Shown here: positions 1 through 64,000 of the stretch, piece by piece
Layout: the number at the start of each line of letters is the position of its first letter
Position numbering within the stretch: the first letter of the stretch is position 1
Assembly (NCBI RefSeq): GCF_036365525.1
Contig: NC_090393.1
Location: 54,700,488 to 54,764,487, forward strand
Reading direction: 5' to 3'
Source: Heterodontus francisci
Taxonomy: Eukaryota
Length of the DNA: 64,000 nucleotides
Program-made: the position numbers and the translations under genes
Notes under the pieces: model-generated
The model's input: the letters and a program-made list of their open reading frames with translations, nothing else
What the model was told of the DNA's origin: nothing
Databases searched by the model: none

Positions 1-2495
1 ATGCAGTGATATCGGCTAAGATTCAGTTAGAAACAAAAAAAACTTGAGGCAGAAAAAGTATTAAGAAATCTTGAATTGGAAAAAGAGGAAAGGGAAAAAG
101 ATAAAAACAATAGCATTAAGAAAACTTGAACTTCAGAGAGAGAGAGAGTGAAAGAGAAGACAGGCAATTTAAATTAAAAGAAATGGAACTATGACAAAAG
201 AGTAGTCTTGAATCCAGGGAAAATTCAGGTCAGGAAGAGTCTGAGTTTAGATCAGGACTCAGTGAGAAGTTGTTCAGGTTTATATAGGCTCTTCCTAAGT
301 TCGAGGAAAGGGATGTAGAGGCATTTTTCATATCTTTTGAAAAAATAGCTAAACAGATGAAATGACCGAAAGAAAGCTGGACATTGCTCATGCACGCAGG
401 CTGGTAGGTAGAGCTCATGAAGCTTATGCCATGCTTTCTGAAGAGGCTTCTGCAGATTATTAAATGGCAAAAAAGGCTATTCTCACTGCGTATGGGTTAG
501 TCCCTGAAGCTTACTGTCAGAAGTTTAGGAACTTACAGAGAATGACTAGGCAGACATATTAAGAATTTGAGAGGGTGAAGCAAATTAATTTTGACCGTTA
601 GATATGGGCATTCAAGATAGAAACCACATATGAGGACCTTCGAGAATTGATTCTCTTAGAAGTGTTTAAAAACTCCATTCCTTCAGTAGTGAGAACTCAT
701 ATAGATAACCTGAAACTTTTGAAAGCTAGGCAAGCAGCAGAGATTGCTGATGATTCTGAGCTTGTGAATAAGCCAACCTATTTTGTCCGTCACCACCATA
801 AACCCGAGAAGGATAGAAAGTGGAAGAGTAAAAGGAAGGCAAGTAGCCGGGCACAAGAAGGAACAGCTGAGAATGCCCCAGCATCACCTTCTCAGGTCAG
901 AAAGGAACGTGCTGGTGTAGAAGTGAGGTTCACAACTCAAGATGTTATCATTGCAACAACAGGGGTCATCTTCATTCAGAGAGCTGGAAATTGCGAGGTA
1001 AACGCATAGGACTTGTTGGGGTAAGCAAAGTTAGTGCAGAGGAAAGACTCCCTGACTGAGAGTACAGAAGACCAGGCTATAGCTTTAACGACAGCTGTGA
1101 ATGTGAAGCCAGAACTAAAACTAAGAGGATTGTAGAGGTTAAGAATAAAATAGCTGAGAGTTGTAATGATTTTTTGACAAAGGGGGAGTAACTCTGTATC
1201 CTGTAAGTGAGGCAGGAAATCCTCAGGGATACAGGAGCGACCCAAACACTCTTGCTGGAGAAAGATATGAAGTTTTCACCAGACAGCATCTTGAATGCTG
1301 AGGTTTTAGTAAATGCAATTGGCGGGGTGTGTATACCCATACCTTTGCATAGAGAGTGACTTAATAACTGGGATAGTAACAGTAGGTGTTGTTCAGAGTT
1401 TACTAGTAAAGGGAATTGATCGACTCCTAGGAAATGATTTGGCTGGATCAAAAATATCAGTTTTTCCTATAGTTACAGAGGAACCATGTGAAGTTAAGGA
1501 AATGGAGCAATTACAGGAGCACATTCCAGGAATATTTCCTGCGTTACGAGCAATGGCTAAACAGGATCCATTGTTGGAGTTAAAAGGGACACCACAAATA
1601 GATAATCAGGCATCTGAAACCTTATTTGGGGATTTAGATAATCCAAATCAGATGTTTAACAGATTGTCTATCATTGCAGCACAGCAAGCTGATCCAGAGA
1701 TCTACCAAATAGTATAGACAGCTCTGTCAGAAGCCGAGGTGAAAGGAGTTCTGGAAGGCTATTATATGGCAAATTGGGTTTTGTGGAGGAAATGGAGACC
1801 GCCTCACAGACATGCTGACAAAGACTGGACAGTTGTTGAACAGATAATGTACCACCTAATGTACCAATCGCCAAGGATTATTAAGGTTAGCACACGACAT
1901 TCCCTTTTCAGGACATAGGGGAATTCAGAAGAACAAATCATACATAAGCAAACATTATTACTGGCCAGGTCTTACAAAGGTGTCAGACAATTTTGTAGAA
2001 AATGCCACACCTCTCAAACGGTGGGAAAACGACACCTACAATTGAAAGTGTTCGCAAGTTGTTAATTGTTGAAATCCGTCATGGAAGAAGGAAAGCACCA
2101 CCTGCTGCTGGAGTTAGACTATGGACTGTTCTACTGTGGAAGAACCTTTTTTTTTGCATCGGACGGCTGGGAGGACTTCAAGCAACATTGGACTGTAAAT
2201 TTGCAAGGACTCTATTTTTTTCTAGTTTAAATGTTGTTTCTATTTTCATAATGTTTAAGAATTTAATTCTTCTTATTAAAGAGTTAATTTAAAAGCACCT
2301 GGTTTGGTTCACCTCATGCGGGGGGTTAATAGTTGGTCCAATTTTTTGGGGTCTTCCTTTAATTTGGAAAGTTTTAAATGCTATGTTTGGCAATCTGTGG
2401 AGCAACGGGATTGAAATTAACAGTGCGTTTCTGCTACCACAATCAGAATCGTATATTTTGATTGGGGGTTTTGACTGGAGTGATCAGTCATAACA
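1..2495 (+). mobile_element. Degenerate Gmr1-like Ty3/Gypsy retrotransposon (gag, protease, integrase Zn-binding part, LTR end); copy at ~30390-32996
   Basis: Gag-like FEERDVEAFFISFEKIAKQMK...AYGLVPEAYCQKFRNL; protease ILRDTGATQTLL (~1220-1255); integrase HHCC region LAHDIPFSGH...YYWPG...CRKCHT after the protease; ends in ...gtcataaca like the solo LTR end; many stops and frameshifts. Confidence 0.8.
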
Positions 2496-2830
2496 TCGCA
2501 CAGGCCATTGGTATGCTGAAGATGCGCTTCCACTGCCTCAATAGATCTGCTGGAGCCCGACAGTATGCACCACACAGGTTTGTGTGCATCGTTGTAGTCT
2601 GCTGCGTTCAACACAACATCATTCTACAGAGTGGTATGGCCCTGCAAAATGAAGAAATATGGGAGCTTGAGACATCCTCTGACGATGAGGACACAGAGGG
2701 CAAAACAAGGACAGGCAAAGATGGGTAATCAGAGAGCAGTGATGGAGGCCAGACATGATGAGCAGCGAGCAAGGAAGGCAAGGCACAGACTGATAATTGT
2801 GTATTTTCACAACCAACAATTTCAATAAAA
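2496..2830 (+). mobile_element. PIF/Harbinger transposase C-terminal remnant; copy at ~32997-33331
   Basis: IAQAIGMLKMRFHCLNRSAGARQYAPHRFVCIVVVCCVQHNI plus acidic tail, resembling the HARBI1/DDE_Tnp_4 C terminus. Confidence 0.75.
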
Positions 2831-2959
2831 ATGTTTGCGAACAAAACTCACTATCGTGCATGCAGTCTCAAGTCTTCGCCCTCCATTACGGCTATCTCTC
2901 CAGCATGACTCGCACCCTGAATATCCATATGTGTCAAGATGTCTTTATAACATGTTTGT

Positions 2960-5900
2960 CATAAAGTCATAGAGTCATAGCGTCGTACAGCATAAAAACA
3001 GGCCCTTCGGCCCACAGCATCCATGCTGACCATAATGCCTAAATATACTAATCCCACCTGCCTGCATTAATTCCATATCCCTCTATGCCTTGCTCATTCA
3101 AGTACCTGTCCAGATGCCTCTGAAATGTCGCTACTGTTCCTGCCTCCACCACCTTTTCAGGCAGTTCATTCCAGATATCCACTATTCCTTGTGTGAAAAA
3201 TTTACCCCTTTGATCCCCTTTAAACCTCCTCCCTCTCACCTTAAATCTATGCCGTCTAGTTTTATTCACCCCTACCATGGGAAACACACTCTGGATATCT
3301 ACCCTATCTTTGCCTTTCATAATTTTATATACCTCTATCATGTCCCCTGTCAGCCTCCTTCGCTCAAGGAGCAACAGACCAAGCCTATCCAATCTCTCTT
3401 TATAACTCAAGTTCTCCAAACCAGGCAACATCCTTGTGAATCTTTTGTGCACACTCTCTAGCTTAATCACATCTTTCTTGTAGTGCGGCGACCAGAACTT
3501 CACACAATGCTCCAAATGTGGCCTAACCAACGTTCTGTACAACTGTAACATGATGTCCCAACTCTTGTACTCAATGTCTTGGCTGATGGAGGCAAGCATG
3601 CCATATGCCTTCTTCACCACCCTATCTACCTGTGTTGCCACTTTCAGGGAACTATGTACTTGCACCACAAGGTCTTTCTGCTCAAGAACACTCCCCAGGG
3701 CCCTGCCATTCACTGTATATGTCCTGCCCTGGTTTAACTTCCCAAAATGCTTCACTTTACACTTGTCTGCATTAAATTCTATTTGCCACTCTCTTGCCAC
3801 TTTCCCAGTTAATCTATATCCTGTTGTAACCTTAGACAACCTTCTTCACTGTCCACCATACCACCAATTTTGGTGCTATCTGCAAACCTACTAATCATGC
3901 CACTTACATTCACATCCAAGTCATTAATATATATGACCAGCAGCAGAGGGCCCAGCACCGATCCCTGCAGCACACAACTGGTCACCGGCCTCCAATCTGA
4001 AAAACAACCCTCCACTACCACCTCTGCCTCCTATCACCAAGCCAATTTTGGATCCAATTTGCTAGCTCACCCTGGATCCCATGTGTTCGAACATTCTGGA
4101 CCAGCCTACCATGCGGGACCTTGTCAAAGGTCTTGCTAAAGTCCATGTAGACGACATCCATCGCCCTGCACTCGTCAATCCTCTTGGTCACCTCCTCGAA
4201 AAACTCAATCAAATTTGTGACACATGATTTCCCAGGCACAAAGCCATGCTGACTATCCCTAATCAGACCACGTCTTTCCAGATGCATATAAATCCTGTCT
4301 CTCAGAATCCCTTCCAATAGCATTCCCACCACTGATGTAAGGCACACCGGCCTGTAGTTCCCTGGCTTATCCCTGCTGCCCTTCTTCAATAAAGGCACAG
4401 CATTAGCTATCCTCCAGTCTCCCAGTACCTAACCCGTGGCTAACAATGATACAAAAATCTCTGCCAGGGCCCCAGCAATCTCCTCCCTTGCTTCCCATAG
4501 CATCCTAGGATACATCTGGTCAGGCCCTGGGGATTTATCCATCTTAATGCACTTCAAAACCTCCAACACCTCTTCCTTTCTAATGTTCCTATGCGCCAGG
4601 ATATCGCTGTTCCCTCCCTTGAACTCATGATCTTCCATGACCTTAAATACGGATGAGAAATATTCAGTTAAGACTTTGCCCATTTCCCGTGGCTCCACAC
4701 ATAGATTGCCACACTGATCCTTAAGGGGACCTACCCTCTCCCTAGCTACCTTTTTACTCTTAATATACTTATGGAATCTTTTAGGATTCTCCTTTATCTT
4801 ATCTGCCAGGGAAATCTCATGGCCCCTCTACACCCTCCTAATTTCCTTCTTAAGTGTAGTCCTACATCCCCTATACTCCTCGAGGGACTCATTCGATCCC
4901 AGCTGCCTATACCTGACATATGCCTCCTTCTTTGACTGACCAGTCCCTCAATATCCCTCGTCAACCAAGGTTCCCTGAACTTGCCAGCCTTGCCCTTCCA
5001 TCTAACAGGAACATGCCAGCCCTGAATTCTTCCTATCTCACTTTTAAAAGCCTCCCACTTGCCAGACGTCCCTTTACCTGTAAACAGCCTCTCCCATTCG
5101 ATCTTTGAGAGTTTCTGTCTGATGCCATCGAAATTAGGCTTCCCCCAATTTAGGACTTCAACCTGAGGACCAGTCCTATCCTTTGCCATAACTATCTTGA
5201 AGCTAATAGAGTTATGGTCACTGGTCCCAAAGTGCTCCCCCACTGACACATCAACCACCTGCCCATCCTCATTTCCTAAGAGGAGGTCGAGTGTAGCCCC
5301 TTGTCTAGTAGGGCCATCCACATACTGATTCAGAAAACTATCCTGGACACACTTAACAAATTGTTCCCCATCTGATCCCTTTGCACTAAGGCAGTCCCAG
5401 TCAATATTAGGGAAGTTAAAATCACCTATGAATACAACCCTATAATCCCTATACCTATCTGTGATTTCCCTACATATATGCTCCTCCACTTCCCTCTGAC
5501 TATTGGGGGGCCTATAGTATAATCCCATCAAAGTGCTCACCCCTTTCTTATTTCTAAGTTCTACCCATGTGGCCTCGCTGGGCATTACTCCCGGGATATC
5601 CTCTCTAAGTACTGCCGTGATGTCCTCCTGAATCAATAGTGCAATTCACCCTCCTCTCTTACCTCTAGCTCTGTCACACCGGAAGGATCAGTACTCCAGA
5701 ACATTGAGCTGCCAGTCCTGCCCATCCCTCAAACACGTTTCCATAACTGCTATAATATCACCATCCCATGTGCTGATCCATGCTCTGAGTTCATCTGCCT
5801 TCCCTGTAAGGCATTAAAATAAATGGAGTTGAGCCGATCAGACTTTCCACGCTCCCTGTCCTGCCCCTGCCACGCCTGCCTACTGGACTTGCTTGCTTTA

Positions 5901-6830
5901 ACCTCAACATTTGCCTCAACTAACTCATCGGAGAGACTACTACTTGTCCCGAGCCCCTGCAAGACTAGTTTAAACCCTCCCAAGTAATACTAGCAAACCT
6001 CCCCGCAAGGGAAGGTTAACTCTGATATTAAACATTGTGGTTACACTGATATTAAACACTGTGGTTACTCTGATATTAAACATTGTGGTTACTCTGATAT
6101 TAAACATTGTGGTTACACTGATATTAAACATTGTGGTTACTCTGATATTAAACATTGTGGTTACTCTGATATTAAACATTGTGGTTACTCTGATATTAAA
6201 TTGTTGCTTTCCCCTGGGAGGTCATGCCCCCCAACAGTATCCAAAGCGGTATATCTCTTTGAGAGGGGGATGGCCAAAGGGCACTCCTGCACTACCTGCC
6301 TGCGCCTACTACTCTGTCTGGTGGTCACCCATCTCTTTTCTGCCTGTGCAGCCATTACCTGCGGTGTCACCACCTCACTAAACATGCTATCCACGACGTC
6401 CTCAGCATCACAGATGCTCCACAGTGAATCCACCTGCAGCTCCAGCTCTGTCATGCGAGTAGCCAGTAGCTGCAGCTGGATACACTTCCAGCACACATGG
6501 TCATCAGGGACAAAGGAAGCATCCCTGATTTCCCATGAAGCGCAGGAAGAGCATATCACGGGGCTGAGTTCTCCTGTCATGACTTACCCTTAGATTAATT
6601 CGTTACTCCCTTAATTAAAAATACTAATTACACTAAGGGCCTTTTTCTACCCACTTCAATCTAAAGTCATTTTAAAAAACACTTTAGTAGTACTCACCTT
6701 ATCACCAGAGGTTTTTTTTCCAACAAAAAAAGCAACATTCCCCTGATTTTTTAAAGATATTCTGACAGTTGATACTCACCAACCAATCACCTTGCAGCTC
6801 TCCTATGACGTCACTGTTGTTGTTTTTTCA
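2960..6830 (-). mobile_element. Near full-length decayed CR1 LINE; copy at ~33461-37235
   Basis: ORF1 Zn finger CSSC...CWKC; APE motifs GDFNFPNIDW, LDLLL, SDHN; RT motifs YRPVCLTS, QHGF, DFSKTFDKVPH, QGSVLGP, FADS; 3' tail near 2960-3010; frameshifted. Confidence 0.95.
6014..6200 (+). repeat. 24-bp minisatellite GTGGTTACTCTGATATTAAACATT, ~8 units
   Basis: Direct tandem repeats; produces the spurious VVTLILNI / MFNIRVTT ORFs. Confidence 0.97.
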
Positions 6831-8799
6831 AAACTCCTGCGCGCTGGAAGAGGTTCGACTGCTTTCCGCTCCCGGGAAGGTGTGTGCTTCTTCTCCATGC
6901 ACCCTCTTTGCTAACAGCTGGACTGGAGGCAGGCTGTTGATCAGGATGCTTTTTGGCCTGGGATGACTTCGGCGGTCATCTTCTGGGTCCCTGAGGCCTG
7001 GAAGGCCCGGCTACCCTGGAGGGCTTCTTGCACCAGTTTTGTACTGTCCTCACACATCATAGCTCCTGGAGCTGGACTCACTGGCGGAGGTGCTGAGGAG
7101 CCCGTGTCCATACTCGAATCACCTTGAGGCGAGATCACAGATGCAGAACACAGTCTATCCTCCTCCATCTCAAGGTTCCTTGGAACCTCACAGGAATGGG
7201 AACACACTCTATGCTCCTGGTCTTTCTCTCACCCTGCCATTGCTGCACCCTTTGTTTAAACCATGATTTGACTCTGCCCGGAAAGTTTCCATCTCTCTTT
7301 TGTCGTCTCCAGTAATTTTCTATTATGTAAAGCCCTAAACAGTCAATCCTCCAAAAAAATGTTTGTATTTGCTGGAACACTCTTCATCTTATCTTAGTTG
7401 CACCATCTTTCCAAGGCCTAGTCATCAATAATTCAAAATGCCAGTGTCTCTCACTTGCCTGCACATCCTCTGTTGTATTTTACCTGATCACATTAATTGT
7501 ATTCTCTCAACTCAGCAAGTACAGCTTGATTATTTTAGAAACAGTGAAATCTACACAAGATATTTTGTTTGCAGTCCAGTTCGGTTCATGCAAGGCATGA
7601 CGGGGAACACGGCCAAGCTTTTTGCCGTGAATTCATTTGAAAAGATTTTCTTTTTCCTGCATCACCCTTTAAGTGCCTGGTGTGACCTGACATGCTATGA
7701 CATATCTAACATTTGATTGTTTTTGGATATCTACATCAGAAGTGGTTTTGATATTGTTATATCTCAGCTGTGCTACTGTTTGTTCCAGATCAGTTAATCT
7801 CCCGTTAAACTTTGATAAATGTTCCAGCGCGGGACTGCTATGAGCAAATTTAATAATATATTAAAGCTAGCTGGACCTAAGCACATTGATTTCAGGCGCG
7901 ACGGTAGCCAGTTGTTCTAACAATATGTTCCTCGACGATGGACTATTAAGCGCCTACATTTAATTAAAGCTGAACATAGTTACATACTGGTGTAATTGTT
8001 CTTTTAACTCATTAGTAGTATTCTATACAGATACATTTCCTAATTAAGCACCTATCCGAATAGGCAGGTAATGAATTTACTTGAGAAGGGAATATCATTC
8101 TTGGTTTTTCATAATCAGCCCCTTAGTAGCTATTGCTAACAGATTGGCATGACCCACCTGTCCATCACGTCACCGAATGACGTGCCTTATCTTTTTGCAG
8201 CTAAATGTAAGTTATTAGTACATAACTGCATACAACTCAGGCAACAGATTGTGATGCAATAAAATTATAATACATTGTACAGAAAGCTACAGTTTATGAT
8301 ATCCTCAACAAATCTTAAAATATTATCTAAACTCTGCCTTTACCCCTATCAATCTTATGTATAGCTCTTACTAATTATTATTTCTTTCTAGCCTGTAATT
8401 GACCCAATCCAAATTTTGATCCTTTTAATTCAATTTTACTCCTTCTGACCATTACCAAAGTGTTTAATTCTATCCTGATTGTTTTAAAGTCAGTTTCTCT
8501 ATGGGAGTATGGGTGAATGCCTTCATAACTAAAAATGTTGTCTCACTCTATTGGCCACAATAACTATTTCATGTTTTGCTGTTGTCAAGAAACTGTGCAT
8601 ATGAGACCTTTCCTTCAGTGCAAGTTTAGCCATGCATTTCTGCAAGTTATTTGCTTCACATGTAAGAAATCACATCTGCACAAATACCGATGTCCAATTC
8701 CGTGGGATCCGTTTTGGAGTCTCAGCTTTTTGCACGTAAATAAATGACCTGCATGTAGGAAAATAATATTGAAGTTCGCAGCTACCGTTAAGTTAGGAG

Positions 8800-9640
8800 A
8801 CACAGTACGTGTGTGGCAGGGAGCAAGAAATTACATAGTTAGACGAAGTGAATTGAGAAAACATTGACAGACGGAGTTCTATGCCAGAAAGTGTGACCTG
8901 AGAACAACAGAGAAGAATATTTTCTTAATACTGAGAAATTTGGATCCAGAGGAAGCAAAGGGATTTTCGGTGAGTATGTGCACAAATCATTAAAAGTTAA
9001 TGCACAGGTGCAAAAAGTAACCGAAAAGGTAAATGGGATGTTGATAATTTTTCCAAAGGAGAATGGAATTTAAAAGTGAGGAAGTAATGCTTCAGTTATA
9101 CACAGCCTTTGGCAGACTCCATCTGGAGTATTGCACCCGGAAGCTCAGTAAATATATGTTGGCCTTAAAAGGGATGCGGGGCAGATTCATCAATTCATTT
9201 GGCCTTTAAAGCATTAAGATGAGGATAGGTTGCATAAACGTGTCTTGTATTCCTTGAAATTAAGAAGATTGAAGGGTAATCTAATCTAATTATTTAAATG
9301 AATACAAAATTCGATAGGATCAATACAGAAAAACTATTTCTCTCACAGGGAATCCAAAAATTGAGGACATAATCTTACAGCTTTTTAATTTAAGAGTGAT
9401 GTCAAGAAGCACTTTTTCACCCAAATTTCATTGTTAATTTGAACCTTATTATATCGAAAGGCTGAGGATGCTGGGTCATTTGGAACTTCTAAGACTGAGT
9501 TGGAGTGGTTTTTTTTAGGTAAGTGTATCAAAGGATATGGAACAAATTTGTGTAAATGGAGTTGAGGTACAGATCATCTTTGATCTTATTGAATGCTGGA
9601 ACAGACTGGACTGGCTGATTTACCTATTTATTTTGATATG
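8800..9640 (+). mobile_element. Old CR1 3' fragment; copy at ~39205-40045
   Basis: Degenerate RT C-terminus (LQLYTAFGRLHLEYC) and CR1-like 3' UTR. Confidence 0.7.
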
Positions 9641-9649
9641 CTTCGAGTG

Positions 9650-11570
9650 TCATAGACCAATAGAGTTATTATGGCAGAGAAGGAGGCTATTCGGCCCATC
9701 AAGTTCAAGCCAGCTCTCTGTAGAGCAATGCAGTCAGCCCCATTCACCCTTACTAGCCATGTAGTCCTGGAAGTTTGTTTCCCTCATGTCTCTATCCAAC
9801 TTCCTTTTGAAATCTGAAACAAAAACAAGAAATGCTGGATTCACTCAGCAGGTCTGGCAGCATCTGTGGAAAGAGAAGCAGAGTTAACGTTTCGGGTCAG
9901 TGACCCTTCTTCGGAACACTTTTTGCTTTTATTTTCCTTTTGAAATCGTTTGATTGTCGCTGCTTCCACCTCACTCATAGTCAACAAGTTCCTGGTCATT
10001 ACCACTCGATAAGTAAAAGATTTCTTCCCCACATCTTCCCAGCAAATCATACCCAAAATCTTAAATCTGTATCCCCCAGTCCTTGTGCTATTAGCTAATG
10101 GGAAGAGCTTTTCCTTTTCTAGCTTATCTAAACCTGTCATAACCTTGTACATCTCTATCAGTTCTCCCGTCAACCTCCTTTGTTCCAGAGAACATCGCCA
10201 GCTTCTTCAACCTCACCTTATAGCTAAAGTCTCTCATCCCAGGAATCATTCTGGTAAAACTCCTCTGCACCGTCTCAAGGATCTTCCCATCCTTCCTCAT
10301 GTGTGGTGACCAGAACTGGATGCAATACTCTAGTTGTGGTCTAACTAGAGCTTTGTAAATGTTCATCTTAACTTTGCTGCTTTTGCACTCAATGCCTCTA
10401 TCGATGAAACCCAAGATCCCATATGCTTTGCTAACTATTCTACCAATACGTCCTGCCACCTTCAAAGATCTATATATATGAACACCCAGGTTCCTCTGTT
10501 GCTGCACATTCTTCAGAACTGAGCCATTAAGTATATATTGCCTCTCCCTATCCCTTCTGATAAAATGCATCACCTGACACTTGGCTGTATTAAATTTCAT
10601 CTACTATTTGTCTATTGTGCAAGCCTATCTAGGTCCTGTTGCTGTCTATGGGTATCTTCCTCAATATTTGCCACACCTCCATGTTTGTTACATGGCAAAT
10701 TTTGAAACTTTACTCCGTATTCTAAGATCCAAGTCATTTATACCTATCAAAAAGGAATGATCATAGCACTGACCCTTGGGGAACACCACTGTCTACCATC
10801 CTCCTAAAAAGCAACCATTTACCGCAACTTGCTGTTTTCTGTCTTGAAGCCAATTTTTTTTTACGTCCAAGCTGGCCCTGACCCATCTAATCCATGAGTT
10901 TCAACTTTTTAACTAGCCTTGTCAAATGCTTTCTTACAATCCATTTTGACAACTTTCATTGCATTCCATGAATCAACCTTCTTTATCACTTCATCAAAAT
11001 TTCAAATAAATTTGTCAACTACGATCTGCATTTTACAAATCCATGCTGGCTCTTTTTCATCAGCTCAAACCGCACCAAGTCCCTGTTGATTTATGTTTCA
11101 TGACTATTATTTCTAAAATGTTACCCACCACTGATGTTAAACTGATTGGCCTGTACTGACTAGGAATGTCCTTACACCCTTTCGTGAACATTTGCCACTT
11201 TCCAATCCTCTGGCATCTCCCCCATATCTGGGGAAGATTGGAATGTTATGGCAAGACCTTCTGCTATCTCCACTCCCAGTTCCTTTAGCAACCTGGGACG
11301 AAAGCCATCTGGGCTAGGTGATTTATCCATAGCCAGCATTTCCAGTACATCCTGCTTATTAATTTTCACCACATTCATTTCCTCTACCGTCTCCGTTTCT
11401 ACTGATATTTTGTCAGCATCATCTTCCTTAGTAAACATCTAAGTACTCAATAAGTGCTCTAGCTTTTCCCAGTACCTCTAAGCATATATCACCTTCTTTG
11501 TCCCTAATCGGCCTCACAGTGCCTCTTACTATTGCTTACTATTACATGTTGGTAGAAGATTTTTGGGTTC
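9650..11570 (-). mobile_element. Decayed CR1 fragment; copy at ~40055-41975
   Basis: MKFNTAKCQVMHF...YKALVRPQLEYCIQFWSP; DKSPSPDGFRPRLLKE...PEDWKVANV. Confidence 0.9.
9815..9933 (-). mobile_element. Very short PLE terminal insertion with 14-bp TSD; copy at 40220-40338
   Basis: TSD ttccttttgaaatc at 9801-9814 and 9934-9947; matches the end of the PLE at 16060. Confidence 0.85.
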
Positions 11571-11606
11571 CCCATTATGTTAACTGCCACTCCCACCTCA
11601 CCACTA

Positions 11607-12497
11607 TGTTACGACCACAGCAGGAGCAACACATTGTCAATTCAGTCCCCTCACTCCACAGGTCGCAGCATACTATTAAGCTTTCACACCCAATTGGAAA
11701 ACAGCCAAATTAAACACTCTAGTAACCCAAGAATGAAACAGACCAAACTAGGTATCTTTAGAGAACAATAAATTAACTATTTATTAAAACTAAATCTTAA
11801 ACACTATAAAGATATAATTATGTCCAAAGACCTTATAACTTCTTATTTTAATCTAAGTGCCCCATGCAAGCACATACATTCAAAAACTAACAGTTAATCA
11901 GTTTTATAAGTGGTGTTTTAAAAATTACCTGTCTCTTAAGAATAAATAAAATAAGTAAGTTTTTGCAGGTTATGTTGCTGATGGATGAGGTCTTCTAATG
12001 TGAAAATAGTTAAAGGCCACTCGAAGTCTTCATCTGGATTTGATGAAAATAGTCGTTCAGTCGATAGGTATTCAACTCTTCAGCTGCAGCAAGCATTAAA
12101 CAGTTCTTTGAATGATAAGCACAGCAATACAAACGGTTTCTTCCAAAAGAAGGCTTTTTCTTCTTTACTCAGGGAATTAACTTGGTTGGTAGCTCCTTGT
12201 CGAATTTTTGGCTGAGAGGGAAAGTACAGTTTTCTCTCTTCAGTACGCTTCACTGGAAAATCTCTCAACACTGACTGGTGTCAGCTGGTTTCTGCCAGTT
12301 CCACACACAGTCAAAGTGGAAGCATCATACCATGTGAACTCTCTCTCCTGCTGTTGCCCAGGGTAAAATAATGCACCTGTGGCACACTGTGTCCCCAGAC
12401 CTTTCTCTCCCTTAAAGGTACACTGTTTTTAACAGAGTCTTAAAAGTCCACACACTGTTTTTAATCCAAGGAGAAAAATAGTTACACGTCTGTGACA
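11607..12497 (-). mobile_element. Solo LTR (~890 bp); copy at 42012-42902
   Basis: TGTTAC...GTGACA termini, flanks acta/actg (4-bp TSD with one mismatch), no coding content. Confidence 0.7.
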
Positions 12498-12499
12498 AC

Positions 12500-15170
12500 T
12501 GGAATTCAGCAGTTTAGTCCGTGTTTGGACCAAGGCTGTAATTAGTTCCAGAGCCAATTGAGTGCCAGTGAGCAGGTTATTGCCAAGTACATACCACTTG
12601 ACAGCACTGCTGACAACACCTTCCAGCAGGTTGCTGATGATTGAGAATAGACTGATAGGGTGGTAATTAACCAGGCTGATTTGCCCAGCGTTTGGTGGAC
12701 AGGACATACCTGGGCAATTGGTAGATGCCAGTGTTGTGTCTGTACTGGAACAGCTTGGCTGGAGGTGCAACTAGTTCTGGGGTGCAAGCCTTAAGTACTA
12801 CAGCAGGGATGTTGTTGCGGCCCATAGCCATTGTGGTATCCAGTGCCTTTAGCCATTTCTTGGTAGCAAATGGAATGAATCAAAATTGGCTGAAGTCTGC
12901 CATCTTTTTATTTTATTCATTTCATGAGGTGTGTCACTGGCAAGGTCAGCATTTTTTGCCCATCCCTAATTGCCCTTGAGAAAGTGGTGGCAAGCTGCCT
13001 TCTTGAACTGCTGCAGTCCATCTGGTGGGGACAATCACACAGTGCTATTACGGATGGAGTTCCAGGATTTTGGTTCATTGAAAGTGAAGGAACAGCGATA
13101 TATTTCCAAGTTAGGAAGGAGTGCGGCTTAGAGGGATGCTTACAGGATGGTGATGTTCCCACATGTCTGCTGCCCTTGTACTTCTAGGTGGAAGAGGTCG
13201 CATGTTTGGAAGGTTCTATCGATGGAGGCATGGTGAGTTGCTGCAGTGCATTTAGTAAATGGTACATCGTGCTGCCACTGTGCGCTGGCGGTTGAGGGAG
13301 TGAATGTTTAAGATGGTGGATGGGGTGTAAATCAAGCGTGCTGTTTTTTCCTGGATGCTGTCGTGCTTCCTGAGTATCGTTGGAACCGCACTCATCCACG
13401 CAAGTGAAGAGTATACCATCACACTCCTGAATTGTGTTTCGTAGATGGTGGACAATCTTTGGGAAGTCAGGAGGTGGGTTACTCACCACAGAAGTCCGAG
13501 CCTCTGACCTACTCTTGCAGCCACAGTATTTATGTGGCTGCTCCAGTTCCGTTTCAGGTCAATTGTAACACTGAGGATGCTGATAGCAGGGGATTTTGTG
13601 ATGGCAATGCCGTTCAAAGTCAAGGGGAGATCACTGAATTTTGTCTTGTTGGAGATTATCAATGCCTGGCACTTCTGTGGTGCAGATGTTACTTACCACT
13701 TATCAGCCAAAGCCTGAATGTTGTCCAGGTCTTGCTGCATAAGGACATGGACTGCATCACTATCTCTGATGGTAGTGGCCTCAGGAGGAGGCTGAGATGG
13801 ATCAGCACTTCAGGCTGAAGGTTGTTGCAGTGCTTCAGCCCTGTCTTTGGCACTCTCACGCTGGGTTCTTCCTCCCTTGAGGATTGGAATAGACATGAAG
13901 AATCCTCCTCCCATTAGTTGTCAACTTTGTTTCCCACCATTCGTGACTGGATTGGGCAGGACTACGGATTTTGATCTGATCCATTGATTGTGGGGTTGCT
14001 TAATTCTGTCGATAGCATACTGCTTCCGTTGTTTAGCATGCACGTAGTCCTGTGTTTCAGTTTTACCAGTCATACAGCTCACTTTTAAGTTTGCCTGGCG
14101 TTACTCATGGCATGCTGTCCACCACTGCTAACTGAACCAGGATTTAGAGCATGGGAACCCAACCCCAACCCGACCAGAACCGATGACGTGTCAGCTTTGG
14201 GTCGGGTCTCTCTTCCTGGTCCGGCATTGGGGTTCAGGTCGGGTCGGGCTGGGTAGGACACAGTGCTGCCTTTTGCTTAAGGAGGGAAAAGCTTCAAAAT
14301 TTGAACGGCCAGGACGTCAAGGCAAGAAATGTGCATCCGGGCTCGGCACTAGTCTGCAGTGCATGATTCCATTCAAGGTAGAGCACAACCTCTTTGATAT
14401 AATCAACTTCATTCCAGTAGTCGTGCCAGGCGAGTTGGGTCGGGTCGGGCGCAGGAACAAATCAAAGGACTCAGGATGGGTCGGATTCGGGGTCGGATGT
14501 GGTTCTCTCGTTCCAGGGTTGGGTTTCAATTGCATACCTGAGCAGGCCTTTACCAGGGTTAGCCGCGTCGCGTGATGGTGATAGTAGAGTGTGGCCATGA
14601 GATTACAGATTGTGCTTGAATATAATTCTGCTGCTTTTGATGTCTCACAGTGCTTCAAGGATGTCCCATTTTCAGCTTCGAGATCTGTTCTGCTCTAACC
14701 CATTTTGTATGGTGCTACTGTCATGGAACATGATGGAGGGTTTCATCAGTGTGAAGGCAGGACTTTGTCTTCACAAGGGCTGTGCAGTGGTGACTCCTAA
14801 CAACACTGTCATAGACAGATGCATCTGCAACAGAGAGGCTGACGAGGACTGGCTCAGGTCGATTTTCCAACATGATGGGTCTCTCACTACCTGCTTCAGA
14901 CCCAGTATGGCAGCTTCGTCAGTAGTGGTGCTACTGAGCCACTTTTGGTGCTGGACATTTAAATCCCTCACCCAGATTATATTCTGAGCACTTGCTACTA
15001 TCAGTGCTTCTTCAAGTGGTGTTCAACATAGAGGAGGACTTATTTATCAGCCGAGGGAGGGCCGTAGGTGATAATCAGCCATAAGAATTTATGGAGCCAA
15101 AATTATTTTAAGGATTCCCAGGTTCAGTCCCTCCCAACCATATACCACTGCGCCTTCACCTCTGGTGAGT
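12500..15170 (-). mobile_element. Fragmented, rearranged non-LTR retrotransposon remnants (clade uncertain); copy at ~42905-45575
   Basis: NYHPISLFSIISKLLEGVV, SVMVYSSLAWMSAVPT...IQEKTARLI, APE-like DLNVQHQKWL. Confidence 0.7.
14145..14552. mobile_element. Non-autonomous hAT-like element with ACCCG/CGGGT subterminal repeats; copy at 44549-44956
   Basis: 8-bp flanks ccaggatt / ccagggtt; TA..TA ends; many (t)cgggt / acccga motifs. Confidence 0.55.
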
Positions 15171-15592
15171 CTGGACAGAGTTTTATGTTGGGCGGGAGGT
15201 CCCGCCCACCGGCCAAACCTTCGGGGATGAGCCCACCTCTGCCGGGCCTGGAGACCCACGCCAGGCTTTTACACTCCCCAGCCTATTACTTGCCGCTGCT
15301 ACCCCTCATAAAATTGTAGTGCCTATTTAAGACAGAGATGAGGAGAAAGGTTTTCTCTCAGAGGGTCGTAAGTCTTTGGAACTCTCATCGTGCAAAGTCA
15401 GTGGAAGAGGTACTTAGAATCTTGATGAACAAGAGGGTGAAAGGTTATTGGCGGTAGGCAGGAATGGGGTGTTGAGGTTACATTCAGATCAGCCATGATC
15501 TTGTTGAATGGCGGAGGAGGCACGAGGGGCCGGGTGGTCTACTCCAGCACTTAATTCATATGTTCGGATGTCATCCCTGTGTCATATGTTAC

Positions 15593-15612
15593 AGCACCAG
15601 CAGGTGGCAATG
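15593..15612 (+). promoter_or_regulatory. CTCF-like motif, also containing E-box CAGGTG; copy at 46005-46024
   Basis: agcaCCAGCAGGTGGCAatg matches the CTCF core CCASYAGRKGGCR. Confidence 0.6.
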
Positions 15613-16059
15613 TTGCACTACATTTATTTGGTGCACAAATGTCAATGGCATCTCAGACATTTCTTATGAGTAAAAATAAGAACATTTTGTGATTAATTAT
15701 ATCACATTTTATCAAAATATTACAACTTAAAGATATTTGTCTCTCAATTAGCCACAATTATTTACATCAAACCTTTGATACTTCCGAAATTGTCTTTAAC
15801 ATTTCCCGTTGCTTGGTTTCGGCTTGCAAAATGCTAACAATATAAGTGACTCCTTGCAACTCAGAGCAAGCACAGAGCGATCGCGGATGTCATCAATCTG
15901 TGCGGACGTTTGCCAGCTTGCCAGTATGAATGCGCGGTTGCCTTGTCAGCAAACTCAGCCCATCTAAACCTGTGGTTCTCAAACAGAGCTCCCCAGACCC
16001 GTGGGGTCCGCAGTGACCTTCTGTGCTGTCCGCGTGCGGGACAACCTTATAGTTGGACG

Positions 16060-16643
16060 AAAACAAGAAATGCTGGATTCACTCAGCAGGTCTGGCAGCA
16101 TCTGTGGAAAGAGAAGCAGAGTTAACGTTTCGGGTCAGTGACCCTTCTTCGGAACTGACAAATATTAGAAAAGTCACAGATTATAAACAAGTGAGGTGGG
16201 GGTTGGGCAAGAGATAACAAAGGAGAAGGTGCAGATTGGACCAGGCCACATAGCTGACCAAAAGGTCACGGAGCAAAGGCAAACAATATGTTAATGGTGT
16301 GTTGAAAGACAAAGCATTAGTACAGATTAGGTGTGAATATACTGAATATTGAACATCAGCAAGTGCAAACCTGAAGAAAAACAACCTGAAAAAAACAGTG
16401 GGTAAGCAAACTGAACAAACTAAGATGAAATGAAATAAATGCAAAAAAAGATTGTAAAAAATGTAAAAAGGAATGCAAAAAAAAGGAATAAAAAATAACT
16501 AAAAATGACTGAAAAAGAAAGTAAAGTGGGGGGCTGTCATGCTCTGAAATTATTGAACTCAATGTTCAGTCCGGCAGGCTGTAGTGTGCCTAATCGGTAG
16601 ATGAGATGCTGTTCCTCGAGCTTGCGTTGATGTATAGTTGATG
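16060..16643 (-). mobile_element. 5'-truncated PLE, copy-1 specific
   Basis: 12-bp TSD tatagttggacg (16048-16059, 16644-16655); empty site at 46460-46471; encodes the endonuclease tail RKLEEQHLIYRLGTLQPAGLN. Confidence 0.9.
16120..16156 (-). ncRNA. Hammerhead-like motif in a PLE end (others at 9882-9917, 40287-40322, 59019-59055, 60173-60209 minus; 60976-61012 plus)
   Basis: Reverse complement AGTT-CCGAAGA-A-GGGTCACTGACCC-GAAACGTT-AACT. Confidence 0.7.
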
Positions 16644-17104
16644 TATAGTTGGACGGCTGTCCAGGGCTCCGTAACCAAGAGTATGCAAGTGAACGGCGAT
16701 CGCAGCCGTGCTCTGCTCCATCGTGCTCCTCCAGTGTTTTTTTCCGTGATCTGCTTCCCCCGTGATGCGATTCCCGCCATTGTACTGCTCTCTCCGGGTT
16801 GCTGCCAAGAATAGACAGACTATGCAGTGAGAAGCAGGCACTCCCATCACAGTGTTATCTATAAGTAAATACCGGTCTTCTCAAAACCGTTCTTAAAACA
16901 ATCTTTACATGCAGCACTTTCATATTTTGAGCTTTATATAGCATTATAATTGGGCCGGGATGGGGGGCATGATTACTAATCTATTAATCCGTTAAAAGGA
17001 GTCCTTTAGTGAAAAAGATTTGAGAACCACTGGACCAGAGAAACTGGGGCTTCTCTCAGAGTGGAGCACGTTAAAGAGAGATTTGATCGAGATGTTCTTC
17101 AAGC

Positions 17105-19790
17105 AACAGAAAAGCAAATAATGCGAATGCTACAAATCTGAAACAGAAACAGAAAATGCTGGAAATACTCAGCAGGTCTGCCAGCATCTGTGGAGAGAGG
17201 AACAGAGTTAACTTTTCATGTCGATGACCCTTCATGAGAACTGGGAAACGTTGTAAATGTAAAAGATTTAAAGTAGTATAAATATAGGAGGATGGAAATA
17301 GAACAAAATGGAACGTCTGTGATAGGGTGGAAGTTGGGAGACATTGAATGACAAAGGAGTTGGTGGGGCAGAGTGAAAGGGAGTAGTAATGGGACAAGTA
17401 AAGAAAAAAAATGTCTCCAGAGGAGGTGTGAATGGCAGCATAATGAACAGCTACAATCCAAAAGCAAAAACAAGAGAAAAAGTGTGAAAAACAAGACAGC
17501 AGTCGAAACATGCAAAGGAAAGGTATTAAAATGGGGGCAGAGATTAGAGTCTGGAATTGTTGAACTCAGTATTGAGTCCAGAAGGCTGTAGAGTGACTAA
17601 TCAAGAGATGAGCTTCATCGGAACACTGCAGCAGGCCGAGGACAGAGATGCCAGCGTGAGAGCATGATGGAGAATGAAAGCTGCAGTCCACTGGAAGCCT
17701 GGGGTCATGCTTGTGGCTGACCAGAGGTATTCCACAAATTGTTCACCCAATCTGCATTTATTCTCCTTAATGTAGAGCAGATTGCGTTGTGAGCAGCATA
17801 AACGGCGGATAGGTTACTAGGCTGTTTCCCCTCGAAGGAGTGTTTGAGGCCTAGGACAGTGAGGCGAGATGAGGCAAGGGGACAGTTCCTGTATCTCCTG
17901 TGCTTGCATGGAAGGGGACAGGGTGTTGGGTGTGAGAGAGGAGTGGAGCAGGGTGTCACGGAGGGAATGTTCCCTCCAGAATGCTGAATGGGGAGGGGAG
18001 CAAAAATGTGTTTGATGGTGGCATCAAGTTGGATGGGGCAGAAATAGTGGAGGATGATCCATTGAATGTGGAAGCTGGTGGGGTAGAAGGTGAGGACAAG
18101 GGGAAACCTATTGTGGCTCTGGGAGGGATGGAAAGGTTTGACAGCCGAAGTGTGCGATATGGGTCAGACATGGTTGAGGGCACTGTCAGCCACGTTGGGG
18201 GGCGGGGAGATGCGGGGGATAGAATCCTTGGTTGAGGAAGAAGGGAAACATATCCGAAGTACTGGTGTGGAAGGTTGCATCATCAGAATAGAGATGGAGA
18301 AACTGGGAGAATGGAATGTAGTCCATACAGAAAGTAATTTGTGACTGTGTAGTTGAGGCAGCTGAGCCAGTCAGTGGGCTTATTATGACTATTTGTTTAT
18401 AACCCATCACTATAAATGAAGACAAAGAGGCACAGGAAGAGAAGCGGAGTTGGAGATTGCTCATGAGAAGGTGAGAGAAGGGCAGAAATTGGAATCAAAG
18501 TTGATAAACATTTCCAGTTCAGAGCGAGAGCAGGGAATGACACTGATACATTCATCAATGTACTGGAAATAGAGTTGAGGGAAGGGGAACAATGAATCTT
18601 CCACATTTTCCACAAAAAGGCGGGTATAGCTAGGACCTAGGTGGGTAGCCATAGCAACACCTTTTATCTGGAGGAAGTGAGATGAGTTAAAGAATAATTT
18701 ATTCAATGAGAGAACAAGTTCCAACAGGCAGAAGTGTATGGTGGTGGATGGAAACTGGTTGCACCTCCATTCAAAGAAGATGTGGAGAGCCCTCAAACCA
18801 TCCTGGTGGGGGATGGAGGTGTGGAGAGATTGGACGTCCATGGTGATGAGAAGTTGGTTATGGCCGGGAAACTGGAAACAGTTGAAGTGACAGTGGGCAT
18901 CACAAGAGTCACGGATGTAGGTAGGAAAGACTGGACAAGGGGAGAACAAAATAGATTCGAGAGGAAGAAATCAGTTCAGTCGGGCAGGAACAGGTTGAAG
19001 CAATAAGTCTCTTTGGGTAGTCCTGTGTGTGGATCTTGGGAAGCAGGTGGACGTGGGCTGTAAGGCGTTGGGGAACTATGAGGTTCTAAGCTGTGGAGGG
19101 ATGATCTCCAGTCGTGGAAATAATGGTTTGGTGTTTGGTGCTGTGGTTATTCTTCAGGGAGAGGTAGGAGGAAGTGTCAGAGAGTTGATGTTCAGCATCT
19201 GATAGGTAAAGATCAGTTTGTCAGACAACAACAGCACCATTCTTGTCAGCAGTTTTGATATGATGTTAGGGTTGGACCTGGGAGAACAGAATGCAGTCAG
19301 TTCAGGGGGAGATAGGTGACAGTGAGTGTGGGGAGCAGAGAAATTGAGACGGTCAATGTCACATTGCATTTCTCAATGTAAAGATCAAGAGAGGTAAGAG
19401 GCAGGGGAGGAGGGGGTGGGGGGTAGCGGTGGGTGCGAGGTGGAGAGAGAATATTGGAAATGGGTAAACTGGTTTGATGTGTGAAGGGAGGACTCCTGGC
19501 CAAAGAAGTCGGCGCAGAGGCAAAGACAATGGAAAAAGAGCTCAACATCGTGCCGAGATCAAAATTCTTTGAGATAGGCCGTAAGGGAATAAAGCTGAAT
19601 CCTTTACGAAGAACCGATTGTTCAGGGTCAAGGTGGGGAATGTGGGAAGTTATTGTGAATACACGGCAAGAGGTGAGATTAGAAGAAGGGATGTAGTCAG
19701 AAGGAAGTGAAGGGGAGAAAGATCTGGAAGGGTATTGGTACCCATGAGCTGTCTGAGCTTGCGATCGTCAACAACTGACATGAAGATAAA
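17105..19790 (-). mobile_element. Long decayed PLE inserted in a CR1 3' fragment; copy at ~46921-49610
   Basis: PLE RT motifs LITMDVQSLHTSIPHQDGLRAL, FLQIKGVAMATHLGPSY, YIDE, IPFSQFL; terminal repeat related to the short PLE copies; CR1 sequence on both sides (17040-17100, 19795-20140). Confidence 0.85.
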
Positions 19791-20594
19791 AAGTTCTTGA
19801 AGGAATTTGATAGAGTAAATAAGCAGCACGTCTTTCCAGTGGCAGAGTTTCGACAACCAGAGGTCACAGATTTAAGGTAATTTGGGAAAAGAACAGAAGG
19901 GCAAGGAGGAAAACAAAGTCACGCCAGTTGTTTTGATCTGGAATACATCAGCTGAAATGTTGGTGGGAGAAGATTTAATAATAACTTTCGAAAGGGAATT
20001 TGATAATCACTTGAAGTTGGGAAATATAGAGGGTTCTGGAGAAAGACGAGGGCATTGGATCTAATTTGATGGCTGCTTCACAGAGCCTACATAGGCGCTA
20101 TGGGCCGATTGGCCTCCTTTGGTGCTGTTTTATTCCATGAATCTCTGTACTATCTGAGACACTATCTGCAACCACGACGGCCTGTGCTCTCAGTGTACTG
20201 ATTGAATCGTTATTTCTTGCTCTCTCTGTGCCTTTCAGTTGGACAATGAGAATGGAATTTCGCACAACAGTGACATCGCACAGATGATTTCACTTTGCCG
20301 TTTTTCATAACTATCACAAGTCTAATGAACAACTGTTATATTTGACTCATTTACCCTTAATTTTTCAATTCATTGACATGACATTCTAAACCTCACCGTT
20401 TCCTGTGACACAAATATCTTGCCCGGAACCATTAATAAAACATCTTGCGGAAAGCACCATTTCCTCGTCCACATTTTTCTCACAAAGTTTAACTCACCAA
20501 GACTTCCCAAGAAGTGCACTATTGTCACCTCATTGCAGGGCAAGATGAAAATAAAACATTTCGATGTGTTTGTTAAACCTTCATTCATTTCCAT

Positions 20595-20622
20595 GATCGA
20601 TCGATCGATCGATCTATCTATC
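20595..20622. repeat. (GATC)5(TATC)2 microsatellite upstream of the promoter; copy at ~50416-50443
   Basis: Read directly from the sequence. Confidence 0.9.
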
Positions 20623-20871
20623 CCTGATGTCAATAGGGACAGTGCCCAATTTCTTTAATTCCTTGCTGCAAACAAATCAAATCTCAACTCATACTTTGCT
20701 TATCCAATGCGCTCTTCCCGAGGTCCATAGAGCTATTAAAGCATTTACTATGCTCAATCATTCTCCAGTTGTGTCCGATCTCATTGACGTTTTGTTTCTC
20801 TTTTTCTAAAATGACTGACATGCGCGTAATTCAAATATCAGTCAACACAGGGCATGGGAGCCCGTGACCTG

Positions 20872-20940
20872 ATTTACATGAATGGAAATTTGCATGTAAA
20901 TTTAATATTCAATGACGTTGCGAAGGTTGAAACTTTTTAA
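20872..20940 (+). promoter_or_regulatory. Ig light-chain promoter, cluster 1
   Basis: ATTTGCAT (light-chain orientation) at 20888-20895, 131 bp upstream of the ATG; variant octamers ATTTACAT 20872-20879 and ATGTAAAT 20894-20901; CRE-like TGACGT 20913-20918; TATA-like TTTTTAA 20934-20940. Confidence 0.85.
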
Positions 20941-21018
20941 GGAGAGGTTTAGAAAGAGCCCAGAACCACATTCGTGTCAGGAACTATTCTCCATCTGACC
21001 CTCACTAGAACCTTCACC

Positions 21019-21067
21019 ATGACTGAATGGGTTCAGGTTCTTGCCGCACTGATGCTCTGTCTCCACA
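21019..21067 (+). CDS. IGL: Ig light chain (lambda/type II) cluster 1, leader exon
   Basis: caccATG context, MTEWVQVLAALMLCLH hydrophobic signal peptide, phase-1 donor A|gtaagt at 21068. Confidence 0.93.
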
Positions 21068-21208
21068 GTAAGTACAGGCGTTAACCTTCATTATCGCTGC
21101 TGTTTGCATTGCTCGGAATTTTTTTGTGCTTGTGTTTAACAGACCTGAATTAGCAACAATATTCACAATTGCAGAGTTTGACTCATCAATAACTTGTTAT
21201 TTCACCAG

Positions 21209-21556
21209 GCACAAACGCGGATGCTGTCCTGACTCAGCCAGGATCCATCTCCACCTCCCCGGGGAGCACCGTCAAGATCACCTGCACCATGTCCGGAGGC
21301 AACATCGGCAGCTACTACACGAGCTGGTACTGGCAGAAACCCAGCAGTGCCCCTGTATTGGTTTGGAGCTCGGACAGCGGTCAAGCTTCGGGGATTCCAG
21401 ATCGATTTACCGGGTCTGTGGAGTCATCGAGTAACCAGTTACTTTTAACCATCACCAATGTGCAGTCGGAGGACGCCCCCGATTATTACTGTGCTGCCAG
21501 GAGTAGCAGTGCAGTTGCATATATTTTCGGGAGAGGAACCAAGCTGAACCTGGACA
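21209..21556 (+). CDS. IGL: Ig light chain cluster 1, fused VJ exon
   Basis: Acceptor ttcaccag|; (S)TNADAVLTQPGSISTSPGSTVKITC...WYWQKP...GIPDRFTGS...EDAPDYYC-AARSSSAVAYI-FGRGTKLNLD; V runs into the J motif FGxG with no RSS; donor A|gtaagt at 21557. Confidence 0.97.
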
Positions 21557-21925
21557 GTAAGTAAATTATTTCTACTGAGCGTTAACATTTTCAGCGTTAA
21601 CATCGAAATATCAAAAATCACTTTAAAATCACTGGCTTGGTAGATTGGATGAGAGCAAAACAGGACTATTTCTCTTAGAATACAGAGCTTGTGAATCAGC
21701 GTCCGGTGACATTTAAAAGATAGGCATAACTGCGCCCAATTTTACGCAGGGTTTTCAGGTTGGAAGAGAGGACAGAGGCAATTTTTTTAAGATGATACCA
21801 GTGCTGCAAGGTTTTAGTTACAAGAGAACGAGAGTGAAGCTCGGTCTACTGGAAGTTTACGGGATCATCTGCTAGAAATGAGCATAGTTCTGAGCAAAAT
21901 GAAAACAGATATTTTCACTGATGTG

Positions 21926-22036
21926 TGACATCACACCTCAATATCAGAACCAATTGTCGAGGCTCGGCCTCTCATTTTAGTATTGAAAAAAGTAGTGTTT
22001 CAACCCTTTCTTCATTTCTTCACATTACATAAACCA
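21926..22036 (+). repeat. 111-bp direct repeat A in the J-C intron; copy at 51748-51858
   Basis: tgacatcacacctcaa...cacattacataaacca recurs at 23430-23540. Confidence 0.92.
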
Positions 22037-23429
22037 GTCGGTAGCCTGAGGACATCAATTCAATGTCCTTGGTAGAAGGACGAAGGGACTGGATAGGATA
22101 TTTTCTTTACCCAGTGGAGTGTTAGGACTGCAGTGTCCTATCTCAAAGAATGGGGCGAGCAGAATCAGACTATCGTTTAAAAAGAAAGTGGATAAAACTT
22201 TGACAAAGGAAAAACAAATGGATGGGAATAGGACTAAGTGGGCGCCTTTCAAAGGGTGCGATTGGCCTGTTTCTGGCGATGATTCTATGAATCCCACAGG
22301 GTCTTTGAGACCGGAATACCGCGGCCCTTTTCGGCTCAAAAGTCATAAACACAAACTCAAAACTTTCATTCTACTGGGAGTGGTACCGGAATTTAATCAT
22401 CATTCTTGGATTGAGACTGCGGGAGGATAGTGTGGCGACTTGCTGTAAATCTCTCTCATTCGTCTCCAAACTCAGTGAAAACCGCTCAGGACATGATTCT
22501 CAGTCCGACATTTCGCATGAATCCCCGCTGACTATAGTAATCACACTGATGAGCTAAGTTCAGCTGGTGATAACCATTCACACTGATCGATTTTCTGCAT
22601 TCCGCAATAACAAACACCAATAATTGACATGATGCCTATTTTCTTAACAAGTCAGGGGCTTGTGTAGCAATGTCTCGGAATCGGTATCAGATTCTTCCTG
22701 CTGCTCTTGTGCTTTCAATTGCGCTTTGCTGTCGGTTCTGTGGTTAGGGCGAGAGGAGTAAAATGGAAAATGCACATACTCTATCGCTATTTTGACTTGG
22801 TTATTCGGTGGCATCACAGCAAAATGGGCTAAAATGAGATATAAAACAGAACATGCGACAGAATATTTTCAATTATTCCTTTTCAAAACGATCGCTGCTA
22901 CTAACTTTCTCGTTCGTTATTTACTTGCTTACTCTCCTAAAGGTCCAGAGGCTTCTCTCCCCATTAGAGAGACAGTTGGTGATACATAGTTTGAGGATCA
23001 CCACTCCTCAAGTTTGGGACAAGCCTCCATGAGCTAACACAGCCGGTAAAGGGATTGAGCCCACGCTGTTGGGGTCTTTCTGTCTCATATTCTAGCCGTC
23101 CACCCAGCTGACGCTCAGTTCGCTGCAAAACTCTTGTATTTAGACAATAATATAAACTGATGGTAAAACCTACTCAATAATCCCACGAGATTTCAGATAT
23201 TTCAGTATCTGAATTTTCAGCTAAACTCTGGGTGAGGCCTGGAGATTATACAAACTCTGACAACAGGGGTTGGAGGCACTTGTCAGACGAATCGCAGTTT
23301 CAGTCTCCAAATTAATAACGTTAGGAAAGTGAGGCGAAGTGTCGGTTCCAAGGCGAAACTCTCTGAATGGCAATAGATTGTTAAACCGTCACCGTCACAT
23401 CGAGTGCTGGTGAGACGCGCCGATGTAGC

Positions 23430-23540
23430 TGACGTCACACCTCAACATCAGAACCAATTGTAGAGGCTCGGCCTCTCATTTTAGTATTGAAAAAAGTAGT
23501 GTTTCAACCTTTTCTTCATTTCTTCACATTACATAAACCA
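23430..23540 (+). repeat. 111-bp direct repeat B in the J-C intron; copy at 53253-53364
   Basis: About 4 mismatches to repeat A. Confidence 0.92.
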
Positions 23541-24631
23541 TTTTACTGAGGTTTGTCATTGGCAGCTGGTGCTTGTAATACATGGTGCGAAGGGTTATTT
23601 AAAAGATATGAGATTCTGAGAGTTCGGCTTTAATCTTCTTACACTTGGTAATATTTCGTTGTTGCCTTCATGGGAATATTTCGATTGAAGAATAAGAAAA
23701 AAAAAGAACGAGCTTGCATTGTTAGGCCTCCTTCCACGACCTCAGGACATCTGAGCGCACTTCATAGCTAATTTCGTGCTTTTTAAAGGACAGTCACCCT
23801 TTGTAATGTATGAAACTCGGCAGCTTATTTGCGCAAAGTCCCACAAACATCACAGGCCAGATAATCTGTTGTAACGATGTTAGTTGAGGGATGAATATAA
23901 ACCAGGTCAGGTTGGCTTTATTACTTGCAGATTGAGGTTATATTATTAGACAATATAGATATAATAGTTCACAATAACAGATGTTATTTAGAGGAAACAG
24001 TTTCCGTTTAGTGAAAACGTATGAATTGTGACACACTGACCCCAAAGAAGTCCCCAAACAGCGTAATTAGAATGTGATAGAACAGTCTTCTGAGGTTTTA
24101 GGCAAAAGAGTCGGACGAGCGGGAAACCTTGTGGCAGCGAGAAAGGAGCAAAGCGACAGAAATCCAAATATTAGTCCAAGATTCACTTCCGTCAAAGCAA
24201 GTGCAAATTCGAAATTATTTAATAGTTGGTTTAACAATTTGGCCTTAAACGTTTGGCCTTAAATATTGAACAATCTTTGCTGTCAGCATTGCCGTCAATA
24301 TTCTCTAATATGCCCTAATTCTGATTTATTGATTATTACGATTCTTTTTCATCTTTGTCTTATTGTCTGAGCGCATTATTTTGCTTAGATTCAAATTTCT
24401 CTTAAGAATTTGTATGCGTTTCTTGCCTGAAGGAAAAGTAGGAATCTTTTCTCAGGTTATATATTCCCCGGGACTGTTGCCCTAGCCATTGGACTCTAAC
24501 GGGATTCCGTTCTATTAAACTCATTATAGCTATTTAATGTAATTTTAAAAGTTTTCAAAAATGTCAAACATTGATTCCGACTTTTATGTGGATGAAAAAT
24601 GGATCTACTTAAATTTGTTTCTGATTTTCAG

Positions 24632-24954
24632 ATCCACGGGTCCCCTCGGTTTCGGTCCTTCCGCCTTCATCAGATCAAATCGCAGCAAAGAACACGGCGA
24701 CCCTGGTGTGTTTGGTGAGCGGTTTTAACCCGGGAGCTGTGGAGATTGAGTGGACTGTAGATGACAGTGTGAGAGGGAATGGTGTTGAGACCAGTCGGAT
24801 CCAGCAGGAGACGGACAACACGTTCAGTGTGAGCAGTTATCTGACTCTGCCAGCCTCAGAGTGGAACTCACACGAGCTTTTCTCCTGTGTGGTTAAACAC
24901 GAGACTCAGGCAAATCCGCTAAAAACAAGTATCTCGAGGTCCAGTTGTATCTGA
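24632..24954 (+). CDS. IGL: Ig light chain cluster 1, C exon
   Basis: Acceptor ttttcag|, phase 1; (N)PRVPSVSVLPPSSDQIAAKNTATLVCLVSGFNPG...W...FSVSSYLTL...FSCVVKHE...SRSSCI*; C1-set cysteines plus penultimate Cys for the heavy-light bond. Confidence 0.97.
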
Positions 24955-25167
24955 TTCAAAATCTTATGTATTGATTTGTTATTCCAGCAGCAAAGTTTCT
25001 TTACAAATATATTCCGCAAACGGCCATTACATGCTTGCTTTTAAGTGGAACATTTCAAATCAGAACAGTGGTGCAGTTTATCCGGTGGATTCCGCTGTCT
25101 GTTTTTTACAGTGTGTTCACCCTGAACTGATCAAAGTTTCAGTGTAACCTTACAAACATCACAGTTT

Positions 25168-25173
25168 AATAAA
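25168..25173 (+). terminator. PolyA signal, cluster 1
   Basis: AATAAA 214 bp after the stop, followed by GT/T-rich tgtgttgttattttt; conserved in copy 2. Confidence 0.8.
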
Positions 25174-25799
25174 ACGACTATTCCGCTATCTCATGTGTTG
25201 TTATTTTTCTGTGCCGTTGGGTCTGAAACAATTGTTAGCAACTTCCTACATGTGATTAAATAGCGGTTTTATTTTTGCAACATTCTGCACATTTTGTGTA
25301 AAGCCTTTGACATCAGTCAAAATAATCAGATTATGTACACGAAGACGTGGAAGTAATCTGGCAACATATTTTCAAAGATAGACCTGGCTGAATTTCGTTC
25401 GTGTCGGGATGGAGCTGAACCATTTGTCAGTGTTTCTGACACGAATTCAAAGCACTTGGTGCAAGTGTTTCTAAATCATCTGGTTACACAAATTCAGGGC
25501 AAACCCCGTGACCGCCTCTCTTTTGGAGACCCCGCACTTAACGCGCGGTGCAATTCCTGACACTGCATTCTTTTTTCAAAATTATCCGATGACTTTAATT
25601 GGTCAATAATGGTTAGATTGAATCAGGTTATTTTAGAAGCAAGTCATAACTAGAGATTCCTTGAGGCCTTTGACCGAAACCAGCTCATATAACAGTCGCG
25701 CTTTTTAAATTCAGCCTCACACAAATCACCAACTCGGTGCAGTATCCCTTTAGTATCAAGCCTTCTTTGTTCAGACTGATGTAGGTCTACGGTACATAA

Positions 25800-28721
25800 A
25801 TCGTTAAAAGTAGCATTATTAGTTGTTAAGGCCATAGCGAGTGAAAACAAAGTGCCAGCTAATTTCTATTGGAATAGAATACAACAGCAGGGGGGTTTAT
25901 GTTAGATTTATACAGAACTGTGCTCTGCATTGGACTCCATACTACAAATGATACTGAAGGACTTGAGAAAGTGCCGAACGTATCTGCAATGTTGTTACTC
26001 GAATTGGGATGATGCAACTATCAGGTAAATTAGCATGTTGGGCAATTTTCCCTTATTAAGAGAAGACTGGGTATAATTTATAGAGGGCTTTAAAATTATG
26101 AAGTGCGACAGGATAGACGTGCAGAAACTGTTTCCACGGTGCGTTGGACCAGAACAGAGAGGCGTAAATATCAGATCTCCACGCACCGATGACATCAATA
26201 GTTTACTTGAAGATACGGATTGGTGCTTGATTGGGAGGTAGGAGAGGGAGAATAAGCTTTCGTGTTTCATTCTCTGATTGGTTTCTACGTGACAAACGGA
26301 ATTCCGAAGGGATTAGTTCTTCCAGCACAGCTTTTCGCCATATATATTAATGAAGTCATACAGAGTTATATAAACAAGTTGCAGATCACACCAAATTCGG
26401 AGGTCGAGTAACTTTTGCCTCTCCTCAATGGAAAAAAAACCCTCTCAGAAATATTAAAGAACCAAGGGGCTAGCAAAAATGAGGAACTGAAATAAATTAG
26501 TATTCGTAAAAATGTAGTACTGGGGAATGATTAGGACTGAAAGTTGATAAATCCCCTGGAACTGATGTTTAACATGCCACACTGTTGAAAGTGTTGGCTG
26601 GAGAGACAGTGGATGCGTTGGTGATCATCTTCCAAAATTCTATAGATTCTGCAATTGTTCCTGCTGATTGAATGGTAGCAAATGTAACCCCACTAATTAA
26701 GAAAGGAGGGAGAGAGCAAACGGGAACCACAGACCTGTTTTCCTGACAGTAGGAGGGAAAATGCTAGAATCTAATATAAAGAATGTTATAACCGGACAGT
26801 TACAAAATAATGGTAGGATTGGGCAGGGTCAATAGGGATCTGTGAAAGAGAAATCATGTGACAAACCTATTAGTTTTTGAGGATAAGGTGGAGCCGTGGA
26901 TGTGGTGTGTTTGAATTTACAGAAAGCGTTTGATAAAGTCCCATGCAGGCTGGTCAACAAAATTAGAACACATGGGATTGGGGGTAATATACTGGCGTGG
27001 ATTGAGAATTGGTTAATGGACAGAAAACAGAGAGTAGGAAAAAACTGGTCATTCTCAGGTTAGCAGGCTTTGGATCACTGCTTGTGTACCAGCTAATCAC
27101 AATCTAAATCAATGATTTGGATGTGGGGGCTGAATGCAAGTTTGCTGATGACACAAAACCAGGTGGGCATGTGATTTGTGAGGAGGATGCAAAGAGTCTT
27201 CAAGGGATGCAAATTGCTTAAGTGAGTAGGCAAGGATATGGTTGATGGAATATAATGTGGGAAAATATGAGGTTAGCCACTTTGTTAGGAAAAAACAGAA
27301 ACGCAGAGTATTTCTTAAATGGTGAGAGATTGCGAAGTGTTGATGTCAAAAGGCAACTGAGTGTCTTTGTTCATAAGTCATTGAATGCTAACATGCAGGT
27401 GCAGCAAGCAATTAGGAAGCCAAATGGTATGTTAGCCTTTATTGCAAGAGAATTTGAGTTTCGGAGTAAAGATGTCTTGCTGCAATTGTGTCGAGTCCTG
27501 GTGAGACCGCACCTGGAGTATTGTGCGCAGTTTTGTTCATCTTACCAAAGGAGAGTGTCATAGAGGGAGTGCAATGAAGGTTCACCAGACTGATACCCGG
27601 GATGGCGGGATTGTCCTACGAGGAGAGATTGAGGAGACTGGGCCTATATTCTCTGGAGTTTAGAATAATGAGAGGCGATCTCATTGAAGCTTACAAAATT
27701 CTTACAGGGCTCGACCAAGTTGATGCAGGAAGGACGTTCCCCTGGCTGGCGGGGGGTGGGAGGGGAATGGTGGAGGGGGTCGGCGGTGGTCTACAACCAG
27801 GGGACACAGTCTCAGAATAAGTGGTAGGTCATTTAGGACAGAGCTAAGGAGGAATTTCTTCACTCAGAGAGTGGTAAATGTGTGGAATTCACTGGCCCAG
27901 AACTGCTGTGGAGGCTTGGTCATGAGTATCTTCTAGACAGTGATAGATTTCTAGACATTAACAATATCAAGGGATATGGGAATAGTGCAGCAAAATGGCA
28001 TTGTGGTCGAAGATCAGCCATGATCTAGAATAGTGGCAGACCTACTCTTGCTCCTATGTCCTTTGTTCCTAAGGTCGAAATTGAATGCTGACAAGCTCAG
28101 AAGGCTGAATTGACCGGTTGCTATGCCCTAGATTCTTCGCAGTTACAAATAGTGAGAAATTATTAAAATAACATGATCGAGTCACAGATTAATATCGACC
28201 TGATTTCAAATATGTTGCTAACACACAGCGTGAAAGCTGTTTTCAGTCAGCATACCTGTTTGTGCACATTGTTTCATGTCTACTGCTAAGATAAACCGCT
28301 AGTGCGTGCATTAGATATTATCATTCACGTAGCTGCCGCCCAACCCCCACCTGCAGTAGGATACCAAACAATTTGATAGGGCCTTGGTGAGCCCATACTT
28401 GTACTGTGAGTAGTTTTGATATCCTTACCTGAGGAGGGATATACTTGCCTTTGAGACATTGCAACACATGTTCAATAGACTGGTTCTTGGGATGAAGGGA
28501 ATTGAGCAAACTATGCTTATATTCCCTAGAGATGAGCAAAATGAGAGGTGAACTCAGTGAAACGCATATCATTTTAAGGGGCTTGACAGGATAGATATTG
28601 GGAGGTTTTTTCACCTGGCTGGTGAGTCTCGAACTAGGAGACACAGTCCCAAAATAAGAGGCAGCTATTTTGGACTGAGATGAAGAGCAATTTCTTCACT
28701 CAATCTTCAGAATTCTGTACC
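25800..28721 (+). mobile_element. Decayed CR1 fragments; counterpart at ~56340-59940
   Basis: FQNSIDS...ANVTPLIKKG, FDKVP, FADDTK, VLVRPHLEYC, LSYEERLRRLGLYSLE. Confidence 0.85.
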
Positions 28722-29800
28722 TGCAATAGCTCTCTTCTCACTCCCATGCATTACGTCTGGCGTACCCCAATGCTCTATCCTTGCCTCCCTCCTATTTCTC
28801 ATCTATATACTGCCTGTTGGGGACTTCATCTGGAAATACCATGTCAGGCGCCACATGAACTCTGATAACATCCAGGTCTGCGTCATCACAAGCTCTCATG
28901 TCCTCTCCACTGTTTCTACTTTGCTATATGGCTTGTCCGACATTCAGTACTAGATGAGCGATAATTTCCTCCAACTAAATATTGGAAAGAGGGAAGCCAT
29001 TGTCTTCCATCCTCATCACAAATTCCAGTCTATCGCCACCAACTCCTTACCTGTCCCTGGCAACTGTCTGAGGCTGAACAAAACTGTTCGTAACCTTGTT
29101 GTTGTATTTGAGCCTTCCAGGTGCTTATGAACACATAATCCATCACAAGACTGTCTAATCCCACCTCCATAACATTGCCTGACTTCACCCCTGCTTCAGA
29201 TCATCTGAAACTGAAACCCTTATCCATTCCTTGATTACCTCCAGACATGACAATTCCTATTCTCATCTGGTCAGCTTTCCATCTACCACACTACCTAAGC
29301 TTGACCTCATCCAAAATTCTGGTGCCCATATGCTACCTCGCACCAATTCCTTTTCACCAATCTCCCCTTTGCTCATTGGCCTACATTCAACAATGCCTTC
29401 ATTTTAAAACTTTCATTGTTGCTTACAAATTTCTCCATGGCCTTGTCTCTTGCTAGTTCTGTAACTTTCTGCAATCATACAACCCTCTGATATTTCTGAG
29501 CGCCTCCCATTCTGCCCACTTACATTGACACGATTTTAAATGCTCCATTATTGACAGCGGTGCCTTCAGGAGATGAGGTCCTAAGCTCTGGACTTCTCTC
29601 TCTCGCAGCACTGCCGCTCTTCCTCTATCTCTTCCTTGAAGGGGCACCTTAAAACCTATCTCTTTGATCAACAAACCCTGTTCTAACATCTTCTTTTGTG
29701 GTTTGCTATTAAATTTTGTTAGACTATGTTCATATAAAGCAGCTGGGATGATTCACTGCCTTAAAGTACTCGAGAAATGCAAGTGGTTGTTGTTTTAATA
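28722..29800 (+). mobile_element. Decayed L2-like LINE 3' part, present once in the window
   Basis: MSDNFLQLNIGKREAIVF, LIHSLITSR, FKTFIVAYKFLHGL; tail gaaatgcaagtggttgttg. Confidence 0.7.
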
Positions 29801-32800
29801 GTAAAGTCAAGTCAGTCATTGCGACTTCTGATACATTGCTTGTCTATCGATAAATCTAGTTTGCCGCTCATCCGTGCTTTGCTAAATCAATGAATAGGAG
29901 GAAAATATTATCCAAATGGGAGTTATGGCAGCTTGACCTTTGGGAAATCGATCTCTTGTGAAGCTCACTGGCTAAATATGTCACACAGTGAGCTGGATTT
30001 TACATTCAGTTTGAAGGCGGGTTCTTTGGCGTGGTTGGCCGGAGAATCAACGCAGATTCAGCTACCAAGGAACCTGATGCCTAATGCCAGATTCTGATTT
30101 CCTAGGAGGCGCCGAAATTCCATGGTGGCACTGCCGCCGCTCTGTGATGAGACTGTAATTTAAATATGTTAAATACAATTTTGCATTAATTATCATTAAA
30201 TTCACTGCAATCCTAACAGCTGTTTGCAATCTTCTGCATGACAGGTGGCACCCACGTGCTTTCACTTTCCTCTCTTGAAAAGCTGGCAACACCGAAGTGT
30301 GAATCCTTGGTGCTTGCAAAGGTTTGGTAAATTATGCGTTGTTCGCCTGTTGAACTTGTTTTAACTTCGGACATTACCACTAAGGTCAAGCTGCAAATAT
30401 AATTGACATAATAGCCGAACAGCTGTAATTAGTAGAAAATGATGATGATAAAACAGATGTAGGGCAATATGATGAACAACAAGGTAGGAGGTCCGAGAGT
30501 GATGCAGTGATATCGGCTAGGATTCAGTTAGAAACAAAAAAAACTTGAGGCAGAAAAAGTATTAAGAAATCTTGAATTGGAAAAAGAGGAAAGGGAAAAA
30601 GATAAAAACAATAGCATTAAGAAAACTTGAACTTCAGAGAGAGAGAGAGTGAAAGAGAAGACAGGCAATTTAAATTAAAAGAAATGGAACTATGACAAAA
30701 GAGTAGTCTTGAATCCAGGGAAAATTCAGGTCAGGAAGAGTCTGAGTTTAGATCAGGACTCAGTGAGAAGTTGTTCAGGTTTATATAGGCTCTTCCTAAG
30801 TTCGAGGAAAGGGATGTAGAGGCATTTTTCATATCTTTTGAAAAAATAGCTAAACAGATGAAATGACCGAAAGAAAGCTGGACATTGCTCATGCACGCAG
30901 GCTGGTAGGTAGAGCTCATGAAGCTTATGCCATGCTTTCTGAAGAGGCTTCTGCAGATTATTAAATGGCAAAAAAGGCTATTCTCACTGCGTATGGGTTA
31001 GTCCCTGAAGCTTACTGTCAGAAGTTTAGGAACTTACAGAGAATGACTAGGCAGACATATTAAGAATTTGAGAGGGTGAAGCAAATTAATTTTGACCGTT
31101 AGATATGGGCATTAAAGATAGAAACCACATATGAGGACCTTCGAGAATTGATTCTCTTAGAAGTGTTTAAAAACTCCATTCCTTCAGTAGTGAGATCTCA
31201 TGTAGATAACCTGAAACTTTTGAAAGCTAGGCAAGCAGCAGAGATTGCTGATGATTCTGATCTTGTGAATAAGCCAACCTATTTTGTCCGTCACCACCAT
31301 AAACCCGAGAAGGATAGAAAGTGGAAGAGTAAAAGGAAGGCAAGTAGCCGGGCACAAGAAGGAACAGCTGAGAATGCCCCAGCATCACCTTCTCAGGTCA
31401 GAAAGGAACGTGCTGGGGTAGAAGTGAGGTTCACAACTCAAGATGTTATCATTGCAACAACAGGGGTCATCTTCATTCAGAGAGCTGGAAATTGCGAGGT
31501 AAACGCATAGGACTTGTTGGGGTAAGCAAAGTTAGTGCAGAGGAAAGACTCCCTGACTGAGAGTACAGAAGACCAGGCTATAGCTTTAACGACAGCTGTG
31601 AATGTGAAGCCAGAACTAAAACTAAGAGGATTGTAGAGGTTAAGAATAAAATAGCTGAGAGTTGTAATGATTTTTTGACAAAGGGGGAGTAACTCTGTAT
31701 CCTGTAAGTGAGGCAGGAAATCCTCAGGGATACAGGAGCGACCCAAACACTCTTGCTGGAGAAAGATATGAAGTTTTCACCAGACAGCATCTTGAATGCT
31801 GAGGTTTTAGTAAATGCAATTGGCGGGGTGTGTATACCCATACCTTTGCATAGAGAGTGACTTAATAACTGGGATAGTAACAGTAGGTGTTGTTCAGAGT
31901 TTACTAGTAAAGGGAATTGATCGACTCCTAGGAAATGATTTGGCTGGATCAAAAATATCAGTTTTTCCTATAGTTACAGAGGAACCATGTGAAGTTAAGG
32001 AAATGGAGCAATTACAGGAGCACATTCCAGGAATATTTCCTGCGTTACGAGCAATGGCTAAACAGGATCCATTGTTGGAGTTAAAAGGGACACCACAAAT
32101 AGATAATCAGGCATCTGAAACCTTATTTGGGGATTTAGATAATCCAAATCAGATGTTTAACAGATTGTCTATCATTGCAGCACAGCAAGCTGATCCAGAG
32201 ATCTACCAAATAGTATAGACAGCTCTGTCAGAAGCCGAGGTGAAAGGAGTTCTGGAAGGCTATTATATGGCAAATTGGGTTTTGTGGAGGAAATGGAGAC
32301 CGCCTCACAGACATGCTGACAAAGACTGGACAGTTGTTGAACAGATAATGTACCACCTAATGTACCAATCGCCAAGGATTATTAAGGTTAGCACACGACA
32401 TTCCCTTTTCAGGACATAGGGGAATTCAGAAGAACAAATCATACATAAGCAAACATTATTACTGGCCAGGTCTTACAAAGGTGTCAGACAATTTTGTAGA
32501 AAATGCCACACCTCTCAAACGGTGGGAAAACGACACCTACAATTGAAAGTGTTCGCAAGTTGTTAATTGTTGAAATCCGTCATGGAAGAAGGAAAGCACC
32601 ACCTGCTGCTGGAGTTAGACTATGGACTGTTCTACTGTGGAAGAACCTTTTTTTTTGCATCGGACGGCTGGGAGGACTTCAAGCAACATTGGACTGTAAA
32701 TTTGCAAGGACTCTATTTTTTTCTAGTTTAAATGTTGTTTCTATTTTCATAATGTTTAAGAATTTAATTCTTCTTATTAAAGAGTTAATTTAAAAGCACC

Positions 32801-35800
32801 TGGTTTGGTTCACCTCATGCGGGGGGTTAATAGTTGGTCCAATTTTTTGGGGTCTTCCTTTAATTTGGAAAGTTTTAAATGCTATGTTTGGCAATCTGTG
32901 GAGCAACGGGATTGAAATTAACAGTGCGTTTCTGCTACCACAATCAGAATCGTATATTTTGATTGGGGGTTTTGACTGGAGTGATCAGTCATAACATCGC
33001 ACAGGCCATTGGTATGCTGAAGATGCGCTTCCACTGCCTCAATAGATCTGCTGGAGCCCGACAGTATGCACCACACAGGTTTGTGTGCATCGTTGTAGTC
33101 TGCTGCGTTCAACACAACATCATTCTACAGAGTGGTATGGCCCTGCAAAATGAAGAAATATGGGAGCTTGAGACATCCTCTGACGATGAGGACACAGAGG
33201 GCAAAACAAGGACAGGCAAAGATGGGTAATCAGAGAGCAGTGATGGAGGCCAGACATGATGAGCAGCGAGCAAGGAAGGCAAGGCACAGACTGATAATTG
33301 TGTATTTTCACAACCAACAATTTCAATAAAAATGTTTGCGAACAAAACTCACTATCGTGCATGCAGTCTCAAGTCTTCGCCCTCCATTACGGCTATCTCT
33401 CCAGCATGACTCGCACCCTGAATATCCATATGTGTCAAGATGTCTTTATAACATGTTTGTCATAAAGTCATAGAGTCATAGCGTCGTACAGCATAAAAAC
33501 AGGCCCTTCGGCCCACAGCATCCATGCTGACCATAATGCCTAAATATACTAATCCCACCTGCCTGCATTAATTCCATATCCCTCTATGCCTTGCTCATTC
33601 AAGTACCTGTCCAGATGCCTCTTAAATGTCGCTACTGTTCCTGCCTCCACCACCTTTTCAGGCAGTTCATTCCAGATATCCACTATTCCTTGTGTGAAAA
33701 ATTTACCCCTTTGATCCCCTTTAAACCTCCTCCCTCTCACCTTAAATCTATGCCGTCTAGTTTTATTCACCCCTACCATGGGAAACACACTCTGGATATC
33801 TACCCTATCTTTGCCTTTCATAATTTTATATACCTCTATCATGTCCCCTGTCAGCCTCCTTCGCTCAAGGATCAACAGACCAAGCCTATCCAATCTCTCT
33901 TTATAACTCAAGTTCTCCAAACCAGGCAACATCCTTGTGAATCTTTTGTGCACACTCTCTAGCTTAATCACATCTTTCTTGTAGTGCGGCGACCAGAACT
34001 TCACACAATGCTCCAAATGCGGCCTAACCAACGTTCTGTACAACTGTAACATGATGTCCCAACTCTTGTACTCAATGTCTTGGCTGATGGAGGCAAGCAT
34101 GCCATATGCCTTCTTCACCACCCTATCTACCTGTGTTGCCACTTTCAGGGAACTATGTACTTGCACCACAAGGTCTTTCTGCTCAAGAACACTCCCCAGG
34201 GCCCTGCCATTCACTGTATATGTCCTGCCCTGGTTTAACTTCCCAAAATGCTTCACTTTACACTTGTCTGCATTAAATTCTATTTGCCACTCTCTTGCCA
34301 CTTTCCCAGTTAATCTATATCCTGTTGTAACCTTAGACAACCTTCTTCACTGTCCACCATACCACCAATTTTGGTGCTATCTGCAAACCTACTAATCATG
34401 CCACTTACATTCACATCCAAGTCATTAATATATATGACCAGCAGCAGAGGGCCCAGCACCGATCCCTGCAGCACACAACTGGTCACCGGCCTCCAATCTG
34501 AAAAACAACCCTCCACTACCACCTCTGCCTCCTATCACCAAGCCAATTTTGGATCCAATTTGCTAGCTCACCCTGGATCCCATGTGTTCGAACATTCTGG
34601 ACCAGCCTACCATGCGGGACCTTGTCAAAGGTCTTGCTAAAGTCCATGTAGACGACATCCATCGCCCTGCACTCGTCAATCCTCTTGGTCACCTCCTCGA
34701 AAAACTCAATCAAATTTGTGACACATGATTTCCCAGGCACAAAGCCATGCTGACTATCCCTAATCAGACCACGTCTTTCCAGATGCATATAAATCCTGTC
34801 TCTCAGAATCCCTTCCAATAGCATTCCCACCACTGATGTAAGGCACACCGGCCTGTAGTTCCCTGGCTTATCCCTGCTGCCCTTCTTCAATAAAGGCACA
34901 GCATTAGCTATCCTCCAGTCTCCCAGTACCTAACCCGTGGCTAACAATGATACAAAAATCTCTGCCAGGGCCCCAGCAATCTCCTCCCTTGCTTCCCATA
35001 GCATCCTAGGATACATCTGGTCAGGCTGTGGGGATTTATCTATCTTAATGCACTTCAAAACCTCCAACACCTCTTCCTTTCTAATGTTCCTATGCGCCAG
35101 GATATCGCTGTTCCCTCCCTTGAACTCATGATCTTCCATGACCTTAAATACGGATGAGAAATATTCATTTAAGACTTTGCCCATTTCCCGTGGCTCCACA
35201 CATAGATTGCCACACTGATCCTTAAGGGGACCTACCCTCTCCCTAGCTACCTTTTTACTCTTAATATACTTATGGAATCTTTTAGGATTCTCCTTTATCT
35301 TATCTGCCAGGGAAATCTCATGGCCCCTCTACACCCTCCTAATTTCCTTCTTAAGTGTAGTCCTACATCCCCTATACTCCTCGAGGGACTCATTCGATCC
35401 CAGCTGCCTATACCTGACATATGCCTCCTTCTTTGACTGACCAGTCCCTCAATATCCCTCGTCAACCAAGGTTCCCTGAACTTGCCAGCCTTGCCCTTCC
35501 ATCTAACAGGAACATGCCAGCCCTGAATTCTTCCTATCTCACTTTTAAAAGCCTCCCACTTGCCAGACGTCCCTTTACCTGTAAACAGCCTCTCCCATTC
35601 AATCTTTGAGAGTTTCTGTCTGATGCCATCGAAATTAGGCTTCCCCCAATTTAGGACTTCAACCTGAGGACCAGTCCTATCCTTTGCCATAACTATCTTG
35701 AAGCTAATAGAGTTATGGTCACTGGTCCCAAAGTGCTCCCCCACTGACACATCAACCACCTGCCCATCCTCATTTCCTAAGAGGAGGTCGAGTGTAGCCC

Positions 35801-36514
35801 CTTGTCTAGTAGGGCCATCCACATACTGATTCAGAAAACTATCCTGGACACACTTAACAAATTGTTCCCCATCTGATCCCTTTGCACTAAGGCAGTCCCA
35901 GTCAATATTAGGGAAGTTAAAATCACCTATGAATACAACCCTATAATCCCTATACCTATCTGTGATTTCCCTACATATATGCTCCTCCACTTCCCTCTGA
36001 CTATTGGGGGGCCTATAGTATAATCCCATCAAAGTGCTCACCCCTTTCTTATTTCTAAGTTCTACCCATGTGGCCTCGCTGGGCATTACTCCCGGGATAT
36101 CCTCTCTAAGTACTGCCGTGATGTCCTCCTGAATCAATAGTGCAATTCACCCTCCTCTCTTACCTCTAGCTCTGTCACACCGGAAGGATCAGTACTCCAG
36201 AACATTGAGCTGCCAGTCCTGCCCATCCCTCAAACACGTTTCCATAACTGCTATAATATCACCATCCCATGTGCTGATCCATGCTCTGAGTTCATCTGCC
36301 TTACCTGTAAGGCATTAAAATAAATGGAGTTTAGCCGATCAGACTTTCCACGCTCCCTGTATTGCCCCTGCCACGCCTGCCTACTGGACTTGCTTGCTTT
36401 AACCTCAACATTTGCCTCAACTAACTCATCGGAGAGACTACTACTTGTCCCGAGCCCCTGCAAGACTAGTTTAAACCCTCCCAAGTAATACTAGCAAACC
36501 TCCCCGCAAGGGAA

Positions 36515-36605
36515 GGTTAACTCTGATATTAAACATTGTGGTTACACTGATATTAAACACTGTGGTTACTCTGATATTAAACATTGTGGTTACTCTGATA
36601 TTAAA
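36515..36605 (+). repeat. Same 24-bp minisatellite, ~4 units
   Basis: Inter-copy offset drops by 96 bp (4 units) here. Confidence 0.97.
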
Positions 36606-39600
36606 TTGTTGCTTTCCCCTGGGAGGTCATGCCCCCCAACAGTATCCAAAGCGGTATATCTCTTTGAGAGGGGGATGGCCAAAGGGCACTCCTGCACTAC
36701 CTGCCTGCGCCTACTACTCTGTCTGGTGGTCACCCATCTCTTTTCTGCCTGTGCAGCCATTACCTGCGGTGTCACCACCTCAGTAAACATGCTATCCACG
36801 ACGTCCTCAGCATCACAGATGCTCCACAGTGAATCCACCTGCAGCTCCAGCTCTGTCATGCGAGTAGCCAGTAGCTGCAGCTGGATACACTTCCAGCACA
36901 CATGGTCATCAGGGACAAAGGAAGCATCCCTGATTTCCCATGAAGCGCAGGAAGAGCATATCACGGGGCTGAGTTCTCCTGTCATGACTTACCCTTAGAT
37001 TAATTCGTTACTCCCTTAATTAAAAATACTAATTGCACTAAGGGCCTTTTTCTACCCACTTCAATCTAAAGTCATTTTAAAAAACACTTTAGTAGTACTC
37101 ACCTTATCACCAGAGGTTTTTTTTCCAACAAAAAAAGCAACATTCCCCTGATTTTTTAAAGATATTCTGACAGTTGATACTCACCAACCAATCACCTTGC
37201 AGCTCTCCTATGACGTCACTGTTGTTGTTTTTTCAAAACTCCTGCGCGCTGGAAGAGGTTCGACTGCTTTCCGCTCCCGGGAAGGTGTGTGCTTCTTCTC
37301 CATGCACCCTCTTTGCTAACAGCTGGACTGGAGGCAGGCTGTTGATCAGGATGCTTTTTGGCCTGGGATGACTTCGGCGGTCATCTTCTGGGTCCCTGAG
37401 GCCTGGAAGGCCCGGCTACCCTGGAGGGCTTCTTGCACCAGTTTTGTACTGTCCTCACACATCATAGCTCCTGGAGCTGGACTCACTGGCGGAGGTGCTG
37501 AGGAGCCCGTGTCCATACTCGAATCACCTTGAGGCGAGATCACAGATGCAGAACACAGTCTATCCTCCTCCATCTCAAGGTTCCTTGGAACCTCACAGGA
37601 ATGGGAACACACTCTATGCTCCTGGTCTTTCTCTCACCCTGCCATTGCTGCACCCTTTGTTTAAACCATGATTTGACTCTGCCCGGAAAGTTTCCATCTC
37701 TCTTTTGTCGTCTCCAGTAATTTTCTATTATGTAAAGCCCTAAACAGTCAATCCTCCAAAAAAATGTTTGTATTTGCTGGAACACTCTTCATCTTATCTT
37801 AGTTGCACCATCTTTCCAAGGCCTAGTCATCAATAATTCAAAATGCCAGTGTCTCTCACTTGCCTGCACATCCTCTGTTGTATTTTACCTGATCACATTA
37901 ATTGTATTCTCTCAACTCAGCAAGTACAGCTTGATTATTTTAGAAACAGTGAAATCTACACAAGATATTTTGTTTGCAGTCCAGTTCGGTTCATGCAAGG
38001 CATGACGGGGAACACGGCCAAGCTTTTTGCCGTGAATTCATTTGAAAAGATTTTCTTTTTCCTGCATCACCCTTTAAGTGCCTGGTGTGACCTGACATGC
38101 TATGACATATCTAACATTTGATTGTTTTTGGATATCTACATCAGAAGTGGTTTTGATATTGTTATATCTCAGCTGTGCTACTGTTTGTTCCAGATCAGTT
38201 AATCTCCCGTTAAACTTTGATAAATGTTCCAGCGCGGGACTGCTATGAGCAAATTTAATAATATATTAAAGCTAGCTGGACCTAAGCACATTGATTTCAG
38301 GCGCGACGGTAGCCAGTTGTTCTAACAATATGTTCCTCGACGATGGACTATTAAGCGCCTACATTTAATTAAAGCTGAACATAGTTACATACTGGTGTAA
38401 TTGTTCTTTTAACTCATTAGTAGTATTCTATACAGATACATTTCCTAATTAAGCACCTATCCGAATAGGCAGGTAATGAATTTACTTGAGAAGGGAATAT
38501 CATTCTTGGTTTTTCATAATCAGCCCCTTAGTAGCTATTGCTAACAGATTGGCATGACCCACCTGTCCATCACGTCACCGAATGACGTGCCTTATCTTTT
38601 TGCAGCTAAATGTAAGTTATTAGTACATAACTGCATACAACTCAGGCAACAGATTGTGATGCAATAAAATTATAATACATTGTACAGAAAGCTACAGTTT
38701 ATGATATCCTCAACAAATCTTAAAATATTATCTAAACTCTGCCTTTACCCCTATCAATCTTATGTATAGCTCTTACTAATTATTATTTCTTTCTAGCCTG
38801 TAATTGACCCAATCCAAATTTTGATCCTTTTAATTCAATTTTACTCCTTCTGACCATTACCAAAGTGTTTAATTCTATCCTGATTGTTTTAAAGTCAGTT
38901 TCTCTATGGGAGTATGGGTGAATGCCTTCATAACTAAAAATGTTGTCTCACTCTATTGGCCACAATAACTATTTCATGTTTTGCTGTTGTCAAGAAACTG
39001 TGCATATGAGACCTTTCCTTCAGTGCAAGTTTAGCCATGCATTTCTGCAAGTTATTTGCTTCACATGTAAGAAATCACATCTGCACAAATACCGATGTCC
39101 AATTCCGTGGGATCCGTTTTGGAGTCTCAGCTTTTTGCACGTAAATAAATGACCTGCATGTAGGAAAATAATATTGAAGTTCGCAGCTACCGTTAAGTTA
39201 GGAGACACAGTACGTGTGTGGCAGGGAGCAAGAAATTACATAGTTAGACGAAGTGAATTGAGAAAACATTGACAGACGGAGTTCTATGCCAGAAAGTGTG
39301 ACCTGAGAACAACAGAGAAGAATATTTTCTTAATACTGAGAAATTTGGATCCAGAGGAAGCAAAGGGATTTTCGGTGAGTATGTGCACAAATCATTAAAA
39401 GTTAATGCACAGGTGCAAAAAGTAACCGAAAAGGTAAATGGGATGTTGATAATTTTTCCAAAGGAGAATGGAATTTAAAAGTGAGGAAGTAATGCTTCAG
39501 TTATACACAGCCTTTGGCAGACTCCATCTGGAGTATTGCACCCGGAAGCTCAGTAAATATATGTTGGCCTTAAAAGGGATGCGGGGCAGATTCATCAATT

Positions 39601-42600
39601 CATTTGGCCTTTAAAGCATTAAGATGAGGATAGGTTGCATAAACGTGTCTTGTATTCCTTGAAATTAAGAAGATTGAAGGGTAATCTAATCTAATTATTT
39701 AAATGAATACAAAATTCGATAGGATCAATACAGAAAAACTATTTCTCTCACAGGGAATCCAAAAATTGAGGACATAATCTTACAGCTTTTTAATTTAAGA
39801 GTGATGTCAAGAAGCACTTTTTCACCCAAATTTCATTGTTAATTTGAACCTTATTATATCGAAAGGCTGAGGATGCTGGGTCATTTGGAACTTCTAAGAC
39901 TGAGTTGGAGTGGTTTTTTTTAGGTAAGTGTATCAAAGGATATGGAACAAATTTGTGTAAATGGAGTTGAGGTACAGATCATCTTTGATCTTATTGAATG
40001 CTGGAACAGACTGGACTGGCTGATTTACCTATTTATTTTGATATGCTTCGAGTGTCATAGACCAATAGAGTTATTATGGCAGAGAAGGAGGCTATTCGGC
40101 CCATCAAGTTCAAGCCAGCTCTCTGTAGAGCAATGCAGTCAGCCCCATTCACCCTTACTAGCCATGTAGTCCTGGAAGTTTGTTTCCCTCATGTCTCTAT
40201 CCAACTTCCTTTTGAAATCTGAAACAAAAACAAGAAATGCTGGATTCACTCAGCAGGTCTGGCAGCATCTGTGGAAAGAGAAGCAGAGTTAACGTTTCGG
40301 GTCAGTGACCCTTCTTCGGAACACTTTTTGCTTTTATTTTCCTTTTGAAATCGTTTGATTGTCGCTGCTTCCACCTCACTCATAGTCAACAAGTTCCTGG
40401 TCATTACCACTCGATAAGTAAAAGATTTCTTCCCCACATCTTCCCAGCAAATCATACCCAAAATCTTAAATCTGTATCCCCCAGTCCTTGTGCTATTAGC
40501 TAATGGGAAGAGCTTTTCCTTTTCTAGCTTATCTAAACCTGTCATAATCTTGTACATCTCTATCAGTTCTCCCGTCAACCTCCTTTGTTCCAGAGAACAT
40601 CGCCAGCTTCTTCAACCTCACCTTATAGCTAAAGTCTCTCATCCCAGGAATCATTCTGGTAAAACTCCTCTGCACCGTCTCAAGGATCTTCCCATCCTTC
40701 CTCATGTGTGGTGACCAGAACTGGATGCAATACTCTAGTTGTGGTCTAACTAGAGCTTTGTAAATGTTCATCTTAACTTTGCTGCTTTTGCACTCAATGC
40801 CTCTATCGATGAAACCCAAGATCCCATATGCTTTGCTAACTATTCTACCAATACGTCCTGCCACCTTCAAAGATCTATATATATGAACACCCAGGTTCCT
40901 CTGTTGCTGCACATTCTTCAGAACTGAGCCATTAAGTATATATTGCCTCTCCCTATCCCTTCTGATAAAATGCATCACCTGACACTTGGCTGTATTAAAT
41001 TTCATCTACTATTTGTCTATTGTGCAAGCCTATCTAGGTCCTGTTGCTGTCTATGGGTATCTTCCTCAATATTTGCCACACCTCCATGTTTGTTACATGG
41101 CAAATTTTGAAACTTTACTCCGTATTCTAAGATCCAAGTCATTTATACCTATCAAAAAGGAATGATCATAGCACTGACCCTTGGGGAACACCACTGTCTA
41201 CCATCCTCCTAAAATGCAACCATTTACCGCAACTTGCTGTTTTCTGTCTTGAAGCCAATTTTTTTTTACGTCCAAGCTGGCCCTGACCCATCTAATCCAT
41301 GAGTTTCAACTTTTTAACTAGCCTTGTCAAATGCTTTCTTACAATCCATTTTGACAACTTTCATTGCATTCCATGAATCAACCTTCTTTATCACTTCATC
41401 AAAATTTCAAATAAATTTGTCAACTACGATCTGCATTTTACAAATCCATGCTGGCTCTTTTTCATCAGCTCAAACCGCACCAAGTCCCTGTTGATTTATG
41501 TTTCATGACTATTATTTCTAAAATGTTACCCACCACTGATGTTAAACTGATTGGCCTGTACTGACTAGGAATGTCCTTACACCCTTTCGTGAACATTTGC
41601 CACTTTCCAATCCTCTGGCATCTCCCCCATATCTGGGGAAGATTGGAATGTTATGGCAAGACCTTCTGCTATCTCCACTCCCAGTTCCTTTAGCAACCTG
41701 GGACGAAAGCCATCTGGGCTAGGTGATTCATCCATAGCCAGCATTTCCAGTACATCCTGCTTATTAATTTTCACCACATTCATTTCCTCTACCATCTCCG
41801 TTTCTACTGATATTTTGTCAGCATCATCTTCCTTAGTAAACATCTAAGTACTCAATAAGTGCTCTAGCTTTTCCCAGTACCTCTAAGCATATATCACCTT
41901 CTTTGTCCCTAATCGGCCTCACAGTGCCTCTTACTATTGCTTCCTATTACATGTTGGTGGACGATTTTTGGGTTCCCCATTATGTTAACTGCCACTCCCA
42001 CCTCACCACTATGTTACGACCACAGCAGGAGCAACACATTGTCAATTCAGTCCCCTCACTCCACAGGTCGCAGCATACTATTAAGCTTTCACACCCAATT
42101 GGAAAACAGCCAAATTAAACACTCTAGTAACCCAAGAATGAAACAGACCAAACTAGGTATCTTTAGAGAACAACAAATTAACTATTTATTAAAACTAAAT
42201 CTTAAACACTATTAAGATATAACTATGTCCAAAGACCTTATAACTTCTTATTTTAATCTAAGTACCCCATGCAAGCACATACATTCAAAAACTAACAGTT
42301 AATCAGTTTTATAAGTGGTGTTTTTAAAATTACCTGTCTCTTAAGAATAAATAAAATAAGTAAGTTTTTGCAGGTTACGTTGCTGATGGATGAGGTCTTC
42401 TAATGTGAAAATAGTTAAAGGCCACTCGAAGTCTTCATCTGGATTTGATGAAAATAGTCCTTCAGTCGATAGGTATTCAACTCTTCAGCTGCAGCAAGCA
42501 TTAAACAGTTCTTTGAATGATAAGCACAGCAATACAAACGGTTTCTTCCAAAAGAAGGCTTTTTCTTCTTTACTCAGGGAATTAACTTGGTTGGTAGCTC

Positions 42601-45600
42601 CTTGTCGAATTTTCGGCTGAGAGGGAAAGTACAGTTTTCTCTCTTCAGTACGCTTCACTGGAAAATCTCTCAACACTGACTGGTGTCAGCTGGTTTCTGC
42701 CAGTTCCACACACAGTCAAAGTGGAAGCATCATACCATGTGAACTCTCTCTCCTGCTGTTGCCCAGGGTAAAATAATGCACCTGTGGCACACTGTGTCCC
42801 CAGACCTTTCTCTCCCTTAAAGGTACACTGTTTTTAACAGAGTCTTAAAAGTCCACACACTGTTTTTAATCCAAGGAGAAAAATAGTTACACGTCTGTGA
42901 CAACTGGAATTCAGCAGTTTAGTCCGTGTTTGGACCAAGGCTGTAATTAATTAGTTCTAGAGCCAATTGAGTGCCAGTGAGCAGGTTATTGCCAAGTACA
43001 TACCACTTGACAGCACTGCTGACAACACCTTCCAGCAGCTTGCTGATGATTGAGAATAGACTGATAGGGTGGTAATTAACCAGGCTGATTTGCCCAGCGT
43101 TTGGTGGACAGGACATACCTGGGCAATTGGTAGATGCCAGTGTTGTGTCTGGACTGGAACAGCTTGGCTGGAGGTGCAACTAGTTCTGTGGTGCAAGCCT
43201 TAAGTAATACAGCAGAGATGTTGTTACGGCCCATAGCCATTGTGGTATCCAGTGCCTTTAGCCATTTCTTGGTAGCAAATGGAATGAATCAAAATTGGCT
43301 GAAGTCTGCCATCTTTTTATTTTATTCATTTCATGAGGTGTGTCACTGGCAAGGGCAGCATTTTTTGCCCATCCCTAATTGCCCTTGAGAAAGTGGTGGC
43401 AAGCTGCCTTCTTGAACTGCTGCAGTCCATCTGGTGGGGATACTCACACAGTGCTATTAGGGATGGAGTTCCAGGATTTTGGTTCATTGACAGTGAAGGA
43501 ACAGCGATATATTTCCAAGTTAGGAAGGAGTGCGGCTTAGAGGGATGCTTACAGGATGGTGATGTTCCCACATGTCTGCTGCCCTTGTACTTCTAGGTGG
43601 AAGAGGTCGCATGTTTGGAAGGTTCTATCGATGGAGGCATGGTGAGTTGCTGCAGTGCATTTAGTAAATGGTACATCGTGCTGCCACTGTGCGCTGGCGG
43701 TTGAGGGAGTGAATGTTTAAGATGGTGGATGGGGTGTAAATCAAGCGTGCTGCTTTTTCCTGGATGCTGTCATGCTTCCTGAGTATCGTTGGAACCGCAC
43801 TCATCCACGCAAGTGAAGAGTATCCATCACACTCCTGAATTGTGTTTCGTAGATGGTGGACAATCTTTGGGGAGTCAGGAGGTGGGTTACTCACCACAGA
43901 AGTCCGAGCTTCTGACCTACTCTTGCAGCCACAGTATTTATGTGGCTGCTCCAGTTCCGTTTCAGGTCAATTGTAACACCCTGCTTATAGTAGGGGATTC
44001 TGTGATGACAATGCCATTCAATGTTCAGGGGAGATCATTGGATTTTGTCTTGTTGGAAATTATCAATGCCTGGCACTTCTGTGGTGCAGATGTTACTTAC
44101 CACTTATCAGCCAAAGCCTGAATGTTGTCCAGGTCTTGCTGCATAAGGACATGGACTGCATCACTATCTCTGATGGTAGTGGCCTCAGGAGGAGGCTGAG
44201 ATGGATCAGCACTTCAGGCTGAAGGTTGTTGCAGTGCTTCAGCCCTGTCTTTGGCACTCTCACGCTGGGTTCTTCCCCCTTTGAGTATTGGAATAGACAT
44301 GAAGAATCCTCCTCCCATTAGTTGTCAACTTTGTTTCCTACCATTCGTGACTGGATTGGGCAGGACTACGGATTTTGATCTGATCCATTGATTGTGGGGT
44401 TGCTTAATTCTGTCGATAGCATACTGCTTCCGTTGTTTAGCATGCATGTAGTCCTGTGTTTCAGTTTCACCAGTCATACAGCTCACTTTTAAGTTTGCCT
44501 GGCGTTACTCATGGCATGCTGTCCACCACTGCTAACTGAACCAGGATTTAGAGCATGGGAACCCAACCCGAACCCGACCAGAACCGATGACGTGTCAGCT
44601 TTGGGTCGGGTCTCTCTTCCTGGTCCGGCATTGGGGTTCAGGTCGGGTCGGGCTGGGTGGGTCACAGTGCTGCCTTTTGCTTAAGGAGGGAAAAGCTTCA
44701 AAATTTGAACGGCCAGGACGTCAAGGCAAGAAATGTGCATCCGGGCTCGGCACTAGTCTGCAGTGCATGATTCCATTCAAGGTAGAGCACAACCTCTTTG
44801 ATATAATCAACTTCATTCCAGTAGTCGTGCCAGGCGAGTTGGGTCGCGTCGGGCGCATGAACAAATCAAAGGACTCAGGATGGGTCGGATTCGGGGTCGG
44901 ATGTGGTTCTCTCGTTCCAGGGTTGGGTTTCAATTGCATACCTGAGCAGGCCTTTACCAGGGTTAGCCCCGTCGCGTGATGGTGATAGTAGAGTGTGGCC
45001 ATGAGATTACAGATTGTGCTTGAATATAATTCTGCTGCTTTTGATGTCTCACAGTGCTTCAAGGATGTCCCATTTTCAGCTTCGAGATCTGTTCTGCTCT
45101 AACCCATTTTGTATGGTGCTACTGCCATGGAACATGATGGAGGGTTTCATCAGTGTGAAGGCAGGACTTTGTCTTCACAAGGGCTGTGCAGTGGTGACTC
45201 CTAACAACACTGTCATAGACAGATGCATCTGCAACAGAGAGGCTGACGAGGACTGGCTCAGGTCGGTTTTCCAACATGATGGGTCTCTCACTACCTGCTG
45301 CAGACCCAGTATGGCAGCTTCGTCAGTAGTGGTGCTACTGAGCCACTTTTGGTGCTGGACATTTAAGTCCCTCACCCAGATTATATTCTGAGCACTTGCT
45401 ACTATCAGTGCTTCTTCAAGTGGTGTTCAACATAGAGGAGGACTTATTTATCAGCCGAGGGAGGGCCGTAGGTGATAATCAGCCATAAGAATTTATGGAG
45501 CCAAAATTATTTTAAGGATTCCCAGGTTCAGTCCCTCCCAACCATATACCACTGCGCCTTCACCTCTGGTGAGTCTGGACAGAGTTTTATGTTGGGCGGG

Positions 45601-48600
45601 AGGTCCCGCCCACCGGCCAAACCTTCGGGGATGAGCCCACCTCTGCCGGGCCTGGAGACCCACGCCAGGCTTTTACACTCCCCAGCCTATTACTTGCCGC
45701 TGCTACCCCTCATAAAATTGTAGTGCCTATTTAAGACAGAGATGAGGAGAAAGGTTTTCTCTCAGAGGGTCGTAAGTCTTTGGAACTCTCATCGTGCAAA
45801 GTCAGTGGAAGAGGTACTTAGAATCTTGATAAACAAGAGGGTGAAAGGTTATTGGCGGTAGGCAGGAATGGGGTGTTGAGGTTACATTCAGATCAGCCAT
45901 GATCTTGTTGAATGGCGGAGGAGGCACGAGGGGCCGGGTGGTCTACTCCAGCACTTAATTCATATGTTCGTATGTTCGTATATCATCCCTGTGTCATATG
46001 TTACAGCACCAGCAGGTGGCAATGTTGCACTACATTTATTTGGTGCACAAATGTCAATGGCATCTCAGACATTTCTTATGAGTAAAAATAAGAACATTTT
46101 GTGATTAATTATATCACATTTTATCAAAATATTACAACTTAAAGATATTTGTCTCTCAATTAGCCACAATTATTTACATCAAACCTTTGATACTTCCGAA
46201 ATTGTCTTTAACATTTCCCGTTGCTTGGTTTCGGCTTGCAAAATGCGAACAATATAAGTGACTCCTTGCAACTCAGAGCAAGCACAGAGCGATCGCGGAT
46301 GTCATCAATCTGTGCGGACGTTTGCCAGCTTGCCAGTATGAATGCGCGGTTGCCTTGTCAGCAAACTCAGCCCATCTAAACCTGTGGTTCTCAAACAGAG
46401 CTCCCCAGACCCGTGGGGTCCGCAGTGACCTTCTGTGCTGTCCGCGTGCAGGACAACCTTATAGTTGGACGGCTGTCCAGGGCTCCGTAACCAGGAGTAT
46501 GCAAGTGAACGGCGATCGCAGCCGTGCTCTGCTCCATCGTGTTCCTCCAGTGTTTTTTTCCGTGATCTGCTTCCCCCGTGATGCGATTCCCGCCATTGTA
46601 CTGCTCTCTCCGGGTTGCTGCCAAGAATAGACAGACTATGCAGTGAGAAGCAGGCACTCCCATCACACTGTTATCTATAAGTAAATACCGGTCTTCTCAA
46701 AACCGTTCTTAAAACAATCTTTACATGCAGAACTTTCATATTTTGAGCTTGATATAGCATTATAATTGGGCCGGGGTGGGGGGCATGATTACTAATCTAT
46801 TAATCCGTTAAAAGGAGTCCTTTAGTGAAAAAGATTTGAGAACCACTGGACTAGAGAAACTGGGGCTTCTCTCAGAGTGGAGCACGTTAAAGAGAGATTT
46901 GATCGAGATGTTCTTCAAGCAACAGAAAAGCAAATAATGCGAATGCTACAAATCTGAAATAGAAACAGAAAATGCTGGAAATACTCAGCAGGTCTGCCAG
47001 CATCTGTGGAGACAGGAACAGAGTTAACTTTTCATGTCGATGACCCTTCATGAGAACTGGGAAACGTTGTAAATGTAAAAGATTTATAGTAGTATAAATA
47101 TAGGAGGATGGAAATAGAACAAAATGGAACGTCTGTGATAGGGTGAAAGTTGGGAGACATTGAGTGACAAAGGAGTTGGTGGGGCAGAGTGAAAGGGAGT
47201 AGTAATGGGACAAGTAAAGAAAAAAAATGTCTCCAGAGGAGGTGTGAATGGCAGCATAATGAACAGCTACAATCCAAAAGCAAAAACAAGAGAAAAAGTG
47301 TGAAAAACAAGACAGCAGTCGAAACATGCAAAGGAAAGGTATTAAAATGGGGGCAGAGATTAGAGTCTGGAATTGTTGAACTCAGTATTGAGTCTAGAAG
47401 GCTGTAGAGTGACTAATCAAGAGATGAGCTTCATTGGAACACTGCAGCAGGCCGAGAACAGAGATGCCAGCGTGAGAGCATGATGGAGAATTAAAGCTGC
47501 AGTCCACTGGAAGCCTGGGGTCATGCTTGTGGCTGACCAGAGGTATTCCACTAATTGTTCACCCAATCTGCATTTATTCTCCTTAATGTAGAGCAGATTG
47601 CATTGTGAGCAGCATAAACGGTGGATAGGTTACTAGGCTGTTTCCCCTCGAAGGAGTGTTTGAGGCCTAGGACAGTGAGGCGAGATGAGGCAAGGGGACA
47701 GTTCCTGTATCTCCTGTGCTTGCATGGAAGGGGACAGGGTGTTGGGTGTGAGAGAGGAGTGGAGCAGGGTGTCACGGAGGGAATGTTCCCTCCAGAATGC
47801 TGAATGGGGAGGGGAGCGAAAATGTGTTTGATGGTGGCATCAAGTTGAATGGGGCAGAAATAGTGGAGGATGATCCATTGTATGTGGAAGCTGGTGGGGT
47901 AGAAGGTGAGGACAAGGGGAAACCTATTGTGGCTCTGGGAGGGATGGAAAGGTTTGACAGCCGAAGTGTGCGATATGGGTCAGACATGGTTGAGGGCCCT
48001 GTCAGCCACGTTGGGGGGCGGAGAGTTGCGGGGGATAGAATCCTTGGTTGAGGAAGAAGGGAGACATATCCGAAGTACTGGTGTGGAAGGTTGCATCATC
48101 AGAATAGAGATGGAGAAACTGGGAGAATGGAATGTAGTCCATACAGAAAGTAATTTGTGACTGTGTAGTTGAGGCAGCTGAGCCAATCAGTGGGCGTATT
48201 ATGACTATTTGTTTATAGCCCATCACTATAAATGAAGACAAAGAGGCACAGGAAGGGAAGCGGAGTTGGAGATTGCTCATGAGAAGCTGAGAGAAGGGCC
48301 GAAATTGGAATCAAAGTTGAAAAACATTTCCAATTCAGAGTGAGAGCAGGGAATGACACTGATACATTCATCAATTTACTGGAAATAGAGTTGAGGGAAG
48401 GGGAACGAGGAATCTTCCACATTTTCCACAAAAAGGCGGGCATAACTGGAACCGAGGTGGGTAGCCATCGCAACACCTTTTAACTGGAGGAAGTGAGATG
48501 AGTGAAAGAAGAATTTATTCAATGTGAGAACAAGTTCCAACAGGCAGAAGTGGATGGTAGTGGATGGAAACTGGTTGCACCTCCATTCAAAGAAGATGTG

Positions 48601-50692
48601 GAGAGCCCTCAAACCATCCTGGTGGGGGATGGAGGTGTGGAGAGATTGGACGTCCATGGTGATGAGAAGACGGCTATGGTCGGGAAACTGGAAACAGTTG
48701 AAGTGACAGTGGGCATCAGAAGAGTCACGGATGTAGGTAGGAAAGACTGGACAAGGGGAGAACAAAATAGATTCGAGAGGAAGAAATCAGTTCAGTAGGG
48801 CAGGAACAGGTTGAAGCAATAAGTCTCTTTGGGTCGTCCTGTGTGTGGATCTTGGGAAGCAGGTGGACGTGGGCTGTAAGGCGTTGGGGAACTATGAGGT
48901 TCTAAGCTGTGGAGGGATGATCTCCAGTCGTGGAAATAATGGTTTGGTGTTTGGTACTGTGGTTATTCTTCAGGGAGAGGTAGGAGGAAGTGTCAGAGAG
49001 TTGATGTTCAGCATCTGATAGGTAAAGATCAGTTTGTCAGTCAACAACAGCACCATTCTTGTCAGCAGCTTTGATATGATGTTAGGGTTGGACCTGGGAG
49101 AACAGAATGCAGTCAGTTCAGGGGGAGATAGGTGATAGTGAGTGTGGGAGCAGAGAAATTGAGACGGTCAATGTCACATTGCATTTCTCAATGTAAAGAT
49201 CAAGAGAGGTAAGAGGCAGGGGAGGAGGGAGGTGGGGGGGGGGGGGGGGTGGTGCAAGGTGGAGGGAGAATATTGGAAATGGGTAAACTGGTTTGATGTG
49301 TGAAGGGAGGACTCCTGGCCAAAGAAGTCGGCGCAGAGGCAAAGACAATGGAAAAAGAGCTCAACATGGTGCCGAGATCAAAATTCTTTGAGATAGGCCG
49401 TAAGGGAATAAAGCTGAATCCTTTACGAAGAACATATTGTCCAGGGTCAAGGTGGGGAATGTGGGAAGTTATTGTGAATACACGGCAAGAGGTGAGATTA
49501 GAAGAAGGGATGTAGTCAGAAGGAAGTGAAGGGGAGAAAGATCTGGAAGGGTATTGGTACCCATGAGCTGTCTGAGCTTGCGATCCTCAACAACTGACAT
49601 GAAGATAAAAAGTTCTTGAAGGAATTTGATAGAGTAAATAAGCAGCATGTCTTTCCAGTGGCAGAGTTTCGACAAACAGAGGTCACAGATTTAAGGTAAT
49701 TTGGGAAAAGAACAGAAGGGCAAGGAGGGAAACAAAGACACGCCAGTTGTTTTGATCTGGAATACATCAGCTGAAATGTTGGTGGGAGAAGATTTAATAA
49801 TAACTTTCGAAAGGGAATTTGATAATCACTTGAAGGTGGGAAATATAGAGGGTTCTGGAGAAAGACGAGGGCATTGGATCTAATTTGATAGCTGCTTCAC
49901 AGAGCCTACATAGGCGCTATGGGCCGATTGGCCTCCTTTGGTGCTGTTTCATTCCATGAATCTATGTACTATCTGAGACACTATCTGCAACCACGACGGC
50001 CAGTGCTCTCAGTGTACTGATTGAATCGTTATTTCTTGATCTCTCTCTGTGCCTTTCAGTTGGACAATGAGAATGGAATTTCGCACAACAGTGACATCGC
50101 ACAGATGATTTCACTTTGCCGTTTTTCATAACTATCACAAGTCTAATGAACAACTGTTATATTTGACTCATTTACCCTTCATTTTTCAATTCATTGACAT
50201 GACATTCTAAACCTCACCGTTTCCTGTGACACAAATAACTTGCCCGGATCCATTAATAAAACATCTTGCGGAAAGCACCATTTCCTGGTCCACATTATTC
50301 TCACAAAGTTTAACTCACCAAGACTTCCCAGGAAGTGCACTATTGTCACCTCATTGCAGGGCAAGATGAAAATAAAACATTTCGATGTGTTTGTTAAACC
50401 TTCATTCATTTCCATGATCGATCGATCGATCGATCTATCTATCCCTGATGTCAATAGGGACAGTGCCCAATTTCTTTACTTCCTTGCTGCAAACAAATCA
50501 AATCTCAACTCATACTTTGCTTATCCAATGCGCTCTTCCCGAGCTCCATAGAGCTATTAAAGTATTTACTATGCTCAATCATTCTCCAGTTGTATCCGAT
50601 CTCATTGACGTTTTGTTTCTCTTTTTCTAAAATGGCTGACATGCGCGTAATTCAAATATCAGTCAACACAGGGCATGGGATCCCGTGACCTG

Positions 50693-50761
50693 ATTTACAT
50701 GAATGGAAATTTGCATGTAAATTTAATATTCAATGACGTTGCGAAGGTTGAAACTTTTTAA
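50693..50761 (+). promoter_or_regulatory. Ig light-chain promoter, cluster 2
   Basis: ATTTGCAT at 50709-50716 with the same flanking motifs as cluster 1. Confidence 0.85.
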
Positions 50762-50839
50762 GGAGAGGTTTAGAAAGAGCCCAGAACCACATTCGTGTCA
50801 GGAACTATTCTCCATCTGACCCTCACTAGAACCTTCACC

Positions 50840-50888
50840 ATGACTGAATGGGTTCAGGTTCTTGCCGCACTGATGCTGTGTCTCCACA
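50840..50888 (+). CDS. IGL: Ig light chain cluster 2, leader exon
   Basis: MTEWVQVLAALMLCLH, donor gtaagt at 50889; one silent change vs cluster 1. Confidence 0.93.
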
Positions 50889-51031
50889 GTAAGTACAGGC
50901 GTTAACCTTCATTATCGCTGCTGTTTGCATTGCTCGGAATTTTTTTTTGTGCTTGTGTTTAACAGACCTGAATTAGCAACAATATTCACAATTGCAGAGT
51001 TTGACTGATCAATAACTTGTTATTTCACCAG

Positions 51032-51379
51032 GCACAAACGCGGATGCTGTCCTGACTCAGCCAGGATCCATCTCCACCTCCCCGGGGAGCACCGTCAAGA
51101 TCACCTGCACCATGTCCGGAGGCAGCATCGGCAGCTACTACACGAGCTGGTACTGGCAGAAACCCAGCAGTGCCCCTGTATTGGTTTGGAGCCAGTTGGG
51201 CGGTAAAGCTTCGGGGATTCCAGATCGATTTACCGGGTCTGTGGAGTCATCGAGTAACAAGTTGCTTTTAACCATCACCAATGTGCAGTCGGAGGACGCC
51301 GCCGATTATTACTGTGCTGCCCTGCTTGGCAGTACAGCTGCATTTATTTTCGGGAGAGGAACCATGCTGAACCTGGACA
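51032..51379 (+). CDS. IGL: Ig light chain cluster 2, fused VJ exon
   Basis: 348 nt, same length as cluster 1; ...EDAADYYC-AALLGSTAAFI-FGRGTMLNLD; intact AG/GT splice sites; no RSS. Confidence 0.97.
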
Positions 51380-54300
51380 GTAAGTAAATTATTTCTACTG
51401 AGCTTTAACATTTTCAGCGTTAACATCGAAATATCAAAAATCACTTTAAAATCACTGGCTTGGTAGGTTGGATGAGAGCAAAACAGGACTATTTCTCTTA
51501 GAATACAGAGCTTGTGAATCAGCGTCCGGTGACATTTAAAAGATAGGCATAACTGCGCCCAATTTTGCGCAGGGTTTTCAGGTTGTAAGAGAGGACAGAG
51601 GCAATTTTTTAAGATGATACCAGTGCTGCAAGGTTTTAGTTACATGAGAACGAGAGTAAAGCTCGGTCTACTGGACGTTTACAGGATCATCTGCTAGAAA
51701 TGAGCATAGTTCTGAGCAAAATGAAAACAGATATTTTCACTGATGTGTGACATCACACCTCAATATCAGAACCAATTGTAGAGGCTCGGCCTCTCATTTT
51801 AGTATTGAAAAAAGTAGTGTTTCAACCCTTTCTTCATTTCTTCACATTACATAAACCAGTCGGTAACCTGAGGACATCAATTGAATGTCATTGGTAGAAG
51901 GGCGAAGGGACTGGATAGGATATTTTCTTTACCCAGTGGAGTGTTAGGACTGCAGTGTCCTACCTCAAAGAATGGGGCGAGCAGAATCAGACTATCGTTT
52001 AAAAAGAAAGTGGATAAAACTTTGACAAAGGAAAAACAAATGGATGGGAAAAGGACTAAGTGGGCGCCTTTCAAAGGGTGCGATTGGCCTGTTTCTGGCT
52101 ATGATTCTATGAATCCCACAGGGTCTTTGAGACCGGAATACCGCGGCCCTTTTCGGCTCAAAAGGCATAAACACAAGCTCAAAACTTTCATTCTACTGAG
52201 AGTAGTACCGGAATTTAATCATCATTCTTGGATTGAGACTGCGGAAGGATAGTGTGGCGACTTGCTGTAAATCTCTCTCACTCGTCTCCAAACTCAGTGA
52301 AAACCGCTCAGTACATGATTCTCAGTCCGACATTTCGCATTAATCCCCGCTGACGATAGTAATCACACTGATGAGCTAAGTTCAGCTGGTGATAACCATC
52401 CACACTGATCGATTTTCTGCATTCCGCAATAACAAACATCAATAATTGACATGATGCCTATTTTCTTAACAAGTCAGGGGCTTGTGTAGCAATGTCTCGG
52501 AATCGGTATCAGATTCTTCCTGCTGCTCTTGTGCTCTCAATTGCGCTTTGCTGTCGGTTCTGTGGTTAGGGTGAGAGGAGTAAAATGGAAAATGCACATA
52601 CTCTATCGCTATTTTGACTTGGTTATTCGGTGGCATCACAGCAAAATGGGCTAAAATGAGATATAAAACAGAACATGCGACAGAATATTTTCAATTATTC
52701 CTTTTCAAAACGATCGCTGCTACTAACTTTCTCGTTCGTTATTTACTTGCTTACTCTCCTAAAGGTCCAGAGGCATCTCTCCCCATTAGAGAGACAGTTG
52801 GTGATACATAGTTTGAGGATCACCACTCCTCAAGTTTGGCACAAGCCTCCATGAGCTAACACAGCCGGTAAAGGGATTGAGCCCACGCTGTTGGGGTCTT
52901 TCTGTCTCATATTCTAGCCGTCCACCCAGCTGACGCTCAGTTCGCTGCAAAACTCTTGTATTTAGACAATAATATAAACTGATGGTAAAACCTGTGCAAT
53001 AATCCCACGAGATTTCAGATATTTCAGTACCTGAATTTTCAGCTAAACTCTGGGTGAGGCCTGGAGATTATACAAACTCTGACAACAGGGGTTGGAGGCA
53101 CTTGTCAGACTAATCGCAGTTTCAGTCTCCAAATTAATAAAGTTAGGAAAGTGAGGCGAAGTTGTCGGTTCCAAGGCGAAACTCTCTGAATGGCAATAGA
53201 TTGTTAAACCGTCACGGTCACATCTAGTGCTGGTGAGACGCGCCGATGTAGCTGACATCACACCTCAACATCAGAACCAATTGTCGAGGTTTCGGCCTCT
53301 CATTTTAGTATTGAAAAAAGTAGTGTTTCAACCTTTTCTTCATTTCTTCACATTACATAAACCATTTTACTGAGGTTTGTCATTGGCAGCTGGTGCTTGT
53401 AATACATGGTGCGACGGGTTATTTAAAAGATATGAGATTCTGAGAGTTCGGCTTTAATCTTCTTACACTTGGTAATATTTCGTTGTTGCCTTCATGGGAA
53501 TATTTCGATTGAAGAATAAGAAAAAAAAAGAACGAGCTTGCATTGTTATGCCGCCTTCCACGACCTCAGGACATCTGAGCGCACTTCATAGCTAATTTCG
53601 TGCTTTTTAAAGGACAGTCACCCTTTGCAATGTATGAAACTCGGCAGCTTATTTGCGCAAAGTCCCACAAACATCACAGGCCAGATAATCTGTTTTAACG
53701 ATGTTAGTTGAGGGATGAATATAAACCAGGTCAGGTTGGCTTTATTACTTGCAGATTGAGGTTATATTATTAGACAATATAGATATAATAGTTCACAATA
53801 ACAGATGTTATTTAGAGGAAACAGTTTCTGTTTAGTGAAAACGTATGAATTGTGACACACTGACCCCAAAGAAGTCCCCAAACAGCGTAATTAGAATGTG
53901 ATAGAACAGTCTTCTGAGGTTTTAGGCAATAGAGTCACCGTCGGACGAGCGGGAAACCTCGTGGCAGCGAGAAAGGAGCAAAACGACAGAAATCCAAATA
54001 TTAGTCCAAGATTCACTTCCGTCAAAGCAAGTGCAAATTCGAAATTATTTAATAGTTGGTTTAACAGTCAATTTTTTCAAAGTCGAATGTTTGGCGTTAA
54101 ATGTGAAATAGTCTTTGTTGTCAGCATTGCCTTCAATATAAATCCTAATTCTGATTTATTGCTTACTACGATTCTTTTAAATCTTTATATTATTTTCTGA
54201 GCTCATTATTTTGGTTAGATTCAATTTCCTCTTAAGAATTTGTATGTGTTCCTTGCCTTAAGGAAAAGTAGGGATCTTTTCTCAGGTTATATATTTCCCG

Positions 54301-54476
54301 GGACTGTTGGCCCCAGCTTTTCAACGGTTGACACGAAAGGGGTTCCGTTCTGTTAAATTCCTAATAGCTTTTTAACCTGTCATCTAATTTTAAAAGTTTT
54401 GGACAATGTAAAACATTGATTCCGACTTTTATGTGGATGAAGAATGGATCTACTTCAATTTATTTCTGATTTTCAG

Positions 54477-54799
54477 ATCCACGGGTCCCCTCGGTTTCCG
54501 TCCTTCCGCCTTCATCGGATCAAATCGCAGCAAAGAACACGGCGACCCTGGTGTGTTTGGTGAGCGGTTTTAACCCGGGAGCTGTGGAGATTGAGTGGAC
54601 TGTAGATGACAGTGTGAGAGGGAATGGTGTTGAGACCAGTCGGATCCAGCAGGAGACGGACAACACGTTCAGTGTGAGCAGTTATCTGACTCTGCCAGCC
54701 TCAGAGTGGAACTCACACGAGCTTTACTCCTGTGTGGTTAAACACGAGACACAGGCAAATCCGCTTAAAACAAGTATCTCGAGGTCCAGTTGTATCTGA
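54477..54799 (+). CDS. IGL: Ig light chain cluster 2, C exon
   Basis: 323 nt, same peptide as cluster 1 except LYSC for LFSC. Confidence 0.97.
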
Positions 54800-55012
54800 T
54801 TCAAAATCTTATGTATTGATTTGTTATTCCAGCAGCAAAGTTTCTTTACAAATATATTCCGCAAACGGCCATTACATGCTTGTTTTTAAGTGGAACATTT
54901 CAAATCAGAACAGTTGTGCAGGTTATCCGGTGGATTCCGCTGTCTGTATTTTGCAGTGTGTTCACCCTGAACTGATCAAAGTTTCAGTGTAACCTCACGA
55001 ACATCACAGTTT

Positions 55013-55018
55013 AATAAA
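55013..55018 (+). terminator. PolyA signal, cluster 2
   Basis: AATAAA with GT-rich downstream element. Confidence 0.8.
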
Positions 55019-55236
55019 ACGACCATTCCGCTATCTCGTGTGTTGTTATTTTTCTGTGCCGTTGGGTCTGAAACAATTATTAGCAACTTCCTCCATGTGA
55101 TTAAATAGCGGTTTTATTTTAGCGACATTCTGCACATTTTCTGTAAAGCCTTTAACATCAGTCGGAATAATGAGATTATGTACACGAACACGTGGAAGTA
55201 ATCTTGCAACATATTTTCAAAGATAGACCTACTGAA

Positions 55237-55913
55237 GCAGGACCCTGAGCTTCCGGTTGCTTGCCATTTCAACACTCCCCCCTGCTCTCATGCTCACATC
55301 TCTGTCCTGGGATTGCTGCAGTGTTCCAGTGAACATCAACGCAAGCTCGAGGAACAGCATCTCATCTACCGATTAGGCACACTACAGCCTGCCGGTCTGA
55401 ACATTGAGTTCAATAATTTCAGAGCATGACAGCCCCCCACTTTACTTTCATTTTTAGTCATTTTTAGTTATTTTTTCTTCCTTTTTTTTTTGGCATTCCT
55501 TTTTACATTTTTTACAATCTTTTTTTGTATTTATTTCAGTTCATCTTAGTTTGTTCAGTTTGCTCACCCACTGTTTTTTTCAGGTTGTTTTTCTTCAGGT
55601 TTGCACTTGCTGATGTTCAATATTCAGTATATTCACACCTAATCTGTACGAATGCTTTGTCTTTCAACACACCATTAACATATTGTTTGCCTTTGCTCCG
55701 TGACCTTTTGGTCAGCTATGTGGCCTGGTCCAATCTGCACCTTCTCCTTTGTTATCTCTTGCCCAACCCCCACCTCACTTGTTTATAATCTGTGACTTTT
55801 CTAATATTTGTCAGTTCCGAAGAAGGGTCACTGATCCGAAACGTCAACTCTGCTTCTCTTTCCACAGATGCTGCCAGACCTGCTGAGTGAATCCAGCATT
55901 TCTTGTTTTTGTT
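55237..55913 (+). mobile_element. 5'-truncated PLE, copy-2 specific, ~220 bp downstream of the polyA signal
   Basis: 9-bp TSD cctactgaa (55228-55236, 55914-55922); absent at ~25385; open frame QDPELPVACHFN...KLEEQHLIYRLGTLQPAGLNIEFNNFRA* (C-terminal part of the PLE GIY-YIG endonuclease). Confidence 0.9.
55813..55849 (+). ncRNA. Minimal type I hammerhead ribozyme-like motif in a PLE end
   Basis: AGTT-CCGAAGA-A-GGGTC/ACT/GATCC-GAAA-C-GTC-AACT: stem I AGTT/AACT, stem II hairpin, minimal stem III, GUC triplet. Confidence 0.7.
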
Positions 55914-58900
55914 CCTACTGAATATTGTTCGTGTAGGGATGGAGCTGAAGAATTCAAAGCACTTGGTGCAAGTGTTTCTAAATCATCTGGTTACACAAAT
56001 TCAGGGCAAACCCCGTGACCGCCTCTCTTTTGGAGACCCCGCGCCTAACGCGGTGCAATTTCTGACCTAGCTTTTTTTTTCTCAAAATTATCCGATGATT
56101 TTAATTGGTCAATAATGGTTAGATTGAATCAGGTTCTTTTAGAAACAAGTCAAACAGCCGTAACTAGAGATTCCTTGAGGCCTTTGACCGAAACCAGCTC
56201 ATATAAGAGTTGCGCTTTTTAAATTCAGCCTCACACAAATCAGCAACACGGTTCAAGTATCCCTTTAGTATCTTGCCTTCTTTGATCAGACTGATTTAGA
56301 ACTACAGTACATAAATCGCTAAAGTAGTATTATTAGTTGTTAAGGCCATAGCGAGTGAAAACAAAGTGCCGGCTAATTTCCATTGGAATAGAATACAACA
56401 GCAGGGGGGTTTATGTTAGAGTTATATAGAACTGTGCTAATTATTTGACTCCGTACTATAAAAATGCTACTGAAGGGCTGGAGAAAGTGCCGAACGTATC
56501 TGCAATGTTGTTACTACTATTGGGATGATGCGTGGGACTAGAACAGAGAGGCGAAAATATCAGATCTCCACGTACAGATGAAATCAATAGTTTATTTGAA
56601 GATCCGAGTTGGGTGGGAGGAGAGGGAGAGTAAGCATTAGTGTTTCGTTCTCTGATTGGTTGGACGTGACAAACGGAATTCCGAAGGGGTTAGTTCGTCC
56701 ATCACAGCTTTTCGCCATATATATTGATGAAACCATACAGAGTTCGATAAACAAGTTGCAGATCACACCAAATTTGGAGGTAGAGTAAGTTTTGCGTTTC
56801 CTCAATGGGATAAAAACCCTCAGAAATATTAAACAACCAAGGTGCTCGCAAAAATGAGGAACTGAAAGAAATTAGTATCAGTAAAAAAGTAGCACTGGAG
56901 AATTAATAGGACTGAAAGTTGATAAATCCCATGTACCTGATGATTAACAATGCACATTGTTGAAAGAGTTGGCTGCAGAGACAGTGGATGCGTTGGTGAT
57001 CATCTTCCAAAATTCGATAGATTCTGGAATTGTTCCTGCAGATTGAATGATAGCAAATGTAACCCCACTAATTAAGAAAGGAGGGAGAGAGCAAACGGGA
57101 ACCACAGAACTGTTTGCCTGAAAGTAGTAGGGAAAATGCTAGAACCTATGATAAAGGATGTTATAACTGGACAGTTAGAAAATAATGGTAGGATTGGGCA
57201 GAGTCAACATGGACTTATGAACGAGAAATCATGTGACAAACCGATTAGTTTTTGAGGATGTAATTGCAGAATAGATAAGGGGAGCCATGGACGCGGTGTG
57301 TTTGAATTTTCAGAATTGGCTGATGAACAGAAAATAGAGAGTAGAAAAAAACAGGTCATTCTCAGGTTAGTCGGTTTTGACTAGTGGGGTACTGCAAGGA
57401 TCAGTGCTTGTGTGCCAGCTAATCACAATCTTTATCAATGATTTGAATGTGGGGGCTGAATGCAATATTTCCAGGTTTGTTGATGACACAAAACCAGGTG
57501 GGAATGTGATTTGTGAGGAGGATGCAAAGAGTCTTCAAGGGGATGCAAACAGGTTATGTGAGTGGGCAAGAATATGATTGATGGAATATAATGCGGTAAA
57601 ATATGAGGTTATCCAATTTGGTAGGAAGAACAGAAATGCAGAGTATTTCTTAAATGGTGAGAGATTGGGAAGTATTGATGTCCAAAGGGACCTGGGTGTT
57701 TTTGTTCATAAGTCATTCAATGCTAACATGCAGGTGCAGCAAGCAATTAGGAAGCCAAATGGTATGTTAGCTTTTATTTCAATAGAATTTGAATAGAGGA
57801 GTAAAGAAGTATTGCTGCAATTGTGTAGAGTCCTGGTGAGACTGCACCTGGAATATTGTGTGCAGTTTTGTTCTTCTTACCAAAGGAGAGTGTCATAGAT
57901 GGAGTGCAATGATGGTTCACCAGACTGAAACCCGGGATGGCGGGATTGTCCTATGAGGAGAGATTGAAGAGACTGGGCCTATATTCTCGAGAGTTTAGAA
58001 GAATGAGAGGTGATCTCATTGAAACATACAAACTTCTTACAGGGCTCAACCAAGTTGATGCAGGAAGGATGTTCCCCTGGTTGGGGTGGGGTGGATGCGT
58101 TTGAGGTGGAGGGGGTTGGTGGAGCTCTACAACCAGGGGAAACAATCTCAGAATAAGACGCAGGCCATTTAGGACGGAGATGAGGAGGATTTTCTTCACT
58201 CAGAGGGTGGTAAATGTGTGGAATTCACTGGCCCAGAATGCTGTGGAGGCTCAGTCACGAATATCTTCAAGACAGAGAGTGATAGATTTCTAGACATAAA
58301 CAATATCAAGGGATATGGGAATAGTGCAGCAAAATGGCGTTGAGGTCGAAGGTCAGCCATGATCTAGTTGAGTGGCAGACCAGGATCGAAGGGCTCAATG
58401 GCCTGCTCCTGCTCCTGTGTCCTTTGTTCCTAAGGTCGAAACTGAATGCTCGGAAGGCTTAAATGACCTGTTGCTATATCCTAGATTTTGCGTAGTTACA
58501 TATAGTGAGAAATTATTAAAATAACATGATCGGGTTACTAATTAATATTGACCTGATCTCAAATATGTTGCTGACACACAACGTGAAAGTTGTTTTCAGT
58601 CACCATACCTGGTTGTGCACATTGTTTCATGTCTACTCCTAAGATAAAATGCTAATGCATGCATTAGATATTATCATTCATGTAGCTGCCGCCCAACTTC
58701 CACCTGCATTAGGATAGCAAACAATTTGACAGGGCCTTGGTGAGCCCACACTTGTACTGTGAGCAGTTTTGATCTCCTAACCTAGGGAGGGATATACTTG
58801 CCTTAGAGATAGTGCAACACATGTTCAATAGACTGATTCTTGGGATGAAGGGAATTGAGTAAACTATGCTTATATTCCTTTGAGATGAGCAGAATGAGAG

Positions 58901-58957
58901 GTGAACTCAGTAAAACGTATATAATTTTAAGGGGCTTGACAGGATACATACTGGGAG

Positions 58958-59623
58958 AAAAACAAGAAATGCTGGAACCACTCAGCAGGTCTGGTAGCAT
59001 CTGTGGAAAGAGAAGCAGGGTTAACGTTTCGGGTCAGTGACCCTTCATCGGAACTGAAAAATATTAGAAAAGTCACAGGTTATAAGCAAGTGAAGTGGGG
59101 GTGGGGCAAGAGATAACAAAGGATGGCTAGAATGGACCAGGCCACATAGCTGACCAAAAGGTCACGGAGCAAAGACAAACAATATGTTAATGGTGTGTTG
59201 AAAGACAAAGCATTAGTACAGATGAGGTGTAATACACTGAATATTGAACAGCAGCAAGTACAAACCTGAAAAAAAAAACAGTGGGTAAGCAAACTGAACA
59301 AACTGAGATGAAATGAAATAAATGCAAAAAAAAAAGATTGTAAAAAATGTAAAAAAAGAATGTAAATAAAAAGGAAGAAAAAATAACTAAAAATGAAAGT
59401 AAAATGGGGGGCTGTCATGCTCTGAAATTATTGAACTCAATGTTCAGTCCGACAGGCTGTAGTGTACCTAATCGGTAAATGAGATGCTGTTCCTCGAGCT
59501 TGCGTTGATGTTCACTGGAACACTGCAGCAATCCCAGGACAGAGATGTGAGCATGAGAGCAGGGGGGAGTGTTGAAATGGCAAGCAACGGGAAGCTCAGG
59601 GTCCTGCTTGTGGACTGAGCGGA
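58958..59623 (-). mobile_element. 5'-truncated PLE, copy-2 specific
   Basis: 15-bp TSD gata(c/g)atactgggag (58943-58957, 59624-59638); empty site at ~28590-28604; same endonuclease tail. Confidence 0.9.
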
Positions 59624-60074
59624 GATAGATACTGGGAGGTTTTTTCACTTGGCTGGTGAGTCTCGAACTCGGAGACACAGTCCCAAAATAAGAGGCAGAT
59701 ATTTTGGACTGAGATGAAGAGCAATTTCTTCACTCAATCTTCAGAATTCTGTACCCCACAGGGCTGTGACTGCTCAGTAGTTGAGCTTATTTAAGACAGA
59801 AATCGATAGTTTTTTGGATACTGAAAGAATCAAGGAATTTAGGAGTAGGGCTGGAAAGTGTATTTGATGTGGAAGATCAGCCAGGAAAATCATTGAATGG
59901 TGGAACAGGCTCAAAAGACCAAATGGCGCAATGCAATTTCTATTTCTTTTGTTGCAGTGTTCTAGTTTCTTTGTTTTGTTGCACCACCATGGGTAGTCTG
60001 AGTGAAAGAGATTTCCCTTCTCTGACCAGCAGTGTTGTTATGGAGCAGCCCGTAGGCAACCGCCCCAGTATGAT

Positions 60075-60730
60075 AAAAGCAAAAATACTGCGGATGCTGG
60101 AAATCTGAAATAAAAACAGAAAGTGTTGGAAATACTCAGCAGGTCTGGCAGCATCTGTGGAGAGAGAAGCAGAATTAACATTTCAGGTCTGTGACCTATC
60201 ATCAGACTGGCAAAGGTTAGAAATGTCATCAGTTTTAAGCAAGTAAAGCGGGGCGGGGGTAAAGAGAACAAAAGGGGAGGCGTGTGATAGGACAGAGGGC
60301 CGGAGAAATTAACTGACAAGAAGGTCAAGGGGAAAAGGCAAAGAGAGTGAGCTAATGGTGTAGTGAAAGACAAAGCATTAGTGCAGAAAGAGTGTTAATG
60401 ACAGAATAATTAACAGCCCTAGCCAAAAGCACAAACATGAAAAATCCAGTTTAAGGCAGGCACATGGTTAAAAAAACGATAAAGCAAAATATAACAAAAC
60501 AATTATTAAAAAAAGTGGCCACTCATGCTCTGAAATTATTGAACTCAATGTATAGTCCTGGTGCCAAGTCCGAAAATGAGGTGCTTCTCCTCAATCTTGC
60601 GTTGATGTTCACTGACGCACTGCAGCAGGCCCAGGACAGAAAAGTGGGCATGGGAGCAGGGGTGTGTGTTGAAATGGCAGGCAACCGGAAGCTCGGGGTC
60701 ATGTTTGCGGACTGAGCGGAGGTGTTCCGC
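60075..60730 (-). mobile_element. Older PLE subfamily fragment
   Basis: Related terminal repeat and degenerate endonuclease tail PGLYIEFNNFRA*. Confidence 0.8.
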
Positions 60731-60926
60731 TGCTCCACCTCTGGGTTCGTTTTCTGCAAACCATCATCAGTTGTCTCCTTTTCTGGTACTTGTGATTTCT
60801 AGCCAGTAATCTGATGTACCTGTACCAGTTATACGAAACGTAATCAAAATCTTGAGTTAACGTACCCAACCCCTCAAATTAATGAAACGCTCATTTTCCT
60901 TACCAGAAGTAAATTATAACTGCAGG

Positions 60927-61110
60927 AAATAAAAACAGAAAGTGCCGTAAATTGCAGCTCTGGCAACATCAGAACAGTTCTGATGAAAATCCACAGACCT
61001 GAAACGTTAACTCTGTTTCTGTTTCCACAGATGCTGCCAGGCCTGCTGAGTATTTCCAGCACTTTCTGTTTTTATTTCAGATTTCCAGCATCTGCAGTAT
61101 TTTGCTTTCA
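60927..61110 (+). mobile_element. Short PLE terminal insertion with 11-bp TSD and inverted 5' segment
   Basis: TSD ataactgcagg (60916-60926, 61111-61121); aaataaaaacagaaagtgc at the 5' end is the inverse of gcactttctgtttttattt near 61060-61077. Confidence 0.8.
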
Positions 61111-61174
61111 ATAACTGCAGGTAATCTCGCCATTAATCAATCTTAACCAAGACAGCATTCCAATTAAACCCCTC

Positions 61175-61324
61175 TTTTAGATAGGTATATGGATAAAGGA
61201 GAATGATGGGGTATAGATTAAATTGTCCTTGACAGAGGACAAAGGATCGGCACAACATCGTGGGCCGAAGGGCCTGTTCTGTGCTGTATTTTTCTATGTT
61301 CTATGTTCTATGTTCTATGTTCTA
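61175..61324 (+). mobile_element. CR1 3' UTR fragment with (TTCTATG)n tail
   Basis: gggccgaagggcctgttctgtgctgta followed by ttctatg x4. Confidence 0.8.
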
Positions 61325-62969
61325 AACACAACATGAAGGAGAGTACAAGGGCTCTCTGGAAAATTCAGGGCTCAATATTTATTTACATAGATGTTGATCA
61401 AATAAAATAGGTGCTTGGAATTTCCGTGGGATTTATCCCACACGTGATCGGTGGAGATGCGAGAGAAACGGTGTAAACGGTGGACGCAGCGCCGCATGTT
61501 TAAAACATAAACGTTTCTATTAATTCGGGCACTAGCAAAAAGTCAAGTCGGGAAAATCGGGCTGTGAAAAATAACGTGCGACAAACAGGAGTTTCGGCTA
61601 GACTCTGTCTGGACGGTGTTGTTCCATGTAAGCAGTCCTCATCATATTGCGTTCCGAAAACGTGCTCCCGTTGATCTGATCGCCTCCTTCGAAAAAGCTT
61701 CAAATCTCTTGTTCGGTATATCAGCAGAATGGCCTGAATAACGGCGAGGAGTAGCAGTTCGAACAGAGGGAGAAAACATCATCCTCTGCCAGAGAGAACA
61801 TCCGCCTGTCTCTGCAGCTCCGCCGTTGAGGAGCCGTTTATTGTTCTTATACTGAGATTGGTCTTCCTGTTTGAGAAACCAGGATCTCAGGTATAAGTGT
61901 TACAATCACAACTCCCTTGATTACTGACCAATGACACTCAAGTATTGCAGAGGTTCAAACAATCCATTGAGAATTGCAGATAATTTGCTCTTGTTCACTT
62001 TGATCTTGGTGAGGGTGGCCGAAAATGCTTTGGAATTGTGCTTACATTCATTCAGCTCTTGACAGCTGCAGTCCGTAAACGTCCCGGAAAAGCGACAAGT
62101 TACCGGAACTGGAAGACCGCCACAGGAACTAAGAAGTCTTCTTGCCATTTCACTATTGGCATCGTCTGGACGAAAATTAGTGGGTTAGCTCGGGGAAAAA
62201 AAAGCATTTACAAGCAGCTGGTTGTGAGAAGGAAAAACAAATACACTAAACGTTAGGGCTATATGTTGAAACTACAGGGCCCGGTAAAATATAGCCCGAG
62301 ATACTTGCAAAAGTAGAATTGAATGTTTATCTGAAAGTTATAATCAAACTAATGAGACGTGATATTCAAACACAGTGTCAGGTACAGAACACTGCCATAA
62401 ATGTTAGATTTACTGTTCATTCCTTATAGCAAAATTACACTAATGTTCCATTTCTGTATTTCAAAATAGCCTATGGGACCAGAAGATTAAGTTTACATCA
62501 AAACAGCTTTAAGGCAAAATCATTAAATGCAAGCACTAGAATATACTCCGAATATCTCAAATCTTGAAGGATCGGCCCAAACAAAAATTATTTCATGGAA
62601 TAATTTAAATAGAAAAAATTCCCCCAAGTAACGTATAACCACACTTACACTTCCCAGCGTTCCAGCCTGTGGTCCTCCATTCAAGACAACATCTGCGCAG
62701 CTTCAATCTGTTGAATCACATCCTAACCTGGACCTTAAATGGTCTTTTCCACTTTAAAATCCTTACTCTCTTTCATCCCGGCCAGTCCTCTGTATGACCA
62801 TCATCTGCACTCCCTTAAGACGAAGGGAGGAAGACTTGAAAGTTTATGGTGGACAATTGGTTTAGCCATACATTGCCAGATTTCATTGGACCACAGAATG
62901 CACTATCGGGTCTTGCTATCATCAGTCAAAACTGTTCATTATTCCACGATCGACCAGAATACATAGACA

Positions 62970-64000
62970 TGTCGCATGGGGTCCAGGGTGTACAAGCTAG
63001 ATGGATAAAGAACTGGCTGGGCAACAGGAGACAGAGAGTAGCAGTGGAAGGGAGACGTGTGACCAGTGGTGTTCCACAGGGATCCGTGCTGGGACCACTG
63101 TTGTTTGTGATATACATAAATGATTTGGAGAAAAGTATAGGTGGTCTGATTAGCAAGTTTGCAGACGACACTAAGATTGGTGGAGTAGCAGATAGTGAAG
63201 GGGACTGTCAGAGAATACAGCAGAATATAGATAGATTGGAGAGTTGGGCAGAGAAATGGCAGATGGAGTTCAATCCAGGCAAATGCGAGGTGATGCATTT
63301 TGGAAGATCCAATTCAAGAGTGAACTATACAATAAATGAAAAAGTCCTGGGGAAAATTAATGTACAGAGAGATTTGGGTGTTCAGGTCCATTGTTCCCTG
63401 AAGGTGGCAACGCAGGTCAATAGAGTAGTCAAGAAGGCATACGGCATGCTTTCCTTCATCGGTCGCGGTATTGAGTGCAAGAGTTGGCAGGTCATGTTAC
63501 AGTTGTATAAGACTTTGGTTCGGCCACATTTGGAATACTGTGTGCAGTTCTGGTCACCACATTACCAAAAGGATGTAGATGCTTTGGAGAGGGTGCAGAG
63601 GAGGTTCACCATGATGTTGCCTGGTATGGAGGGCGCAGGCTATGAAGAGAGGTTGAGTAGATTAGGATTATTTTCATTAGAAAGACGGAGGTTGAGGGGG
63701 GACCTGATTGAGGTGCACAAAATCATGAGAGGTATAGACAGGGTGGATAGCAAGAAGCTTTTTCCCAGAGTGGGGGATTCAATTACTAGGGGTCACGAGT
63801 TCAAAGTGAGAGGGGAAAAGTTTAGGGGGGATATGCGTGGAAAGTTCTTTACACAGAGGGTGGTGGGTGCCTGGAACGCATTGCCAGCGGAGGTGGTAGA
63901 TGCGGGCACGATAGCATCTTTTAAGATGTATCTAGACAGATACATCAATGGGCAGGAAGCAAAGAGATACAGACCCTTAGAAAATAGGCAACAGGTATAG
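62970..64000 (+). mobile_element. Young 5'-truncated CR1 LINE, open RT C-terminal half
   Basis: VTSGVPQGSVLGPLLF, KFADDTK, YKTLVRPHLEYCVQFWSP without stops; the first ~40 aa of ORF 62846-64000 are flanking read-through. Confidence 0.93.

What the first reader, a model, noticed from the sequence alone, without database searches (positions are those of the whole stretch)
21209..51379. Two pre-joined VJ paralogs diverge almost only in the CDRs and almost only by replacement
Seen: the VJ exons (21209-21556 vs 51032-51379) differ at 20/348 nt: 1 in CDR1 (N/S), 7 in CDR2 (SDSGQ/QLGGK), 8 in CDR3 (RSSSAVAY/LLGSTAAF), 3 in FR3 and 1 in J. Only one change (TTA/TTG) is silent, and FR1 and FR2 are identical. 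The C exons differ at 5/323 nt, 4 of them silent, and adjacent non-coding DNA differs by only ~1-2%. Both CDR3s are 11 aa, consistent with a single ancestral join. Inference: these genes cannot gain junctional diversity, so the repertoire appears to be built by cluster duplication plus strong diversification of the binding loops, i.e. an inherited, evolving antibody light-chain array.
Basis: partly seen in the sequence, partly recalled or inferred. Interest (0 to 1): 0.85.

Follow-up and report, generated by a model that had tools for sequence, protein, structure and literature searches.

The report
Horn shark pre-joined lambda light-chain genes
These are two neighbouring, already annotated horn shark antibody lambda light-chain genes whose V and J parts are fused in the inherited DNA, a textbook feature of sharks. 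They differ mainly in the antigen-binding loops, and at least the CDR3 difference was swapped in from other gene copies rather than newly mutated.

Summary
The VJ exons differ at 20 of 348 nt (1 CDR1, 7 CDR2, 3 FR3, 8 CDR3, 1 J), with only one silent change. The C exons differ at 5 of 323 nt, four of them silent.

The window is Heterodontus francisci. Exon translations match RefSeq XP_067911421.1 (copy A) and XP_067911423.1 (copy B), both named "immunoglobulin lambda-1 light chain-like". These are type II/NS3 lambda clusters, reported as germline-joined in every cartilaginous fish studied. A CDR-focused excess of replacement changes among joined genes was published for skate in 1995.

RNA contigs from the same animal show very high exon depth and the predicted splices.

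The inference of duplication followed by fast CDR mutation is only partly supported:
- B's CDR3 is identical in the left-hand neighbour gene (XP_067911420.1), and A's CDR3 recurs in XP_067911702.1. Those two genes share framework and CDR2 states that A and B lack, so this is a recombination or gene-conversion mosaic.
- Divergence along the 30.5 kb repeat runs from 0 to about 11%.
- C domains group by species, whereas V lineages are shared across species.

I therefore read the array as concerted evolution with CDR diversity retained and shuffled. Only CDR2 looks newly diverged. Other first-stage notes of this scan flagged neighbouring clusters of the same array. The biology is known, so interest is low.

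The parts
1..28721 (+). Tandem repeat unit A of the lambda cluster array (period about 30.5 kb). It matches unit B with identity that changes along its length.
   Evidence: Self-BLAST and segment alignments. 1-6104 matches 30502-36605 with 0.29% mismatch. 6111-16059 matches 36515-46471 with 0.69%. 16644-25392 matches 46460-55236 with 2.87%. 25436-28721 matches 55945-59755 with 9.4% plus about 1 kb of indels.
30502..59755 (+). Tandem repeat unit B.
20888..20895 (+). Octamer ATTTGCAT of the cluster A promoter, starting 131 nt upstream of the ATG. Cluster B has the same motif at 50709-50716.
   Evidence: The window holds only 3 matches, and two of them sit at the equivalent position of the two clusters.
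21019..21067 (+). Leader exon of cluster A (ATG at 21019, phase-1 end, GT donor at 21068). It has one silent difference from B, at 21057.
   Evidence: Sequence. The translation is the N-terminus of P0121. RNA joints run from 21067-21070 to 21206-21214.
21209..21556 (+). Germline-joined VJ exon of cluster A. V and J form one open frame with no heptamer or nonamer. CDR1 is 21286-21324, CDR2 21370-21390, CDR3 21493-21525, and the J part runs from about 21520 to 21556.
   Evidence: Pfam V-set, E = 9e-15; no recombination signal sequences; alignment to a human lambda-6 chain.
21557..24631 (+). J-C intron of cluster A (GT..AG, 3075 nt). It carries high-copy repeat fragments at about 22854-23125 and 23806-23941.
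   Evidence: RNA joint 21556 to 24632 in 20 contigs. The depth table.
24140..24631 (+). Hyperdivergent stretch of the intron directly 5' of the C exon. It differs by 12% between A and B, against 1.9% in the rest of the intron.
   Evidence: DNA contigs of run X1 hold both versions: record 7 with 1 difference from A, and record 8 with 16 differences, which is the number separating B from A over that interval.
24632..24954 (+). C exon of cluster A (C1-set domain, stop TGA at 24952-24954). An AATAAA signal lies at 25168.
   Evidence: (C1-set, E = 1e-25).
50840..50888 (+). Leader exon of cluster B.
51032..51379 (+). Germline-joined VJ exon of cluster B.
   Evidence: the translation is contained in P0120, XP_067911423.1.
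54477..54799 (+). C exon of cluster B.

Best explanation
The two genes are adjacent members of the horn shark (Heterodontus francisci) immunoglobulin lambda array (type II, also called NS3). Each copy lies in an about 30.5 kb tandem unit. Each has an octamer promoter, a leader exon, one VJ exon fused in the germline, a 3.1 kb intron and one C exon.

The genes are transcribed and spliced as ordinary light chains. With no V-J joint to make, each gene contributes one fixed binding-site sequence. Repertoire breadth must then come from the number of clusters plus somatic hypermutation. That last step is inferred; it fits the 2-3-fold enrichment of WRCY/RGYW hotspots in the CDRs.

Over evolutionary time the array undergoes concerted evolution. 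Unequal crossing-over and gene conversion keep homogenising flanks, introns, frameworks and C exons between clusters, at different times for different segments. The CDR-coding stretches stay different, and are exchanged as short cassettes.

Between A and B:
- The CDR3 difference is a swap between two older CDR3 versions that also exist in other clusters.
- The CDR2 difference consists of residues unique to each copy. It is either new change kept by diversifying selection or a cassette from a donor not among the annotated genes.
- Purifying selection explains the silent-only pattern in C.
For: Identity:
- Pfam V-set and C1-set domains.
- The best hits are sandbar shark lambda chains at 73-75% identity.
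- Exon translations are contained exactly in RefSeq proteins P0121 and P0120 of H. francisci.
- There is no heptamer or nonamer, and splice sites are canonical.
- An octamer sits at the same place in both clusters.

Expression:
- Run X5 (listed as probable RNA), from the same sample, has exon word depth of 1e5-1e6 against about 10-20 in the introns.
- The joint 21556 to 24632 (GT..AG) appears in 20 contigs, and leader-VJ joints lie within 2-3 nt of the predicted sites.
- A second organism's run (X9, also listed as probable RNA) covers the exons too.

Mosaic:
- In alignment A1, columns 22, 33 and 101 group {A,B} against {420,702}.
- Columns 115, 116, 117, 119 and 122 (CDR3) group {A,702} against {B,420}. 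No column supports the third split.
- By my own count, not a tool result, perfect spatial separation of 3 and 5 such sites has a chance of 2/56 = 0.036.

Uneven age of the unit:
- Mismatch is 0.29%, 0.69%, 2.87% and 9.4% in four successive segments (chi-square 940, p about 1e-203).
- A 12% intron patch abuts the C exon.

Concerted evolution:
- In the V-domain tree, one H. francisci clade is rejected (p-AU 1.6e-5, lnL difference 169). P0147 and 704 group with other species' V lineages (support 100/100 and 100/99).
- In the C-domain tree, holding all H. francisci C domains together costs 0 lnL. A against P0147 is 43% identical in V but 90% in C.

Selection pattern: CDR 16/93 against a background of 1.73% (p = 7e-12), V against C replacement/silent Fisher p = 0.002-0.005, C pN/pS 0.08.

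Hotspots: 16-20 per 93 nt in the CDRs against 19-21 per 252 nt in FR.

Literature: lambda genes are joined in all species studied (PMC5192425, PMC4279169). CDR>FR and replacement>neutral were reported among joined skate genes (PMC2192082, abstract).
Against: - The mosaic is shown at protein level only. DNA of the other clusters could not be fetched, so tract ends, donor direction and silent-site identity of the shared CDR3s are unknown.
- The alternative order of events needs the same process but a different history: a two-cluster block duplication followed by homogenisation of everything except CDR3.
- The C-domain test against the V-type grouping is not formally significant (p-AU 0.099), and the tested groups were named after a first tree had been seen.
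- Contigs cannot phase or quantify A- against B-specific transcripts.
- No independent individual covered the VJ exon (run X10).
- Somatic hypermutation of these two genes was not observed here.
Confidence: 0.75

Rival explanations
1. One recent cluster duplication was followed by rapid replacement substitutions, driven by positive selection on new point mutations, in CDR1-3 of both copies. No exchange with other clusters is involved.
For: FR1 and FR2 are identical, and immediate non-coding flanks differ by 1.7-1.9% while the CDRs differ by 17%. Nineteen of 20 VJ changes are replacements. CDR2 residues are unique to each copy among the annotated paralogs: A has S71, D72 and Q76, and B has Q71, L72 and G74.
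Against: The CDR3 versions of A and B recur in other clusters in a pattern incompatible with the framework states. Divergence along the unit ranges from 0 to about 11%, so there is no single duplication date. Equally dense difference patches occur in non-coding DNA (24140-24631, 19417, 18394-18893). The pairwise codon test is not significant (CDR p = 0.06).
Confidence: 0.15
2. The contiguous multi-base differences are footprints of an AID-type tandem mutation process acting in germ cells, or of somatically mutated sequence returned to the germline.
For: Ten of the 20 VJ differences lie in runs of 2-4 adjacent bases. That resembles the contiguous substitutions described for shark somatic hypermutation; this comparison rests on my own knowledge of Lee et al. 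2002, which I did not read here. The CDRs are rich in WRCY/RGYW motifs.
Against: Runs of adjacent differences are just as frequent in the non-coding 12% intron patch: 7 runs among 58 differences, one of them 5 bases long. They are expected wherever 7 of 13 or 8 of 23 bases differ. Both introns are retained, so the genes are not processed copies. The CDR3 versions are shared with other germline clusters.
Confidence: 0.04
3. The two copies are an assembly artefact: two haplotypes of one locus placed in tandem.
For: The first 16 kb of the units are 99.1-99.7% identical. All DNA runs that hold the stretch come from the same sample.
Against: There are no gaps (no N) in the window. The 3' 3 kb of the units differ by 9-11% with about 1 kb of indels, and a 12% intron patch exists; this seems far beyond what alleles of one locus would show (my judgement, not tested). 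The units differ by insertions of an about 580-bp element and by minisatellite copy number. Further distinct clusters follow at the same spacing on both sides. RefSeq annotates both as separate genes.
Confidence: 0.03

Closest known systems
Sandbar shark (Carcharhinus plumbeus) lambda light-chain genes; genomic clone of Hohman et al. 1993 (cited from my own knowledge). Database entries P0001, P0002, P0047, P0052.
   Same: Same isotype (type II, NS3, lambda) and same L / VJ-fused / C cluster layout. Identity is 73-82% across the V region. Diversity arises without rearrangement.
   Different: A different species. Here two neighbouring clusters are seen in full genomic context: 30.5 kb tandem units, flanks and introns.
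[quoted passage not shown] 1995, PMC2192082).
   Same: All genes are joined in the germline. Differences between clusters fall preferentially in the CDRs, replacements exceed neutral changes, and the joined genes are expressed.
   Different: A different isotype (sigma-2, type I) and order of fish. At least 89 clusters were characterised by clone and PCR sequencing, without array-scale context.
Nurse shark NS4 germline-joined genes (Lee et al. 2000, PMC2193156) and nurse shark NS3 lambda (six loci, all joined; PMC5192425).
   Same: VJ fusion attributed to RAG activity in germ cells. The octamer and regulatory motifs are retained, and the joined genes are expressed.
   Different: NS4 is a mixed family of split and joined genes in which the joints could be reconstructed. 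Here no split relative is available, and the joint is old and shared.
Chicken V pseudogene pools used for somatic gene conversion (as discussed in PMC2193156).
   Same: V-region diversity is moved as short sequence cassettes between tandem family members.
   Different: In chicken the exchange is somatic, in B cells, from pseudogenes into one functional gene. Here the exchange is inferred in the germline, over evolutionary time, between functional genes.
Human lambda-6 light chains (IGLV6-57 type), for example PDB 8vur_L and 9oka_E.
   Same: The best solved-structure matches (E = 5e-64 for the tandem chain; about 112 bits per domain). They share the SSSN insertion in the DE loop of FR3.
   Different: The human gene is a split V segment that rearranges to J.

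Membership tests
Cartilaginous-fish Ig lambda (type II / NS3) germline-joined light-chain cluster | Cluster layout: leader exon, one V(J) exon and one C exon within a few kb | tested here: met
   Cluster A: 21019-21067, 21209-21556, 24632-24954. Cluster B: 50840-50888, 51032-51379, 54477-54799.
Cartilaginous-fish Ig lambda (type II / NS3) germline-joined light-chain cluster | V and J fused in frame, with no intervening sequence or recombination signal sequences | tested here: met
   One open frame from FR1 through FGRGTKLNLD to the GT donor. No CACAGTG/CACTGTG heptamer or nonamer in the exon or the next 60 nt.
Cartilaginous-fish Ig lambda (type II / NS3) germline-joined light-chain cluster | V-set plus C1-set domains, with closest relatives among elasmobranch lambda chains | tested here: met
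   Pfam V-set E = 9e-15 and C1-set E = 1e-25. Sandbar shark lambda at 73-75% identity. Exact match to H. francisci RefSeq lambda-like proteins.
Cartilaginous-fish Ig lambda (type II / NS3) germline-joined light-chain cluster | The joined state is present in germline (non-lymphoid) DNA | tested here: inconclusive
   The joined form is the assembly consensus at both clusters and in seven further RefSeq genes. DNA contigs of run X1 hold the stretch. The tissue of origin is not on record, and the one run from another individual (X10) did not cover the VJ exon. Published work reports lambda as germline-joined in all species studied (PMC5192425).
Cartilaginous-fish Ig lambda (type II / NS3) germline-joined light-chain cluster | Transcribed and spliced L-VJ-C | tested here: met
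   Run X5 (listed as probable RNA): exon depth 1e5-1e6 against about 10-20 in the introns. Joint 21556 to 24632 in 20 contigs, plus leader-VJ joints. Contigs do not separate A and B from their paralogs with certainty.
Positively selected CDRs (dN/dS above 1) | Replacement rate in the CDRs significantly above the silent rate | tested here: inconclusive
   Pairwise Nei-Gojobori CDR pN/pS is 6.4, one-sided p = 0.06. Against the local non-coding rate the excess is strong (p = 7e-12), but part of it is imported CDR3 sequence. Family site models were not run because DNA of the other clusters was unavailable.
Concerted evolution / inter-cluster gene conversion | Incompatible site patterns with a spatial breakpoint among paralogs | tested here: met
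   Three sites support {A,B}|{420,702}, five CDR3 sites support {A,702}|{B,420}, and none supports the third split. The breakpoint lies between alignment columns 101 and 115. Protein level only.
Concerted evolution / inter-cluster gene conversion | Heterogeneous divergence along duplicated units | tested here: met
   Mismatch of 0.29%, 0.69%, 2.87% and 9.4% in successive segments (chi-square 940). Twelve per cent in the patch at 24140-24631.
Concerted evolution / inter-cluster gene conversion | Homogenised parts group by species while diversified parts keep trans-species lineages | tested here: met
   V domain: one H. francisci clade is rejected (p-AU 1.6e-5). C domain: holding H. francisci together costs 0 lnL, while the V-type grouping costs 31 lnL (p-AU 0.099, not formally significant). 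The groups were named after a first tree had been seen.
Concerted evolution / inter-cluster gene conversion | An identified donor tract at DNA level, with defined ends | not testable with these tools
No other collection on hand holds this genome.

The most novel reading that the evidence does not exclude
Short-tract germline gene conversion moves CDR cassettes (CDR3 here, perhaps CDR2) between functional, pre-joined lambda clusters, while longer events homogenise everything else. The array would then generate new CDR2-CDR3 combinations over evolutionary time without RAG. That would be a germline counterpart of chicken somatic gene conversion, visible at assembly scale for the first time in the horn shark.
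Probability: 0.45. Interest if true: 0.45.

Novelty: already known. Interest (0 to 1): 0.25.

Why it matters
Germline-joined shark light chains are the classic case of antibody genes that cannot gain junctional diversity. How such arrays keep their binding loops diverse bears on how antigen-receptor repertoires evolved.

This window adds no new kind of gene. Both genes are in RefSeq, and both the isotype's joined state and CDR-focused replacement among joined genes were published in the 1990s.

What the chromosome-scale context does offer is a clean view of homogenisation and CDR retention or shuffling acting side by side. That could be turned into a proper family-wide recombination and selection study.

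Tried and rejected
DNA of the other seven to eight clusters could not be fetched, so no codon site models or DNA-level recombination tests were run.
- The spliced gene model was searched exon by exon, by reference. The joined step was left out. Identity to the RefSeq proteins was shown by finding each exon translation inside database proteins.
- Read laying, run X1: these DNA contigs appear to have merged A/B variants, and one contig carries a mix of A and B letters. They show that both versions are present, for example in the intron patch, but not copy number.
- Read laying, run X10: raw reads from another individual (targeted capture) covered only repeat fragments and a little of the C exon. 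The test in an independent animal therefore failed for lack of coverage, not by a negative result.
- Read laying, probable-RNA runs: the contigs cannot phase CDR2 with CDR3 or show somatic mutation.
- The pairwise Nei-Gojobori test alone is not significant.
- The "contiguous substitution" signature is not specific to the CDRs. The non-coding 12% patch shows the same runs.
- Pfam gave no match for four long ORFs in the spacer.
- No paper in the held library describes the horn shark lambda array at genome scale.
- A word search of earlier findings returned nothing.
- Haplotype-duplication artefact was considered and judged unlikely (see rival explanations).
Full report
**What is there**

The window holds two tandem units of about 30.5 kb. 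Each carries one light-chain gene on the + strand.

| Part | Cluster A | Cluster B |
|---|---|---|
| Octamer ATTTGCAT | 20888-20895 | 50709-50716 |
| Leader exon | 21019-21067 | 50840-50888 |
| VJ exon | 21209-21556 | 51032-51379 |
| C exon | 24632-24954 | 54477-54799 |

In A the octamer starts 131 nt before the ATG. The leader intron is 141 nt and GT-AG. The J-C intron is 3075 nt and GT-AG. The stop is TGA, and an AATAAA signal lies 214 nt downstream.

The VJ exon is one open frame from FR1 through the FGRGTKLNLD motif. It contains no heptamer or nonamer. Pfam finds a V-set domain (E = 9e-15) and a C1-set domain (E = 1e-25).

**Check of the observation**

- The VJ exons differ at 20 of 348 nt: 1 in CDR1, 7 in CDR2, 3 in FR3, 8 in CDR3 and 1 in J.
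- That gives 14 amino-acid replacements and one silent change. FR1 and FR2 are identical.
- The C exons differ at 5 of 323 nt, four silent and one F/Y.
- The CDR limits agree with an alignment to a human lambda-6 chain of known structure.

Against chance:
- The local non-coding rate is 1.73% outside dense patches. On that rate the exon (p = 4e-6) and the CDRs (16/93, p = 7e-12) are far in excess, while FR and C fit the background.
- The replacement/silent contrast between V and C is significant (Fisher p = 0.002-0.005).
- The pairwise Nei-Gojobori test alone is not significant: CDR pN/pS 6.4 (p = 0.06), VJ 3.2 (p = 0.11), FR 0.93, C 0.08.

**Identity**

The VJ exon's best database relatives are sandbar shark lambda chains at 73-75% identity.

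A search with one of these returned full-length "immunoglobulin lambda-1 light chain-like" proteins from many elasmobranch genomes. The closest were from Heterodontus francisci.

The exon translations of A and B are contained exactly in XP_067911421.1 (P0121) and XP_067911423.1 (P0120). Both lie on an 83.7 Mb contig that also carries XP_067911420, 424, 425, 701, 702, 704 and a more distant lambda gene, P0147.

The spliced model itself was never joined for a search. Exons were searched by reference and matched as substrings of database proteins.

Reviews state that lambda (type II, NS3) genes are germline-joined in all cartilaginous fishes studied (PMC5192425, PMC4279169). Anderson et al. 1995 (PMC2192082, abstract) had already reported, for at least 89 joined skate clusters, that differences fall preferentially in CDRs and that replacements exceed neutral changes. 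Lee et al. 2000 (PMC2193156) attribute joining to RAG activity in germ cells.

The class, the organisation and the CDR-focused replacement pattern are therefore established knowledge. Other first-stage notes of this scan flagged the neighbouring clusters of the same array.

**Expression**

Contigs of run X5, listed as probable RNA and taken from the same sample, give exon word depths of 1e5-1e6 against about 10-20 in the introns.
- The joint 21556 to 24632 (GT..AG) appears in 20 contigs.
- Leader-VJ joints lie within 2-3 nt of the predicted sites.
- A second organism's run (X9, also listed as probable RNA) covers the exons as well.

At the CDR2 positions a minority of the contigs carries the full B pattern. 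Others keep A's letters, and most carry letters of other paralogs. The family is therefore highly expressed, but contigs cannot quantify A or B.

DNA contigs of run X1 hold both versions of the divergent intron stretch. One contig has 1 difference from A. Another has 16 differences, which equals the A-B count over that interval.

The only run from another individual (X10) did not cover the VJ exon.

**Why the duplication-then-mutation reading is incomplete**

1. The unit has no single age. Mismatch is 0.29% (1-6104), 0.69% (6111-16059), 2.87% (16644-25392) and 9.4% with about 1 kb of indels (25436-28721); chi-square is 940. Several kilobases show no difference at all. Within the gene region there are non-coding patches as dense as the CDRs, above all 24140-24631, which differs by 12% and sits directly 5' of the C exon.

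2. The CDR3 difference is not new. Among the H. francisci paralogs (alignment A1):
   - B's CDR3 is identical in XP_067911420, its left-hand neighbour cluster.
   - A's CDR3 differs by one residue from that of XP_067911702.
   - Those two genes share FR1, CDR2 and FR3 states that A and B lack.
   - For this quartet, three sites support {A,B}|{420,702}, five CDR3 sites support {A,702}|{B,420}, and none supports the third split. The breakpoint lies between FR3 and CDR3.
   - This needs recombination or gene conversion, whichever order of events is assumed.

3. Over longer times the same process is visible in the trees.
   - V-domain trees keep trans-species lineages. A single H. francisci clade is rejected (p-AU 1.6e-5). 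P0147 and 704 group with other species at support 100/100 and 100/99.
   - C domains group by species. Holding H. francisci together costs 0 lnL. The V-type grouping costs 31 lnL (p-AU 0.099), which is not formally significant.
   - A against P0147 is 43% identical in V and 90% in C.
   - The tested groups were named after a first tree had been seen.

CDR2 residues are unique to each copy among annotated paralogs: A has S71, D72 and Q76, and B has Q71, L72 and G74. A also carries unique replacements in the DE loop (Q94), FR3 (P108), CDR3 (V120) and C (F217). B has M129 in J.

These may be new changes kept by selection, or imports from unannotated donors.

The runs of adjacent differences are not a specific hypermutation footprint. 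The non-coding 12% patch has seven such runs, one of them 5 bases long.

WRCY/RGYW hotspots are 2-3 times denser in the CDRs than in FR. This fits somatic hypermutation as the somatic diversifier, but hypermutation of these genes was not observed here.

**Verdict**

The genes are known, annotated, expressed, germline-joined horn shark lambda clusters.

The mechanism I consider most likely is concerted evolution of the array, with CDR diversity retained and exchanged as cassettes under diversifying selection. It is not a single duplication followed by a burst of point replacements.

The limits are clear. Codon site models were not run, and no independent individual was informative.

Noticed in passing
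window 6014-6200 and 36515-36605: A 24-bp minisatellite has 7.8 copies in unit A and 3.8 copies in unit B. It lies exactly at the boundary between the 99.7% and 99.1% identical segments.
   Followed up: partly
window 16051-16633 (+), 55333-55919 (-), 58958-59609 (+): An about 580-bp dispersed repeat is present in unit A but absent at the matching place of unit B. An inverted copy is inserted in unit B just 3' of the gene, where unit A has none. The copies are 90-97% alike, which suggests a recently mobile element. Shorter pieces lie at 9818-9917 and 40223-40322.
   Followed up: no
window 24140-24631 (and 54000-54476): A 490-nt stretch of the J-C intron directly 5' of the C exon differs by 12% between the copies, with several 6-8 nt indels. 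The rest of the intron differs by 1.9%. The first 41 nt of the C exon carry two silent changes, as if the tract ran on into the exon.
   Followed up: partly
window 21920-22036 and 23422-23540 (and 51742-51858, 53245-53364): A direct repeat of about 119 nt (95% alike) lies inside the J-C intron of both clusters.
   Followed up: no
window 22854-23125 and 23806-23941: Two intron stretches have word depths in the thousands in DNA contigs. Raw reads of another individual pile up there too, and most of those reads run on into sequence unlike the window beyond the matching part. These are high-copy interspersed repeat fragments.
   Followed up: no
proteins P0147, P0084 against P0121 (same 83.7 Mb contig, outside the window): Horn shark lambda genes with very different V domains (43% and 67% identical to A) carry nearly the same C domain (90% and 94%). 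The same holds within catshark and white shark. C exons appear to be homogenised within species.
   Followed up: partly
window 21478 (P108) and 24881 (F217) in cluster A: Cluster A alone has Pro in the otherwise invariant EDAADYYC motif and Phe in the YSC motif of the C domain. This could mean relaxed constraint on A. Expression specific to A could not be resolved.
   Followed up: no
window 27255-27820: Two adjacent ORFs in the 88-90% identical spacer gave no Pfam match.
   Followed up: partly

What the first reader, a model, noticed from the sequence alone, without database searches (positions are those of the whole stretch)
21370..21522. Paralog differences are contiguous multi-base substitutions like shark somatic hypermutation
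Seen: CDR2 TCGGACA vs CAGTTGG (runs of 2 and 4 adjacent changes); CDR3 AGGAGTA vs CTGCTTG (two doublets and a single). Some single changes lie in RGYW motifs (AGCA/AACA in CDR1, AGCT/AGTT in CDR3). Established: shark Ig somatic hypermutation yields tandem substitutions, and germline-joined genes are attributed to RAG activity in germ cells. Inference (speculative): AID-type mutation, or short gene-conversion tracts from other clusters, may also write into these genes in the germline. Accumulated selected point changes are the conservative alternative.
Basis: partly seen in the sequence, partly recalled or inferred. Interest (0 to 1): 0.8.

Follow-up and report, generated by a model that had tools for sequence, protein, structure and literature searches.

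The report
Shark antibody gene copies differ in binding loops
Two neighbouring ready-joined antibody light-chain genes of the horn shark differ mostly by short multi-letter blocks in their antigen-binding loops, and this looks like ordinary selection for diversity plus patch-swapping between gene copies, not antibody hypermutation acting in the germline.

Summary
Copy A (VJ exon 21209-21556) and copy B (51032-51379) are germline-joined lambda (type II) light-chain genes in a ~29.8 kb tandem repeat. They read TCGGACA/CAGTTGG in CDR2 and AGGAGTA/CTGCTTG in CDR3.

- **Where the differences lie:** 16 of 20 exon differences fall in the 93 CDR bases (p=4e-7).
- **Tandem runs:** more frequent than in the flanks (4 of 14 events vs 9 of 251, p=0.003). 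Once CDR crowding is allowed for, adjacency is not significant (P=0.10).
- **AID-type signature:** not seen. There is no WRCY/RGYW or DGYW/WRCH excess and no transition bias. Divergence in the leader intron and the 5' J-C intron is not raised (0.7-3.0% vs ~2% background).
- **Other horn-shark lambda genes:**
  - A third CDR2 type, SEYSGKAS, also found in other sharks, lies between A and B. The 6-of-7 run is therefore the sum of changes on two lineages.
  - Each CDR3 version recurs in another gene alongside a different CDR2 and framework. This incompatible mosaic points to patch exchange.

CDR-biased replacement among joined light-chain clusters has been in print since 1995. An earlier follow-up in this scan reached the same CDR3-swap reading on neighbouring DNA. 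Verdict: a known kind, low to moderate interest.

The parts
20888..20895 (+). Octamer ATTTGCAT 131 bases upstream of the start codon of copy A (copy B: 50709-50716, same relative place)
   Evidence: 3 matches in the window, 2 of them at the same relative place in the two copies. The count alone is not above chance (mean 4.63 in shuffles). The role of the motif in Ig promoters is recalled, not tested.
21019..21067 (+). Leader exon of copy A (MTEWVQVLAALMLCLH...); copy B 50840-50888
   Evidence: RNA contigs join 21067 to 21209 with GT..AG ends. The sequence matches the N-terminus of P0112.
21068..21208 (+). Leader intron, 141 bases; 1 substitution (0.71%) and a 2-base T-run difference between A and B
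   Evidence: Depth is zero in the three RNA-like runs.
21209..21556 (+). Germline-joined VJ exon of copy A, with V and J in one open frame and no recombination signal between them; copy B 51032-51379
   Evidence: Pfam V-set E=9e-15. The translation lies exactly within P0112 = XP_067911421, and copy B's within P0111 = XP_067911423. The J motif FGRGTKLNLD is contiguous with V. No consensus RSS is found in the window.
21286..21324 (+). CDR1 (TMSGGNIGSYYTS); 1 difference, at 21302 (AAC in A, AGC in B and in most other transcripts)
   Evidence: Boundaries follow Kabat-style landmarks that I recalled.
21370..21390 (+). CDR2: SDSGQAS in A, QLGGKAS in B. Seven differences, including the runs at 21370-71 and 21373-76
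   Evidence: The third type GAG TAC AGC .. AAA is dominant in the RNA contigs and corresponds to SEYSGKAS of P0054 and P0113.
21493..21525 (+). CDR3: AARSSSAVAYI in A, AALLGSTAAFI in B. Eight differences, including doublets at 21499-500 and 21502-03
   Evidence: B's loop is identical in P0054 and A's type is in P0113. Both copies can form a 10-bp hairpin here.
21557..24631 (+). J-C intron. A/B divergence is 1.3-3.0% except for a sharply bounded patch at 24237-24560 with 16.4% divergence plus indels
24632..24954 (+). Constant-region exon of copy A including the stop codon (copy B 54477-54799). Five A/B differences: 4 silent and 1 F/Y
   Evidence: Pfam C1-set E=1e-25. RNA contigs run on from 21556 into the first letters of this exon (loose ends). 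Coordinates and differences.
51193..51199 (+). Copy B CDR2 run CAGTTGG
   Evidence: Confirmed in a DNA contig of the same animal (X1, record 7).
51322..51328 (+). Copy B CDR3 run CTGCTTG
   Evidence: Seen as a loose end of a DNA contig in X1 at 21498.

Best explanation
The stretch is the CDR2-to-CDR3 part of the VJ exon of one member (XP_067911421) of a head-to-tail array of germline-joined lambda (type II) light-chain clusters of the horn shark. It is compared with its downstream neighbour (XP_067911423).

The multi-base differences come from ordinary germline evolution of such an array. (a) Diversifying selection keeps replacement changes in the binding loops, while frameworks, introns and the C exon drift at the background rate. 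(b) The A/B comparison adds up changes on two lineages from an older CDR2 (SEYSGKAS; GAG TAC AGC). Copy A took GA>TC and T>G; copy B took G>C and ACA>TGG. (c) The CDR3 block is an old two-state cassette moved between clusters by gene conversion or unequal crossing-over, so it is not a fresh mutation in A or B.

The few true multi-base steps that remain are best read as ordinary multinucleotide mutations or successive selected hits. The flanks also carry multinucleotide events, at about 4% of events. No antibody-type hypermutation in germ cells is needed.

Shown here: the clustering in CDRs, the replacement bias, the mosaic at protein level, the intermediate CDR2, and the background-level introns. 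Inferred: the direction of change, and conversion as the mechanism.
For: - **Family and state:** V-set and C1-set domains. The nearest proteins are shark lambda chains, and the exact match is to annotated Heterodontus francisci genes. The gene family is transcribed and spliced.
- **Selection:** 16 of 20 exon differences lie in CDRs (p=4e-7), all in replaced codons. The C exon has 4 silent changes and 1 replacement. Frameworks stand at 4 of 255 bases, against a 2.2% background.
- **No raised mutation supply:** leader intron 0.71%; J-C intron 2.0%, 3.0% and 1.7%; upstream 1.67%.
- **Intermediate CDR2:** the RNA contigs' dominant letters G, A, T at 21370, 21371 and 21373 give GAG TAC AGC, which is SEYSGKAS of P0054 and P0113. 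E stands at CDR2 position 2 in 25 of 36 shark lambda chains scored, and SEYSGKPS occurs in a catshark.
- **Mosaic:** columns 22, 33 and 101 group P0054+P0113 against A+B. Columns 115, 116, 117, 119 and 122 group P0054+B against P0113+A. The two sets do not interleave along the gene.
- **Patchy history of the repeat unit:** 0.53% divergence over the first 16 kb, 2.2% over the gene part, and a 324-base patch at 16.4%.
- **In print:** CDR-biased, replacement-rich differences among joined clusters (abstract of PMC2192082).
Against: - Tandem events are still more frequent in the exon than in the flanks (4 of 14 vs 9 of 251).
- After polarising, a doublet, a triplet and two doublets remain with no single-step germline intermediates among the annotated genes.
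- Three to four fixed changes within 9 bases on each of two lineages, where flanks differ by about 1% per lineage, need very strong selection, single multi-base events, or CDR patches much older than their flanks. I could not tell these apart.
- The mosaic rests on protein sequences only. DNA of the other clusters was not obtainable, so tract ends and identity at silent sites are unknown.
- The order of genes in the array is taken from earlier notes, not from my own calls.
- The E-type codons come from RNA contigs that may include somatic variants.
Confidence: 0.6

Rival explanations
1. Germline hypermutation: AID and the shark-type error-prone repair act on these transcribed, pre-joined genes in germ cells and write tandem substitutions that are then inherited.
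For: Runs of 2 and 4 adjacent changes match the 2-4 base size range reported for shark somatic tandem mutations (PMC5931798 passages; PMC4279169 passage). Tandem events are enriched over the flanks (p=0.003). Two single changes lie at RGYW/WRCY bases (21302, 21515). RAG acts in shark germ cells according to PMC2193156 (passages).
Against: There is no hotspot excess (4 of 20 vs 44 of 348; 6 of 20 vs 62 of 348). There is no transition bias (6:10). Leader intron and 5' J-C intron divergence are at background, although hypermutation is not confined to CDRs. Frameworks are at background. The CDR3 block is shared with other genes, so it is not new in A or B. Adjacency is not significant given CDR crowding (P=0.10). 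Expression of AID in gonad was not tested.
Confidence: 0.07
2. Short-tract gene conversion also made the CDR2 patches. Donors are diverged V sequences (pseudogenes, other lambda subfamilies) whose frameworks match, so only the loop letters change.
For: Exchange between clusters is indicated for CDR3. The sharply bounded 16% patch at 24237-24560 shows that foreign tracts can sit inside near-identical flanks. The 50 or more bases on either side of CDR2 are identical. Many further CDR2 types exist in the same animal's DNA and RNA contigs (loose ends).
Against: None of the 9 annotated horn-shark lambda proteins, nor the cDNA, carries SSDSGQ or SQLGGK other than A and B themselves. No word of 11 or more bases from either CDR2 occurs elsewhere in the window. 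The one DNA contig laid on CDR2 is B-type only. The search was limited to annotated proteins and one 64 kb window.
Confidence: 0.15
3. Template switching at a local quasi-palindrome, or a relic of a long palindromic addition at the original germline joint, produced the CDR3 cluster.
For: Both copies can fold a 10-bp stem across FR3/CDR3, with z = -2.2 and -2.6, and 4 and 3 of 200 shuffles folding as well. In copy B two of the changes (21505, 21511) improve the stem; this is my reading. The two CDR3 doublets are reverse complements of each other, against 0 of 13 flank doublets (p=0.025, post hoc).
Against: The stems are weak, include G-T pairs, and were not found by the repeat finder at seed 6. 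The loop letters are not an inversion of each other. The tests were chosen after seeing the data. This reading does not explain CDR2.
Confidence: 0.05
4. Assembly or haplotype artefact: the two copies are mis-joined alleles or chimeric reads.
For: DNA contigs of run X1 laid on CDR2 show only the B-type letters. X1 to X4 hold only about two thirds of the sampled words.
Against: Copy A's private letters are present in RNA contigs of the same animal; for example the reference C at 21478 makes up about 1.5-6% of depth. In X1 only part of the CDR3 depth is B-type (8.9 of 15.3-24.3), so other letters, possibly copy A's, are there too. The two copies sit 29.8 kb apart in one window with different insertions. 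Both are annotated as separate genes. The tool itself warns that a hole proves nothing.
Confidence: 0.02

Closest known systems
Germline-joined lambda (type II, NS3) light-chain clusters of cartilaginous fishes
   Same: L, VJ and C layout, with V and J fused in one exon and no RSS. There are multiple clusters. The closest proteins are sandbar-shark lambda chains (75% over the V exon). [quoted passage not shown]
   Different: Nothing essential. This is the horn-shark array, with about 30 kb between clusters and 97-99% identity between the two neighbours.
Skate type I joined light-chain clusters (Anderson et al. 1995, PMC2192082)
   Same: Differences between joined germline genes lie preferentially in CDRs, and replacements exceed neutral changes (abstract). 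The same holds here.
   Different: Different isotype and species. I saw only the abstract, so I do not know whether the paper discusses multi-base runs or cassette sharing.
Shark somatic hypermutation with tandem (contiguous) substitutions (Lee et al. 2002, cited; the paper itself was not seen)
   Same: Runs of 2-4 adjacent changed bases in V regions, many of them replacements in CDRs.
   Different: Here the changes are inherited differences between paralogues. They lack hotspot targeting and transition bias, spare the introns and frameworks, and are partly shared as blocks with other genes.
Concerted evolution and gene conversion in tandem V-gene or MHC-type families, with selection for diversity
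   Same: Near-identical flanks, islands of difference at ligand-binding codons, incompatible combinations of islands between copies, and patchy divergence along the repeat.
   Different: Conversion is inferred from protein mosaics only. No tract was mapped at DNA level.

Membership tests
Germline-joined lambda (type II) Ig light-chain cluster | V-set domain and J motif (FGxGT) contiguous in one exon, with no recombination signal between them | tested here: met
   No consensus heptamer-spacer-nonamer in the window (exact consensus only, so a degenerate signal would be missed).
Germline-joined lambda (type II) Ig light-chain cluster | Split leader and a single C1-set constant exon downstream, spliced to J | tested here: met
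   (C1-set, 1e-25). (joint 21067>21209; loose ends behind 21556 read the first letters of the C exon)..
Germline-joined lambda (type II) Ig light-chain cluster | Closest relatives are cartilaginous-fish lambda chains | tested here: met
   Exact identity of the V translations to XP_067911421 and XP_067911423.
Shark-type (AID-dependent) hypermutation signature | Tandem substitutions of 2-4 bases | tested here: inconclusive
   4 of 14 exon events vs 9 of 251 in flanks (p=0.0027). But P=0.10 once crowding in the CDRs is allowed for.
Shark-type (AID-dependent) hypermutation signature | Targeting of WRCY/RGYW (DGYW/WRCH) hotspot bases | tested here: not met
   4 of 20 vs 44 of 348 (within CDRs p=0.74). 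6 of 20 vs 62 of 348 (p=0.14).
Shark-type (AID-dependent) hypermutation signature | Bias toward transitions | tested here: not met
   CDR ts:tv is 6:10 against 129:132 in flanks (p=0.44). The bias itself is as stated in PMC5931798.
Shark-type (AID-dependent) hypermutation signature | Mutation spreads over the transcribed V region including frameworks and flanking introns, not CDRs alone | tested here: not met
   Leader intron 0.71%, first 500 bases of the J-C intron 2.0%, frameworks 4 of 255, background 1.7-2.3%. That hypermutation reaches the introns is recalled. PMC5931798 reports framework mutation at about half the CDR rate.
Shark-type (AID-dependent) hypermutation signature | AID active in the cells concerned (here germ cells) | not tested
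No gonad run was examined.
Gene conversion / patch exchange between tandem paralogues | Incompatible site patterns that fall in separate contiguous blocks | tested here: met
   3 sites (columns 22, 33, 101) against 5 sites (columns 115-122), not interleaved. Protein level only.
Gene conversion / patch exchange between tandem paralogues | A donor carrying the identical tract at DNA level, with mappable tract ends | not testable with these tools
Only identity of the amino-acid loops is shown.
Diversifying selection on CDRs | Replacement changes exceed silent ones in CDRs while frameworks and the C exon do not | tested here: met
   CDRs: 16 changed bases in 11 codons, all replaced. VJ-exon frameworks: 3 replacements and 1 silent change, plus 1 silent change in the leader exon. 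C exon: 4 silent and 1 replacement. No formal codon model was run.

The most novel reading that the evidence does not exclude
A mutational process that makes short multi-base replacements acts preferentially on the loops of pre-joined antibody genes in the shark germline. It could be shark-type error-prone repair, or a template-switch process flipping dinucleotides to their reverse complement (AG to CT twice, and GA to TC once polarised). The surviving doublets and triplet would then be single inherited events of the same kind as somatic tandem mutations.
Probability: 0.08. Interest if true: 0.8.

Novelty: new member of a known kind. Interest (0 to 1): 0.3.

Why it matters
If antibody-type hypermutation wrote into inherited genes, it would blur the line between somatic and germline diversification and bear on how pre-joined shark genes acquire their loops. 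The evidence here points the other way. The array behaves like other tandem immune gene families: loops are kept different by selection and shuffled between copies, while the rest of each unit stays nearly identical. What is useful is concrete. This is a clean four-gene example (two CDR3 types, three CDR2 types, two framework types) in a chromosome-level assembly. It is suited to measuring conversion tract lengths and the share of multinucleotide mutations fixed under diversifying selection.

Tried and rejected
- **Donor search in the window.** The only word of 12 bases shared with a CDR is at 61747, in unrelated sequence. Words of 10-11 bases at 63036 and 63182 lie in what I take for a transposon-like stretch, on reading its translation by eye; no tool was run. 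I rejected all of these as chance.
- **Inverted-repeat finder on CDR3.** Nothing at seed 6. Folding gives only weak stems.
- **V-exon protein search.** It found no horn-shark protein because full-length chains exceed the length range. Solved by querying with database proteins P0001 and P0112.
- **Soma-to-germline retro-transfer of mutated mRNA (search listing only).** Rejected because both copies keep the leader intron and the J-C intron.
- **Independent germline joining as the source of the CDR3 difference.** Rejected for A and B. The loops have the same length, the J side is the same, and the block lies just after Cys-Ala-Ala, on the V side.
- **DNA depth in X1 as a copy-number clue.** Rejected because depth is a per-contig mean and the tool warns against that use.
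- **RNA contigs with T at 21374 or G at 21376 in excess of the full B-type letters.** These could be single-step intermediates, but they may be somatic variants, so I did not count them.
- **Papers.**
  - PMC47676 (sandbar shark genomic lambda clone) is not held.
  - For PMC2192082 and PMC2191167 only the abstract and reference list are held.
  - Lee et al. 2002 (Immunity) was not seen and is cited only through other papers.
  - Supplementary files were not asked for.
  - Searches for earlier proposals of germline hypermutation in shark joined genes listed none. I did not read all the listed papers.

Full report
**What is there.** The window holds two head-to-tail copies of a unit of about 29.8 kb. 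Positions 1-16059 match 30502-46471 at 98.8% identity. Positions 16644-25385 match 46460-55230 at 96.7%, and further downstream the match falls to about 86%.

Each unit carries one light-chain gene. In copy A the parts are:
- an octamer at 20888;
- a leader exon at 21019-21067;
- a 141-base leader intron;
- a VJ exon at 21209-21556, in which V and J are already fused in frame;
- a 3.1 kb intron;
- a constant exon at 24632-24954.

Pfam gives V-set (9e-15) and C1-set (1e-25). No consensus recombination signal is present in the window. The closest proteins to the V exon are sandbar-shark lambda chains at 75% identity.

The V translations of copies A and B are contained exactly in XP_067911421 (P0112) and XP_067911423 (P0111), which are annotated in Heterodontus francisci on an 83.7 Mb contig. 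Reviews state that lambda (type II) genes are germline-joined in all cartilaginous fishes studied, and that joined genes arose through RAG action in germ cells (passages of PMC5192425, PMC4279169 and PMC2193156).

I made no spliced model. The exons were scanned apart against Pfam, and only the V exon was searched for relatives. The joined step was left out. Full-length queries were database proteins.

**Expression.** I laid the contigs of three RNA-like runs and one DNA run, all from one animal, on 20950-21650. The RNA-like runs cover the exons and not the intron. They join 21067 to 21209 at GT..AG, and they run on from 21556 into the first letters of the C exon. The family is therefore transcribed and spliced.

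Contigs laid numbered 2831, 2529 and 128 in the three RNA-like runs, which reflects many paralogues and probably somatic variants. Contigs cannot separate the two.

**Check of the observation.** The quoted letters are correct. A and B differ at 20 of 348 exon bases (5.75%).

| Region | A/B divergence |
|---|---|
| Upstream | 1.67% |
| Leader intron | 0.71% |
| VJ exon | 5.75% |
| J-C intron, first 500 bases | 2.0% |
| J-C intron, next 500 bases | 3.0% |
| J-C intron, next 1000 bases | 1.7% |
| C exon | 1.5% |

- Sixteen of the 20 differences lie in the 93 CDR bases (p=4e-7).
- All 16 fall in replaced codons.
- The C exon shows 4 silent changes and 1 replacement.

Tandem events are 4 of 14 in the exon. 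In the flanks they are 9 of 251 (p=0.0027), or 16 of 293 if the divergent patch is kept (p=0.0087). However, if the same numbers of changes are dealt at random within CDR2 and CDR3, 3.7 adjacent pairs are expected against 6 seen (P=0.10). The adjacency is therefore largely a by-product of crowding into a few codons.

**Tests of the AID reading.** None of four expected features is seen.
- **Hotspots.** WRCY/RGYW bases carry 4 of 20 differences, against 44 of 348 bases (within CDRs p=0.74). DGYW/WRCH bases carry 6 of 20, against 62 of 348 (p=0.14).
- **Transitions.** They do not dominate: 6:10 in the CDRs against 129:132 in the flanks. Shark hypermutation is described as transition-biased and hotspot-targeted (PMC5931798).
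- **Non-coding spread.** A mutator acting on the transcription unit should raise divergence in the leader intron and the 5' J-C intron, where nothing selects against change. It does not.
- **Frameworks.** They sit at background, 4 of 255.

**Other paralogues.** Querying with database proteins returned 9 annotated horn-shark lambda proteins and one cDNA.

*CDR2.* Two of the genes (P0054, P0113) have CDR2 SEYSGKAS. The letters dominant in the RNA contigs at 21370, 21371, 21373 and 21382 give GAG TAC AGC GGT AAA for this type. It agrees with B at 21371 and 21373 and with A at 21374-76, so it lies between the two.

E at the second CDR2 position is found in 25 of 36 shark lambda chains scored. SEYSGKPS occurs in a catshark, and SEYSGTAS and SEYGGMAS in other carcharhiniform sharks. 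This type is therefore very likely ancestral. On that reading:
- copy A changed GA>TC, T>G and A>C (Lys to Gln at 21382);
- copy B changed G>C and ACA>TGG.

The 6-of-7 block is the sum of two lineages. A doublet and a triplet remain.

*CDR3.* Copy B's loop AALLGSTAAFI is identical in P0054. Copy A's type is in P0113 with one difference, Val/Ala. Framework columns 22, 33 and 101, and the shared CDR2, group P0054 with P0113. A and B share the other framework states. CDR3 columns 115, 116, 117, 119 and 122 group P0054 with B, and P0113 with A.

These two partitions are incompatible, and each occupies its own stretch of the gene. That is the expected trace of gene conversion or unequal crossing-over, and it is unlikely to arise by convergence at five residues. 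Other species carry xLSS at the same CDR3 positions (Heptranchias, Mustelus). Each horn-shark type shares a part of that motif.

*Copy A's private changes.* By the letters that most transcripts carry, copy A has about nine private changes in its V exon. Three are in FR3, including an Ala-to-Pro in the conserved DAADYYC stretch.

**Patchy history of the unit.**
- Divergence is 0.53% over the first 16 kb and 2.2% over the gene part.
- A sharply bounded 324-base patch in the J-C intron (24237-24560) reaches 16.4%, with indels, between flanks at about 1.3-1.5%.
- Different parts of the unit therefore have different ages. This fits repeated exchange within the array.

**What remains open.**
- *How the remaining multi-base steps arose.* Three to four fixed changes in 9 bases on each lineage, beside flanks that differ by about 1% per lineage, need one of the following:
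  - very strong selection;
  - single multi-base events, which the flanks also carry, at 3.6% of events;
  - unsampled donors;
  - loop patches older than their homogenised flanks.
  
  CDR2 is flanked by more than 50 identical bases on each side. This argues for short events or loop-limited selection.
- *A post hoc oddity.* Both CDR3 doublets are reverse complements of each other (AG/CT), against 0 of 13 flank doublets (p=0.025). Copy A's polarised GA>TC is a third such case.
- *A weak hairpin.* Both copies can fold a weak 10-bp hairpin across FR3/CDR3 (z = -2.2 and -2.6).

I give these a small probability of marking a templated process.

**Limits.**
The mosaic therefore rests on proteins.
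- Gene order in the array comes from earlier notes of this scan, not from my calls.
- The DNA run's contigs at CDR2 show only the B-type letters. The tool states that a hole proves nothing.
- Gonad expression of AID and RAG was not examined.
- Of the key papers, I saw passages of PMC5192425, PMC4279169, PMC5931798 and PMC2193156, and the abstract only of PMC2192082. Lee et al. 2002 I did not see. Supplements were not consulted.

**Relation to earlier work.**
- The abstract of PMC2192082 (1995) already reports that differences among joined skate light-chain genes lie preferentially in CDRs, with replacements in excess.
- Within this scan, a follow-up on DNA 38 kb before this window (s1-872528) concluded that neighbouring horn-shark lambda genes swap CDR3 patches. 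I reached the same reading from my own protein alignment before seeing it, so the two are not fully independent evidence.
- Other notes describe the array of ~28-29 kb cassettes (s1-872566) and the same tandem-dinucleotide idea on the upstream cluster (s1-872595).

**Verdict.** The AID reading is not supported. The conversion reading is supported for CDR3 at protein level. The conservative reading, selection on ordinary mutations, covers the rest. This is a new member of a known kind, and I score interest at 0.3.

Noticed in passing
window 24237-24560 (copy B 54067-54405): A sharply bounded patch in the J-C intron just upstream of the C exon is 16.4% diverged, with several indels, between flanks that differ by about 1.3-1.5%. 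It looks like a tract of different origin inside the repeat unit.
   Followed up: partly
window 1-16059 vs 16644-25385: The two halves of the repeat unit differ fourfold in A/B divergence (0.53% vs 2.2%). The step coincides with an element of about 585 bases at 16060-16643. Copy B lacks it at this place, and related copies of it occur elsewhere in the window (for example 55333-55912, inverted, 97.6%).
   Followed up: partly
window 21488-21515 and 51312-51337: Both copies can form a 10-bp hairpin between the end of FR3 (codons for Tyr-Cys-Ala-Ala) and the middle of CDR3 (z = -2.2 and -2.6). It could be chance or a relic of a palindromic addition at the original germline joint.
   Followed up: partly
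window 21499-21503 and 21370-21371: The CDR3 doublets AG/CT are reverse complements of each other. Copy A's GA>TC (polarised through the GAG type) is a third such flip. None of 13 flank doublets is one (p=0.025, post hoc).
   Followed up: partly
window 21436, 21441, 21478, 21302: By the letters most transcripts carry, copy A has private changes outside CDR2 and CDR3. They include Ala-to-Pro in the conserved DAADYYC stretch. Its private letters are still present in RNA contigs at a few percent of depth, so copy A may be a fast-evolving or weakly expressed member.
   Followed up: partly
window 62975-63966, 3081-4083 and 33582-34584: Repeats about 70% alike. A stretch around 63060-63230 read to me like the reverse transcriptase of a LINE-type retrotransposon; no tool was run on it.
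   Followed up: no
Read laying on window 21366 (loose ends): Further CDR2 types in the same animal are too diverged to align. One is in DNA and RNA contigs and fits P0082 (RDYDSTRGS); one is in RNA and fits P0055 (SESYDTAS). This shows a wider expressed lambda repertoire than the two genes here.
   Followed up: partly
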